DNA from: Convolutriloba macropyga
Lineage: Eukaryota
Assembly: GCF_964194025.1 (NCBI RefSeq)
Contig: NC_134478.1
Coordinates: forward strand, 6,820,001 to 6,884,000
Direction: 5' to 3'
DNA length: 64,000 bases
The notes below the pieces were generated by a model. It was given only the letters and a program-made list of their open reading frames with translations. It had not been told where the DNA came from and searched no databases. How positions within the stretch are numbered: the first letter of the stretch is position 1; each line of letters opens with the position of its first letter. Both the position numbers and the translations under genes were made by a program. This document shows, piece by piece, positions 1 through 64,000 of the stretch.

Positions 1-3000
1 CTAACAGCCGACCCACGGCTCGGTCCGGGAAGACTTCCTTAATCTCATTCATTTACGAAGATATGATTCAACTTTTTCTTCCGCGAACAAAAAGTCGTGA
101 TCAGGCTTTATCATATCGTCTAAAATCACTTCTCAGTCTACCGCTCTCTCAACCTAGTTGCTTCTCTCTCTTTGATTCAAACTTCTCTCAACAGCTCTCA
201 CCTTTCAATACTTAATACATTTCTTCACTCCAGTCTTTTTAAACTTAGAAAATTTTATTTCTAAACCTCTCTCTCAACTTTAAACTATTTTAGAAAGAAA
301 AATTTTTCTTTCTAAGCCTCTCGCTCAACTCTAATCTTCACTTCTCTTCTAATCTTAAGAACTATCGCACAAAACAGTTCTTCTCTAACTACCCTTTCTT
401 CGACGCTATCTAAAAGACTTCGCTCTACGCAGCACTCCAGCTCACTACTAACAGAAACACAAATCTGTCTCAACTCTACACTTTCAGTCTCACAGTACTG
501 AAAGCAAACTCCATGTTCTATAGTAAACAGGTATGCAAATTACTTCGCAGCACAGACTGGAAGTACTATTTAAGAGAACACCATACGCCGATACCTTCGG
601 CTACATTCAGAATTTTAAACCTAAATAATCCGCTTTCAAGATATTTTCTACAATCTCAATCGTATCTTATATTCACATACTTGCTGTGAATGGGTTTTCT
701 ACCTTAGAGACTTGAATAACGAACATATTGCTTTTTTCTATCATCCAATGTTTCCACCAAAAACAACACCTAAATTACCCGAACTCCTCTATACAGACTT
801 TGTATGCACTATTAATCGTGACGCTATCCCAGCCTCGTACGATAAAAGATATGTTAAAGAACTTCTTAGGTTGGATGAACAATACCAACAAATCGCAAAA
901 TAACAAATCACAAAGAAAGTGAAACCATATACCTACACATTATCTTCATTTGAACGAAAAGACTATACGATTACTGAATTGTTAACTTTTTTTGCTGATT
1001 TTTTAGATCTCATCTTTCTCCATAATGTCATCCTACCAGAATTACCCTGCGCCGCAATCCGAGTGAGTGTACCCACTTTAAATCTCTTTAATAATTGTTA
1101 TTCTCATCTCTACTGACTATAAAATTTATTATTGCGATAATTCCCTCACTCTGGGCCAAAGATTATCATCACAATGGCGTCCTCTAGTCAACAATCAAAC
1201 ACTAACCCATGTGCTCCCCCCGTCTCCTAGAATCGCCCAGTTGCTCATACAGCGCAGCAACTAAGCAGTCAACACCCAAAAAGTCATCATTTAAACTCTT
1301 TTATAAAAAACCACAACCAAAAGAAACCGAGCAACACCCATAATCAGTCATTACTACTGCCAAATCTACAGATAGACTTCGTCCTACTGGACACTTCCCC
1401 CCCCCCACTTTACCCCACAATCGGTAATCTCATATCCCCCCATCAAAGTCTTTTGCAAATACAACAAACGCAAGCACAACAACAACAACAACAACCCCAC
1501 CACATAAACACACAAACTCTGCTACCATATTCCGGCTTCCTATCTAACACAACACTCCAACCGCCAACTATTATACCCGTTCCACCTCGAGCACCACAAC
1601 CTGAATTAATTAACTATACAAACACTGCACAATTTTCCGCTCAACCTTTAAATTTTGCGAACACATAAAACTCATAGCTCTGAATTGCCACAGCCAATTC
1701 ATACTGTCTCGAATATTAGTGATACACCACAAGATATCAGCTTAATTTCCGACAATACTATATCACACTCAGCTCTCAATTTTCTTCACCCACTCCATCA
1801 CAAATTGCGAGTAACCCCTTTAATCCACCACAAGGACCAATCTCTAATATTGAACGCTTGCTCTCACAGGCGCATTGGAACCACTCTTTTAACATAGTCA
1901 ACTCATCACCGTCTTTTCAAAGTTCACTACCACTCAGTTTCCAAGGTACTACACCTATAATAACACTCAGTTCTAATTCAGCAACTCTTGATCCCGATCA
2001 ACATTCTCACCACTGTATCGGAAAACACCCAGATACTACTAGAACTTATCCAACTCTACCCTTAAAACTTGACCCAAAATTTGTTGTTCCCCCTCCCGCC
2101 CTTTTCGGAGATCATAATAACGAACAACTCCATAACTGGGCTAAACAACGATTCTCTAAATCATACAAAATTACACCAGTACAGAAACAAAGAGCACATG
2201 ATCTACTCAAACACTCGAAGATCACCACCTGTTTTTAGAGTAAAAACAAATCCATCATCCTTTATCTGCCGAGAAATTAACTAAATTTGAAATTTCATAG
2301 ATACACAAAGAACACAGCCGGATATTTTGTTTTCTACAATCCACATTCTGGACTCTCTTACACATGTCCCTTAAAAATTTAATTTATTTATTGCTTAAGT
2401 TATTGATTTCACATCCTTGTACAAGACCTTGTAGTCACACATTATGATTGTTCGCCATAGCATAACACAAATATGCAGTATTATAAGCTCAATAAAATTG
2501 GCGATTGTAAAATCAAAGCAGCAGATTTTCAAATACTCCCCGCCCAAGTGCAAATATTTTTTAAAAATTCGAACACTTCAAGTAAGAGCCTATGCCATAA
2601 ACGCTTAACTTAGCGACAAAGAAATCTTTCGTCACAATATCGCACTTAAAAGAGGCTTCAGGTTTGATCACGATAATTGGTATGTTAACAATTGGAAAGA
2701 CCTTTCTTTCCCACAGAAATCGAAGCTCGTAGAGAACGAGCACGCGTTGGTCTCATAAGTAAACACCTCTACCAACAACAGATAATACAATTTGACGTAC
2801 TCGATGACCCACTCTGGCAAGCGAATATAGAAGCCAAACAAGGCCCCTTCCAACTCGATCGCTATCGACCCTTTGGATTCCAACACGGAAGCATGGTCTA
2901 TAATCCTAGGGACCATGAATGGTTTCCTAATGCTACCAATAACCCCTGGGATAATTGTCCAGGCAAAAACCCAGAACACGAATCATGTCATCCACGCACA

Positions 3001-5690
3001 CTGGTATGGTCACTTCAATTAACAGACATCACACTTAGTTTTGACGTAAAGTCAGAAAGCATTTACTACGGGAAAATTCGTATTAAGAGATCTTGAACGT
3101 GGCTACTGTCCTCCAAATCATGCTATTAAAGCCACAGTTATTTGGAAACCTGAAAACCACTGCCGTATATTTGATGTTGGAAGATCATATGCACGAATGA
3201 TTAAATTCCAAAAACGTTATTTTATTGAAACACTCGAAAATAATGAAACTAATTGCGGTCACAAACATAATGCACACATGTACTTTAGTCGTTTTCAGAA
3301 GCACTTTTATGATGAATCCGCACTTTCTCGTTTTGAGGTTCTCACAAATTCTTTACACAAATGTAATGAAGATCGCCCATATTATGCCACAAAATACCAA
3401 GACATTTTTATTCACTACAATGAAGGCTTTAACTTTATAATGGGTAAAGCATCAGCCGAAATTAAAGATGCACAGGTAACAATTCGTGCAAGCGCACCTC
3501 CCATCACGCCATACACCAAAGCCAATATACGAAATGGATATGTTAATCCGCAAGAATCACCCGTTTATCGTAAATCTGAAGAGTACGAACTTTTCAGAAA
3601 ACAAAATTGGTTTGGTGCTGTAAACCCAAATGTACAAATTGATGCACAACTCGACTATATGGTTAGCCAAGTCTTATTAGAAATGGACCACACGAGTCTA
3701 TCTATTTACAAAAAAACTTTGATTTAGACCGCGATTTTAAACAAACGGCTTTTATCCTTTTAACACGAAAACTTCCACTCGTAGGATATGTTATCACAGG
3801 ACAGCAACACACATTCGCCACACTCAAAAGTTCGAACGTGATTTCACTCTTTCAATGTAAATGGACAATTAGAGAACGAAAATCTTCAAGAGGGACGAGA
3901 TAAAGACCTTCCACTAGAGTGTCTCCAATTCCCTATTAACCATCGTTTCAGAGAACGTTTCTGGCACCAATCGAAATACTTCTTCCCTCTTGCGGACCGC
4001 CAGAACGATTACTTCAACACATTCTTCACTCGCGAGACCGCCCCTATCGTATTTATCAGAAGTACGATCCCTTCTACCTCCATTTTGGTTTTTTACATCC
4101 CACACAGATGGAAGTGAATAACCAAACGCATAAGCTCAACAGAGTGAAGATGCCTCACACGGTACACACTTACCTATTTGTACAACACCATTTTCAAAGG
4201 ACAAATCCACTCATTCATATAAATTAGCGTCTTCAGTACGGGAACACTAAGTAACCTCACCCTATTACATGAATTATAGCTATATAATTCAACCTAATTA
4301 TTGTGAAGGCACTCTTCGCAATTTCGACCCCATAAAGAATTGCTTCTTATTTTCACCCTTATAGGCGAAGACTAATCGTCTGATCCTCGTCCCAATCGAG
4401 TATCTACAATGCGTAGAGGGAGAAGCCACGAAGTGTATGCATGGACACACTTTCAGCCTCGTCTACAGGGACTGGATGGTGGACACGTTAGACAACAGAC
4501 AGCCCTCACAAGAAGAAACACAGATCTTCAATCATCTTGCGTTGCAGCCGCACTGCAACATCGACCTCTACCCTCGTGCCCTTGCTGCTTGTCTCTCACG
4601 TGATCGATAATTCTTGGAATTTTTCCGAGACCCAGACAATTGAGCTCCGGACTTCGAGTTCGAATATCGGACGTAGGCCACAGTCCTAAATAACACTTTG
4701 GTCTCACAGTCCCACAGAACTCAAAGACTCACCATCCTCTCAAAACTCACTCTCTATGCAATTTTTCACATATTTTTTTTCTAATGATAATTTTTATAGT
4801 CTGTATTCCTTTCTTCTTTCACACAATTGAAGATTAGCATCAGTTCTTTTCTTCTTCCTCCCGGTAGGGTCTTAGTAAAAAAGGCATTAAATTTGACTAA
4901 TGAATTTGATAGGAAAAGTAGCTCACACAGTAGCTAAATGATGGATTTCCACCAGAAGGTAAGCTGGTAAATCCGACTGGTTCAAACCTTGTACCAGGTG
5001 GAGATAAACAGAAATCTCATTGTACAAACCAGACAGAGACTACGGACTACAAGCGATCCTCCAACTGGGAGCAAATTCTCACTATATGACAGTGAGAGCA
5101 GTTGGTTATTCTAAACAGAACTGACGTTACTAGCCAGCACACTCTGTAACTGGTACCCCTCACTGGTTCTACAATCAAGACGAACCCCTTACTGACGACA
5201 CTAGTTACTACTTCACTGACAAGGACTTCAGACGACGGCACGAGTCACAACCCCACTTCAGACAGGACACAACTCTTCACCCCACTTTTCAACGTGGATG
5301 ACACATCCAACGTATTTCAGCTACAGCTCACAAATCCGGATTTGAAACTCTTAACCCCGGATGGATTTAGCAGTAGAAATACTGGATGTACAACTCCATC
5401 CAATCAGAGACTGAGAAGACACTGTTCTCTTTTATATAGAGAGAACTCCACTAACTGTATTCAGTCTATTAGTCAGATACACCATGTGTATACTCTTGAC
5501 TCCGGTGCTGTACTTTATTAGCACCGTAATAACAGAAGTTTATCTTCAATGTTTCACAGAGTCGGTTAGTCTGAGAGATATAGGTAAGCCTACTTCGCGC
5601 GCAGAAATAAGTAGCCCTAGCTGTTTATACCTTAAGGCAAAAAAGGAGCCTACATCGCGTCTGCCTTAGGATATTAAGACCACGAAAGAT
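1..5690 (+). mobile_element. Decayed 3' part of an env-bearing LTR retroelement (accessory ORF remnants, class III-like glycoprotein, putative 3' LTR); runs off the window start
   Basis: C/A-skewed, ORF-remnant-rich segment compositionally distinct from the flank; contains the env-like pseudogene and ends in an LTR-like block. No gag/pol visible in the window. Confidence 0.6.
2407..3865 (+). pseudogene. Chuvirus/herpes gB-like (class III) fusion glycoprotein, frameshifted and C-terminally truncated
   Basis: Manual translation across stops/frameshifts: VVTHYDCSP*HNTNMQYYKLNKIGDCKIK..QVQIF..IRTLQVRAY..; DLERGYCPP..TVIWKPENHC; LHKC..YYATKYQDIFI; NVQIDAQLDYMVSQV..SIYKK; VGYVITG..VISLFQCK. The order matches the remembered chuviral-G pattern (YDC..C..QLLQ; GxC..TFW..C; CG..TE..LFI; long helix; ..IKC). 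Includes ORFs 2692..3096 and 3197..3727. Confidence 0.65.
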
Positions 5691-5691
5691 T
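4868..5691 (+). repeat. Putative 3' LTR (~820 bp)
   Basis: Near-perfect terminal inverted repeat GGTCTTAGTA..TATTAAGACC; CCAAT (5400) followed by TATATAGAG (~5433). Termini are not canonical TG..CA and the partner LTR is not in the window. Confidence 0.4.
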
Positions 5692-7039
5692 ATAAATTAA
5701 TATTAGGACTCATTTTTTCAAAGCATGTTTATTTTTTAAACTTCACCAATCGTATAAGTTCCAACATATGATTCCTTACTTTTAAAATTTATTACTATTT
5801 CGTTTTCATGATTTTTTGTTCTTAAGAAATATTATTTGACTATATTAGAAAAAAAATAAATGTAGGTAAATTGCATCTCCACCCTTTCAATTTAAGATCA
5901 GAAAAATGAAAGTCAATTTGTACGTTTTAGTGAGTTCTTTGATGCGGCAAAAGTAACCCTAAGAAGTTTACCATTTTGGTATACATCATCTTACCCAGGA
6001 AAGAATACATTGTAAGAAATACAATATTTCCAGCGTTTTTTCCTTGTTATTAACCTTCAAAAAACTTATGAAAATTTGAAAACTGATTTATATTAAACTT
6101 CATAATTTAACAGGAAAATTAGATGTCCCTTTTTTCGTCTAAAAAGAAAGCTTTGCTTTTGCTATCTCTAGCGCGTGAAATTTTCTACCCTTGTTAAGCG
6201 AATGGAGAAATAATAGCTGTTTTGGCTATTAAAATTGAAATTCTCCACAAAAATTTTAACAGTGGCGTAATTTAATCAAAGTCCAGCGGCTTTGCTAGAC
6301 GAAAACTAATAGCTTTGCTAGACGAATCAGCTAATCAATTATTTAAGTTTAGTTGCATATTCACAAACGTTAGTTTTTCGATACTGTTTCCTGGAACGCT
6401 AGGGGCTTTTAAATTACATGTTCTTAGGAGCTAATTGAGAGCACTATTAAGATTTGAAGTCAAAAATTGAGAAGTTCAACTCAAGTCACCGATGTATGCT
6501 CAAGCCATTCTGCAAAATGTAATACAGTACTATTTCTGAGTACAGTACTTGCTTCTAATTTTGTTCGTGCCCAATTAAAAAGCAACTGAAAGCAAACCGC
6601 TTTCTGTGAGTTCATCTCATAAAAAGTTGACATTTTTGGATTATATCTTATACCACAAAGTGTCTCGAATTGTCTCAAGACCTTCTAAATGTACATTAGC
6701 TGACCGTAAACTCTTCTTTGCAGTTCGTTAATATTAAAATTTCGGTGGGTTTTGTGACTACTTTCGCAACGGCGCTTCAATAGAATTCATTCAAGCTGAA
6801 AGCACCATTTGACCACAGCCCATTTGTTTTCAGGTGCTCTCATTGTTATCACATTTCTTACCCTTTCGAGCAACATTGCCCTTGCTGGTCACTGTTTTGG
6901 GTCCAAATTTTCAGGTAGCACTACCCCAGCGGCCATTACTGATCAGGCTGTAGCAAATTTTTCTTTGGCACGATAGCCGCATAAATCTCTCCATTTTCTA
7001 GGTTTGAGTTTAAAAATAGAGTAAACAAAAACTAAATTT

Positions 7040-7669
7040 CTAAGTTGCTGTTGCACCAACAAACGTAGTGCTTGATTTATTATTATTATAAGGTAAGTTA
7101 TCATAACTTGGAATTTGTTTGCGCTTAATTATTTCCACAGCTAGAGCGTGATTATTGTAGCAAAGTTCTATGTATGCAGCCAGCATATAACACTCAGTAG
7201 GCAACGGTTTCTGAAGTGACGTCAAATTCACGGCGACCATTTGAATCAGTTTCTTACATTCATCATAGTTCCCTTTCATTGCGTAAATTGAACCCATAGT
7301 CAACATGTAAGCGACCCACTTGTCAATACTCGCGTAGCTTTCTTTCTCCGAAATGTCGTTTTCTGTTGACTTTTTCTTGATCATAAACACGTTTTGGTTC
7401 GATTGGAGAGTTAACATCTCTACAGCGTTGTTGACTTGATTCATGTTGACCATAGCCTCCGATTTGTACAATAGCAGTATATGCATTAAATGGTGATCAG
7501 TTTGCTGTTGTTCTTTTTGAGTCTGTCCGATTAAAGCCGTTGCTCGATCGCAGTAGTTGATAGATTTGAGATAATCACCGAGACACAAGTTGATGTATGC
7601 ACCAATAGTTAAAGCTTGAATAATCACTTCGTTCGTTTTAGCCAAATTCTGAGACGTTTTTTGTTTATT
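7040..7669 (-). CDS. CNOT10: CCR4-NOT complex subunit 10, last coding exon
   Basis: TTTCAG acceptor ending at 7670; GAYINLCLGDYLKSI, LYKSEAMV, MLAAYIELC..ALAVEIIKR match the CNOT10 C-terminal TPR-like region; phase 0 joins exon 1. Confidence 0.88.
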   Translation of the reverse strand, partial: NKQKTSQNLAKTNEVIIQALTIGAYINLCLGDYLKSINYCDRATALIGQTQKEQQQTDHHLMHILLLYKSEAMVNMNQVNNAVEMLTLQSNQNVFMIKKKSTENDISEKESYASIDKWVAYMLTMGSIYAMKGNYDECKKLIQMVAVNLTSLQKPLPTECYMLAAYIELCYNNHALAVEIIKRKQIPSYDNLPYNNNKSSTTFVGATAT

Positions 7670-8181
7670 CTGAAAAAGCACCAAAATGATACAAAAACGA
7701 TATTTCATGATCCACGGGTGTACGGTGACGCATTTTAAAATAAATTTTATTTCAGTATAATATTCAACAACTTACAACAATGGAGGCCGAGATGTTGAGC
7801 CAGAATTTCGAATTGAATTCCGCAGGTAACCTAACCTTGCTTTAAAAACGCCAATAGCAAGTTGGAGACGGAATAGTCAATTTTTGGCTATGTATATAGA
7901 AACTTCTGGCATTATAAATTCTTGCACTGCAAACTTTCGGCATTTTAAGACTTACAAGTGCGCATTTTAATACAAGTTCAAGTCGTCAACAGTGGTGCTC
8001 CATCTTAAGAAAAACCTTTACAAAACCCGAACAAATTTTAGAGTCCAAAAATACAGTCCCAGATAATTCCTGTACTTTGTTAGAGAGCAATTAGCAAATT
8101 GCTAACATTGTCATGAATTACTTTAACTTGCGAATCAATAAGTCTGAAAACGAGGGAAACAAAATTATTACGATAACTTAC

Positions 8182-9654
8182 CGCTAGCAACAGCGTGTTC
8201 TCAACACACAGGGCCCCAAAACCCAACGAAGCTGCAGGAAAAGCTGCCGATTGGACGTCTTCTTCATTCCCACCGGCAGAACCTTCCATTCCGGGAAACC
8301 TCACGAGCAACTTATGGTTCGGCCCCGAACCCAAACTTGTCAACACAACCGATTCTCGCTCCGTTCTGTCCGAATCATTTTCCCCGTTCGCTGCGCAAGT
8401 CCAGATTGGCCGAGCTTTGCTAACGTTCAGCGCCACGCAACATTCTGACAACTTCAACCACAGTTTCGGGTTGTCATAATAGAACTGAACGGCGTTGAAA
8501 AACTCCTCGAACGCCTTTTCGGGCATTTTAGCAGCTAGTAAGTGAACTCCCATGTTGAAATGGAGCTCATAGGTTCTCATTGCTGACACTGTATGAAGTT
8601 GACTTGTACTAGCAATGGTTCCAGTGCCATTATTACTACTCGCCGTTATTTTCTTTCCCCCTTTCGACGCTTGCTGTTCGATTTTTTCCAATTCTGCAAA
8701 TGCTTTGCGAGCGTAAAAAACTCCAAGCGCATTTTTGCCATTTTGGTAATGAATGCAAGCTAAGTTGTTATAATACATCATAGGAATACTTTCTCCAGTT
8801 TCAGAATGACTTTTGTAGTGTTGAAAATTTAGTAACTTCATGCTTTTAATATAATGTTTCCTCAAATATTCGAACTTGGCTCTGATAAAAATTGCTGGAA
8901 CTGCCTGGCTAGCATTCGAACCTGTCGGAGTTGGCAACGATCTCATTTCTTTCTTGCAGTTTTTCAAGTTATTTTCAGTCAACAAAACATTGTTTTTCAA
9001 AATGCTTAATCGATTTTGCCACCGTTCCAAATAATTTTTGGCATCTTTTGAATTTGGATTTGTTTTCTCCGTCATTAGTTTCGATTCTAGCCAATTTATA
9101 ACTTGTCCTGTCTCCTTTTCCATTGAGGTACTCATATTTGATTCCCATAATTTTATACTAATTTCGCACCAAATCAGGGACAAATTGAATTTCATAGCCT
9201 GATCCCATTTTGCATGGTCCATAATTTTACCCCAATTTGAGCTGACTTCTTCGGGTTTAATATCGCTCTCTGAGGATTTCGCAAGAACAGACGACATCAA
9301 CAGTTTTGTTATTTCATACTGTTGAGTGTAAAACAGGAACAAACAACAGTTGTAAACGAACACGATTGAACTTTCATCGTAAATATCGACACCTAACAAA
9401 GACAACGAAGTTCCATTTTTTACTGATTTTTCGACGCTGTTCACAAGTTGTGAAAAGTTTTCCAAGCCGTAGAATTTATTTTTGTGTAATTCTAATATCA
9501 AAGAAGTCAGTCGCAATTTTCCAGCCGATGCTAATCTAGAGTCGCCACAATCTTTTAGCAGTTTCTGGAGTGATTTGTGACCATCGGAATATTTTGCCTC
9601 GACAAAGCTCTTTTTACAGCCATCGAGTTGCTTTCGAAGCTGCTCGCGATCCAT
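8182..9654 (-). CDS. CNOT10: CCR4-NOT complex subunit 10, first coding exon
   Basis: Motifs KNCKKEMRS, IRAKFEYLRK, YYNNLACIH, ELHFNMGVHLL, NPKLWLKLSECC, VVLTSLGSGPNHKL; GTAAGT donor at 8181; ATG 9654 lies 12 nt after a TTTCAG acceptor (upstream in-frame ATG at 9684 is an alternative). Confidence 0.9.
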
Positions 9655-10640
9655 CACCAAAAACGTCTGAAAAAGAGACGGCATTTTATATTTCAGTCAA
9701 AAGAGACTTCGAATTCTCATATGAGATGATTTTGGACAGATAATCGAACACGCCTCTTTACTTGTCTGAAGACAAAATAATCTTTAAAAATGCAGGCCGT
9801 TAGAAATAGAACTGAACAAAAGAGAAATCTTGCTGATATTTGGAGTTATTTGTTTTAAATTGAAGCCGGTTACCAACCAAAAAATTAGCTCTATGATGAT
9901 AACAGTGAAATGTTTCTTTGTGAATGTAAATTTGTTTAAACAGTCGCAACTGGTTATACTTTTTATCAAGTTTTTGATGTAAAAAATTTGATTTACATTC
10001 AGAAACAAATATTGGAACAGTTTCAAAAAAATTGCTACAATGAGAATTTTTTGTTGCCATTTACCAATTGAGATGCAGGGGAAAACAGTTAAATACAAAT
10101 ATATCCGATAGCAAGGGTTGGTTTTTCGTTTTATTGATAACTAGCTAAGGCTTATGAGCAAGTTTGATATATACGTATGATTATACCCAACAAGGCGCCG
10201 GCTCATGCAAGCCTGGGCGCGGCACAAAATTCTAACAGTCCTTCAGTTAAAAAACGAGTCGAACACTTAAGAGCTGTAGACTCATTCAGCTCATCCTTCG
10301 CATAAAAATTCAGAGAAAAATTTGAAACTAACTTAAACCAATGCAAAGAGCAAAGACAAAAGAATTTTTATGAAACCATCGATTGGCGTCCTCTATTAGA
10401 AAAACCAACGCTTTCATTTAATGTTTAATTTGCCATCTAAAAAACTATAAAACAATTTGAAACTATAAAACATCCAGGCATAAAATTATAGCTCTACTGA
10501 CGCTATTAGTTACATAGCGATTTGTTCCAATACCGAGTTTCCAGCCGAATGAAGAATAAGGCTCAAAATTTCTTAAAATTTTTCCGAGCAATGGTTTATA
10601 TAATTATTTAACTAATTGCTTTGTTAATCGAAACAAAAGG

Positions 10641-11157
10641 AATATAGCCGGCAGATTGCCGGAAAATAGCTGCGATAGACGCTTGTGGCCTTCCATGAAT
10701 TGAAACAACTACAGAAACAAGATAGGCAGATTGACCAAAAGTCCTTTAGTAGACCACTAGATTTTTTGGGTTAGATACGTACTGTCAATTTTACGACACA
10801 TACGGCCTATAAGGAAAAAGCCCTAAAAGGGCTTTCACAAATTGATATTCGAAATCAAAAACTCAAGACTAATACTCAAGAATTAGGGCATAAAAGATTG
10901 GCACCACTTAGATGCACACTATTGATCTTTAACTAGTAAATGTTTATATAGATTAAAGTTCCATAAGTGAGTTCAGAAGTCATTTTTTAGTAAGTCACGC
11001 AATTGACCTAAAAGCAGAAATGACGTCACGGTAAGACGAAACAATGACCTAAAAGCAGAAAAGACGTCACGGTAAGACGAAACAAAAATCTGTTAGAGGA
11101 AGTAAAAAAATTAGGAGCTTAATAATAGCCGCCTGGAATTGCTAACGCGGCTATTAA
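10641..11157 (-). mobile_element. Non-autonomous Helentron-type (HINE/DINE-like) element, family H1
   Basis: One end palindrome TAATAGCCGC..GCGGCTATTA; other end sub-terminal repeat AAAATAGCTGC next to hairpin CCGGCAGATTGCCGG; A/T-run flanks; internal ~41-bp tandem duplication at 11024-11084. Confidence 0.65.
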
Positions 11158-12819
11158 AAAGCAATAAGTGTTAAATACCTTCGCTCAAGTGGACCTTGAC
11201 AGACATTTCAAACTTTGTTTTTCTGTAGTTTTACAGGTAAATTTGAATTTTTTAAAGGGTCTGTCAGTATTTTTCAGTTCGGAATGATTTGTTATGGCAT
11301 TCAGAACAAAAATCTTAAATTAAAGTCCAACGTGTGACACTGTATTCATATTGCTCTGTAGACAATCATCACTCAGAATAAGTGTCTGTGACTGTAATAA
11401 GGAAAAACGACGCAGCATCGGAAGTGTCAAAATTGAACACATTATTGTTATCAAATTCTCAACCTCTACCTATAAAAAAATAATTGTTTTGCAGCAATAA
11501 TAAAACAATTTGGAAACAGACAAACTGGTCAAATTTTTTGAGAAAAAATCACCGCTAAAAATGAAATACAGAAAACTCCACATGTTATTCTTGTGTTGGG
11601 GCAAACCATTAGTACAAACAAAACTTACCATGTCAGATGTTTCTATAGAAAAAATTAACACAAAAAAGTTTTGACTGCGAAAATTCACAGCCGTTCATAT
11701 CACAACCACCACCACCACCACCACCATAGCTTGTGCAAACCATCAAACCTAAAAACAAACTGGCAAAAATTATTCACTATAGATATTTAAAAGCTCCACC
11801 AGCTTTAAATATAGCCAATCAGAAACAACCGAGACAAAAATTTGAGATTGGGCGAAAACTCACAAAATGGAAAAACTAGCAAATATTGTAATTTTGTGTT
11901 TAAGTTGGCATTACTAATACATATTTGTCAGAAAGTTCAAAATGTTTTAAACTCAGAAGACACATGAACTATTAATGAACTTGAGCATAGACTAATTAGT
12001 CAAGAAAAACAAAATAACAGTTTCTGGGTGTGGTGCCGGTGGTGTGTGCGCGCGTCTTTGAGTGAGATACCAATTTGAAATGAAATTAATGAGCCTTCAA
12101 GCGGTACAACCATTATCTCTCTAGATTGCAAAGAAAAATCTCAATTTTGGCCAGAGAAAAAAGACGGCCAACAATATAGTTCCCCGCTTACACGTAACGT
12201 AATGTTGAAACAACTGGATTAAGGTGATTGTGTTGAACCCCACTTCCGCGTAAATGACCTCAATGATCGAAAATTTAGGGAAACTTTCCCCGAAGCGAAG
12301 AAAGTTGCAGTGGAAAAAAAACAAGGTTTTTTAAAAAGTGAACACATCTGAAACTCTGAGACCCTGGCTCATTAAATTTGCACAAAAACTTGATTTTCTA
12401 CAGTTTTTCAATATCTGCAGTCCCAGTTAAGACTGCCACATTTCAAATCCAACGCCCAAAGTGATAAAGAGAACATGTTTGCAAATGTATATCTTCACTT
12501 CCCAACTACCGCTGAATAATTTCCGTGATCTATACTAATGGCAACAAAACATTAGATGTTACTCAGCATTTTCAGATATTTTTTGAACGTTTTTTTTCAA
12601 ATTCTAAAGAACCGTAAATAAGATGTTATTTGCTTTTAACTCACAATTTTATGATCTTATTATGCAACCTTTTTTGAAGCTTGATGAATACAATAAAAAG
12701 GATGAACAAAAAAACCGTTGGAGCTCAAGTAATTCAATAGTTGTTTGGTTCCAAACAACTTTGATGTTGAGCATCTTAACAAAAAAAACAGACCACGAGA
12801 TTGCAATATGGGAGGGTAA

Positions 12820-14570
12820 AGCGATATGAAGGGGGTAGGATTGGGATGGCTGGATGTTCAAATCGCCAGGTTGAGGAGGGTTGACGGAGTGTTGGCGGGG
12901 GGGGGGATTGACCGAGAGGGTCAATTTTAAGATTAAGAACAGCCCTTCACATCATGAAATTGTCTCCTCAAAATAGTGTTGTTGAGTTGCATATTTTGAT
13001 ACAAGTAAGGCTCTAAGAGAACCCTCCGAGCTTCACCTATTTATGTCGCTTTAGATGACAAAAATGGTAAAAGGGTCAGACGCAAATTCGGACGACACTA
13101 AACCGAATAAAAGTAAGTTTTCAGACAAATGAGCAAATGTGATTGCGAATTAGGTCAAAATGCTGAAAATACTCAAAATAGGAAATTTGTGTGCAAATTT
13201 TTGATGTCAAGTTTTTTTTTTAAAAATCTTTCAAAATTTATCGAATAAAAGCTAGAACAATTAATACAACTCAGGATTTGAAAAATGAAAACTAAGAACA
13301 AAATTTAGAAAACCAAACAAAAATCATCAAAAAAATTGAAACGCGATTGCATTCCAGCGAAAATAGAAACCTGCAAATGTCGACTACTGACTCAGGACAT
13401 GGTTTACTAAAATTAAGTAACCTAACCGACTATAGTCAAGCGAACTGCTATCAAACAACTGGCCAGCCTTTGGCTTCATCAGTAGCTAACTGCGTCTTAT
13501 GGAGGCTAGCTTTAGCTTCATGGAGTGTGGAAGGGGGTGAGAATGGATAAGTGTAATCAGTGCGTATGCAGTAGACGATAAGTGTTACTGGTGGAAAGAG
13601 ATAGTAGGGTTTGATTGGGGGGACGAAGTGGGAGAGGGGGCCCTTCAGACCATCAATATGAGCCTCCTAAACAGTCCCAGTGAATCACATACTTTAGTAA
13701 GCCTTAAACCTCTAAGAGACCTTAATGCCCAACGGTCTTTACCAATTTATGGCGTTTTTGAGGACGAAAAGCCAAATGGTCAACCGAAAAGTCGGTGTTG
13801 CAAAAAATTGCATTACGTAATATGGCCAGTAGAACACCGGAAACGATCAGAAGTCTTGCAATATAATGTCTGAACTAACCGCGCCAGAATCAGCATTATC
13901 AAAGAAAAACAAAACGGTGTTCACAATAAAACTACAGAGTGTTTTAAAAAATGCAGACACAATTTTTAGTTCAGGGTTGTTGGTAGGTGTGGGGGATTGG
14001 GGGAGGATTTGATGTGGGCGTGGAGGGTAGGGAGCCAGGGTAGGGGGTGCCGTCTGCAGCTTGGAGAGGGAGCAAAGGAGGGATTGTTATGGGACAATTT
14101 CTCAAAATGACCCTTTGCGACTTGAATATTACCAGTATACTAGTAATTAAGCTATTGTTAAAAAAATGTGTGGAAACAGAAGTCATAGATCTTAAATAAA
14201 ATTTAGTGCTCGAAAACAAAAATCGAAGTTCAAGTCATGAACAACCTTGCTACAGTTCAAAAAATCTCGAGATTACCAATGCTCGTCGGGCGAATTGCTT
14301 TCAAAGGACGCGTGAGCTTGGCTTTGCTAGGAGCCAGCTGGGATGCCAGCATTAGGGGGTGGGAGGACTGGGAGGGGGTGCAAGCATTTGGCCCTTCACA
14401 CCCTGAAAATGTCTCCCCAAAATAGATTTGGTGAATCGCCTTCTTAGAGTATAGTAAGGCGTAAGGCTCTAAAAGAACTTAACGCCCTCCGCGCTTTACC
14501 TGTTTACGCCATTTTTGAGAACCAGAAGTTAAGAGGGTCAGACGCACAGTCGGTCAGCGAAAAATTGAAT
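12820..14570. repeat. Cluster of ~4 degenerate copies of the G-rich interior of family H2
   Basis: Recurrent G-runs followed by GGCTCTAAGAGA..TACCTGTTTA..GGGTCAGACG..TCGG, also seen at 32.7-33.0, 39.05-39.35 and 53.0-53.3 kb. Confidence 0.55.
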
Positions 14571-15357
14571 CAATATTGTTGATTAAATCCATGTACAAAT
14601 ACAAGCCTTAAAAGAGACCGCATGCCGTGGCCTTCAAGATTTTTCACTTAGTTCCACGCTTTCAAGCAGCTGATCTAGAGTGTGATCCAGAAAATATTAG
14701 AAGAGATGTGAGACTAGCAAAATAGTTGTTAATTGATCCAATTTATAACAGAATAAATGCGCGAAACAAGATCAAACAATTTCAACATTACTTTTCACCA
14801 TCCATTTTTATAACGAATCATTATTGTTTGTTTCGAGTGACGATCAAGTTGATAGCTCCTTAAATCAATTGTCCATTCGAAGCAGTTGTTTCATTTTCTC
14901 CCGAAATAAGAATAAACAGTAAGTGAGATCCTTTCAAAATTCTTAAAATTGAACATTTGCAAGATCCTTCCAATAATGAAAAAACGCAGCAAAAAAGACC
15001 TTCTGGTCCCAATATAATGCTCTTCAACGTAGCTATCGAGACTGTATAAATGCCTTTAGCAAGTCTATGAAGGGTAAAATTGGAATTGTTTCGTTTCCAG
15101 CGATAGAAAATGATATATATTTGATAATTGGTCACCCTGATTGTAAAGATAAGTCCCGCTTTTTACCATCAAAGCACGAGAAAAAAAACACCGCAAAACA
15201 GTACCTATGCGACTTATTAAGATATAAAAGAGCGTCTATTCAGAGCGCAGGAAGGTTAGTCATTGACGTACGAAGTCACAGTTTTATCATGAAAATGAAA
15301 CAGGAGAAAAATGAAACAATTGCATCACAATACTAAATGTGGCCAAAGATAATCTGA

Positions 15358-15484
15358 TCAGTGATGTTTGTCATGATCGGATGGTGTGTCCAGGAGTTCC
15401 TCTTTCGATGCTGGCACGTACTGATAGTCTTCCACATTATATCTATCTCCTAAGTATTGGATTATATCGTCTGGCGTTTGTAAC
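15358..15484 (-). CDS. NDUFAB1: Mitochondrial acyl carrier protein, exon 3
   Basis: CTTCAG acceptor; phase-2 join gives R-LQTPDDIIQYLGDRYNVEDYQYVPASKEELLDTPSDHDKHH*, the ACP helix IV plus a tail. Not in the ORF track. Confidence 0.82.
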
Positions 15485-16378
15485 CTGAAGCAGCAAACAA
15501 CAGTTCAGGTTGGTCAAACAGTTGATTGGATAGCCAACAGATTATCGGATAATCACGGTTACAGAATAACGCTTGGAGATATGATCACTGTAGGTTAAAG
15601 AAAGCGTAAAATTCAGAGTTTATTTAAAAACAATCATGGCTTTTGTAACTTGAAGCAACCAACTTGAAATCAGTAAGATCATACTAATTTCAAGACCGAC
15701 CGAACAAATCTAACAGGATGCTAAAGTCGTTCTTCGTGTGGTTGCTTTTCTAGAACTCGTCTTTTTGAGTCCAGAATTTTTTTGCCAGCCTCTACTTTGC
15801 GAATAGCATCGAATACAATGGTAAGTATTATTTTTGCGGTTATATTGGCTGGCTACTTTGGAAACGTAGATGAAGCCTTGAACATAGATGGTTGATTGCC
15901 AAAAAGCTGGAATAGCTTCGTAGAGTGTAGTCTCAAATAACGAATAGAAATAAGAACCGAAAATTTATTTACCTGCATGGAAAAAAGTATTAATCTAAAG
16001 TCCTTAAAAAAGTTAACCAGTTAACCATTAACTAAAAGCATTCAATTAATAATAATAATTGTGGTTTCTGCGTAATCGCAGTGGAACAGCATTAGGCCTA
16101 CAGTAGCCTGTTTTCAGCTGCCCTTTTTCTTATTTTTTCTAATTCGGAGTGACCACAATTATCAATTCAATTGGTTCCAAAACTCGTGAAAATATGTGAA
16201 CAGATCTTAAAAAAAACAGCCAAAATGAAACATTCCATTATTGACAGATTGAAAACTTTTGTGAAGCAATTATCTTCATTATCGCATGAATCCTACTTAC
16301 GCTAAGTTTCATAAATGGAATAATTTACACCAGGTTGAAGAAAAAAGCGTTTTCTAAAATGCTCTGGATTTCGCTTAC

Positions 16379-16605
16379 CTATCCATAACATGCTCTGGGA
16401 TCTCCATATCGAAATCGTCCTCAACATGGATGATGATTTCCACGTGGTCGAGACTATTGAGTCCCAGGTCGTGTGCAAAGTGTGAGGTGGCAGTGAGCTT
16501 GTCAACTTCTATCTTGTCAAACATCTTCAGTACAAACATCACTCTATCGTGGATCTGTTGCAGTGTAGGAGGAGCGGCACTCATACAACGCCTCCACACC
16601 AAACT
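16379..16605 (-). CDS. NDUFAB1: Mitochondrial acyl carrier protein, exon 2 (ACP core)
   Basis: RVMFVLKMFDKI..SHFAHDLGLNSLDHVEIIIHVEDDFDMEIP; TTGCAG acceptor and GTAAGC donor. Confidence 0.9.
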
Positions 16606-16975
16606 CTGCAAATTCAAAGATAGAAAATAAAACATGAGAAAATACGAAACGATTAGAAATCCTCGAAACGAAATTAAACCGCAGCCGGATTTGAAAACAA
16701 CTTTTCCAGCAGTTCCAGAAAACCTGTCAAAAGTTTTGCAATGTCAGAAATTACTGAACAACAAAGTGCTTTATCGTGTCAAAAATTTTTAAGACAAATC
16801 TACAACAAACCGGTGATTTACTAAATTACAAATAAAAATTCAGAACCCCCTGCCCATTATATTACCAAAAGTAGGCGATTCAGATAACCATATTATTTCC
16901 AAGCCTTTAATTCAGTCAGAGCTATATACACATAAGCCTTTTACATCCAATTAAAATCTCAGTTTTCCAGAACAA

Positions 16976-19686
16976 TGTTCCGACCCACTTTACTGGGGGG
17001 AGGAACTATATACCCGAATGTTTTTTTGTTCAGTCAATTTTGGCCGATCGTCGAAGGGAGCTGTGAGTTACATCATTAGAAAGCCGGTCCAGCTTAGAAT
17101 ATGGAAATAAAATTTTTTTTCATTTTCGCTTTTTTCAGTGAGTTAACGAGGTTTTAAGTTTTGTGAATAATAGACGGATTTCCGTTGATTTTATTCACAT
17201 TTTCCGGTACTTTTGCCTATATTTTTTGTCAGTTTTGCTTATATGTTAAAATTAAATTAAAAAATTTTGTTGGTTTGTTTTCGAAAGATAGAAGACTGTT
17301 GATGAGCTTTTTCTGATTTTTTGGCTCAAATTGTTGCTTTATATTTCAAAAAACCATTTCAGCCTTTTTTTCAACGAAAATCGCAAGAAATAAGCTTCTT
17401 TAAACACTTTGTTCGAATTTGCCGGAAGTGAACACCAAAAAACTGCTGACACAAAATGCTTCAGCTCAAGATAGGGTTAATTTACTTCTCCGCTTTCTTT
17501 GTAAGGTTTCTACGATTGAAATTTTGCCGGTTTGTAGCTAATATAGCTCAATAATTATACAAACAGCATGACTTTTCTCTGATAATTGAATTTTTTTGTC
17601 AAACTATTGATATCCCATACACTGGGGCCAATGCATGTCCCTAATGAACGAAGTATTAGCAGAGCTGGTTTTGGTCTAATCGTTGAATTCTAAAAGCAGA
17701 AAATAATCCGGATTAACAAGAAACTATTGACTTTTTATGTTCATTACAGAGCAGAACATTTCACATCTAGTTTCACTATGGACGGGTCCAATTGGTTTTA
17801 TAAACAATTGCCAGGTAATATTTTTACTTTTTTAGTAGAAAGCTTATTGTCGTTTGACTTTTAAAATCATTTGTTTTAAAAATAAACAATGGATTATAGA
17901 GCTGCCACATTTATCCCTTATTTTGTTCAACTTATAACTTAGTTTCAATAGAAAGAATGCATCTTCTACTTAATTAAATTTTAGTCTATTGCGGCTTTGA
18001 ACTACTAGTTTCGCAAATAATTAGAAATTCTGGACATTTGCCCATTTTCAGGTCCTTTTTTCTGGTTTTGTCACATTATCAAAATGCTGATAGGTTATTT
18101 ATCACTTTATTGGTGTTCAAAAAATAGACACAAGTGAAAAATTAAATTTTAAAGGAATGGTTATAGTTTTGACGGCTCCGACACCGTTTTCTAGAACTTG
18201 AAGGCACTTTTTCTTTGTCTTAACTGCTTTTTTTCTTATAGGCGTATGAGGCTACTTTTATAGGCGTATGAGGAACTTTTTCTTATAGGCGTATGAGGCT
18301 TTTTTCTCATAGGCGTATGAGGAACAAATGAGCCGATTTACTTATTTTAGTTGTTAGCTGATGGTTTTCATATTTTTTCAAGAAATGTAAGATTTTTTAA
18401 AAAATTTTCCATCTTCTGTTCCTTTTGTCTATTTCTCACCTAGCCTCAATAACAATGTCACATACTACACTTTGGGATTTTGGGGTCAAGTTGGAGATTT
18501 TAGTGAAATAATCATGGCTTTAATAGCTTCGACAACGGTTTTTCTAGAAATTATATTATTTGATTTTTGTTTGTATTGAAGTTCTTTAAACGTATGAAAA
18601 CTCTATTAACTACTGGTCATATATCACCTTTTTGTCATCAAAGGAACGCGCAATTGAATAAAGTTCGTTTCTAAATGAATTGATGGTCGATGGTCTGAAC
18701 GGATTCAACGCCGGTTTTTTCCAAAATAATTATTTTTCGATTTTTGACTGTTTGATGTTCTTTTTGTTAACGTATGACTTACTGCGAGTAATGACAGGTC
18801 TCAATGGCTTCTGTTGGAGGAATCAAGGAACCTATTTAATGATTTGAATAGCTGATGGTTTTCATGACTAAAAATTGTTTTCAAAACATAAGTATTTCGT
18901 GACTTTGCATCTTGTTCTTTTCTGTCTATTTTCGTCTATCTAATGAATTTCCCGACCTTTAAAATAATTGTTTTCGAAAAAAACAAACGTTGTTTTTAAC
19001 TTTGCTCTTTTATTCCCTGCTTGTTAGTCTCATTAATGAGTGGTTACATATCACTTCATTGGCGTTCAAAAAAACTCGCAATCAAACATTTCTTAATCCT
19101 AGCGCAAAAATTTTGGTCATAACGGGTTCGGCATCGTTTTCTTGCAAAATATTTTTGATTTTTTTTTCTGTATTTGTTGGTTTTTTGAGGTCGTATAAAA
19201 AAAATCGTAATAATGACAGGTCCCAATGTCTTATCTAAAAGAGTTATAGATGATATTAAACATAATGATTTCAGTTCATATCTAATGGTTTTCATTACGT
19301 TTGTTGCCAAGTCTCAATAAGGACTGGTTCTATCTTCTCTATATCTTTTCTAGTGATGAACAATGAACTAGTTATTTTTAGTTTAGGTTTTATCTGACGC
19401 CATTTAGACTTTGCTATTAAGTTTTTCTCTAAATAGAGATCGAGTTTTGTATTTTATTAATGTTGGTTGTTGTTATTTGATTTTGTTTGTCTCGTATTCT
19501 TAATAATGGCAAAGCTCCACGGTCCTCTACAGCGGCATTTTTTAAATTCCACTGAATGACCTGAGTTGGCCGCAATTTTTTAATCACACACCAGACATTT
19601 TCGAAAAACACTCGAATTTTTGATTCTATCCCTTCCTCATTTGGTAGACAATTAAGCTGAAAATGAGGATGAGCGGGGTCGGAACA
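16976..19686 (+). mobile_element. Non-autonomous DNA transposon with TGTTCCGACCC terminal inverted repeats (copy A, in NDUFAB1 intron 1)
   Basis: TGTTCCGACCC at 16976 and GGGGTCGGAACA ending 19686; both ends are homologous, in inverted orientation, to copy B; internal (ATAGGCGTATGAGG)x4 at ~18238-18322. Confidence 0.7.
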
Positions 19687-20004
19687 TTATGTGCTTACGC
19701 ACTTTATTTAGCCTCCTTGTTACAATTAAGGGTGGGAGTGATGTAAATAAATATGAGGGGTCCTGTGATTAATTAATATAGGACATGCCCCGCAGAACAA
19801 GCCTACACGAGTGCGCTCTATGGATTCTACGTACATCAGTGATAGGAGCAGAAGAATGATAGAATATTTTTGCTGGCAAGCACAGTTTTTCACACGAAGG
19901 CCATCGTGCTATTTTAGCAAGTTAATTAAGACTTTTTATATCAATTGATTCAATTTCAATTTGCACTGCGCACTAAGATAGAATTAAGGTTTTTTAGTAC
20001 TCAC

Positions 20005-20226
20005 CAATTGAGGTTCATTGTTGAGACATCGCCCTGTCCTCCTCAGATACTGAATACTCTCATCTCTGTTTTTAACTAATGACTGACAGCTGTTGCTAAA
20101 TTTGAGATATTGGAAACGAGAAGAGGCTGGCAGAGCAGGTGCAAAAAGGAAGCTAGCATGATGCAGTTTGCCAGGAGCGTACACTGCTGATCGTCTCAGG
20201 AAACAAAATGCGCTCGCCAAAACCAT
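20005..20226 (-). CDS. NDUFAB1: Mitochondrial acyl carrier protein, exon 1 (transit peptide)
   Basis: MVLASAFCFLRRSAVYAPGKLHH.. is R/S/A/L-rich and acid-poor at the N-terminus; GTGAGT donor at 20004 is in phase with exon 2. Confidence 0.75.
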
Positions 20227-20325
20227 TGCGGCTCTGAAACGAATCTTACAAACCAATCTCATCAGAAATTTGATTTTGGAACCATTGCATCGAGTCAAAA
20301 CTTTGGATCTCTAGTAACATTTATA

Positions 20326-20533
20326 GGTTGTTCAGTTAGCGGTCATATCCCAATCGATACTAGCCCATTGAGCCAATCGAAGAGACTGGAGAAAGCAAAC
20401 TGACATCACATCAACTCAACTCAATTCAGAATCGAGAGGAGGAGTGACAAATAATATCTGATGCTGTAAATCAGCTGAAGTTTCAACTGGATATTTACTA
20501 GGAACGTGGTAATGACACGATTCCCACATCAGG
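20326..20533 (-). ncRNA. Putative box H/ACA RNA (~208 nt), U17/snR30-like architecture, copy A
   Basis: 5' domain closed by CTGATGT/GCATCAG and enclosing two hairpins; H box ATATTA; internal hairpin; 3' hairpin TCAGTTTGC/GCTAACTGA with internal loop; ACA where inter-copy homology ends. Confidence 0.6.
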
Positions 20534-20682
20534 TAAGGAAAATATTTTCAGGAAATTAACTGGTTCACAAGATACATTAGACCAAAATATTTAAGTCAAC
20601 CGATCAATTTCACAAGTTACTTTACATGGAACATGCTAATGAACTAACTCCAATATGAACCTTTTTAAGCTTCAACCTACGC

Positions 20683-20810
20683 ATTCAGTTGACGGTCATA
20701 TCCCAATCGCCATCAGCTGATTGAGATTATGATAGTGATGGGGGCAATTCAAACTATCACATCAACTCAGCTCAATCCAAAGGAAAGCACAGGAGTGAAA
20801 ATTGATACGA
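20683..20810 (-). pseudogene. Degenerate 3'-half copy of the H/ACA-like RNA (ACA lost)
   Basis: CAGTTGACGGTCATATCCCAATCG..ATCACATCAACTCAGCTCAAT..GGAGTGA homologous to copy A. Confidence 0.45.
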
Positions 20811-23691
20811 AATTCTGGTTGTTTTCTAGGAAGGTAGAGGGAAACTACTATGAATCAAGTTTCCGCCCATTTATCTGTAATTCGATCTGGAAATTGCATT
20901 GAGAGCGGAAAGCTTAAATATATGACTCGTTACTTAGTAATTCGAAACAGATTTATTTTGTTAACTTTAAAAAGCCTCAGGGGCCAAACAACAATCTAAA
21001 GCTCTCTGGGCACTCACGAAAGACAAAATGTCACGCCCCTATTTCGTCCCTCATAGTTACGTGATTATTTTCCTTTAAATATCCATAAATAAGTGCTTTG
21101 ATCTAGTTCATATTCAGATAGATCTCAAGGCCATATATAGCTAGTATTTACATCTAGGCCTGTAACCCCTAATTTGTTTATGTTTATGAAAAACAACCGC
21201 AGATTGACAGTTCACTGATAAACATGATAAACATATCAAGTGCCTAAAAGCCTCAATATTTACTTTTTTGAGTTTCCTGAAGATAAATTCGCATAATTAG
21301 TAAATAACTTCATGAGAGATTATGTACTTGGTGAAGTAATTATTCTGATAAAGTAGGTGCTAATACGGAACTTGTATATGTACTTAAAAAACATCAAGAG
21401 ACGTACAAAAGCCGGAAATCGCCCAACTTGTAGATCAGTAAATATTTGCGAAGGACCAATACAACTCAAGGTACAGCCCTGCGGAACCTACGATCACCAG
21501 AACACTGGAGAACCAGCCTACAATCAGTTGATTTACACCTTTAAAAACTTGATATAACTTGAGAACTTCTTGCTAATAATTATTGATTAATTCGAGTTGA
21601 AATAATTAAAGATTGAACTGGAAAATCTTTATAAATTACTAAGTCAAATCAGGCTTCCTAAGAGCACAGCTTTGAACAAACAAAACTTCGAAATACAAGG
21701 CAAACTAGTGGATATATCGCACATCCGAACCGCTCAATAAAAGGCTATCACTAGCTAACTTTATTCAAAATAAATCCGCTAAAAACCGCACTGTGAAACA
21801 TCAAAATAAGTCCTTGTAAAATGACAATTATTCACATTATTTACTGCTAATATTAACCTCTGAAAACACCAAGAGGAACACTCTTAAAATCAGTGCGTAA
21901 CACAAAAGTTAAGGTGATAGCATACAAAACAAAACCATACAACAATCTTCCAAGATCTATATTGTCGAGAATCGTCGGCAACACGATATTTATACACTGT
22001 TACAATGCTTCTGATAACAACACTCAAAACAATCAACGCAGCTTCTTCGAAGTTCGAGAAATTTCAAAAATTTAACTAAAAGACAAAATCATGGTTTCTG
22101 TGCAATTATAACAGTGACAATTACTTAAAAACATGTCGAAAACCTTACCATCAAGACAGCTTAAGAGCATGGCTGCCTCTAAAAATCTGTGAGATTGGCA
22201 AATAACATACAGAACAAAAGCATCAAATTCTTTCGTATAAAAGACTTCAAACAAGATTTTTCCGAATATATTTAAAAATACAGCCCGCAGATTGCCTGAA
22301 AATAGATGCGATAGACCATGACCAACAAAATACCAATCAAAAGAATAATACCTAAAAAAACTTTATTTTGTAACGACTTGTAATGTCTTTAGCTGATTTA
22401 GACTTAAGTGCCGTAAAGCTGCACTCGAATAACCTTCAATTAAAAAAGATGACTTAAAGTTAGAGTGACGTCATTTGGTCGTAACAAAAATATTGACTAC
22501 AAAATAAACATAGCACGACACGTCCTGACCTACAATTCAGAAAATTTTGATTAAACAAAAAACTAGACCTACAAATGACTAACTACAAACGGGCGCGCTC
22601 ACAAAACTAATTAGAAAACATTTCGACCTAAAAATTGAAAAAAATCCCGTCAAATTAACACATGCATATTAAACCACTAGTGATAAACAAACATTTGTTC
22701 AAACACCATTTTTTAACAAAACTTTGGAGTAAAAAAAATGACGACGCACAACTACTTGCTTTTTTGCTCCACTTCTTGTTTGGCGTGATCAAAATCACAA
22801 CTACAATTTCAAAAACTTACAAAAATCAGCGCCCCAATGCAGTTCAAAATCTTTGAGTTGTAAAAACAAAGAGGGCAATACCTCCCGCTCTTCTATCGTT
22901 ATCGCAGCTATTTATATAGACGGTGTAAGCACAATTTGAAATATTTTAATAAAATTCCAGTTTATTGATTAGAACGCGCAAGAAAGTAACTTAATTGGCC
23001 AAATTGTCACTCCGTCACAAAAAAAAACGTGGGCCCTCAACAACAGCTCAAATCTACTTTCTTGGATTTGCATTCTATGCTGGTAGCAAGAAACTAAAAG
23101 ATAAAATAAAACGAGGCAATCCGCGCTGTCCAATAATACAAGATTTCCGCCAACTTTTGAGCGGGCGAAAAAACAGCCGCTAATTAAATCATATAGATAC
23201 TCCCATCCGCAAAGATCGGGCTGGAATAAAGAAAAATGGAATAAGAAAAAAGAAATATTGGGCTTTGAACAAAAAATTCAATTCAAATGAAGAGCAAAAA
23301 CGCATATGAGTTCGACAGCTGACCTTTTCCAAGAATTTACAAATAATTTTCAGTAATCTTCCAAGCTCATGTTAATTTAATCTAAGGTCAGCAGAAGCCC
23401 GCTCTTATATCTTCACACAGCTAGTTCCGTACTCTAATTATCAATCCCAAAAAAGTGGAATTGATAATTAGTCAGCATCAAATTCCTCATTACTCAACTC
23501 GCTTCGTTTAGCTCTGAGTCGCGAAACGAAGAACAATATCAACTGTTTATATTTTGAAGAATTGTACGAATTGAGAATTTAAATGGATATATAAAACAAA
23601 CAATTACAAATTATCAGAAAGTCAGCTGCTGAAATACAAGGATTATGGCAATGACAATTGTCACAAAAAAGTAGGAAAATAAATTCACAAT

Positions 23692-23900
23692 GAATGTTCA
23701 GTTCACGGTCATATCCCAATCGATACAAGCCCATTGCGCCAATCGAAGAGACTGGAGAAAGCAAACTGACATCACATCAACTCAACTCAATTCAGAACAG
23801 AGAAGAGGAGTGAAGATTGCTATCTGATGCTGTAAATCAGCTGAACAATGTCAACTGTATATTTACTAGGAATGTGGTAATGGCACGATTTCTACATCAT
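23692..23900 (-). ncRNA. Putative box H/ACA RNA, copy C
   Basis: H box ATAGCA; 9-bp basal stem TCAGTTTGC/GTGAACTGA; ACA-TTC end; same fold as copy A. Confidence 0.6.
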
Positions 23901-23984
23901 ATTCAGGCGTTAAAAACATAAATAGCAGCCTAACCTTGTATTGACTATTTTTTTTCACTTCCAAAATGTGACCAATTGTCACTT

Positions 23985-24555
23985 GTAAAAATAAAACATA
24001 GCAGGACAAGTCCTGACGTACAATTCAAAGAATTTTCATTGACTAAACAGAAAATCTAGACCTAGAATGGGCTACGAGTGAATTCAGAAAACCATTTTAA
24101 AAAAATCAGAACAAAAAAATAAGAAAAAAAACAAAATCAATATCAAAATGCCGCATGTGAGCAAAAAAAACCCTAGCGAGAAATGAAATTTTAATTCAAA
24201 CAAAAAACTAGGCCTAGAATGAGCTGTGAATGGATTGGGAAAACCATTTACAAAAAAAATCCGATCCAAAAAATCGAAAAAACAGTAAAAATCAGAGTGA
24301 AATTGCCGCATGTGAACAAAAAACCACTACCGAGAAACCGAATTTTTGTTCAAACACCGTTTTCTCACTCTACTTTAAAATTAGAGCGACAAAAATTCAC
24401 GCCGCAAAACCACTTGCTTTTTCGCTCCACTTCCTGTTTCGGCGTGACCAAAATCACTACTCCAATTTGACTTCAAAAATCATGAAAATGTGTGAACAGA
24501 TCTTAAAAAAAAAAGACAGCGCCCCAATACAATTCAAATTCTTTGAATTGTAATA
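23985..24555. repeat. Dispersed repeat (H1 interior), similar to 35955-36470 and more weakly to 22480-22870
   Basis: Shared CAGGACAAGTCCTGACGTACAATTCAAAG..CGGCGTGACCAAAA..CAGCGCCCCAATAC blocks. Confidence 0.7.
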
Positions 24556-24942
24556 AATGGCAACCAAATTGTCATTAAACATTAAGCACACAGTACGAAA
24601 AAAATGAACAAATCAGTTTGCCATTCCACAATAAAAAATCAAGGGTATATAGAAAAAGACAAGTTAATTCCTCCAAAGAGAGTATTTGCACGACAGTTAT
24701 CAGATTCTCCAATACGAACTTGATATCATGTAGTCGAAAATGAGGGAAGACACAGACAGCACAAAACATTCGGAAGAAAATTGAACACTTAGCAATAGTT
24801 TTTTACAATCGCAGGGTGCCCAGTTAAACTCACGGTCAAATTTTGACCCGAAATCATTTTGAACTAAAAACAAATATCAGTCAAACCTCGTATTGAATAC
24901 AAATATCAACAAGGCGGCTCGGTAATGTGCAATGGCACATAA

Positions 24943-27900
24943 GGTTCCGACCCCGCCCATCCACAATTTTGGCATAATTGTCTACCAAATGAGGAACAGA
25001 TAGAAAAACCCAAAAATTATTTTTTGCGAATCCCAAAAAAGACCAAGTCTTTTTCAAAAAATTCTGTATGAACGATAAGATAACCTCCAAAACAAATAAC
25101 TCAGTGGAGTAAAAATTGATGCATTAGATTGCTGTAATATGTCAATATTAAGAAAGCGAGTCAAAACGAACAGCAAAATCAAACAACATCAACAAACATT
25201 AATTACATCAAAAAATTTATGTCCCTCTTAAAAACTAAATTTAATAACAAAGTCAACATACCGTCAAATAAACCTGAAACTAAACAAAAATAACTTATAA
25301 ATCACCAGAAAACATATGCGACCAGTCCATAAAAAGGTTTGGTAACAATTATACAAGAAAGAAAAACAGAAAAGTAAAAAAAATTAACTTATTTTTTTGA
25401 AACAATTAACTTCAAAGTAATAAATACCATTAGGAATAAATTAATATTACCACAAATTTGCGATTACCACTGCTTCTATAGAAGGGCATTAGGACCTGAC
25501 CTTATTCATTTTTTAGAGCGGCTAAAAAGAACAACAAAGAACAAACAAAATTTCAATTGAAACTTGCCAAAAAACGCTGTCAAAACCGTCAAGCCAAATT
25601 TTGGCACTCAAAATATATTTGATTGCGCCTTCTTCAAACAGCTATAATGTAGTACGTGGCCATTCATTAGTAAGACTAGGTAACAAGTAGACAAAAAAGC
25701 GAAGTGCTAAAGTATGTAATACTTTAAATTTTTTTTTCGAAACAAAATTACATTCAATGTCATGAAAGGCATTAATTACAAAAGAGCTATTTAAATATCG
25801 TCGTTTTTTCATGAAAAGGAAACCCTCGAGACCTGTAATTATCAAGAATATTTCTTGCATCTACAAAAAGAACGTCAAATATGACAAAAATCAAATTAAT
25901 TTATTTTTTTTTGTGAAAAAGCTGTGTCGAAGCCAGTAAGGTCATAAAATCTTTAAAAAAAAAGATTTTGGGACACCAATCCCTTTTATTCCCTTGACAC
26001 CCATAATTTCTTCTTTGACCTGTAATCAACTAACGAGATTAGGTAACAAAAAGAAACAAAAAAAGAACAAAATTGCGAAGTTAAAAAAGTTTTTTTTTTT
26101 AATTTTGGAAAACGATGGATTTGAAAGTCATAAAAGCGATCAGCTATCTGCTAATATCAGAATATCGGTTTTTCTATTCTTCCATGAAAAGCCAATGAAA
26201 GCTATCACTATACAGGAAATTTCATACGACCGAAACGACAAAGTATAAATGACAGTTAAGACAAAATTAAAAAATTCAATTGATTTCTTCAAGAAAGAGG
26301 CGTCGAGGCCATTAAAACGATGATTTATATCTTTCAGGATTTTAATATGTTCAATTGTGCTTTAATTTGAATGCCAATAAGGTGACATGAGAACTGTAAA
26401 TAATTTGATAATGTGACAAAATTAGAAAACGTGAAAAACTGGCAAATATCAAAACAAACAAAAATCTAAAATCTTGTAGTATCAAAGCCAGAAAACAATA
26501 ATTTCAGGCTTAAAACTGCAACCGAGAATAAATGTTAACTCAGTAGAAAGAAGAAGCAGTCTTTTTTTGCTGACACTAAGCTGGAAGTTGAACAAATTAA
26601 GAAAATAGAGGAAAAGTTAATTAAGCCATTATTTATTGAAAAGTCAATTATTTTTAATAAAGAAACGACCATAAACTTTCAATTAAAAAACTAAATGCAT
26701 TAGCCTGGAGCTGTTTAGCAAGCGAATTGGTTGGACCTATCACTCCTGAGCTTTGATTTGATATGTTCTGTTCTTTATTATTTAAAAAAAAAGTCTTTTT
26801 TTTTTAAAAAAAGACCGACTGATTACAACCCGATTTTTTTTGGATTGTAACAGTCCAAGAATGGCCCAAAACTACCCCTGTTAATACTTATTGTCCGTTA
26901 AGAACAATTGATTTTTCGAATGTTGTAGATATAGATAATTTCTGAGTTGAAACTCAAAATAAATTTTGCATTTTTGATAATCAACGAGTAATCAAAGAGC
27001 GGCTAAAAAGAACAACAAAGAACAAACAAAATTTCAATTGAAACTTGCCAAAAAACGCTGTCAAAACCGTCAAGCCAAATTTTGGCACTCAAAATATATT
27101 TGATTGCGCCTTCTTCAAACAGCTATAATGTAGTACGTGGCCATTCATTAGTAAGACTAGGTAACAAGTAGACAAAAAAGCGAAGTGCTAAAGTATGTAA
27201 TACTTTAAATTTTTTTTTCGAAACAAAATTACATTCAATGTCATGAAAGGCATTAATTACAAAAGAGCTATTTAAATATCGTCGTTTTTTCATGAAAAGG
27301 AAACCCTCGAGACCTGTAATTATCAAGAATATTTCTTGCATCTACAAAAAGAACGTCAAATATGACAAAAATCAAATTAATTTATTTTTTTTTGTGAAAA
27401 AGCTGTGTCGAAGCCAGTAAGGTCATAAAATCTTTTAAAAAAAAGATTTTGGGACACCAATCCCTTTTATTCCCTTGACACCCATAATTTCTTCTTTGAC
27501 CTGTAATCAACTAACGAGATTAGGTAACAAAAAGAAACAAAAAAAGAACAAAATTGCGAAGTTAAAAAAGTTTTTTTTTTAATTTTGGAAAACGATGGGT
27601 TTGAAAGTCATAAAAGCGATCAGCTATCTGCTAATATCAGAATATCGGTTTTTCTATTCTTCCATGAAAAGCCAATGAAAGCTATCACTATACAGGAAAT
27701 TTCATACGACCGAAACGACAAAGTATAAATGACAGTTAAGACAAAATTAAAAAATTCAATTGATTTCTTCAAGAAAGAGGCGTCGAGGCCATTAAAACGA
27801 TGATTTATATCTTTCAGGATTTTAATATGTTCAATTGTGCTTTAATTTGAATGCCAATAAGGTGACATGAGAACTGTAAATAATTTGATAATGTGACAAA

Positions 27901-29054
27901 ATTAGAAAACGTGAAAAACTGGCAAATATCAAAACAAACAAAAATCTAAAATCTTGTAGTATCAAAGCCAGAAAACAATAATTTCAGGCTTAAAACTGCA
28001 ACCGAGAATAAATGTTAACTCAGTAGAAAGAAGAAGCAGTCTTTTTTTGCTGACACTAAGCTGGAAGTTGAACAAATTAAGAAAATAGAGGAAAAGTTAA
28101 TTAAGCCATTATTTATTGAAAAGTCAATTATTTTTAATAAAGAAACGACCATAAACTTTCAATTAAAAAACTAAATGCATTAGCCTGGAGCTGTTTAGCA
28201 AGCGAATTGGTTGGACCTATCACTCCTGAGCTTTGATTTGATATGTTCTGTTCTTTATTATTTAAAAAAAAAAGTCTTTTTTTTTTAAAAAAAGACCGAC
28301 TGATTACAACCCGATTTTTTTTGGATTGTAACAGTCCAAGAATGGCCCAAAACTACCCCTGTTAATACTTATTGTCCGTTAAGAACAATTGATTTTTCGA
28401 ATGTTGTAGATATAGATAATTTCTGAGTTGAAACTCAAAATAAATTTTGCATTTTTGATAATCAACGAGTAAAGTTAGCAAAAAACGGCAAAGTTTTAAC
28501 TACAAGGCACTCTCTGCGGACTCTGAAGTAGAAATAGCCCCCCTCTGAGTCTACAAAGATTGTATGAGTGTTGTTTGGGGGTGTACTGTAGGCAAATTTA
28601 ATCAAAGTGGACTAAAGTAGCTTATTTCGTGCTGTTGTTCATGAAAAAGGCTAAATTTTGAAATGTTTATCCAGATTTTTTGACCAAAAAATTAAATCAA
28701 AACAATCAAAAATGCTTGTTCGTCTTCAAAAATAAAATCAACGACACTATTCTTAAAAATTATAACAAATTTTAGCAAAATTGACGAAAATTTAGGCAAA
28801 AATTCCGGAAAATGTGAATAAAAACAACGTGAATTCACTCTTCTTTTCTCAGAAGTTTAAGCCTCGATAACTCCCTGTAGAAAACGAAAATTAAAAAAAT
28901 CTTTTTAATTCCATATTCTACGCTGGACGAGCTTTCTAATGATACCAGTCTCAACTCTCTACGATGAATATATCGAGCGGCGAAAATTCACGGAACAAAA
29001 AAAAAAAAACCCAGTTGAGTATATAGTTCCTCCCCCCTCAAGAGGGTCGGAACA
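24943..29054 (-). mobile_element. Non-autonomous DNA transposon, copy B (inverted relative to copy A), 4-bp ATAA target-site duplication
   Basis: Ends (G)GTTCCGACCCCG and GGGTCGGAACA, both flanked by ATAA; several hundred bp at the right end are the reverse complement of copy A's left end. Confidence 0.7.
25515..28471. repeat. Near-identical 1481-bp tandem duplication inside copy B
   Basis: Units start at 25515 and 26996; identical spurious ORFs at 25642 and 27123 are offset by 1481. Confidence 0.95.
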
Positions 29055-30162
29055 ATAAAATCTCGTACAAAACTCGATAAAATCTCGATTCTGAACATAA
29101 AAACAGTCAGTTCAATCTGTTCGAAATGGTATCACAAGGCATCAAAATCTTTGAGATAAAAACTGCAGTTATTGTTGTTAACGCTAATTCTGATTATCTG
29201 AAACCATTGGTTTCCATTAGCAATAATTTTAATTTGCTAAAATAGAAAACAAACGAACGATTTTAGTACACAAAGGATGGTGTTTACAACTTCGTTCATT
29301 TTCGATTTGAACTTAGTTAAATACCCAAAACTAATTTTAGCTACCTAGAAAATTGAATGAAAAACCAAAATCCCCGATTAAAAAAATGAGTACAGCTTAA
29401 AATTTCAAGCCATGGATTCAAGGAAAAATTTAAAAATTCAAGCCAATTAAAACTGATTATCCATTTCAGCAACCAAACTAATTGGTTGTTCTAGAAAAAC
29501 AATAGTAGAAGGAATACTGCCAATAAAAAACCACTATAAATTGCGGACATGGCTGAAACCATCTAAAGACAGAAAAATAGGCCAAAATTTGACTAAAACA
29601 GCGAATTAAAAAGAAACAAAACAACCCAAAATATTAGAAACAGAAAGCCAAAAGTCATGCAAAATATCTTTGCAATCACAATTTCAAGACTGACAAAACG
29701 GTCTGAAGATTTCTCAAAATAGCAAAATTACAAAAAAGCTAGAAAAAGCCTCTAAATGCCAATATTTTGCTTTTTTTGCCAAAATTTTATAAAACCACTA
29801 TGAAACGCACTAAGCATCATCACGGTATAGCACACAAAACACTTTGACCGGGAAAAGTTGAAATAAAAGCTCGCGGGAACAAAAAATGCCTCTCGCCTAC
29901 AGGCAATTTTATAACATTAAGTTTGCGCACTCAAAAAGCGGAACGAACAAAAAACCACCTCTTTACATTCCTCTAACACAATGCCCATTGTTTCATAAAA
30001 GCAGTTATTGCAATTTTTCTCTTACTATCAGATTCGGGCTTCAAAAGTTCAATTATTACAAAGACAGTACAACATCCTCAAAATAAAACACCACGAGAAG
30101 ACTACAAATAGCTCGACTCAGCAATCGCATTTATTTCCAGGAAAAATGAATCTTTTTAAATA

Positions 30163-30370
30163 GCGTGTACAGTGTACAGTCATATTCAAGTCGATGCAAG
30201 TTAATTGCGACAATCGAAGAGTCGAGAAAGCAAACTGACGTCACATCAACTTTACTCAATTGCAATGGAGAGATGAGAACTAAAGGCTGATATGTGATGC
30301 TGTTAATCAGTTGAACAATTGCAACTGTTATTTAGGAGCCATGTGGTTATGACACAATTCGTATATCAGT
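30163..30370 (-). pseudogene. Diverged full-length copy D of the H/ACA-like RNA
   Basis: Retains H box ATATCA and terminal ACA but has many stem-breaking substitutions. Confidence 0.45.
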
Positions 30371-30406
30371 TAAATCAACATAGCCCTTTGGTCAAGATTG
30401 CAAATA

Positions 30407-30618
30407 TAGTGTTCAATTCACGGTCATATCCCAATCGACACAAGCTCAATGAGCCAATCGAAGAGACCGGAGAAAGCAAACTAACATCACATCAACTCAA
30501 CTCAATTCACAAGAACAGCGAAGAGGAGTGAAGATTGCTATCTGATGCTGTAAATCAGCTGAACAATGTCAACTGTATATTTACTAGGAATGTGGTAATG
30601 GCACGATTCCTACATCAT
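30407..30618 (-). ncRNA. Putative box H/ACA RNA, copy E
   Basis: H box ATAGCA; basal stem TTAGTTTGC/GTGAATTGA preserved by G-U pairs; ACA-CTA end; shares ~70 bp of flank with copy C. Confidence 0.55.
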
Positions 30619-30686
30619 ATTCAGGCGTCAAAAACATAAATAGCAGCCTAACCCTGTATTCTTTTTTTCACCTGCAACATGTGACC

Positions 30687-30798
30687 AATTCAGAAGAGAG
30701 AAGAGGAGTGAAAATGATATCTGGTGCTGTAAATCAGCCGATAAATGCAAGCTGCTTATTTACCGTGAATGCGGTAATGACACAACTCCCACATCAGG
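30687..30798 (-). pseudogene. 5'-half copy F of the H/ACA-like RNA
   Basis: CTGATGTGGG..GCACCAG-ATATCA present; 3' hairpin missing. Confidence 0.45.
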
Positions 30799-31146
30799 TA
30801 CTCAATTTCTTATATTCATTTCCACAATAAAATTTCAGTCAACGTGATCACACTCTGCAATCACTTAAATTTTGAGGCTGAGTAGTTAGAAGATTAATCA
30901 GATAAATTTTCTAGTTGTCAAGTAATACTCGGATTTTAAAAATTCTGAAAAATAATGAATTCTATTTCTTTTATACATATTTACAACAATTGGAACCATT
31001 CTATATTACACAGATAGACTTTGATCAACTCAAAACCGTCAACACGGCTCTTTATACAATCGATCTTATCTACAAAATTAAACATCTAAAACGCATGATT
31101 CGATAGGCATTGTTATGAATTTTCATTTCACACTAGCACAAAATGA

Positions 31147-31505
31147 TCACTTATTCTTTCCGCTTTGAGATCCAGATTTCTTTCCTTTCTTTCCACCCTT
31201 TTTCTTCAGCGCCTTCTTGGCTTTATAAGCGCGCCAGAATCTCTGAATAGCAAGCGCAGCTTTAGTGGCAGTTCGCACATTCTTTTCCTCTTGCTCTTTC
31301 TTTTCCTTGCTCACACGCCTCTCTTCCATGATTGTGTCATACTCCTGCTGAAGTGTCGCAAACTTTTCTTCTAGAACGTTCAATTCCTGTTTTTCCTGCG
31401 TGTACTGCGCGTCAATTTCTTCAAATTCTTGCTGTTTTTCGCCCATGTGAGAGTCATATTGGACTATCCAATTTTCAACTTCTGTTTCAGTTTGGAACTT
31501 CTTGC
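31147..31505 (-). CDS. IQCD: Dynein regulatory complex protein 10 (IQCD), exon 4
   Basis: TTTCAG acceptor; KKFQTETEVENWIVQYDSHMGEKQ.., IQ motif AIQRFWRAYKAKK, and K/G-rich tail typical of DRC10. Confidence 0.9.
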
Positions 31506-32026
31506 CTGAAACATAATCAACGCTGCTTCCGATTGTAGTCTCATTGAAGAGTCCAACAAAGAATTAAAGATTTAATTGATTAAATTTATTTGATTTACAT
31601 TGAGTCATGAAAAACTAAACAGCTGAACAACCAGTAGGCTGTATTCTAACCCATCTTTAAGAAACAAAACTGAAGCAATTGATTCATTTTAGTCAGTAAT
31701 TACTAAAATAACAAACGGAGGCTGGGAAATTTCCATATCGGCGCGAAACAGCTCCACCGAATAATCCTAGAATTGGTTCACTTTCCATGGAAACATTTCC
31801 GGACAAAACAGATTCAATTGAACAATAACCACTTAACGCACAAAATAGCCTCTCAAAAACCCATCAAACAAACTGTGTTAAAAGCATCATGAGTGGACAC
31901 AAAAGTGATAAAAAACTAATGCAACTGCCAATTTTGTTCTAATCGAGGTGAAAATAAAACGTACCCTGGCGATCAGCGACATAAAATAAGCGCAGTTCAA
32001 AAGTAGGAAATCACGAGTTAATTAAA

Positions 32027-32526
32027 AACATAGCTGGCAGATTGCCAGAAAATAGCCGCAATAGATTCGTAGATCGGCAGTCTAAAAAACAGTAAAAAAG
32101 ACAGACCAAAAAAATTCTTCTTTTAATTGAAGGCTGATCTGTTATATTTTGATTAAAAATCTGTATGTTATTGCTGCCTCTATTAGCTGATCTCAAATAA
32201 CCTTCATTTAGAGTGATACACACCCATTTGACCTTATCTCTTTGAGTTAAAGTAAATAAAAGTCAATTTCAAAGTGAGGAAGTCATTTTTGAGAGTGAGG
32301 TAAGTCAAGTGTGACCAAAAATTTAATCACGCGCACGAACAAAAAAAACTCGCTCCACTAAGAGCGAAAAATGACGTCACACATGCAATTCAGTTGAAAT
32401 TGCATGAACGAATGAACAAAAAATGGCTGTGACGTCATATGGTCGTAACAAAAATCATGACGACGAAATAAAAAAAAACCAAGAGAAGGCCAATAATAGC
32501 CTCAGCTATCGCTGTGCGGCTATTAA
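32027..32526 (-). mobile_element. Helentron-type element, family H1
   Basis: Hairpin CTGGCAGATTGCCAG + AAAATAGCCGC at one end; AATAGCCTC..GCGGCTATTAA at the other. Confidence 0.6.
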
Positions 32527-33289
32527 CAAGAAAAAATTGTTGGTTTTGAATTCTATGGTTATACGAGGCACCTCCAACTTGCTAATTGCACATATTGGCG
32601 TGCTGTATTCCCAAATGGAATAGCAGACTCGATTACGCAATGAATGAATTGGGGTTATACCAATCATAACCACTTAACAGATCCAGCAACAGTGGGGGGA
32701 TCATTGGCTGCATGGAGCCCTTACGGCCTGAACGATGTGCAGTGGTGGGGATTGAGGGGCGGGCAGATATGGGGGCGTGGGTGGGGGTGTGGGATCAATT
32801 TTTAAGAGCCGCCCTTCAAACAAGTATAAGTCTCCAAAACAGTTTCTGTGAATCGCACACTTGGAGACTAGTGAGCTGACAGGCTCTATGATAACTGATT
32901 GTCCACTGAGCGCTACCTCTTTATCCCGTTTCACAGGACCAAATATCAAATGGGTTTGACGAAAAATCGCATGAAAAAGACCAACAGATAAATATAATTG
33001 GTACAAACTTCGTTTCAGAGCAACTAACAATGATTTCTTAGAAAGTAATAGTTAAGTCATTTAAGGTGAAAACATTTCTATTAAAAATCAGCGTTAAAAG
33101 GGTAATAGATGATGACATCACGCCACAAAACAACAGCTGAAGTGCGGCATCAACAAAGGAGTTGAGGAAAGAGAGACAGAGAGATAGTGTGGGAGAGATA
33201 AAACGTGAACGAGAAAGAAGGAAAGAAACCGAAATCGACAGAGAGAGAGCTAGGAATATTTTCCATAGCAGGATTCGAATATGCAAGTT

Positions 33290-34495
33290 CTAGTTTTCTA
33301 GCCTTGTAATTAAATCATACTAAAAAAACTGAAACGTAGAGAATCTAAAAGAAAAGTTTTCAGAATTCGCAATGAGAAAATGTGCAAATCTTTTTTTGTC
33401 TTAGGAGTTCTTTCATGTAACCCATGTGCAAGACTAAAGAAGTTTCGTTGGCCAGTAGCGATCATTAAACTCAGAAAAGGACAAAAATATTCAAAAATCT
33501 TTAAAAAAAATGGCAAATTTTAAAATCATGCTAAAAAATCGTAATTTTAATAAGTTCAGAACCACTTCATTGTCTCAAGAGACTATCCAGTATCCCTATT
33601 TGAAGCCTTAAAAACTTTCACTGGCTCATAAATATCCATAAACTCGGAACATGATAATAATTTTCAGAAAATTTGAAATTAAATTTTATCAAAAAATTGC
33701 TAAAATTTGAGATATTAAAAAGTTGAAAACTATTCCATGGCCTATAAAAAATATTAGTAACTGATTACCAAACCTCTAAGGAGGTTTTCCCGCCCCTGCG
33801 TCTTAAAACTTGAATGTCAAAAAATAGCAAAAACAATTGGAAAAAAATGCAAGTTCTGTCAAAAAATGCTAAAATTCGTGATGTTAAAATGTTGAAAACC
33901 ATTCCATTACCTCTAGAAACTATGTAGTAACCTCTTATAAAACCCTAGAGGAGGTTCCTTGACACCTAAGGCTAAAAACCAAAAATGACAAAAATTTACA
34001 AAACCTTGAAACAAATTGTGAATAGTATAAATTTGTGAACAAATTCAGTATAAATTTGCATTTTTGTTTGGATTACCAAAACATATAGCTCTTAAAATGG
34101 CCGTAAAAAGTACTTATGTCTTGCAAAAGACCTTTATCAATTTTAACCAGCATCAATTTTAGACTGATCCACGAAAAAAATTGAAAAATGACGAAAAAAC
34201 AAAAAATTGCAACATTTTGGGCTGAAAAACTCCTAAAAATGACATTTTAACCTTGAACTACGGCCTTCCCAATAACTTCACCACGCACTTAAAGGTCTAC
34301 TAAAATAATGGCCTCTAAGCTCACAAGGACTGTTAAGGGCCTCTAATGAAACTTAATGATTGCCTGGAGCTACCTGTTCATCCCATTTTTAAGAATGAAA
34401 AGTCAAATGGGTCAGACGAAAAATCGGTCATGCAGAACAATCGCATGAAGACCAACAGGACTAATATAATTGCTACAAACTTCGTTTTTTCAACT
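33290..34495. repeat. Long H2-family interior with ~180-bp sub-repeats, similar to 51830-53297
   Basis: Shared AAACTCAGAAAAGGACAAAA, CAGTATCCCTATTT and repeated AAAGTTGAAAACTATTCCAT units. Confidence 0.6.
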
Positions 34496-35551
34496 TTCAT
34501 CTCACCTGAAATTAAATAAGTAAATTGATGAAAACCGTCGAAAATAGTAACAAAATCAATCATTGTTTCAACATAATTTTTTTTGAAGACATCAGGAAAA
34601 ATATGTTATCCTATTTTTTCTTTAAAACCATATGAATTAGTTTTAAATACGATTAGGCTTTCTGGTCTTATTTTACTTCTGATTTTAGCTTGAATAAAAA
34701 CTAACTTTTACGCTTCTTCAAAAACTTTTCAACCCCAACGAAGGCACGCTGTTTTTGATTTATTGAAAAAGCTTATTAACGGGGACTATTTTGTCTCGGG
34801 CTCCTCGGGGTTTTTTAACCTTTTTTGTGTAATATTGCGGGACTGTTTTATCTGTCCACGAAAATATATGTTTATACGCCACCAAAGAAAACATAGCCGG
34901 CGTTAAATTATTGAATACCAATGCTTCAAATGAAAAACTGCACGAGAAAAAAGAAAAAGTGGTTTCTAACTCAAAGGAGAATCTTGCATGTGGTCTAAGA
35001 CACAAGAAGAGGCAGATAACTCCAAAAAAACGAAGTTTGAAAGCGGCAAGAAAAACTGATGGTTCTTTAAAATGTAGTGACCTGATGTAAAGTCCTCAAA
35101 ACCAACATTTAAACCCTCAAATTTACTCAAACAATCAGTCGCAAGCTCAACAAAATGTCAGCTTGAACTGAAAATACAAAAAGTGCAAAATTTGCAACAA
35201 AAAAGTGAAAAATTTGAAGACCGGTTTTACATATTATAGACAAACAGAGGAAAAAACCGCAAAACAATGTTTACAGTTTTTAAACAATGATATGAAATGA
35301 TTTCAATAAAACGTTATTAATGTTTTTGAAGCTAAAAAAATAAAACTCAATTTTGTGCCGCAAAAATTGACGTAATAAAAGTGGGCATTACCAGTTTGCA
35401 AGAGGGCATTACCAATTATTACTCAAAAAGACAGAAAGGAATTATGGCTTCACAAAAACCATATGAACTAAGAACAACGTCAACTGGAAAACTAAAAACA
35501 AAAAATCCTGCTAATTTTTAAAATTGCACAATTTAGGGCTCAACTTAGAAG

Positions 35552-36519
35552 ATAGCCCGCAAATTGCCGGAAAATAGCCGAAGTTGGTGCGCTTGATGCA
35601 CATCGGGATTGAACCAGAAAAAGAAAAAAAGAAGAGATAAAACGACCGAATTTTTTTCTGCTTTTTTAGTGTCAAAAAGTGTTCTAATTTGGCGTGCTGT
35701 TTCAGTTATATTCTAAAACTACACTTAATTCAGCTTCTAAACTGAAAGCCAATAAGCTTAATACCGATATCAGCTAGCAAATACGTTTGATTTTGCTCTC
35801 TTGACTTTGACCTTATTCACTAGATTGCGTAATTCGATGCATGAAAGAATTTAAAATCCATTCAGTTAAAACGGTGAATGAAGTAAGTCAGAAGTCAAAC
35901 GTGAAAATCGTGAATGATGTAAAACAAAAAACGTGACCAAAAGGTAAAGCGAATTAAAACATCAGGACAAGTCCTGACGTACAATTCAAAGAATTTTCAT
36001 TGACTAAACAAAAACTAGACCTAGAAGGGACTACGAGTGAATTGGGAAAATGATTTATCGAAGTCAAAATGCCGCATGTGGAAAAAACCACTAGCGAGTA
36101 AGAGAAATTTGATTCAAACAAGAAACTAGTCCTAGAATGAACTTTGAATGGATTGGGAAAACAATTTAGAAAAAAAATCTGATCCAAAAAAAAAACAGTA
36201 AAAATCAAAGTGAAATTGCCATACGTGAACAAAAAACCACAAGCAAGAAAGCGAATTTTTGTTCACACACCGTTTTTCACTCTACTTTAAACTTAGAGTG
36301 AATAAATTTCTTGCCGCAAAACCACTTGCTTTTTCGCCTCACTTCCTTTTTCGGCGTGACCAAAAACACTACTCCAATTTGACTTCAAATACCATGAAAA
36401 TGTGTGAACAAATCTTAAATCAAAAAAGACAGCGCCCCAATACAATTCAAATTCATTGAATTGTAAAAAAAGGACAGCGCCTAAATAATAGCCGTTGAGA
36501 GGCTGACGGTGGCTATTAA
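35552..36519 (-). mobile_element. Helentron-type element, family H1 (long copy)
   Basis: ATAGCCCGCAAATTGCCGGAAAATAGCCG at left; AATAGCCGTT..GGTGGCTATTAA at right. Confidence 0.6.
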
Positions 36520-36882
36520 TCAGCAACGTTGCAAAAATATTGATCTATTTCATCATTGAATGCCATGAGCTTCAAAAAATTGATACTGTCAAATCCAAAA
36601 TACCTAAAACAGGATAAAAATTGGGTATTTATATCAAAAGTAGTAAATTGTAGAATTAAATTGCAAATAAATCACTATAACTATTTTCACATGTCTGATT
36701 TTCTAAACGATTGCACAATTTTGGCAAGTAAGAAAATAAAAAAATTAGCTCCAAACTGGCGTACAAAAGACTAGATAGTACTGATAAAACTGAAAAACAT
36801 AAATGCTTTGATAGCTCTCGACACACTAACTCGACCAGAACACTTATTTTGAATATTTGCTTGATAAAAATTGAAAAATTAC

Positions 36883-37024
36883 TTCGTAGAGTCTGTTCAG
36901 ACTTGCGATGCTCGGCAGTGACATTTGAGAGCTGTTGTTTCAATTGATTTAACTCCAACTTCAGTTTGTCTTTCTTCGTCTCCGCATTCTTCTCGTCTGC
37001 TTGTTGCTGTTTTTCAGAGTCAAC
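36883..37024 (-). CDS. IQCD: IQCD/DRC10 exon 3
   Basis: TAATAG acceptor; VDSEKQQQADEKN..AEHRKSEQTLR; phase-1 GTAATT donor fits exon 4. Confidence 0.85.
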
Positions 37025-37156
37025 CTATTAACAACACATCGGAGATTAGTAAATCATCTTGGAATCAACTTTTTAAAACACAAGATTAAAAACTGGTAAC
37101 ATTTGTATAAATCCGTAACCGTTAATCGTTCTTGCTTATACATTAACACACCACAG

Positions 37157-37552
37157 AAACATAAACCGACAAATGTCGGAAGAATTGCTCTTGAACAACA
37201 GGCGAGGCAATTTAATTCAAGGTCTGTAGTCAATCAATTTTTCCTTATGGGTGCAAAAAGCCTTGCCCTCAACGGGATTCGAACCCATGACCTCCCGATC
37301 CATAGCCACCCGCACTAATAACTGTTGTCACTTAGTTTCCCAAACTGCAACGGACTATGTATTAGCAACAAGATTTAATTCGGAGAGAGCAATAGAGATC
37401 ACTCAAAAATGATGAACGAAAGCGTAAAAAAAGTCACTTGAGAAGTCAAAGACTGTTCTAGAAGAAAAGCGCAAAATTGTCGAGCGAAAAATTTGCATAA
37501 AAAAGACACACGTTTACAATAATTGCTAAGAACTTCGTTCAAGAGCAATTAA
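37157..37552 (-). mobile_element. Helentron-type element, family H2, carrying a degenerate tRNA-like segment
   Basis: Hairpin CCGAC-AAAT-GTCGG, sub-TIR AATTGCTCTTGAAC/GTTCAAGAGCAATT; B-box GGTTCGAATCC on the minus strand near 37275-37285. Confidence 0.65.
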
Positions 37553-37920
37553 TAAACTCTCAAAAATTTCTTCGAAAAATCTCAGTGGCTATAAATTTGG
37601 TACAAATCGAACTTCAGAAGTCTTAGATCTATAATGACACAGAAAAGTAATGACATGCATTGTATACTGCTGTCGACATCAACAAAACATCACGATCATG
37701 ACATCAAGTCATGCTGCATTAAAACATGTTTATATTCTCAGACCATATTCACATTGATGTTGTTCTTATTGCATAAAGGCCACAGGTCTTGAAGGGTAAA
37801 TGGGCTGCTGTTCCTTAGTTGATAACGTACTCATTTGATGTAATCTGGAATTTTTATTTAATTCAATTTGACGTTGGACATAGATGTTAGCAAATTTATC
37901 ATTGAATATATTAAGGGTAC

Positions 37921-38116
37921 CTTCGTTCGCGTGATATGGTCATCGGCGCTCTTTTCAATAGAGTGAATATCCAACTTGAGTTTTCTGATAACTTCGTTCC
38001 TCTTAGTGACCTCTTGCTCCTTGTCAACTGTAGCTTCCTCCAACTCTCTCTTCAATTGTTTGATCACGGCCTCGTTCTTGTTGCATCTGTCACTCATTTC
38101 TGTCAGGTAGTCTTGT
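37921..38116 (-). CDS. IQCD: IQCD/DRC10 exon 2
   Basis: GAACAG acceptor; RQDYLTEMSDR..KRNEVIRKLKLDIHSIEK coiled coil; phases consistent with neighbouring exons. Confidence 0.85.
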
Positions 38117-38985
38117 CTGTTCACAAAAAAAGTATAATGTAAGATTATCACGCAACAATTTTGCTTTTAAAATTCAGTAATTGTAAAAACATAGCTGAGT
38201 TCAGTGTCTATGTTTCTTCACAGAACTAAAGAATCTACCTCCTCTTTAAATACACCCTCAGCTTAGTGGGCACAAAACTTTTACAACCCTTAGCTTGCGT
38301 GACATTTTTTCATAATTTTTACATAATTTTACATTTTACATAAATTTTAGTTTTTACAACTAATTAACTCACAATTCATATGGGGTAATAACAGGCACTT
38401 GGAGTAAAGACAGGGTAAAGACTTGGTAATAACAGGCACGTGTTTAATATCCTTACATGGTGCACATTTACAAGTTGTAATTCTCGTCACATTAAGATGA
38501 GATCCAATGAAAGAAAATTTAAGAAAAAATTTTCGAGACATTGCTTTCATAATTCCAGCACCTTAATTAGATAATTATGCCAGGAGGAGAGTTAGGCTGA
38601 ATCCTGATGAAAAGAAGGATTCAAAAGACGGCTTATTAGTTTAGCAACAATGCCAACTAGGAAGCGCTCGAATGTAGCTGCCAACGTGACATCTTTTTGT
38701 CAAGCTATAACACTATGGAAGCAGCTAAAACATGGCTGTCAGATTAAGAGTTAGATATCCTTAGCTGATCGAGCACAAGGGGATAAGTATAACTCAATTT
38801 GGCAAAAAGAAGTCATGTGGCTATAAAAAATTAAATCAAAACTAAGCCGGCAGATTGCCGGTAAATAGCCACTGTTGTCGACCACCCTTGACGTATGTTG
38901 ACAATAAAACTTTTGAAATATAAACTCTATTCAGTCGAAAGAGAGTGAAGTAAGACAGCAAAACCGTGACTGGTCGGAAACAAAA

Positions 38986-39834
38986 AACATAACCGACAAA
39001 CGTCGGGTGAATTGCTCTCAAAGGACCAGTGAGCTGCTGGCTTCGGTGAGGCGCCGATCACGGGGGGGGGGGGGGGGGGGGGGGTGGGCTGACTGAGGGG
39101 TGTCAAAAGATGATCTGCCCTACACACAATGAAATTGTCTCCTGAAAGCAGTTTTGGTGAATCTCATTCTTGAAGTATAGCAAAGTTTAGGGCTCTGAGA
39201 GAACTTAAGGCCCTCTGAGCGCTACCTGTTTATCCGGTTTTTGAGGACGAAAAGTTAAAAGGGGTCAAACGAAAAATCGTTCAACCAAAAAAAATTGCAT
39301 AAAAAGACCACACATAAACTATTATAATTGCTGAAAACTTCGTTTGAGAGCAATTAAACGTTAACAAAAACGAATTAACAAAGAGTTTCTAAATAATAGC
39401 ATTCTGAGTAGCTGACGGCGCCTACAAAAAACAAAAACCGACTCATGTCGGAGGAATTGCTCTCGAACGACCAGCGAGGCAATTTAATTCAGGGGCTGTA
39501 GCCTAGATAAAATTTTCTTTATGGGTGCAAAAAACGTTGACTACGCCGGGATTAGAACCATAGATCTCCCGATCCCTCATCAGAAGCACTGCCCACTCGT
39601 CTTTAGGGCCCTTCTTTCTGTTATACTGCAATCGATTTTTTTATTAGCAACAAGCTTTACTTCAGAGTAAGAACAATAGAGATCACTAAAAAATGAAGAA
39701 TGAAGGCATAGTGTCACTTGAGAAGTCATAGAAGGTTCTAGAAGGAAAGCGCAAAAACGGTCAAACGAAAAATTTTCATAAAAAAAGATCAATGCGTTTA
39801 CAATAATTGCCACAAATTTCGTTCGAGAACAATC
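38986..39834 (-). mobile_element. Two adjacent H2-family elements (38986-39356 and 39432-39834)
   Basis: Each bounded by a CCGAC..GTCGG hairpin + AATTGCTCTC and by AATTGC..TTCGTT(T/C)GAGA(G/A)CAAT. Confidence 0.65.
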
Positions 39835-40634
39835 AATAACAGAAATTCAATGACTTCTTCATATAATACAAAAAGAGATGAAAACGTTTGAAACGCGAGT
39901 AGCTGGTAGGCAGGTGGCAATAAGTTCAGAAAAAGCTTCGGATGACGTTCTAAGAGGTTATTACAGCCTCACATTATTATTATAGATTACTTAACTTAAA
40001 AAACGAACCAAATTCGCCGCACTTTTAAATGACTTTAGTTAACTTCCGTTCAACTTTGAAGTTCATTTGCCTTAAAAAGCCATGGACAGAAAAATCAAAA
40101 GGAATGCTAAAGACAGCCAAGCAAAAAAAATTCATCGAAAAGAAACATACGACTGCAATTATTGCTTCAAAAGCGATGGCCATTGTTTAAATTTGCAATG
40201 CTTGATACCTTCTGTTTCCGTTCAAGCTTATCAATTACTATCAATTGCAACGTATGTTCCTCGAAGGAGGAGGTATCATCAACAAGTAAAAGGTATGAAT
40301 AAGTTATACATGGACCACGAACTAAAATGTGATATCTATAATTGACATTAGAACAGGATTTCAAAATAGTCAAAATCATCGTCAGATTAAGTCTTGCATC
40401 ACCGAAACAATATGAAAACTCACTTGAATCAGAACAGAAATTATTTAGTTTAGCAGCACTTAGTTTGAAAGACCGGATAAATTTATTGGCTAGAGGTTCT
40501 GCAAGGATATTTCCCCAGAAATTGCAGACAAAATGAGGGTCAATTCGAGGCTCATGATAGTGCTCAGCATGTTCATTGCCTTCGGGAGCTGTTGACATCA
40601 TTCACCTTGCGAGCAATAGCATGAATTAACCTAC

Positions 40635-41188
40635 CTTTGCTTTTCCTCAAAAGGAGTTGAAAGCAATCTCTGCAGCAACAGAGATTTTCCTTCCTTCACC
40701 ATGGCAATGAAGGCTTTTGTCTCCTCGGGGGTGTTTCTCTCATACTCGCCTCGAACAACCTTCACAGCCGCCGGGTTAGCCGCAAACAACCTCAAAATAG
40801 TTTTGGTCGAGTGGTGCAAGTTGAGCTGCAACACATCCGAGTTACGTTGCAGTGCCTCGTCATTCCCCGATTCCTGGGTTCCATCTGTCAAGTTGTGCAT
40901 CAATTGCTCATGCAATTGTGCGTGTAACGCTAAGTGATCGCAAAGATCTTGTCCGAATGCGATCGCGAATCTGTCCAAGTTTTCCAGAATAAACGGGAAT
41001 AAAGAAACAAGTTCCATTCTTACGCACGTGTCTTCCATGACTGCCATGATTCTTTGTTGCTCTATTAGAGTCAACTTCTTTTTTGAAGTGTCCAACATTC
41101 GCTGGGTTTCGAGTTGAAACTGGGTTTTGCCACCATTTTGGTCCGCATTTGCAACTTTGGTTGCTCCTTTCGACGCCTTTGCTGCCAT
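40635..41188 (-). CDS. IQCD: IQCD/DRC10 exon 1
   Basis: KKKLTLIEQQRIMAVMED, STKTILRLF, LLQRLLSTPFEEKQR match the DRC10 N-terminus; ATG 5 nt after TTTCAG; GTAGGT donor. Confidence 0.88.
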
Positions 41189-42122
41189 TTCAACTGAAAA
41201 CCACCAAAGACTTCGAAATAGGCAAAACTTAAGGATTGAAAACAAGATACTTCGATTTGAGGGCAAGTTACTTTACCCATTAGTCATTTTGAGAAACGCT
41301 TCTAAGTAGATTTGTTCTGATAGTTTTTTTTAAAAAAGACCAACCTGTGGTAGACATTTTGAAAATTGCAAAACAGGAGTTTCAAGGAACGTTTTTGCTC
41401 TGTATGTGTGTTCCAAATTCTGGCTAACATGTCAAACGGATACCATTCCAGGTGCTAGATCAAAGCAGGATTTTCTCAGTGACTCCGTCAGAGTCACGTA
41501 ACCTATACATGCAGAAACGCTACTTCAATCTACACTAACTTCGAAACAAAAAACGCTTAATTTGCAGCAATTAACTCAACAATATAATTATATTTGGCGA
41601 CAGAAATTAAACTAATTAAATTTTCAAAATCAAGTTCATAAAATACAATTGATCAATAAAGTTGGCAATACAAAAATAACACTCTCGATTATAAATAGCC
41701 TAAAGCACATTACTGGAGCACAATATATTGATTGATTGTTACTAAGAAAACTCAAATCAGTGTCCAAATATATTTTCTCAAAATTAATTAATTACCCACT
41801 AAACTTCATTGCTTTTCATGGCCAAAAACTCCAAATATATTATTTTTGTTATGGTTCACAAAACTGTTTCCTTTTCACTTGTGAAATATGACAAAAAATT
41901 GACAGACTTTTAGTCCTCTATTAGGGCTTATAGCTTAGCAGCTGATACCATATCTCATTATTCAGTCCAAATATAATCAATGCAAAACCGCGTATTAATC
42001 TGTTCATGCAATCTTCTGAAAAACGAATTTTGTTCAAGTTGTGAAAACGAAACAGATCCCAATTCTGACCTAAAATTTACGAATGAAGTTGGAAATCATT
42101 TGATTTGACACAGCATGGATTA

Positions 42123-42764
42123 CTATCGTGGCGAAGGTGCTTGTGGAAATGAAGTGAAAACATCCCTAGGCGACAAAATATTCTCAGAGAAATCCCTAGT
42201 CCATGTAATATTTCCTTCATTGTCATTGGCCACAAATTTATTATACTCTCCCGAAAGTGAAATAGCCACTACCGATTTATCATCCAGGGTACTGAATGCA
42301 CTCAGCACTGGTAAACCTCCGGATTTAAGCTCAATTCGTCCACAGCTGGTTCTGGCTTGTCCGAGGCGCTTCGAAATGCTTCCAGTCCTCCCGTGACGTC
42401 CACTGGAACTTGAGGGCGTCGAGTTCTTCAAATTGAAAACATGCAGGGTTCCACGATCGCTGGACACGCAAACTAAATTTCCGGGTTGGTTGAAATTGAT
42501 CGAGTAAATCAAAGCGGGCTGTGTGCCTCGTCTAAACTCTTCAACCTGTGCTTTATAATGAGTGTTGAAAATGCGAATTAATGTACCCTTTTCAGATGCT
42601 GTAGCAACTAAGTCGCCTTTTTTGCTGAGCGAAATACAAAAAAGGTTGCCTTCATGAGCTGAGATATATTCGGCGGGCATTCCGCTGCCCAAAGAAGCAA
42701 CTGCGAGTTGTCCTATTTTGGGTCCAGGATAGACCATGATTGGGTTCGCTTCCATCGCGCACAC
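42123..42764 (-). CDS. WDR45B: WD-repeat phosphoinositide-interacting protein (WIPI3-like), exon 3
   Basis: ISAHEG..ATASEKGTLIRIF..EEFRRG..IYSINFN..VSSDRGTLHVF; ATTTAG acceptor. Confidence 0.85.
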   Translation of the reverse strand: MCAMEANPIMVYPGPKIGQLAVASLGSGMPAEYISAHEGNLFCISLSKKGDLVATASEKGTLIRIFNTHYKAQVEEFRRGTQPALIYSINFNQPGNLVCVSSDRGTLHVFNLKNSTPSSSSGRHGRTGSISKRLGQARTSCGRIELKSGGLPVLSAFSTLDDKSVVAISLSGEYNKFVANDNEGNITWTRDFSENILSPRDVFTSFPQAPSPR

Positions 42765-43551
42765 CTAAATGGGTTATCAACAAGCTACACAGACAGTAAA
42801 AGCAACCTCAGTTTGTAACCTTCCTGTTAATAATTATGATATTTAGAACATTTATATTTATGTTGGAACGCGCCAGAATGGACCTCTCACTAGCAAATCA
42901 AACGTACTGTGATTTCATCAATTTGCTCAAAAACGGACACAAAAAAAAACATTTATTTCCAGAATATCTTTTTAAAAAAATTAGACTGCTTACATCGAAT
43001 ACGTAACAGGCCCGAGATTCCGAAGCAGAAAAGCATAAAACCGACCCCGCATGTACAATCAGACACATCTGAAATGTCTCAAACATAACCGAATAACGTC
43101 GGAAGAATTGCTCTCGAACGACTAGTGCGAAATCGCATCTATTGCCGCCTGCTTCAGGTGGGAGGGAGGGAGGGAGGGAGGAGTAACAGAAATCACTAAG
43201 GGGGGCTTCAAATGGCGTCATTAGAGGTTATTATATACCACTATAACCACTAATTTCGGCGCACTTTTCATTTGACTTTTAGTGGGGAACTGCCGCCACT
43301 TGAGCTCAGTTGCTGACACTTGTAAATGAGCGCGAAACTTAAATCGCGCAAAACGAAAATGTGAAGGACGTAAAAGTCACTCGAAAAGTCAAAACGGTCG
43401 AGCAAAAATATTACATAACAGCCCGAAGAATTCCTGAACCGACTCAAAGCGTCAGAATTACACGACAAGCCGTATTTTAGCCAAAACCAAAACGTTTTGA
43501 CTTAAAAGAGTAACTTCTTACCCTAACAATTTACCCTAACAATTTGATCCC

Positions 43552-46500
43552 TAACGATGCTGAGAAAAATTCTCTTGTTGAAAAGGATCACACAAAAAGA
43601 GTAATATATATTGCAAAAACAAAAATTAATAATGAACAAGACAAAGAAAACGGAATAAAAACAAAAGCAAAAATTAGTTTAATAGTAAAACAGAGGCCCG
43701 CGGAGTTCTTGCAAAAAATATTAGTCAGTCAAAACTTTTAAACGGTATTCTATCAAAACTACAGTGCTGCAGTATGTAAAATAAAAATTGCAAACAAAAT
43801 TTTTTTTTAACAAACTATCGACAAAACAGGCTAAAATTATTAAATGTTTCAAAGAATTGATGAAGCAAGAGCAAAGAAAACTCAAAAAAATAGTCCTCAG
43901 GAGAATGGCAGAGTGACAAATGCTGGAACTTGGAGAATATGGACAAATTGTAAAAAATAAAGCTTTTCCCTTTTTGAAAATTTCAAAACCAAAACAAAAA
44001 ACATTACGTAGAAAAACAAACATGCTTCATTATTTAGCATCCGATGCTGACAAAAAATCTCTTGTTGAAAAGCCTTACACGAAATGAGTAATAAATATTG
44101 CAAAAACAAAAATTAATAATGAACAAGACAAAGAAAACGGAATAAAACAAAAGCAAAAATTAGTTTAATAATAAAACCGAGGCCCGCAGAGTTTTTGCAA
44201 AAAGTAATAGTCGGTCAAAACTTTTAAACGGCATCCTAGCAACATTTCAGTGCTGCAATTAAATGAAAATTGCAAACAAAAAATTTTCAAAACAAACCAT
44301 ATACGAAACAGGCTAAAATCATAAATTTTTTCAAAGAATTGATGAAGCCAGAGCAAAGAACACTAAGAGCAAGAGTCCTCAGGAGAATTGCAGAGTGACA
44401 AATGCTGGAACGTGGAGAACATTGACAAATTGTAAGAAACAAAAGAAAACTTTTCTATTTTTAAAAATTTCAAGACCAAAACAAAAAACATTACGTAGAA
44501 AAAGAAACATGTTTCATTATTTAGCATCCGACGCTGAGAAAAATTCTCTTGTTGAAAAGCCTTACACGAAATGAGTAAAAAATATTGCAAAAACAAAAAT
44601 TAATAATGAACAAGACAAAGAAAACGGAATAAAACAAAAGCAAAAAATAGTTTAATAATAAAACCGAGGCCCGCAGAGTTTTTGCAAAAAGTAATAGTCG
44701 GTCAAAACTTTTAAACGGTATCCTAGCAAAATTTCAGTGCTGCAATTAAATGAAAATTGCAAAGAAATTTTTAAAACAAGCCATCTACGAAACAGGCTAA
44801 AATCATTAATTTTTTCAAAGAATTGATGAAGCCAGAGCAAAGAACACTAAGAGCAAGAGTCCTCAGGAGAATGGCAGATTGACAAATGCTGGAACGTGCA
44901 GAACATTGACAAATTGTAAGAAACAAAAGAAAACTTTTCTATTTTTGAAAATTTCAAGACCAAAATAAAAAACATTACGTAGAAAAACAAACATGTTTCA
45001 TTATTAAGCATCCGATGCTGAGAAAATTTCTCTTGTTGAAAAGACTTACACAAAATGAGTAATAAATATTGCAAAAACAAAAATTAATAATGAACAAGAC
45101 AAAGAAAACGGAATAAAACAAAAGCAAAAATTAGTTTAATAATAAAACTGAGGCCCGCAGAGTTTTTGCAAAAAGTAATAGTCGGTAAAAACTTTTAAAC
45201 GGTATCCTAGCAAAATTTCAGTGCAGCAATTAAATTAAAATTGCAAACAACAATTTTTTTAAAACAAACCATCTACGAAACAGGCAAAAATCATCAATTT
45301 TCTCAAAAAATTGATGAAGCCAGAGCAAAGAACACTAAAAGCAAGAGTCCTCAGGAGAATGGCAGAAGGAAAAATACTGGAACGTGGAGGATATGGACAA
45401 ATAATAAAAAACAAAATAAAACTTTTCTATTTTTGAAAATTTCAAAAGCAAAATAACGAACATTACGCAGAAAAACAAACATGTTTCATTATTTAGCATC
45501 CGATGCTGAGAAAAATTCTCTTGTTGAAAAAACTCACACAAAATGAGTAATATATATTGCAAAAACAAACATTAATAATGAACAAGACAAAGAAAACGGA
45601 ATAAAAACAAAAGCAAAAATTAGTTTAATAGTAAAACTAAGGCCCGCAGAGTTCTTGCGAAAAATATTAGTCAGTGAAAACTTTTAAACGGTATCCTAGC
45701 AAACTTTCAGTGCTGCAATTAAATGAAAATTGCAAACAAATTTTTAAAACAAACCATCTACGAAACAGGCTAAAATCATTAATTTTTTCAAAGAATTGAT
45801 GAAGCCAGAGCAAAGAACACCTAGAGCAAGAGTCCTCAGGAGAATGGCAGAGTGACAAATGCTGGAACGTGGAGAATATTGACAAATTGTAAGAAACAAA
45901 AGAAAACTTTTCTATTTTTGAAAATTTCAAGACCAAAATAAAAACCATTACGTAGAAAAACAAGCATGTTTCATTATTTAGCATCCGATGCTGAGAAAAA
46001 TTCTCTTGTTGAAAAGAATCACACAAAATGAGTAATAAATATTGCAAAAACAAAAATTAATAATGAACAAGACAAAGAAAACGGAATAAAAACAAAAGCA
46101 AAAATTAGTTTAATAGTAAAACTAAGGCCCGCAGAGTTCTTGCGAAAAATATTAGTCAGTGAAAACTTTTAAACGGTATCCTAGCAAACTTTCAGTGCTG
46201 CAATTAAATGAAAATTGCAAACAAATTTTTAAAACAAACCATCTACGAAACAGGCTAAAATCATTAATTTTTTCAAAGAATTGATGAAGCCAGAGCAAAG
46301 AACACCTAGAGCAAGAGTCCTCAGGAGAATGGCAGAGTGACAAATGCTGGAACGTGGAGAATATTGACAAATTGTAAGAAACAAAAGAAAACTTTTCTAT
46401 TTTTGAAAATTTCAAGACCAAAATAAAAACCATTACGTAGAAAAACAAGCATGTTTCATTATTTAGCATCCGATGCTGAGAAAAATTCTCTTGTTGAAAA

Positions 46501-47400
46501 GAATCACACAAAATGAGTAATAAATATTGCAAAAACAAAAATTAATAATGAACAAGACAAAGAAAACGGAATAAAAACAAAAGCAAAAATTAGTTTGATA
46601 GTAAAACTGAGGCCCGCAGAGTTCTTGCAAAAAATATTAGTGAAAACTTTTAAACGGTAACCTAGCAAAATTTCAGTGATGCAATTAAATGAAAATTGCA
46701 AACAAAATTTTAAAACAGACACTCTACGAAACAGGCTAAAATCATTAATTTTTTCAAAGAATTGATGAAGCCCAAATAAGACCAAAATTAGATATAATTC
46801 TTTGTCGAAAAGACTTACACAAAATGAGGAATTAATATTACAAAAAGAAAAATTAATAAGAAAAAGACAAAGAAAACAGTATAAAACAAAAGCAAAAACA
46901 AGTTTAACAATAAAACTGAGGCCCGAAGAGTTTTTGCAGAAAAGAATAGTAAGTCAAGACCAAAATAACAAACATTACGCAGAAAAACAAACATGTTTCA
47001 TTATTTAGCATCCGATGCTGAGAAAAATTCTCTTGTTGAAAAGAATCACACAAAAAGAGTAATATATATTGCAAAAACAAAAATTATTAATGAACAGGAC
47101 AAAGAAAACGGAATAAAAAAAATCAAAAATTAGTTAAATAATAAAACTGAGGCCCGCAGAGTTCTTGCAAAAAACAATAGTCAGTCAAAACTTTTAAACG
47201 GTATCCTAGCAAAATTTCAGTGCTGCAATTAAATGAAGTTCGCAAACAAAAAACTTTTAAAACAAACCATCTACGAAACAGGCTAAAATCATTAATTTTT
47301 TCAAAGAATTGATGAAGCCAGAGCAAAGAACACTAAAAGCAAGAGTCCTCAGGAGAATGGCAGAGCTACAAATGCTGCAATCTGGTTAATATGGACAAAT
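43552..47400. repeat. Tandem array, ~485-bp unit, ~8 copies
   Basis: CGATGCTGAGAAAAATTCTCTTGTTGAAAAG recurs at ~43555, 44042, 44528, 45012, 45501, 45986, 46471, 47013; identical ORFs at 45667 and 46152 are offset by 485. Confidence 0.95.
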
Positions 47401-50400
47401 TGTACGAAACAAAAAACTCATAACACATACTAGTAAACAAATAAGGCAACCGAAAATACTTCAAAGATTTGAAACATTAAAATAATCTGCAAAAAAAATT
47501 TAAAATATTGTTAAAAAGAAAACATTTGCAGTGTATTCAAAAGGCTCAACACTAATTTTTTCGGTTATTAAAAAACAATATCAAGACATCTGAAGGAGTG
47601 AAGACTTTTTAGTGAGTAAAATCAAAACAAAACAAATAACAGAGAAATTGAACAAAGTGTCAAAATCGGATTAGCAGTTGTAAAATGTTATAAAAACAAA
47701 AAAAATTCGCGTTAGAAATAGGCTTTCAAGGCATAAAACATCAAAATAAAGTGGCAAGATTCACTGAATTTTGAGGACAAGACCTCTTAATGATCCAAAA
47801 ATGATGATATCCAATCCATGAAAATGAAAAAAAAACTAAAAACTCGAGAGATCTGTGCCCATTTTATACTTGAAAAGCAAGTGAAAAATGGGCTCCCAAA
47901 AGCGTTATCTATACGCTCAACAAAACCTTTCTCGCAGAGCAAAAATCTGTTCACCACAATAACTTTTCCGATTTTCGCTTTCAGGTAAAAATGAAATGCA
48001 CAAATTCCCGTAAAAACAAAACATAGCCGGAAGATTTCCGCAAGCGACTCGAAGCATCGGACATTCACCCAACTCTTACCTAGTTGCAACCGAAACCATT
48101 ACCTTATTTCTTGAATGAGCACAACTATATCTGATCAGATTTGATTAAAAAAGTTTTAAAAATTACACAGCTGTCATATTGAGAAGGACTTGAACGTTGG
48201 CATCATGGGAACAGATTAAGATGAAAACAATTACCTCATTCAGTAACAATACAAAAATGCCGCATATAATTAAAGCAAGATATAATTTTGACTTAAAAAC
48301 ACTGAAATTTTGATACACCAGAATTTGGCACTAATAGCATTTCGTAACGCTGAAAAATGACCAAAATTCTTAGAATCATCAAATACTGAAAACGTCAACA
48401 CCTAACGTGGCTACAAATTTTCATTAAATAACTCATTATACTAGTCTTAACAACTAGAACTCTACCATCAACTCTGGGACTCAAACGAGTCATCGTGAAA
48501 GTATGAGGTGCTGCAATGTATTAAAAAAAATTGCAAACAAAAAAATGTTAAAACGAACCAAAGCAAACTTTCAGTGCTGCAATGTATTAAATGAAAATTG
48601 CAAATTTTTAAAACAAACCATCTACGAAACAGGCTAAAATCATTAATTCTTTCAAAGAATTGATGAAGCCAGAGCAAAGAACACTAAGAGCAAGAGTCCT
48701 CAGCAGAATGGCAGAGTGACAAATGATGGAATCTGGAAAATATCGACAAATTGTACGAAACAAAACACTCAATTTTTTAAAAATTAAAATAAAAAAAACA
48801 TGAAATAGGAAAAATATGTTTCATTATTTAGCATCCAGTGCTGAGAAAAAACACAATGCTATACTAGTAAACAAATAAAAACAACCGAAAACACCTCAAA
48901 GATTTGAAACATTAAAATAATCTGCAAAAAAATCTTAAATATATTGTTAAAAAGAAAAAATTTGCAGTGTATTCAAAAGGCTCAACACTATTTTTTTGGT
49001 TATAAAAAAACAAAATCAAGACACCTGAAGGTGTGAAGACTCTTAAGTAAGTAAAACCAAAGCAAAACAATTAACAGAGAAATTGAACAAACAGTGTCAA
49101 AATCGGATTAGCAGTTGTAAAATGTTATAAAAACAAAAAAATTCGCGTTAGAAATAGGATTTCAATGCATGAAACATCAGAATAAAGTGGCCAGATTCAC
49201 TGAATTTTGGAGACAAGACCTCTTAATGATCCAGAAAAAATGATATCCATAGAAACGAAAAGAAAACTAAAAATTCGAGAGATCTGGGCCCATTTTATAC
49301 CTGAAAAGCCAGTGAAAAAAGGGCTCCCAAAAACGTTATCTATACGCCCCACAAAACCTTTCTCGCAGAGCAAAAATCTGTTCACCACAATAACTTTTCT
49401 AATTTTCGCTTTCAGGTAAAAATGACATGAACAAATTCCCGTAAAAACAAAACATAGCCGGAAGATTTCCGCAAGCGACTCGAAGCATCGGACATTCACC
49501 AAAACCTTACCTAGTTGCAGCCGAAACCATTACCTTATTTCTTGAAAGAGCACAACTATATCTGATCAGATTTGATCAAAAAAGTATTAAAAATTACACA
49601 GCTGTCATATTAAGGACTTGAACGTTGGCATCATGGGAACAGATTAAGATGAAAACAATTACCTCATTCAGTAACAATACAAAAATGCCGCATATAATTA
49701 AAACAAGATATAATTTTGACTTAAAAACCCTGAAATTTTGATACACCAGAATTTGGCATTAATAGCATTTCGTAACGCTGAAAAATGACCAAAATTCTTA
49801 GAATCATCAAATACTGAAAACGTCAACACCTAACGTGGCTACAAATTTTCATTAAATAACTCATTATACTAGTCTTAACAACTAGAACTCCACCATCAAC
49901 TCTCGGACTCAAACGAGTCATCGGGAACGTATGAAGTGCTGCAATGTATTAAAAGAAAATTGCAAACAAAAAATGTTAAAACGAACCAACGCAAACTTTC
50001 AGTGCTGCAATGTATTAAATGAAAATTGCAAAAAAATTCAAAACAAACCATCTACGAAACAGGCTAAAATCATTAATTTTTTCAGAGAGTTGATGAAGCC
50101 AGAGCACAGAACACCAAGAGCAAGAGTCCTCAGCAGAATGACAGAGTGACAAATACTGGAATCTGGGTAATATCGACAAATTGTACTAAACAAAACACTC
50201 AATTTTTTAAAAATTAAAATAAAAAAAACATGAAATAGGAAAAATATGTTTCATTATTTAGCATCCAGTGCTGAGAAAAAACACAATGCTATACTAGTAA
50301 ACAAATAAAAACAACCGAAAACACCTCAAAGATTTGAAACATTAAAATAATCTGCAAAAAAATCTTAAATATATTGTTAAAAAGAAAAAATTTGCAGTGT

Positions 50401-51130
50401 ATTCAAAAGGCTCAACACTATTTTTTTGGTTATAAAAAAACAAAATCAAGACACCTGAAGGTGTGAAGACTCTTAAGTAAGTAAAACCAAAGCAAAACAA
50501 TTAACAGAGAAATTGAACAAACAGTGTCAAAATCGGATTAGCAGTTGTAAAATGTTATAAAAACAAAAAAATTCGCGTTAGAAATAGGCTTTCAATGCAT
50601 GAAACATCAGAATAAAAGGGCCAGATTCATTGAATTTTGGAGACAAGACCTCTTAATGATCCAAAAATGATGATATCCATAAAAATGAAAAGAAAACTAA
50701 AAACTCGAGAGCTCTGGGGACCACTTTATACTTGAAAAGCAAGTGAAAAATGGGCTCCCAAAAACGTTAACGCCCCACAAAACCTTTCTCGCAGAGCAAA
50801 AATCTGTTCACCACAATAACTTTACTAATTTTCGCTTTCAGGTAAAAATGACATGAACAAATTCCCGTAAAAACAGTAACAATACAAAATGCCGCATATA
50901 ATTAAAACAAGATATAATTTTGACTTAAACACACTGAAATTCTGATACACAAAAATTTGGCATTAATAGCATTTGGTAACGCTGAAAAATGGCCAAAATT
51001 CTTAGAATCATCAAATACTAAAAGGGTCAACACCTAACACGGCTACATATTTTCATTTATACTAGTCTTAACAACTAGAATTCCACCATCAACTCTGGGA
51101 CCCAAACGAGTCATCGTGAAAGTATGAGGT
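47400..51130. repeat. Tandem array, ~1.4-kb unit, ~2.6 copies, with an H1-like end and part of the 485-bp unit
   Basis: ATACTAGTAAACAAATAA recurs at ~47427, 48861, 50291; CATAGCCGGAAGATTTCCG at ~48022 and 49453 (deleted in the third unit). Confidence 0.9.
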
Positions 51131-51749
51131 AGATAATTCTTAGTAAGCAAATTTTTCAAAAAAGAATACTAAAAATTGAGTATAAACAAAACACAATTTT
51201 TTTTCGTAGATTCATAGTAAATGAGAAAAAAAATAAGATACAATGCTCTCTTGTTGCAGATATCATAGAAAAATGGGTTCAAATTCTTGCAGAAATAATT
51301 TAATCGTGAAAAAGACAGAGAATCAGAACAATAATCGAAGGCAAACAAATCGTTCAAATTCAAAAGCGAGGCAGAAAAACAATTCGCAGCTGATAATCAG
51401 TCAAAACTTACAAACACATTTAAAGCAAATACTCAGTGCTGCATTATATTTAACGAAACCAATTGCAAACCAAAAATGAAAATCTAAGAAAAACTGCTAA
51501 AATCATTAGCTCTTTTAAAGGAATGAGAAAAGCAGATTGAATAAAACTGCAGGTTTTAGGAGAAAGCTAGAATGATACATGCCAGAAAGTGCAGAACAAG
51601 GACACAAACAGAAACAAAAAGACAAACTCTTAGTTTCTGAAATTAATAATGGAAATGAAAATAATGAAGTATAAAACAAACACATTTTTTTTATTTAGCA
51701 TTCGAGGCTTACAAAATTTAAGAGCCATCTTCCTCTAGAGATGAAAAAC

Positions 51750-53297
51750 TTAACCGACTAACGTCTAGCGAATTGCTCAAACGAACGGCCAGCAGTTGAC
51801 TTCAACAGTAGCTCGCCACGTTTTAGAGAGGCTTTCAGTTTTTTAGCAAAAAATTTGCAAAATAATACAGAAATTATAAGAAAAGCTTCGAGATTTCGCA
51901 GTGAAAAGGTTCAAAACTATTTTTTGTCTCTGGAGTTATGTCAGGCAACCCATCTTCAAGACTGGCCAGTAATGATCGTTAAACTCAGAAAAGGACAAAA
52001 TTATTCAAAAATTTTGAAAACAATCGCAAATTTTAACAAGATCTTGCTAAAATTCATGTTATCAAAATCTTCAAAACCATTTTATATTCTCAAGAGACCA
52101 TACAGTATCCCTATTTCAAGCTCTGAATAGTTTCATTGGCTCATGATCTATAAACTTGGAACATTCCGAAAACTTGAAAAAAAATATATATTTTATCAAA
52201 AAATTGCAAAAGCTGGAGTCATTAAAATACTGCTAACCATTCCATTAAATCTAGAAACTATGCGACCGCTTATCATCAAGCCTTGAAGGAGGTCCTTAGG
52301 ACCCTGGTACCGGAAAAAAAATAAAAAACGTGAAAAAATTCCAAACGTTTTTTAAAATTGCTGATATTAAAAACCTGAAAAACATTTCATTACATCTAGA
52401 AGCTATGCATTTGCCTATAATGAAAACCTAGAGAAGGTTATGTGGCTTTGAGGCTGGAGAAACTTGAAAAGTGACAATTTAAGAAATCTAGAAAACTTCA
52501 AGTTGCATTAAGAAACTGCTAAAACTTGTGATAATGAAAGTTGAAAACTAATCCATGGCCGAAAGCCAGTAACTTATTATAAAACCCTAACAGAGATTTT
52601 CTGTTAGGCTGAAAAACCGGAATAATGACAAAAATTGTCAGAAAAATTGAAATAAAAGCAAGTTTTATTACCAAAAAATCGCTAAAATTTATATTAAAAA
52701 ATTGAAAGCTATTCCATGGCAAAAAATTTTTTCATAACTTATTATCAAAGGACGTTTTCTGGCCCATGCGTCTGGAAAAACGTGAATAATGAAAAATAAA
52801 TGTCAAAAAACGCTTATATTCGTGATGTTGAAACCATTCCACTACCACTAGAAACTATGCAGTAATCTATTATAAAACCCTACAGGAAGTTCCTTGACAG
52901 CAAGGGCTGAAAGAACTCGAAAAATAACGAAAATTTTCAAAAAGCTCGAAAAGGATAGTGACAATTAGTATAGAATTACGTGTTTTTAGCATCCACGGGG
53001 ATGTATCCACGGGGAGGTGGGCGGGGTGGACAACAGTGGGGTGGGGGGCAATAGCGCGGTGGGGGGGGGTCTTCAAACTCTAAGAACCGCCCATCGCACC
53101 ATAAGTATAAGTCTCCAAAACCGTTTGAGCTGAAACGCTCTAAGAGCATTTAATGCCAGCCGGGTGCTACCTGTTTATCCCGTTTTGAGGACGAAAAGTC
53201 AAAAGCGTCAGACGAAAAATCGGTCAAGCGAAAAATCGCATTAAAAAAGACCAACAGGACTAATATAATTGCTGCAAACTTCGTTTGACAGCAATTT
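51750..53297 (-). mobile_element. Long H2-family element
   Basis: AACCGACTAACGTC..AATTGCTCAAACGAA at left; AATTGCTGCAAACTTCGTTTGACAGCAATT at right. Confidence 0.55.
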
Positions 53298-53635
53298 AAA
53301 ACTGTTAAAATAGTTGAACGATTTCAAACATATATATATATATATATATTTTCAAAAAAAATTTCAAACTTTTTAAAATGGAACTTATGAAAATTTCTGT
53401 ATTTCGAATACTTTAGATTAAAATGTTCTTCCGGTAAGAAAATCCTTAAGAAAACCACTACTCCTCTTCGAGTCGTAAAAAAGACCGATTGAAAAGGCGT
53501 AATAACCGAGGCGTAATCACCAACACGTTTACCATAATTGCTTCAAATTTCGTTCGATCAAATTACTAAAATTCAATTTGAGGTGAAACTTTCCTGATCA
53601 TTAATACAAAACTAAAATGCGTAGCTACAACTTAC

Positions 53636-53868
53636 GGAGCATAGACCGTGTGGATTAAGGCACGATTCGTATCTCTCTTGCTCCAGAGGGTTCATGTCAA
53701 ACGTGAAAACTTTTATTAACGACTCCAACACTACCACAATTCGGTCTTTTCTCAGCTTCACATTCTTTACTTGGCTGGAAAAGTCCATCTCAAATAACTC
53801 CGACTGAGTTGCTCCATTCCAGATAATCACTTTGTTTACTGGATATCGAGCGGGAACTCCGCCACCCA
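53636..53868 (-). CDS. WDR45B: WIPI3-like, exon 2
   Basis: VGGGVPARYPVNKVIIW..VKNVKLRKDRIVVVL..IKVFTF..NPHGLC; TTACAG acceptor and GTAAGT donor. Confidence 0.88.
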
Positions 53869-54377
53869 CTGTAAAAACATTAAATCTGCTTGCTAATCAC
53901 TTCAATATGATGGGTCTTTTAACGTCTTTGCCCCAAGCTTAGTGGGTGCAATTTTTTGCAAACACAGAACAAGAGCTATATCAACACGATTGCTCGCAAT
54001 GACAGATATTTAATAATCGGGGCGATTTACCGATGACAAATGGAAGAGTTACTAAAGTAAACCAAAGCGCCCTTCCAAAACATGACTGAATAAAACTAGA
54101 GCTCTCGGTTTTTCAGCAGGACGACGTTTCAAATGGACATTTAAAACTAGTATATGATAAACCTCAATATGCGGTCATAATTATGTCCTAGTTGACGACG
54201 CGATGTGCGAACCTTGACCCGTTGTTCTGGGATTTTATCTCACAGCGCGTCAGGGCACGACATCGGAACGTGGACTGCAATTTTTGTTTACATTTCGCTA
54301 TTTCTAGTCAATATCGATGCTTATGGATGGCATAGTCAAAATAGCAATATTTAGGGAGGGAGGGTTAACTATGGGGT

Positions 54378-55683
54378 ACTACACCCTCCATGGACGGGGT
54401 TCTGGAGAAAGTGGAGGAGCAGCTTGGCCGAGTCATACCAAACATCGTCGGCAAAGAAATAATCCAAGAGGAAAGACAACTTTTTTCTCTCCCTCTCAGA
54501 ATGGGTGGGCTTAACATCGCCCTCCCACAAGATCTTCATAAAATACTTGAGCAATCAATTGAACTCTCAAGTCCATTGGCGTCATTCAAAAATGATTCAT
54601 TCGAAATTCAACAATGTGAATTAGAACAAACCAAGATCAGTCTCAGATAGAAAGCAGACATGCAACGTGAACTCATCTCGAAAAAATCCAGAATCGAAAA
54701 CAATCTACCAAAAATGAAGTATACCATCCAGCTGGCCTCAGAGAAAAGAGCATTCAGCTGGCTTAACGCGCTTCCGTTATCAAAATATGGTTTTGACCTC
54801 ACGAAGACTGAGTTCCGTGATGGAATAGCACTTCGATACACCTGGGAAGCGAACACGCCAGCCATATGCCCATGCAGTAAAGAATTTAGCCTCACCCATG
54901 CCCTACATTGCGCCAAAGGCGGGTATACGCATCTATAACACAACGAAATCAGAGACGTGTTTGCAAACCTGATTGATGACGTTTGCCACGATGTCTAGAT
55001 AGAGCCAAAATTTCAGTCGCTCGATGGAGAAATTTTCTCGAGTAATTCCACCACTACTGATGATTGCGCTCGCCTGGACATCAAGGCAAACGGTCTGTGG
55101 GATCTCGCTTTAATCGCCCTTGCTTCGATGTGAAGATTTTCAACCCTCACGCGAAGAGCTGCCATAAGACCATTAAAGATGCACACATATCACAAGAGCA
55201 TCAAGCGAAATAAGTACGAAGAGCGAATCCGCGAAACCCAACACAGCAGCTTCAAAGCACTGGTTTTTGCTTGCTCGGGCGGTACTGGGCCATCAGCATC
55301 GCGCGTTATGAAATAACTCGCAACCAAGATCAGCGAAAAACGCGGAGAGCCGTACGCCGACACTATAAGCTACATCCGAACGTTACGTATAAGCTACATC
55401 AGGTTCGCACTTCTGAGGAGCTAGGTTCTGTGCTTGAGGGGATGTCGCGCCCTCAAGCCTCGTGTTCTCAGTGAGACTTCGATTAGCGCCGTCGTGTAGG
55501 TGTTTTCCTCTCAACTTGCTAGTTATTTTTGTGACTGGGCCGTCTTTACAGTGTCTGGAGGGGAACAGTTTGGAGTGCAGCATCCGGCTAAGTGCTACTC
55601 ATCATCCCTTATTTTCCGACCTACATCCATCGTTGCCGGATGGTGTACACGGTCCTTTTTTTATTGTTAGAAGATATGAAGAA
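54378..55683 (+). mobile_element. 5'-truncated CRE-clade (RLE-type) non-LTR retrotransposon, copy 1
   Basis: LPLRMGGLNI, SWLNALP..FRDGIALRY, CPCS..HALHC zinc knuckle, HNEIRD, RLDIKANGLW; flanked by the 14-bp duplication GTTAACTATGGGGT. Confidence 0.8.
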
Positions 55684-55699
55684 GTTAACTATGGGGTGC

Positions 55700-58600
55700 G
55701 GGCTTTTCACGGTTGCGGGCTTAACACGGTTGAGGGCTTTTCACGGTTGCGGCGTCTACGTCCCGAAAGCACCCCAACTCAGATGGGCCAACGGCAACCA
55801 ACCTCTCTCCGAAAGGGGAGGCCAAAGCTTCGGGATGGGGTGTTTTTGACTCCGAGGGGTGCTGGACCGGCCACCACTCCTCGTAAACAAGTCAGAATCA
55901 TCGTCCGGATGCTGTTGATCAAGGGTGGGATCGAACGCAACCCAGGTCCCCAAAGGCCGTGCACGATCTGTACGAAGGAAGCCCTGCACTCCTGCATCCA
56001 ATGTGTAGTGTGCGAGAGATGGACACATTTCACCTGCGCCAAGCTGGATGGAAATAGACTGCCGTACACATGGAGCTGCAGGAGTTGTACAGAAAAGGAA
56101 AACTGTGACACGAACCTTCGGATTACGCAATTCAATTTCAATGGGCTACGGAACAAGATCGAAGAATGCGTCCTGTACATGGAAAAAGTGGGATGAAGAT
56201 AGGGCTTTCTAGGAGACCTTTCTTAAGCCTAACAGCAATCTGAAAGTCCCAAACTATTCAATCATCCGCAAAGACAGGTCAAAGGACAAAGGCGGAGGGA
56301 TTGCAATCATCATCCACAACTCCATCACATACAGCAATGTGTTGGTATAGTGCGATGACGAATTCACTGAGGCACAAGGCATCAAATTCAAGTTTGGCAA
56401 CGAGATTACATTGTTCAACATCGACATCCCGCCTGCATCCAGCTGTGCAAAGGCGTTCCAACCCAATCTGGAGCCTTTCATGGTAGAAGATTCTATCATT
56501 TGCGGTGATCTGAATGGCCACAGCAAGCAATGGCACTCAGCCATAGGGGAAGACCAAAGAGGCGCCATACTCACCCAGCAAATCGATGCGGCTAGCATGG
56601 TCGTCTTGAACGAGAACGCACCCACGAGAGTTCCGTCACAAGGAAGATGCAGCTCACCGCACGTCACCAACGCTCACCCCAACCTTGCCATGAGCACAGA
56701 ATGGTCAGTGGACACTGCTCTTAGCTCAGACCATAATCCCATCGTCAGAGTGTTGCTTGAATCGAAGAGGAGCACAACGGAGAGGCGAACCTGTTAATGT
56801 TAATTTCCTCAAAGCGGACTGGCTGGCCCTCAAGGATTTTGTTGAAGATCGCATCCCTATCCTCCCGGTTGGCGATGTGCCAACTAGCCCTCAGGAAACT
56901 GCTACAAGCGGCAGCCAGAAAGCACATCCCAAAGGAAGGATTCCGTCTATTCTCCCTGGCTTCCCCACTGAAGCCGAGAAACTGACGAGGCAAAGAGACG
57001 ATCTCAGGAGAACCAACCCCTCGAACCCCAGAGTTACCGAGCTGAATCAAGAAATCCAGAAGAAGGTCCAGAAACACCGACAGGATAAATGGATTCAACA
57101 CCTCGAGGAATGCGACCTGCGGAAAGGCTGCAAAAAGCTCTGGCAAACCATCAAAGGTTTGAGCGGCAAAGCAGTCAATATCAGAAATGTGGCAATTAAG
57201 TTAAGTTGATCGAACCATATATGGAGCAACTGAATGTGCCAACAAGTTCAGCCAGATGTATTTCCCCACGTGCAAGGATCCAAAAGAGAAGTGACATCGG
57301 GCCCTCATGCGGAAGATGAAGAATGCCCACTCAGAAGAGGATCTCCTGGTCCCGCAAGAAGTGGAGGCAGCGATTAAGAAAACCAGAAGCTCTAAAGCTC
57401 TGGGCCCCGACAAGCCTGCACCATTGATGCTCAAGAAGCTTGGAACGAACGCAACGGCATATATCACAGATGTTTAATAGGAGCATCAAGCACTCGGTGA
57501 TACCGGGCATATGGAAGTGCTCCCGCGTATTTCCCCTGCTAAAACCCGAAAAGCCAGCAGATCAGGCGAAAAGCTATCGACCCGTGTCTCTGCTCTCACC
57601 CCTCATCAAGCTGCTAGAGACTTCCATGGTGCCGTTTGTCCTCGAAAGCTTCAGCCATGCAGAACATCAACATGGCTTTCGCAGGGGCCAATTCAACACC
57701 ACCACTGCTCTTTGCGAGATAGATGATCACATAAGAACAGGCCTCAACAGAAGGAAACCCGCCCACAGAACCATTATGGTGGCGTCGACCTTCGCGCCGC
57801 TTCCGATACGGTTAATATTAACAAGCTCATCGAAAGAATTGAGAACCTGAAACTGCATGTGAAAATCAAGAGATGGCTCAAGAACTACCTTCATGGAAGG
57901 CAAGCAAAAGTCGAGTTCCGGAACAGCGTGTCAAAAGAAAGGACAATCAGCAGCGGCGTGCCTCAAGGAGGTGTTCTATTTCCTTGCTTATTCAACATCT
58001 ATATGGCAACTGCTCCGACCCCTCCAGAAGACGTGAAGCTGGTAAGCTATGCCGACGATTGCACAGTTCTTTCCTCAGGACCAGTTATCTCCGAAATAGA
58101 GACGAAGACCAACAGTTATCTTGCAGTGCTCCTAAAATGGTTCGAGGAAAACAGCTTTGAACTTTCTCCTGGCAAATCATCGGCGACATTATTCACCACT
58201 TTCAGCAACGAATCAAGTAGAACGCTCAAAAAATATAGGTGGAAGGCAACAGGATACCAACAGAACAACACTCAAAAGTATTAGAAGTCACCTTTGACCC
58301 GATGTACCGATTTGGTGCCCATGCGAAAACCGTAGTGGATAGAGTAGCGAAGAGAAACAACGTCCTCTGTGCCCTAGCCGGGAGCTCAAGGGGGAAGGAT
58401 AAAGAGTTGCTACTCACTACGTACAAAGCTACAGGGAGAGCCATCATCAACTACGCGGCTCCCGTTTGGTCCCCTGGTCTGGCCGATTCGCACTGGTAGA
58501 AAATCCAGAGACGCCAGAACTCTGCCCTGAGAAGCGCCACTGGCTGCACGCGGATGACAATGGAAGACGATCCTCAGAACGAGTTGAAGATTGCCATGTA

Positions 58601-59212
58601 GATTGCCAGGGGTCGGAGCAGTTGCCATGTAGATGTTGCCGTGCGAGACCACTGCCAGCTTCTATCAGCACAACATCTCTTGGCTTCACAGTCGACACAC
58701 CATCCAAACCATGGAATCAAGGACTCAGTCAGCGAAAGAGACATGCGGAAGACCCTGACAGAAGAATTCGGTAGCGATGTTGAAAGTGCCACGGAAAGAA
58801 GCCACCCAAAATGGCTGACGCGAGGCAACATCATACTTCACAGCAAGTTCGTCAGGAAATCCATCTCAAAAATGTGCAACAACAAGGTTCTGAATGTCCC
58901 GTCACCCCTCATTTCCGAGTCGGAGAAGAAGCTTCCCAGGAGTACGAGAGTCAAGCTCGCCCAACTACGAAGTGGCTATAGCAAGTTACTGAATTCGTAC
59001 ATGTCAAGAATCGACCCCGAAGTGCGTGACGTCTGCCCAGATTGCCAAGAGAGCCCACATGACATGAAAAATCTATTCGAGCGCAAGAAGAAACCCACCC
59101 ACCTCACGATCCACAACTTATGGTTGATGCCTGTCGAGGTCGCGTCCTTCCTCGGGCTTTAAAGGCATACCTACTGACGCCGAAGTAGACCCCGGACGGC
59201 TACAACAACAAC
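55700..59212 (+). mobile_element. Full-length decayed APE-RT non-LTR retrotransposon (2A-like peptide, PHD finger, AP endonuclease, RT, C-terminal Cys motif; (CAA)n tail)
   Basis: 21-bp TSD AAGAAGTTAACTATGGGGTGC (55679-55699 and 59213-59233); IERNPGP; C4HC3-type PHD; QFNFNG, QET, GDLNGH, SDH; YRPVSLL, QHGFR, PQGGVL, YADD; LAQLRSG..CPDC; several frameshifts and stops. Confidence 0.92.
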
Positions 59213-59926
59213 AAGAAGTTAACTATGGGGTGCATTGACGTCTAATTGAAACGAAATTTCGTGTCATGAATTTGTCGTTCAGTTAATCCCCCCCCCCCCC
59301 ACTAAAGTTGATTCCATTCCAGCACTTTAGGGGTCGGTCCGATCTGCGATTTCAATTACCCAACATCTCCAAATGATTTTGAGCGTTGCAAACACTAAAA
59401 ACTGCTATGCAAGGCCGCCTTTCACCCCGACTAAATCGCTTTCATTACTCAAACCCACTATTAAAGCTATCCGCTTGCAAATCGATTGGAACAGAAACCA
59501 TATATTTTGCGGAAACAAAAACAAAACATGGTGACAGATCGATTTAGTGGAAGCTTCCAAAAAGTAAACAAACTACCATAACGAAGAAGATCAACGAGTT
59601 CGAGAGAAAATATAAAGATTGATTAACCGAACTTCTCAGAAAGCAGCATGAAAATATTTCATTAAAGAAAGTTGGAACCATTTATGTCAGACTTTTACGT
59701 AGAAAATAGCAATTATGCTCATATCTATGCTAATTATTTGAATCATATACATTGACAAGTAAATGTTTAACCTTCGGTTATAGTCGTGAAAGTTACATAA
59801 TTGCATTCGAGAAAAAAATCTGATTCACTATTATACTGACGATGAACTCTACTTGAAATGGTTAACTAAAATGCGTATCTTCCCGTGTATTTTACAGTAG
59901 ATTGAACTGTAACAGCAGAGACTAAC

Positions 59927-60113
59927 CGAGAGCTAAGTGACTGCACCGGAAAAGCATTTCAGCACAACCAATGCCACCGTCTTTCCATGTGATTCTCTGC
60001 TTCTCCCTCAAAGGATCAGTATTATATATAATAAAGCCGGATGATGTCCCGCAAACAAAACACCCGCCATCCTGGTTGAATCTCATTGATAATATTGAAC
60101 ATATTTCAGTCAT
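59927..60113 (-). CDS. WDR45B: WIPI3-like, exon 1
   Basis: FNQDGGCFVCG..GFIIYNTDPLREK..GGIGCAEMLFRCSHLAL; phase-1 GTTAGT donor fits exon 2. Confidence 0.88.
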
Positions 60114-60499
60114 TTCTGAAATAGGTTCATAGCAAACTCTTGAATTTATAAGGATGGAATCAATTATTTTTAAGACATTTTTAAACTGAGAAAGAAAATA
60201 GCCGCCGAATAACATCCCATATCATCACAATGCGCATTATGTAAAGAGGGAAAAGAGTTTTTTTGTTTTTCAAGAGACTGGAAAACAATCGCTCAGTAGG
60301 TGCAAATCACTTACTAATTAATTTATATGGGTCTTTGCCCCTTATAGCCCCCATTATGGTGTAAATACCATGATTGGGTGCTATAGGTTATATTAGCACT
60401 AGACAGGGGGGGGGGGGGGGGGGGGCGCAATAGCTATAAATAGTCAATTAAAAGAAAGCCCCGATCTATTCTGTTTTGGCCCTCCAGCTTAGTCTTTCA

Positions 60500-62385
60500 C
60501 TTCCTCTTTATACTAAAACAACAATAAAGGACCGTGTACACCATCCGGCATCGATGGATGTAGGTCGAAAAATAGGGCATGATGAGTAGTACTTAGTAGC
60601 CGGATGCTGCACTCCAAGCTGTTCCCCTCCAGACAGTGTAAAGACGGCCCAGTCACAAAAATAAATAACAAGTGGAGAGGAAAGCACCTATATATAAATA
60701 CAGCACACATAGGGAACTAGAATGGAAGGATTAAAATAAAAATGAATACGCAAATGAATAAAGATAAGCAGCCAAACACTCAGTGCAGCCTTCCCTCCTC
60801 CACGACGGCGCTAATCGAAGTCTCGATGAGAACACGAGGCTTGAGGGCACGACATCCCCTCAAGCAGAGAACACAGCTCCTCAGAAATGCGAAGCTGATT
60901 TTCGTTCGGATGTAGCTTATAGTGTCGGCGTACGGCTCTCCGCGTTTTTCGCTGATCTTGGTTGCGAGTTATTTCATAACGCGCGATGCTGATGGACCTG
61001 CACCACCCGAACAAGCAAAAACCAGTGCATTGAAGCTGCTGTGTTCGGTTTCGCGGATTCGCTCTTCGTACTTATTTCGCTTGATGCTCTCGTGATATTT
61101 GTATGCATCTTTTATGTTCTTAGGGCAGTTCTTTGCATGAGGGTTGAAAATCTTCACATCGAAGAAAGCGATTAAAGCGGGAGCACAACAGACCGTTTGC
61201 CTTGATGTCCAGTCGAGCGTCATCAGTGGTGGTGGAATTACTCGAGAAAATTTCTCCATCGAGCGACTGAAATTTTGGCTCTATCTAGACATCGTGGCAA
61301 ACGTCATCAATCAGGTTTGCAAACACGTCTCTGATTTCGTTGTGTTATAGATGCGTATACCCGCCTTTGGCGCAATGTAGGGCATGGGTGAGGCTGAATT
61401 CTTTCCCGCATGGGCATATGGCTGGCGTGTTCTTCGCTTCCCAGGTGTAGCGAAGTGCTATTCCATCACTGAACTCAGTCTTCGTGAGGTCAAAACCATG
61501 TTTTGACAACGGAAGCGCGTTAAGCCAGCTTGATGCTCCTTTCTCCGAGGCCAGCTGGATGGTATACTTCATTTCTGGTAGATTGTTTTCGATTCTGGAT
61601 TTTTTCGAGATGAGTTCACGTTGATTGTCTGCTTTCTGTCTGAGACTGATCTTGGTTTGTTCTACTTCATATTGTTGAATATTATTGACTGCCAATGCTC
61701 TTGAGAGTTCAACTGATTGCTCAAGATTTTTGTGAAGATCTTGTGGGAGGGCGATGTTAAGCCCACCCATTCTGAGAGGGAGAGAAAAAAGTTCTCTTTC
61801 CTCTTGGATTACTTCTTTGCCGACGAAGTTCGGTATGACACGGGCAAGCCGCTCCTCCACCTTGTCCAGAACCCCGTCCATGGAAGGTGTAGTACGCGAG
61901 AGGAAGCTCAACTTCTATTGAACCCCCTTCGTCAAACATGCATAGGCATTCTGGGAGGAGGTGAGAGCAAATTGACCAAGTCTGTCTAAACTTTTCGTGT
62001 ATTTAGTTTCTGCATCTTTCAGGAAATTTTTACTGGCCTCAGACCTTCCGATAACTGATCCCAGGACTCGAGCGCCCTGCGTGATTTCCACATTTGTGCC
62101 TGCAAACGCAGTTGACGCTTGGCGCTCGCCTCCTGGCTTAATTATCAACTGACACTTCGGAGGATTGACAAGATATCCAAACTTGGGACCGAGCTCAGTG
62201 AGCTTGTCGAAGAGTGCCCTGATATCTTTTAACTTACCGACGACGCTACCATCATCAGCATACCATTTTTGTGTCAAAGAGTCATTATGAAGTCTTGTTA
62301 TTAGGGGTAGTATTGCGATTCCATACATTGCTATCGCAAGGGGATCGCCTTGTGTCGTACCTTCCTGAGACAGTATGGTCGACTT
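60500..62385 (-). mobile_element. 5'-truncated CRE-clade non-LTR retrotransposon, copy 2 (includes RT core)
   Basis: EGTTQGDPLA..WYADD, zinc knuckle CPCG..HALHC, FFDVKIFNP..KRNKY; closely similar to copy 1 in inverted orientation. Confidence 0.85.
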
Positions 62386-62668
62386 ACCGATGTGCTTACA
62401 TCTTTTAATGCCCCCCAAGTGGGCTTACATCTTTTATGACCCCCAGGGTAGTCGGTCAACTTGGGAGCGTCAAGTCAACTCCTATATCTAACTATCTTCA
62501 AATCCTGACAGTAATCAAAACCAAAAATCATCAAAAGAGAAGACGAGAGTGACATGAGTAAAGGTGTGAGAGACTTGCACTGTCAATGGACTCTTGACAA
62601 TGCCTCAATCAACCTCCGGGAAACTAACGGTCTTATTACCACTATTGCCGTTAGTTAACAGGACAGCT

Positions 62669-63416
62669 TGTGCGAGCCTGCGTAGTATTTAATCAACCAC
62701 TAAGAACGTTCAAATTCAAATTTACTACTATCTTCAGTTAACGCCCGACACTATGCATAAAGGAAATGCTTAGCCGTTATTTTCACAATTAACCAAAGAA
62801 CTCAAGATAAATCAAGAGAAAATTAAAGAGATTTCATTCCACAAAATACTTTAGTAGTAGTAGTAGTAGTAGTAGTTGAGACTTCTGGATTATGCCCAAG
62901 TAGTGTAGTCGAGACTTTAGGGCACAGCCAAGGGTTTTCACCCTTCAGTTCATCAGTTCGTTGCCTTGAAATAAAAATATACAGTTTCTGAGTTTTGAAT
63001 GAGGATTGCAGCTACCACAGCTGCAAAGAATCCTCCAGCTGCATGTATTTAACTCGTTATACTGTTCGAGGAAGAAGTTTCGGTACAAATAACTCAGTTT
63101 TGGCTTGTTTAAATCCTCCAAAGATTTCAATTTTCTCGAGAGGATGTAGACTAACTTGGCAGTTCGATGGAAGAAATTTTCACTACACTTGTTTCTGTTC
63201 ACTTTAGGGATTTCAAGTTCATTTCGTGCATCTTGTCTTGTTCTTTTACTCTCTTTGAGGTTCATCTCGTTAGTGGTAGTGTAGTCATACTTGTTTTTTA
63301 ACAGGTCACGCATAAACAAAACATCATGAAGTTCAATGTACATTGATAAGGGTAGTAGACCATATTTAATTAGTCGAGTTTTATAGTTTTACTTAAATAC
63401 TACGCAGGCTCGCACA
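62669..63416. mobile_element. MITE-like element with perfect 24-bp TIRs, interrupted by a CR1 fragment
   Basis: TGTGCGAGCCTGCGTAGTATTTAA (62669-62692) and its exact reverse complement (63393-63416). Confidence 0.75.
62853..63390 (-). mobile_element. 3' fragment of a CR1-group LINE with (CTA)n tail
   Basis: YKTRLIKYGLLPLSMYIELHD..NFFHR..CSWRILCSCGSC; 3' stem-loop AAGGGT-GAAA-ACCCTT; (TAG)n on the plus strand at ~62852-62875. Confidence 0.75.
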
Positions 63417-63448
63417 GTTTACTTTTATTTGAAAGAAAAACTCGTTTA

Positions 63449-63620
63449 TATTGGAGTCGGTGGCTGCTGCCTCGAAGTTTTATAATTGAATACATATCGA
63501 ATAAGCAGCAATGTTGACAACACCAGCTCAGGTGTTCTTGATATCACCAGTAGAGTTTCCCAGGGTTCCTTCCTTGGGCCGCTACTAATTTGCATTTTCA
63601 TAGATGATCTACTGGATAGC
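63449..63620 (+). mobile_element. Degenerate CR1-like RT fragment
   Basis: IGVGGC..VDNTSS..SRVSQGSFLGPLL..IFIDDL. Confidence 0.6.
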
Positions 63621-64000
63621 TGACTTCTTCCGATCGTTACAATTTGATGATTAGAAAATCCTAGCTGCACAGAAAAAGTATTGGGAAGTGCAGGTACATG
63701 CCATCTAGATGCGGGTTGAAGGAAAGAAAGTAATTTCAAATCCCCAGACGCACGGGCCATATTTTAACATGATGATTTACCATGTAATGGCACGTGCTCT
63801 ATAACTGGGGGGGGGGGGGGGTGGGGGAGCGCATAACGTACGGGGGGGGGGGGGACAAATCGGAAAAGATCCTACAAACAAATGGGATGCATGGAAATTT
63901 GCAAAATATATTTAAATTCATGTATCACATGGCCTGAACTGGAAAATGTACTTAGAGGAGCCTTTCACAAAAGCAAATAAGGTTCTATCTTCTGGAGCAA

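What the first reader, a model, noticed from the sequence alone, without database searches (positions are those of the whole stretch)
9655..60121. All four co-oriented genes have TTTCAG 2-12 nt before the start codon: possible SL trans-splicing/operon
Seen: TTTCAG|N-ATG spacing is 12 nt (CNOT10, AG ends 9667), 7 nt (NDUFAB1, 20234), 5 nt (IQCD, 41194) and 2 nt (WIPI3, 60116). Only 2 of the 8 internal acceptors are TTTCAG. All genes are on one strand, and only ~935 bp separate the WIPI3 stop from the IQCD start. Established: an acceptor just upstream of the AUG is the hallmark of spliced-leader trans-splicing. Inference: trans-spliced and possibly polycistronic transcription of four unrelated genes. 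Caveat: candidate upstream donors exist (GTAAAG ~9761 and ~41276, GTAAGT ~60314), so ordinary 5'-UTR introns are a real alternative.
Basis: partly seen in the sequence, partly recalled or inferred. Interest (0 to 1): 0.7.

Follow-up and report, generated by a model that had tools for sequence, protein, structure and literature searches.

The report
Spliced-leader acceptors before four acoel genes
Four same-strand genes of the acoel worm Convolutriloba macropyga each have a splice-acceptor signal just before the start codon, most likely where the animal's shared 31-base RNA leader is added (a process already published for a sister acoel); a single four-gene operon is not supported, although two of the gene pairs lie operon-close in related acoels.

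Summary
TTTCAG ends 12, 7, 5 and 2 nt before the ATG of CNOT10, NDUFAB1/ACP, IQCD/DRC10 and WIPI3, all on the minus strand. Only about 1.8% of ATGs in the window have this.

The genome is Convolutriloba macropyga. It carries about 1,245 spliced-leader (SL) RNA genes, whose 31-nt leader is identical to the one published for Symsagittifera roscoffensis.

No RNA run was available, so SL addition at these four sites is inferred, from four things:
- The acceptor before the ATG is conserved in up to three other acoel genomes.
- A poly(A) cDNA-like contig of an NDUFAB1 orthologue starts with the leader's 3' end 7 nt before its ATG.
- In 42 of 69 leader-bearing cDNAs of a relative, the first ATG lies 0-12 nt after the leader.
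- All three control orthologues carry the same genomic signature.

A four-gene polycistron is not supported here: the spacers are 928 nt, 10.9 kb and 5.7 kb. However, the gene order is conserved in a sister genome. In more distant acoels NDUFAB1-CNOT10 are 165 nt apart and WIPI3-IQCD about 265 nt apart, which suggests two old operon-like pairs.

This scan already reported the same signature on at least six other stretches of this genome.

The parts
60116..60121 (-). TTTCAG acceptor 2 nt before the WIPI3 ATG (60113-60111). Candidate SL trans-splice site.
   Evidence: An upstream out-of-frame ATG at 60130 would be removed by splicing here. No orthologous first exon could be fetched for comparison.
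42123..60113 (-). WIPI3 (WDR45B/PROPPIN) coding region. Exons are about 60113-59927, 53868-53636 and 42764-42126, with the stop at 42125-42123.
   Evidence: PROPPIN Pfam hit at E 7.6e-15. tblastn to sister loci. Splice-site reading. Intron 1 holds an antisense reverse-transcriptase element at 55462-59162.
41195..42122 (-). 928-nt spacer between the WIPI3 stop and the IQCD acceptor. It is single-copy, has no AATAAA or ATTAAA, and has a ~70-nt block (about 41655-41725) conserved with the sister species.
   Evidence: Contig depth is flat across it in the DNA runs.
41194..41199 (-). TTTCAG acceptor 5 nt before the IQCD/DRC10 ATG (41188-41186). Candidate SL trans-splice site.
   Evidence: The sister genome has TTTTTAAG 5 nt before its ATG, and a third genome has TTTTTAG 16 nt before.
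31147..41188 (-). IQCD/DRC10 coding region. Exons are about 41188-40635, 38116-37870, 37024-36797 and 31512-31150, with the stop at 31149-31147. Inner boundaries are approximate.
   Evidence: DRC10_N on orthologues. tblastn..
20326..30800 (-). Six same-strand copies of a ~205-nt H/ACA-like RNA element in the IQCD>NDUFAB1 spacer. The last copy ends 92 nt upstream of the NDUFAB1 acceptor.
   Evidence: Within the 40 best candidates scored, the family is seen only on chromosome scaffold C11: 36 matches, including a ~280-nt-period array about 100 kb away. The copies keep the same orientation relative to the genes in the sister genome.
20234..20239 (-). TTTCAG acceptor 7 nt before the NDUFAB1/ACP ATG (20226-20224). 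Candidate SL trans-splice site.
   Evidence: The sister genome has TTTTTAG 7 nt before its ATG. The orthologous cDNA-like contig L032 begins CTTATTCAATAG + 7 nt + ATG.
15358..20226 (-). NDUFAB1 (mitochondrial acyl carrier protein) coding region. Exons are 20226-20005, 16605-16379 and 15484-15361, with the stop at 15360-15358.
   Evidence: PP-binding domain..
9668..15357 (-). 5,690-nt spacer between the NDUFAB1 stop and the CNOT10 acceptor. It contains a ~530-nt high-copy dispersed repeat at about 10631-11167.
   Evidence: 9,339 first-look candidates; 83-92% identical copies on many chromosomes.
9667..9672 (-). TTTCAG acceptor 12 nt before the CNOT10 ATG (9654-9652). Candidate SL trans-splice site.
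   Evidence: In three other acoel genomes TTTCAG or TTTTCAG lies 7, 15 and 15 nt before the conserved start.
7040..9654 (-). CNOT10 coding region. Exons are 9654-8182 and 7669-7043, with the stop at 7042-7040 (about 700 aa).
   Evidence: (CNOT10_TPR).

Best explanation
The four TTTCAG motifs are 3' splice sites at which the 31-nt spliced leader of Convolutriloba macropyga is trans-spliced onto the pre-mRNAs of WIPI3, IQCD/DRC10, NDUFAB1 and CNOT10.

Splicing there discards an upstream outron, including its upstream ATGs. It leaves mature mRNAs with a leader plus only 2-12 nt before the AUG.

In this genome the four genes are probably not one operon. The row looks like two old, conserved gene pairs, WIPI3>IQCD and NDUFAB1>CNOT10. 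These pairs are operon-tight in other acoels. Here they are separated by 0.93 and 5.7 kb, and the two pairs are 10.9 kb apart. Only WIPI3>IQCD remains a realistic candidate for co-transcription.

Shown: the motifs, the SL RNA genes, the conservation and the synteny. Inferred: that the leader is actually added at these four sites, and whether any co-transcription occurs.
For: 1. Genome identity. G000 has 1,175,981,408 bases in 4,694 scaffolds. This equals the published C. macropyga assembly txConMacr16.3 (PMC13650328).

2. SL machinery. The leader published for S. roscoffensis, where 30.2% of genes are SL trans-spliced (PMC9911081), occurs with at most 3 mismatches 2,612 times in G000. Of leader copies, 1,245 are followed by the donor GTAAG. 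These lie mostly in tandem arrays on C9 at 23.1-23.8 Mb. They have classic SL RNA anatomy: the donor sits in a stem, followed by a Sm-like AGUUUUAUUUGA and a second hairpin.

3. Conserved acceptors.
- CNOT10: TTTCAG or TTTTCAG lies 7-15 nt before the conserved start in three other acoel assemblies, while the flanks are unalignable.
- NDUFAB1 and IQCD: TTTTTAG, TTTTTAAG and TTTTTAG lie at the same or similar spacing.

4. Orthologue cDNA. L032 is intronless and has a poly(A) tail. It starts with CTTATTCAATAG, an 11/12 match to the leader's 3' end, then 7 nt, then the ATG of an NDUFAB1 orthologue.

5. Leader-to-ATG spacing. 69 of 80 fetched metatranscriptome contigs carry the leader at their extreme 5' end. 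The first ATG lies 0-12 nt after it in 42 of 69.

6. Controls. The C. macropyga orthologues of three such cDNAs have TTTTCAG, TTTTCAG and TTTTAG 7-8 nt before the ATG.

7. Synteny.
- The sister genome keeps WIPI3>IQCD>ACP>CNOT10 on one strand.
- In ERZ25074608 the ACP stop is 165 nt from the CNOT10 acceptor. That genome also carries the leader sequence at the head of a LINE.
- In ERZ26859043 the WIPI3 stop is 281 nt from the IQCD ATG.
Against: No RNA of this species was seen. The only runs offered were DNA contigs.

No SL-gene junction for any of the four genes exists as a retrocopy in the genome. None of the 80 leader-bearing cDNAs belongs to these genes. An IQCD cDNA was not found in the metagenome collection.

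Donor-like GTRAG or GTAAAG motifs lie 40-94 nt upstream of the IQCD acceptor in three species, and upstream of the CNOT10 acceptor here. These could define short cis introns.

For WIPI3 there is no comparative evidence at all.

L032 shows only 12 leader nucleotides, with one mismatch, and comes from an unidentified relative.
Confidence: 0.7

Rival explanations
1. The acceptors close ordinary cis-spliced 5'-UTR introns. Each gene has its own promoter and a short non-coding first exon (donors near 9761, 41276 and 60314), and no leader is added.
For: Donor-like motifs exist upstream. For IQCD a GTAAAG, GTGAGG or GTAAAG lies 82, 62 and about 40 nt upstream of the acceptor in three species. Short introns of 65-81 nt do occur in this genome. 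About 70% of genes in the sister genus are not SL trans-spliced (PMC9911081).
Against: The putative upstream exons carry ATGs. In the sister species' IQCD, one of them would open a long out-of-frame ORF overlapping the true start. No conserved donor is seen for CNOT10 in the sister genome or in L025. In L025 only 165 nt separate the upstream gene's stop from the acceptor. The NDUFAB1 orthologue cDNA starts with leader sequence, not a local exon. The NDUFAB1 site here has no usable donor: the only GTAAG is 11 nt from the AG.
Confidence: 0.17
2. All four genes are transcribed as one polycistronic precursor of about 53 kb from a promoter upstream of WIPI3. The precursor is resolved by SL trans-splicing.
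For: All four genes are on the same strand and all have acceptors before the ATG. The four-gene order is conserved in the sister genome. Same-strand H/ACA-like RNA copies in the IQCD>NDUFAB1 spacer might need a host transcript. No canonical poly(A) signal occurs in the WIPI3>IQCD spacer.
Against: Spacers of 10.9 and 5.7 kb are one to two orders of magnitude longer than the intercistronic regions of known SL operons (about 100 nt in C. elegans, from general knowledge). One spacer holds a dispersed repeat. In ERZ26859043 the row is broken: IQCD is followed by an ARM-repeat gene, and CNOT10 has no ACP within 10 kb. The H/ACA-like family also forms its own tandem array elsewhere on the chromosome, so it need not depend on a host transcript. 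No transcript evidence exists.
Confidence: 0.06
3. Chance. TTTCAG is simply common in this AT-rich genome and happens to precede four ATGs.
For: 49 TTTCAG on the minus strand of the window; 15 other TTTCAG-N(0-12)-ATG sites exist.
Against: The background rate is about 1.8% per ATG, so four of four true starts has a probability of about 1e-7. The motif is also conserved at orthologous starts in other genomes. The 15 other sites open only non-conserved ORFs of 2-96 aa.
Confidence: 0.01

Closest known systems
SL trans-splicing in the acoel Symsagittifera roscoffensis (Martinez et al. 2022, G3; PMC9911081)
   Same: The leader sequence is identical (31 of the 32 published bases; the last published A is not part of the SL exon in the C. 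macropyga SL RNA gene). Both species belong to the same family-level group. Leader addition occurs close to the AUG.
   Different: That paper reports genome-wide numbers (30.2% of genes) for another species. It does not mention operons, these genes, or C. macropyga, whose genome note carries no annotation.
Nematode SL1/SL2 trans-splicing and operons (C. elegans)
   Same: U-rich UUUCAG acceptor just upstream of the AUG. An outron without a paired donor. Unrelated housekeeping genes on one strand. Conserved gene pairs.
   Different: Only one leader type was seen here. Spacers in this window are 0.9-11 kb, against about 100 nt in C. elegans. No polycistronic RNA is shown. The SL sequence is unrelated.
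SL trans-splicing in flatworms (Macrostomum lignano, Schistosoma) and tunicate operons (Ciona, Oikopleura)
   Same: A sizeable minority of genes is trans-spliced, enriched for conserved housekeeping genes. Short operons of two or three genes occur.
   Different: These are different phyla with independently evolved leaders. Tunicate operons have almost no intercistronic space.
Earlier findings of this scan on other stretches of the same genome (s1-234607, s1-237278, s1-214644, s1-244529, s1-240981)
   Same: The same signature (TTTCAG-type acceptor before the ATG of co-oriented genes) and the same conclusion: the leader is likely, the operon unproven. One of them also describes a cluster that is tight in a sister species and stretched here.
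   Different: Different genes. Here two pairs are documented at 165 nt and about 265 nt in more distant acoel assemblies, and one orthologue cDNA carries the leader.

Membership tests
SL trans-spliced gene | The genome encodes an SL RNA: leader exon, GT donor, Sm-like site and flanking hairpins. | tested here: met
   1,245 copies of ...AAATAG|GTAAG, mostly in tandem arrays on C9. The fold shows the donor in stem 1, then AGUUUUAUUUGA, then a second hairpin.
SL trans-spliced gene | The mature mRNA carries the non-genomic leader joined exactly at the acceptor AG. | not testable with these tools
   No RNA run of this species was served. Indirect evidence only: the NDUFAB1 orthologue cDNA L032 begins with 11/12 bases of the leader's 3' end, 7 nt before the ATG.
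SL trans-spliced gene | A strong 3' splice site close upstream of the AUG, conserved in relatives. | tested here: met
   Orthologous sites are conserved for CNOT10 (three genomes), NDUFAB1 (one genome plus one cDNA) and IQCD (two genomes). WIPI3 could not be compared.
SL trans-spliced gene | No functional cis donor upstream, i.e. an outron rather than an intron. | tested here: inconclusive
   Donor-like GTAAAG or GTAAGT lie 82-200 nt upstream for three genes. For IQCD the motif recurs in three species. For CNOT10 it is not conserved. For NDUFAB1 there is no usable donor.
SL-resolved operon | Genes lie on one strand in conserved order. | tested here: met
   The same order and strand in the sister assembly ERZ25071366. 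Pairs are conserved in ERZ25074608 and ERZ26859043.
SL-resolved operon | Short intercistronic distance, tens to a few hundred nt, leaving no room for a promoter. | tested here: not met
   In this window the distances are 928 nt, 10,912 nt and 5,690 nt. The feature is met only in other species: 165 nt for ACP>CNOT10 in L025 and about 265 nt for WIPI3>IQCD in L030.
SL-resolved operon | A polycistronic precursor spans the gene boundaries. | not testable with these tools
   Only DNA contigs were available.

The most novel reading that the evidence does not exclude
WIPI3>IQCD and NDUFAB1>CNOT10 are ancient acoel operons that are still co-transcribed in C. macropyga across kilobase-long spacers. The H/ACA-like RNA copies lying on the same strand just upstream of the NDUFAB1 acceptor would be processed from the discarded outron or intercistronic RNA. 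This would be the first description of operons in Xenacoelomorpha, and of operons that tolerate spacers one to two orders of magnitude longer than elsewhere.
Probability: 0.12. Interest if true: 0.7.

Novelty: new member of a known kind. Interest (0 to 1): 0.35.

Why it matters
The C. macropyga genome is published without annotation. Knowing that a T-rich YAG 0-15 nt before the ATG marks leader addition gives annotators a simple rule for placing gene starts and separating neighbouring genes.

The comparative result is the more interesting part. Two unrelated-gene pairs stay adjacent and co-oriented across acoels that share only about 40% CNOT10 identity, with 165-265 nt between them in some species. 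That is the pattern expected of operons, and I found no paper describing operons in Xenacoelomorpha.

If confirmed, it would add a lineage to the list of animals that combine SL trans-splicing with operons. It would also show how such units decay when repeats and other DNA expand the spacers.

Tried and rejected
1. Direct RNA evidence. The look-up of sequencing runs returned only four runs of unknown kind. When laid on 39500-45400 they proved to be genomic DNA contigs. They cover introns and the spacer continuously, show allelic variants, and have no exon junctions. They therefore say nothing about transcripts. They do show that the WIPI3-IQCD spacer is single-copy, and that 39500-39893 and 43046-43439 are very high-copy repeats.

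2. Leader-gene junctions fossilised as retrocopies. I searched the genome for the last 12 leader bases joined to each gene's post-AG sequence. There was no match for any of the four genes.

3. cDNA of the four genes in public collections.
- The CNOT10 and IQCD exon searches found only genomic ORFs.
- The IQCD alignment found no relative in metagenome contigs.
- None of the 80 fetched leader-bearing contigs matches a window exon.

4. Rfam. There were no hits at gathering score in the window. In 20200-31200 there were only two sub-threshold snoR113 matches.

5. One control search was sent with the wrong end of contig L095 and gave nothing usable.

6. Spliced models. Joined spliced proteins were not sent to any search tool; exons were searched one by one, by reference. 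A joined translation was computed only inside a script, to choose the frame-preserving acceptor of NDUFAB1 exon 2.

7. The large representative protein search was not used, because protein identity was not in doubt.
Full report
**Observation**

On the minus strand, TTTCAG ends shortly before the start codon of four genes:

| Gene | AG ends at | Distance to ATG | ATG |
|---|---|---|---|
| CNOT10 | 9667 | 12 nt | 9654 |
| NDUFAB1 | 20234 | 7 nt | 20226 |
| IQCD | 41194 | 5 nt | 41188 |
| WIPI3 | 60116 | 2 nt | 60113 |

The gene names hold:
- The last WIPI3 exon is a PROPPIN.
- The second CNOT10 ORF carries CNOT10_TPR.
- IQCD exon 1 and its orthologues carry DRC10_N.
- NDUFAB1 carries PP-binding.

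Exon maps came from tblastn against related loci and from reading the splice sites.

The eight internal acceptors are TTACAG, ATTTAG, GAACAG, TAATAG, GTTTCAG, TTTGCAG, CTTCAG and TTTTCAG.

Only 19 of 1,042 minus-strand ATGs have TTTCAG within 12 nt upstream. The other 15 such sites open only non-conserved ORFs of 2-96 aa. The pattern is real and is not chance.

**Whose genome this is**

G000 has 1,175,981,408 bases in 4,694 scaffolds. That is exactly the published Convolutriloba macropyga assembly txConMacr16.3: 1,175.98 Mb in 4,694 scaffolds (PMC13650328). That genome note has no annotation and no mention of splicing.

**The leader**

SL trans-splicing is published for the related acoel Symsagittifera roscoffensis, with a stated leader and 30.2% of genes affected (PMC9911081).

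- That leader occurs 2,612 times (at most 3 mismatches) in G000.
- 1,245 leader copies are followed by GTAAG. Most lie in tandem arrays on C9 at 23.1-23.8 Mb.
- These copies have textbook SL RNA anatomy: a 31-nt exon, the donor buried in a stem, a Sm-like AGUUUUAUUUGA and a second hairpin.
- The exon ends ...AAATAG. The extra A in the published 32-mer is the commonest first base of acceptor exons.

The machinery is therefore present. The window itself has no leader copy.

**Are these four AGs leader acceptors?**

Direct proof was not obtainable. The only runs offered are genomic DNA. The indirect evidence is consistent, as follows.

*(a) The acceptors are conserved.*
- CNOT10: aligning N-termini shows the true start is MD(R/K)EQL or M(D/E)SNQKDEQL. 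TTTCAG, TTTCAG and TTTTCAG lie 7, 15 and 15 nt before it in three other acoel assemblies. These share only 65%, 40% and 41% protein identity with the window, and their flanks do not align.
- NDUFAB1: the sister genome has TTTTTAG at the same 7-nt spacing.
- IQCD: the sister genome has TTTTTAAG at the same 5-nt spacing, and a third genome has TTTTTAG at 16 nt.

*(b) An orthologue cDNA carries the leader.* The 1,100-nt JGI contig L032 is intronless and ends in poly(A). It encodes an NDUFAB1 orthologue and begins CTTATTCAATAG|ATTGAAA|ATG. That is 11 of 12 bases of the leader's 3' end, 7 nt before the ATG.

*(c) Leader-bearing cDNAs have short 5' UTRs.* A scan of metagenome contigs for the leader returned more than 120 contigs.
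- Of the 80 fetched, 69 carry the leader at their very 5' end.
- The first ATG follows within 0-12 nt in 42 of these 69.
- They come from a relative about 81% identical in DNA to G000.

*(d) Controls.* For three of these cDNAs I located the C. macropyga orthologue. Each has TTTTCAG, TTTTCAG or TTTTAG 7-8 nt before the ATG.

*(e) Upstream ATGs.* All four sites have ATGs just upstream of the AG that splicing would remove.

**The cis-intron alternative**

Donor-like motifs exist upstream.
- For IQCD such a motif recurs 40-82 nt upstream in three species. That keeps a short 5'-UTR intron possible. However, the putative upstream exon in the sister species would place an overlapping out-of-frame ATG before the true start.
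- For CNOT10 the donor is not conserved.
- For NDUFAB1 there is none at a usable distance.
- For WIPI3 I could not fetch an orthologous first exon.

My estimates that the leader is added are about 0.9 for NDUFAB1, 0.85 for CNOT10, 0.75 for IQCD and 0.7 for WIPI3.

**Operon?**

The spacers in the window are:

| From | To | Length |
|---|---|---|
| WIPI3 stop | IQCD AG | 928 nt |
| IQCD stop | NDUFAB1 AG | 10,912 nt |
| NDUFAB1 stop | CNOT10 AG | 5,690 nt |

What the spacers contain:
- The 928-nt spacer is single-copy and lacks AATAAA and ATTAAA. It has a ~70-nt block conserved with the sister species about 400-470 nt after the stop. That block could be the end of the WIPI3 3' UTR or a regulatory element.
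- The 5.7-kb spacer holds a ~530-nt dispersed repeat.
- The 10.9-kb spacer holds six same-strand copies of an H/ACA-like ~205-nt element.

Comparison with other assemblies:
- The sister assembly ERZ25071366 keeps all four genes in order on one strand. Its spacers are about 0.6, 5.7 and 7.8 kb.
- In ERZ25074608 the ACP stop is 165 nt from the CNOT10 TTTCAG. That genome also carries the leader sequence, at the 5' end of a LINE.
- In ERZ26859043 the WIPI3 stop is 281 nt from the IQCD ATG and about 265 nt from its acceptor. There IQCD is followed by another gene, and CNOT10 has no ACP within 10 kb.

So there are two conserved pairs with operon-like spacing in some acoels. In this genome the arrangement is loose. 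A single four-gene polycistron is unlikely (about 0.06). Co-transcription of WIPI3>IQCD remains open (about 0.3).

**Known or new**

The mechanism is published for a sister genus with the identical leader. This scan has already reported the same signature on at least six other stretches of this genome. The finding is therefore a new member of a known kind.

The possible novelty is operons in Xenacoelomorpha, for which a full-text search found no paper. That rests on synteny and spacing only.

**Not done**

Joined spliced proteins were not searched; exons were searched singly, by reference.

Noticed in passing
G000 genome-wide (L001-L010); L025:2390-5393: More than a thousand genomic leader copies are not SL RNA genes. 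In these the leader is joined directly to mRNA-like sequence, with an ATG 2-11 nt later in 8 of 10 loci examined. Three of the ten share the same continuation (GATGAGCCAGCGAGGCATG), which suggests a repeat family. In another acoel assembly a leader-like 31-mer (28/31 bases) sits 12 nt before ORF1 of a LINE with endonuclease and RT domains. This suggests retroelements whose transcripts are leader-spliced and then reverse-transcribed.
   Followed up: partly
window 20326-30800 (-); G000:C11:6707877-6729494: A ~205-nt H/ACA-like element (ACA followed by 3 nt at the minus-strand 3' end at 20326) has six copies in the IQCD>NDUFAB1 spacer, all on the gene strand. Within the 40 candidates scored, the family is seen only on this chromosome: 36 matches, including a ~280-nt-period tandem array about 100 kb away. 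In the sister genome it also fills a WIPI3 intron and the IQCD>ACP spacer. Rfam does not recognise it.
   Followed up: partly
window ~41655-41725 (-): A ~70-nt block in the otherwise unalignable WIPI3-IQCD spacer is about 75% conserved with the sister species. It could be a 3'-UTR end or polyadenylation element of WIPI3, or a regulatory element of IQCD.
   Followed up: no
window 55462-59162 (+) and 60969-63760 (-): A reverse-transcriptase-bearing retroelement lies antisense inside WIPI3 intron 1. A degraded RT element on the gene strand lies upstream of WIPI3. Its last ORF (61259-60969, 96 aa) is itself preceded by TTTCAG + 7 nt.
   Followed up: partly
window 39500-39893 and 43046-43439: These are very high-copy repeats. 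Summed contig depth reaches up to about 120,000 in the DNA runs, against 10-50 for the flanks. They lie in an IQCD intron and the last WIPI3 intron.
   Followed up: no
window 10631-11167: A ~530-nt dispersed non-coding repeat, 83-92% identical to copies on many chromosomes (9,339 first-look candidates), lies in the NDUFAB1>CNOT10 spacer.
   Followed up: no
L070 (JAAUXW010308685.1), L062/L079/L097 (Ga0126343, Ga0316207): Public metagenome or WGS records contain acoel DNA. They hold SL RNA genes with a slightly different intron, and a copy in which the leader is followed by TTTCAG and then the same GATGAGCCAGCGAGGCATG continuation seen in C. macropyga.
   Followed up: no

Follow-up and report, generated by a model that had tools for sequence, protein, structure and literature searches.

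A candidate box H/ACA-class small RNA gene family, tandemly amplified downstream of DRC10 in acoel worms

The locus described here lies in a 64-kb stretch of genomic DNA from the acoel worm Convolutriloba macropyga (the window), next to a gene that we assign to DRC10/IQCD. The last exon of this gene, an open reading frame with an IQ motif, occupies positions 31147..31446 on the minus strand and is kept in Symsagittifera roscoffensis as well as in a third acoel; its identity follows from DRC10_N, annotated on an upstream exon, and from the same gene order. Just downstream, starting 351 nt after the stop codon and on the same strand, a repeated element forms a 10.5-kb cluster. Searches of the whole window using blastn and nhmmer return exactly the six minus-strand copies (A to F) that had been proposed from the sequence, although only four are full length, and detect no further copy outside these six. 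A 24-nt core pattern of the element occurs 4 times against 0.00 expected.

The full-length copies are A (20329..20532), C (23695..23900), D (30166..30368) and E (30410..30617). Copy B (20684..20807) is a diverged 3' part without H box and without ACA, and copy F (30686..30796) is a 5' half that stops after AAUUG in the internal hairpin; both are decaying pseudogenes. Copy D, 78% identical to C and with several pairs broken, is either a divergent paralogue or perhaps also a decaying copy; a D-type copy is found in the other haplotig too. This second haplotig carries nine full copies in tandem units of about 260 bp, and copy number is therefore polymorphic. Comparison of solitary copies places the start and the end of homology sharply at RNA-like boundaries, and copies C and E have about 78 nt of extra upstream sequence in common. 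An ACA triplet, at which homology had been said to stop, is indeed the endpoint in A, C, D and E; copy B reads AAU there. The ANANNA box reported for five copies is present as AUAUUA in A, AUAGCA in C and E, and AUAUCA in D and F, and is lost in B.

Copy C serves as reference for the anatomy of the element, all parts of which lie on the minus strand. RNAalifold, applied to four copies and to 15 representatives, predicts a fold that runs from a 5' domain through an H box and a small internal hairpin to a 3' hairpin containing an internal loop, and that ends in ACA, reproducing the layout of the original prediction including its branched 5' domain. More specifically, the 5' domain (23824..23900) is folded by RNAalifold into a closing stem of 6-7 bp (UGAUGU/GCAUCA) around two hairpins, making a three-way junction that lacks a guide pocket, and its helices 1-4 are 77-91% paired when pairs are counted over the copies. 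Directly after the closing stem, the H box AUAGCA (23818..23823) is predicted to form a single-stranded hinge; among 66 distinct copies its columns read A63/66-N-A66/66-N-N-A66/66, with the N positions varying. The internal hairpin (UCACUCCUC.../...GAGUUGAUGUGA; 23772..23813), taken from the alignment of both species, contains helix 5, which is 88% paired. In the 3' hairpin (23699..23768), an 8-bp lower stem (CAGUUUGC/GUGAACUG) is followed by an internal loop with strands of 8 nt and 6 nt (UUUCUCCA on the 5' side, AUGACC on the 3' side), above which copy C is predicted to have an upper stem in two parts, capped by a 5-bp apical stem that closes an AAU loop. The ACA box (23695..23697), which in box H/ACA RNAs directly follows the 3' hairpin and stands 3 nt from the mature 3' end, lies one base past the lower stem and reads A64/66, C66/66, A64/66. 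In the best-paired register, GUCUC/GGGAU with 5 bp, the distance from the top of the loop to ACA is 15 nt; the 3-bp register chosen by RNAalifold makes it 17 nt. The loop ends 9 nt before ACA (8-bp lower stem plus one A). The 7-nt distance given earlier for a putative 'm2' strand has to be corrected, since the two bases (G-U) counted there belong to the lower stem, whose two extra pairs are supported by G-U/G-C/A-U in 60/66 copies and by C-G/U-G in 64/66.

Paired bases fill 85.7% of 3926 pair cells in this structure, itself derived from the same sequences, versus 29-44% with slid partners. As had been noted from the letters, stems are kept by G-C/G-U exchange, both C-to-U changes in copy E giving wobble pairs. 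The fold contains 7-10 G.U pairs and is for that reason strand-specific: the sense strand forms 59/60 and 58/60 pairs versus 53/60 and 49/60 for the antisense strand. Single-sequence fold energy is not better than that of shuffled sequence (z = -0.44). The covariation score, at 21 of 500 column shuffles, exceeds the shuffles modestly, and because the copies are related this control is a weak one.

The syntenic locus of S. roscoffensis gave 84 matches (about 85 copies), 77 of them full length, arranged head-to-tail in tandem units of about 223 bp, all on the gene-sense strand. Thirteen copies stand directly after DRC10, the first at 240 nt from the gene, and about 68 fill the 15.7-kb intron between exons 2 and 3 of WIPI, which consists almost entirely of copies; over about 85 kb of related loci, copies were confined to arrays. 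The arrays have a higher-order periodicity, with identical units every 893 bp. Many copies of the intron array are decaying through changes that break stems, so that much of this array behaves like a decaying satellite.

Between the window and the S. roscoffensis locus, only the coding exons and the element can be aligned; introns and spacers cannot. The consensus of the element is 83.5% identical across species (157/188) and the coding exons 74-82%, so by sequence identity the two acoels have kept the element to the same degree as the protein exons next to it. Columns that differ between species make up 14/120 of paired and 17/68 of unpaired positions (p=0.024). Among 11 changed pairs, two are fully compensatory (C-G/U-A and U-A/C-G, both in the apical stem of the 3' hairpin), six are wobble-compatible, one gains a pair and two are disruptive. 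The internal hairpin is 21 nt shorter in S. roscoffensis, with the loop UCCU. The 5' strand of the 3' internal loop is the same in both species; the 3' strand reads AUGACC in the window versus GAUUGC in S. roscoffensis, a difference at 5/6 bases, and also varies among S. roscoffensis subfamilies.

Cross-species conservation, near-invariant H and ACA positions, pairing-preserving substitutions and strand-specific G.U pairs bear out the part of the original prediction that called the element a structured, locally amplified H/ACA-type RNA: the predicted fold has the hairpin-hinge-hairpin-tail arrangement of the box H/ACA class with ANANNA in the hinge, and as a candidate RNA a structured H/ACA-class gene family is well supported by the sequences. 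No Rfam H/ACA family matches the element. We consider it reasonably probable that the element is a box H/ACA-class small RNA gene of about 190-205 nt, specific to one lineage of acoels, amplified in tandem at a conserved site and transcribed in the sense of the neighbouring genes. For its expression, processing, protein partners and target, we infer the following course. The gene, kept downstream of DRC10 and multiplied there by tandem duplication, would be transcribed in the same direction as its neighbours. With no upstream promoter common to the copies, the RNA would most likely be excised from a longer host transcript or intron. It would fold into the pocket-less 5' three-way junction, the single-stranded H box, the small internal hairpin and the 3' hairpin, with the internal loop of the latter at about the canonical distance from ACA. 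By analogy with the H/ACA class, it may assemble with dyskerin/Cbf5, Nop10, Nhp2 and Gar1, and its 3' hairpin loop may either guide pseudouridylation or dock on pre-rRNA or another RNA.

The hairpin-H-hairpin-ACA order and the conserved H and ACA boxes are shared with the H/ACA snoRNAs that guide pseudouridylation. In these guides, the pocket has its top 14-16 nt ahead of H or ACA (PMC2664660), a rule to which the element conforms in its best-paired register and not in that of RNAalifold. Unlike the guides, the element is longer, has a three-way junction without pocket as its 5' domain and an extra internal hairpin, and carries at the 3' guide position a strand that differs between species.

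The original prediction went further and read the element either as a diverged U17/snR30 or as a new H/ACA family. In human U17, two stems precede the H box, a 5' pocket is lacking, a small internal hairpin follows and the 3' hairpin is interrupted by an internal loop (PMC7601244); vertebrate U17 measures 203-222 nt (PMC7601244, Table 1). With 190-205 nt, a two-stem 5' domain lacking a pseudouridylation pocket, an H box followed by a small internal hairpin, and a looped 3' hairpin ending in ACA, the element fits this description, and like U17/snR30 it is multi-copy, on the sense strand of host genes and partly intronic. This overall size and layout is the sole resemblance, and membership in U17/snR30 is not supported. 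Rfam covariance models gave no hit at gathering score; the SNORA73/snR30 models, proposed earlier as a check, gave none at E<=10 in the 11-kb region, in copy C searched by itself or in a single S. roscoffensis copy, even with only about 230 nt searched. The motifs m1 (AUAUUCCUA) and m2 (AAACCAU) hardly vary from ciliates to humans, C. elegans included (PMC7601244, Table 1), but are absent from the opposite strands of the 3' loop, where the 5' side reads UUUCUCCA in both species and the 3' side AUGACC (window) or GAUUGC (S. roscoffensis). In U17/snR30 these motifs form an element whose distance to the downstream ACA is invariantly 7 nt (PMC2664660), versus the 9 nt of the supported fold. Furthermore, the element occurs in tandem arrays of up to about 68 copies per intron, versus one per intron for U17/snR30. 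An acoel orthologue could be reconciled with these differences if both rRNA-docking motifs had been rewritten and rm1 and rm2 of 18S ES6 had changed to match. The 5' loop strand at the m1 position (UUUCUCCAG) is identical in both acoels, Trypanosoma brucei offers a precedent in which an altered m1 is reported to be compensated by a change in rm1, and acoel rRNAs evolve fast. Against this, rewriting rm1 should be costly because rm1 is required for ribosome function, and since the strand at the m2 position differs between the two acoels, their 18S would also have to differ; a loop strand so unconserved is a poor fit to a conserved rRNA target. We regard such an orthologue as unlikely, and, spelled out as an acoel U17/snR30 with both docking motifs replaced, an m2 side differing between two genera and dozens of tandem copies, as slightly less likely still.

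A satellite or other tandem repeat without RNA function could also be considered, either derived from an old RNA gene or serving at the DNA level, with the apparent structure reflecting dyad symmetry and shared ancestry. The head-to-tail arrays with their 893-bp periodicity, the different copy numbers of the haplotigs, the stem-breaking changes in many units and the unexceptional fold energy would all suit such a repeat. Yet its unit matches coding exons in conservation while the surrounding introns and spacers are unalignable, solitary copies are bounded sharply at RNA-like ends, the H and ACA positions are near-invariant whereas the N positions vary, and substitutions are biased towards preserving pairs, two of them compensatory; moreover, the fold is strand-specific through its G.U pairs, and all arrays are oriented like the host genes. 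We therefore hold the satellite reading to be improbable. A mobile element (solo LTR, MITE or SINE), an alternative already raised because the plus strand reads TG..CA, would account for multiple copies with sharp boundaries and for TG...CA unit ends, which can be read on either strand. However, target-site duplications are absent at the flanks of C, D and E, copy A showing only a 3-nt ACC match, and terminal inverted repeats are absent as well. The copies are in a single orientation and in tandem rather than dispersed, both species have them clustered at the syntenic site, and neither the rest of the window nor the related loci beyond their arrays contain any, all of which leaves a mobile origin hardly credible. 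Another class of small RNA, such as a long box C/D-type RNA, is suggested by UGAUGU close to the 5' end, an internal GUGAUGU and a CUGA ahead of the 3' end, which resemble C, C' and D boxes, and by a weak, truncated match of an S. roscoffensis copy to SNORD26 (E=0.32), which is not significant. These strings are explained by the fold, since each forms half of a complementary stem (CUGAUGU/GCAUCAG or UCAG.../...CUGA) with both partners accounted for. The would-be C box differs a great deal from copy to copy (CGAUGU, UAAUGU, UAUUGU), the G of CUGA (alignment column 208) takes all four bases, and the copies compared have no consistent terminal stem, so that the box C/D arrangement of a C box (RUGAUGA) and a D box (CUGA) joined by such a stem is not found in them. 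We consider this class very unlikely.

With the H/ACA-class gene family as the preferred reading, the arrangement of its copies calls for comparison with known snoRNA arrays. Tandem or polycistronic snoRNA clusters occur in trypanosomatids, Euglena and plants, whereas animals usually carry one snoRNA per intron. Like the units of tandem snoRNA arrays, those of the element (223-260 bp) are head-to-tail and comprise one small RNA and a short spacer, and because they have no room for a promoter of their own, processing from a long precursor is implied. Unlike the clusters of trypanosomatids, Euglena and plants, these arrays are found in an animal and partly within an intron of a protein-coding gene, and unlike box C/D arrays their units are of H/ACA type. 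If the RNA is expressed, acoels would hold H/ACA-type genes in satellite-like tandem arrays, and the array-filled intron would break the pattern of one snoRNA per intron in animals and imply precursor processing like that of plants and kinetoplastids. This argues for caution in masking 'satellites' in such genomes.

The element also provides a concrete candidate in the search for an acoel U17/snR30; were it one, either the essential rm1 and rm2 of 18S ES6 would have co-evolved with it or its docking mode would have changed. As the lineage-specific gene family that we favour, it would, if expressed, add an undescribed H/ACA-type family, unusual in build for the three-way junction of its 5' domain, its additional internal hairpin and its poorly conserved 3' loop strand. 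Between the two species and among paralogues alike, this 3' loop strand is the least conserved stretch of the element.

A blastn search of the 64-kb window with one copy of the element, together with an nhmmer profile of four copies, returned six matches between 20.3 and 30.8 kb, all on the minus strand, in agreement with the original prediction. The predicted length of ~205 nt holds for four of them, namely A (20329-20532) and E (30410-30617), both with 90-94% identity to the reference copy C (23695-23900), C itself, and D (30166-30368; 78% identity to C). The other two are partial: B (20684-20807) is a diverged 3' part and F (30686-30796) breaks off midway. A 24-nt core of the element occurs four times in the window versus 0.00 expected. 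Homology stops at an ACA triplet, as had been claimed, in A, C, D and E; B has lost its ACA and carries neither box, and the ANANNA box with variable N positions is present in the five other copies. The stem variants quoted as examples are correct on checking the copies, and the original observation as such is confirmed. In a self-comparison of 18-33 kb, the homology shared by solitary copies is limited to the ~205-nt unit; sequence further upstream is not common to the copies, an extra ~78 nt being shared by C and E only.

Other repeats are found within the same region. A 1481-bp tandem duplication (25515-28472) with units 99.7% identical lies between C and D, and each unit holds a weak snoR113-like match (23.5 bits, not significant). 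A-rich direct repeats of ~155 bp are located around 24031-24356, and a diverged local duplication of several hundred bases (22465-22866 versus 23988-24556; 75-88% identity) is seen upstream of copy C.

Read along the minus strand, WIPI (PROPPIN; 60.1-42.1 kb) is followed by DRC10/IQCD (~41.3 kb to the IQ exon at 31147-31446) and then by the element cluster, which begins 351 nt beyond the DRC10/IQCD stop codon. The WIPI exon at 42132-42764 (minus strand) is 81% identical to the protein of another acoel, Symsagittifera roscoffensis; the IQ exon alone, used as protein query, returned no homologues. At the syntenic S. roscoffensis locus (L001, GCA_963678635.1), nhmmer detected 84 matches to the element, 77 of them full length, all on the gene-sense strand and with a modal spacing of 223 bp. 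About 68 copies occupy an intron of 15.7 kb that separates WIPI exons 2 and 3 (L001 13063-28746) and consists of tandem element nearly throughout; the window species lacks this intron, its two exons being fused (window 53633-53869). A homogeneous array of 13 copies begins ~240 nt after DRC10. In a blastn comparison of the two loci, alignments were confined to the element and to coding exons (74-82% identity), none falling in introns or intergenic DNA. The consensus elements of the two species share 83.5% identity over 188 aligned positions. Conservation at the level of exons, in a syntenic position, is an argument for purifying selection.

In a third and more distant acoel (WIPI identity 72%), an ARM-repeat gene comes directly after DRC10, and no element was found within the 20 kb searched. 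A 534-aa ORF, for which protein look-up found no record, was ruled out by comparison as an orthologue of this ARM gene. Two exact-pattern scans of JGI metagenome contigs for the conserved element core found nothing.

A second assembly of the window species contains one contig 99.995% identical to the window, which is the window itself, and a ~95-97% identical haplotig (L005). The haplotig cluster (L005 10649-18045, versus 20329-30796 in the window) comprises nine full and two partial copies in ~260-bp tandem units, arranged as blocks of E-type units ~260 bp apart with a D-type unit closing each block. Because copy counts differ between the two haplotigs, copy number is polymorphic at this locus.

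Boxes and pairing were counted on an alignment of 66 distinct full copies from both species. The H-box columns read A (63/66), N, A (66/66), N, N, A (66/66), with AUAGCA, AUAUUA, AUACCA, AAACCA and AAAGCA among the variants, and the ACA columns are conserved in 64, 66 and 64 of the 66 copies. An unguided RNAalifold run on 15 representatives of both species returned the layout of the original prediction: from 5' to 3', two hairpins enclosed by a closing stem, an unpaired H box, a small internal hairpin, the 3' hairpin and an unpaired ACA. In the 3' hairpin, an internal loop separates a lower stem of 8 bp from an upper stem in two parts, which is topped by an apical stem. In our version of the fold, which was derived from the very sequences on which pairing was counted, 85.7% of 3926 cells are paired, compared to 29-44% with partners slid by 1-3 columns. 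Changes between the species consensuses affect 14 of 120 paired and 17 of 68 unpaired columns (Fisher p=0.024). Among the 11 changed pairs, two in the apical stem are fully compensatory (C-G to U-A and U-A to C-G), six are wobble-compatible single changes, one gains pairing and two, both at helix ends, are disruptive. Because the fold contains seven to ten G.U pairs, it works better in the gene-sense orientation, where 59/60 and 58/60 pairs form, than in antisense, where the figures are 53/60 and 49/60. A covariation shuffle control gave 21/500, a soft figure since the copies are related, and the single-sequence fold energy is unremarkable (z = -0.44), fold stability being uninformative on both strands. 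In the S. roscoffensis intron array, many copies have changes that break stems and resemble units in decay.

The original prediction offered two readings, a strongly diverged U17/snR30 homologue or a new H/ACA family. According to a review (PMC7601244), human U17 has a pocket-less 5' part with two stems ahead of the H box, followed by a small internal hairpin and a 3' hairpin that contains an internal loop; the element resembles it in length and layout. U17/snR30, however, carries m1 AUAUUCCUA and m2 AAACCAU, which hardly vary from Tetrahymena to human, C. elegans included (PMC7601244), and the acoel element has neither. The Rfam SNORA73/snR30 models gave no match at E<=10 in copies of either species, even with only ~230 nt searched. 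Rfam searches at gathering score and at E<=10, covering the entire window, the 11-kb region, related loci and individual copies of both species, produced only chance-level matches (SNORD26 at E=0.32, and snoR113 at E=0.24 in the 1481-bp repeat, which is unrelated). At the m1 position the two acoels share the same strand, UUUCUCCAG, whereas the strand at the m2 position reads AUGACC in the window species and GAUUGC in S. roscoffensis, with GGUUGC, GGUGGU, GCUGGC and GAUUGA among the subfamilies of the latter. In U17/snR30 the motif element invariably lies seven nucleotides from ACA (PMC2664660). The predicted 7-nt distance from m2 to ACA was obtained by counting two paired bases into m2; with a lower stem of 8 bp and one further A, the loop ends 9 nt before ACA. 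Related genera would be expected to share an essential docking motif unless they also differ in 18S, and rm1 is also required for ribosome function (PMC2664660). Since a changed m1 with a compensating rm1 change is known in Trypanosoma brucei (PMC2664660), the reading keeps some weight, but we consider it improbable that the element is the acoel U17/snR30.

The best reading of the alignments and fold is a new, acoel-lineage family of predicted H/ACA-class RNA genes, tandemly amplified. Both a functionless satellite and a mobile element fit worse; exon-level conservation at the syntenic site argues against either a neutral satellite or a transposon. The possibility of a solo LTR or MITE, raised with the original prediction, is further disfavoured by the lack of target-site duplications and terminal inverted repeats in the window copies and their inspected flanks. 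A box C/D-type RNA likewise fits less well than an H/ACA family. A protein-coding unit was rejected because differences between window copies include 1-, 2- and 3-nt indels; an antisense ORF across the S. roscoffensis unit returned no homologues as protein query. Telomerase RNA was discarded for want of a template-like repeat, a scaRNA because the terminal loops of the 5' and 3' hairpins contain no UGAG, and a Pol III gene because A and B boxes are missing.

Within the predicted H/ACA family, the 3' hairpin loop has strands of 8 nt and 6 nt. Its top lies 15 nt from ACA if the best-paired register is used and 17 nt away in the RNAalifold register, which is compatible with a pseudouridylation guide. 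A putative target would take the form 5'-GGUCAU-UN-UGGAGAAA-3' (window species) or 5'-GCAAUC-UN-UGGAGAAA-3' (S. roscoffensis). We know of no convincing match of the loop strands to rRNA or snRNA segments. Within the 3' half, conservation is lowest in the 3' loop strand, and the scaffold around it is nearly identical. This pattern points either to a role for the 5' strand alone or to targets that differ among paralogues and species. The pocket-less 5' domain would serve RNP assembly. In one S. roscoffensis subfamily (L001, e.g. 13818-14012, 14711-14905 and 16944-17138), both loop strands are replaced by complementary (CUA)n and (GGU)n runs; CUACUAC and GGUGGUGGU can pair over 7 bp, closing the loop. 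Such a paired replacement seems unlikely to have arisen by chance.

Every array lies on the sense strand of a host gene, one of them inside an intron, and the spacer between S. roscoffensis units is only ~34 nt. Together with the lack of common upstream sequence, this placement suggests that the RNAs would most likely be cut from a long host transcript or intron. In both species a similar motif, AAUUUUGU(A/U)CU, stands at the end of the spacers, immediately before the closing stem (e.g. L001 40397-40430; L005 11040-11088). The solitary window copies A and C have no such motif upstream; it might be a signal for processing or a string resembling an Sm site.

Elsewhere in the window, two adjoining ORFs at 61345-62418 (minus strand) with a weak reverse-transcriptase (RVT_1) match probably represent a decayed retroelement. 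The stretch at 54000-60000 has a G+C content of 45-49%, compared to ~35% elsewhere, with long ORFs overlapping on both strands; it includes a weak PHD-finger match (55462-56196, plus strand) and the first WIPI exon (59928-60107, minus strand).
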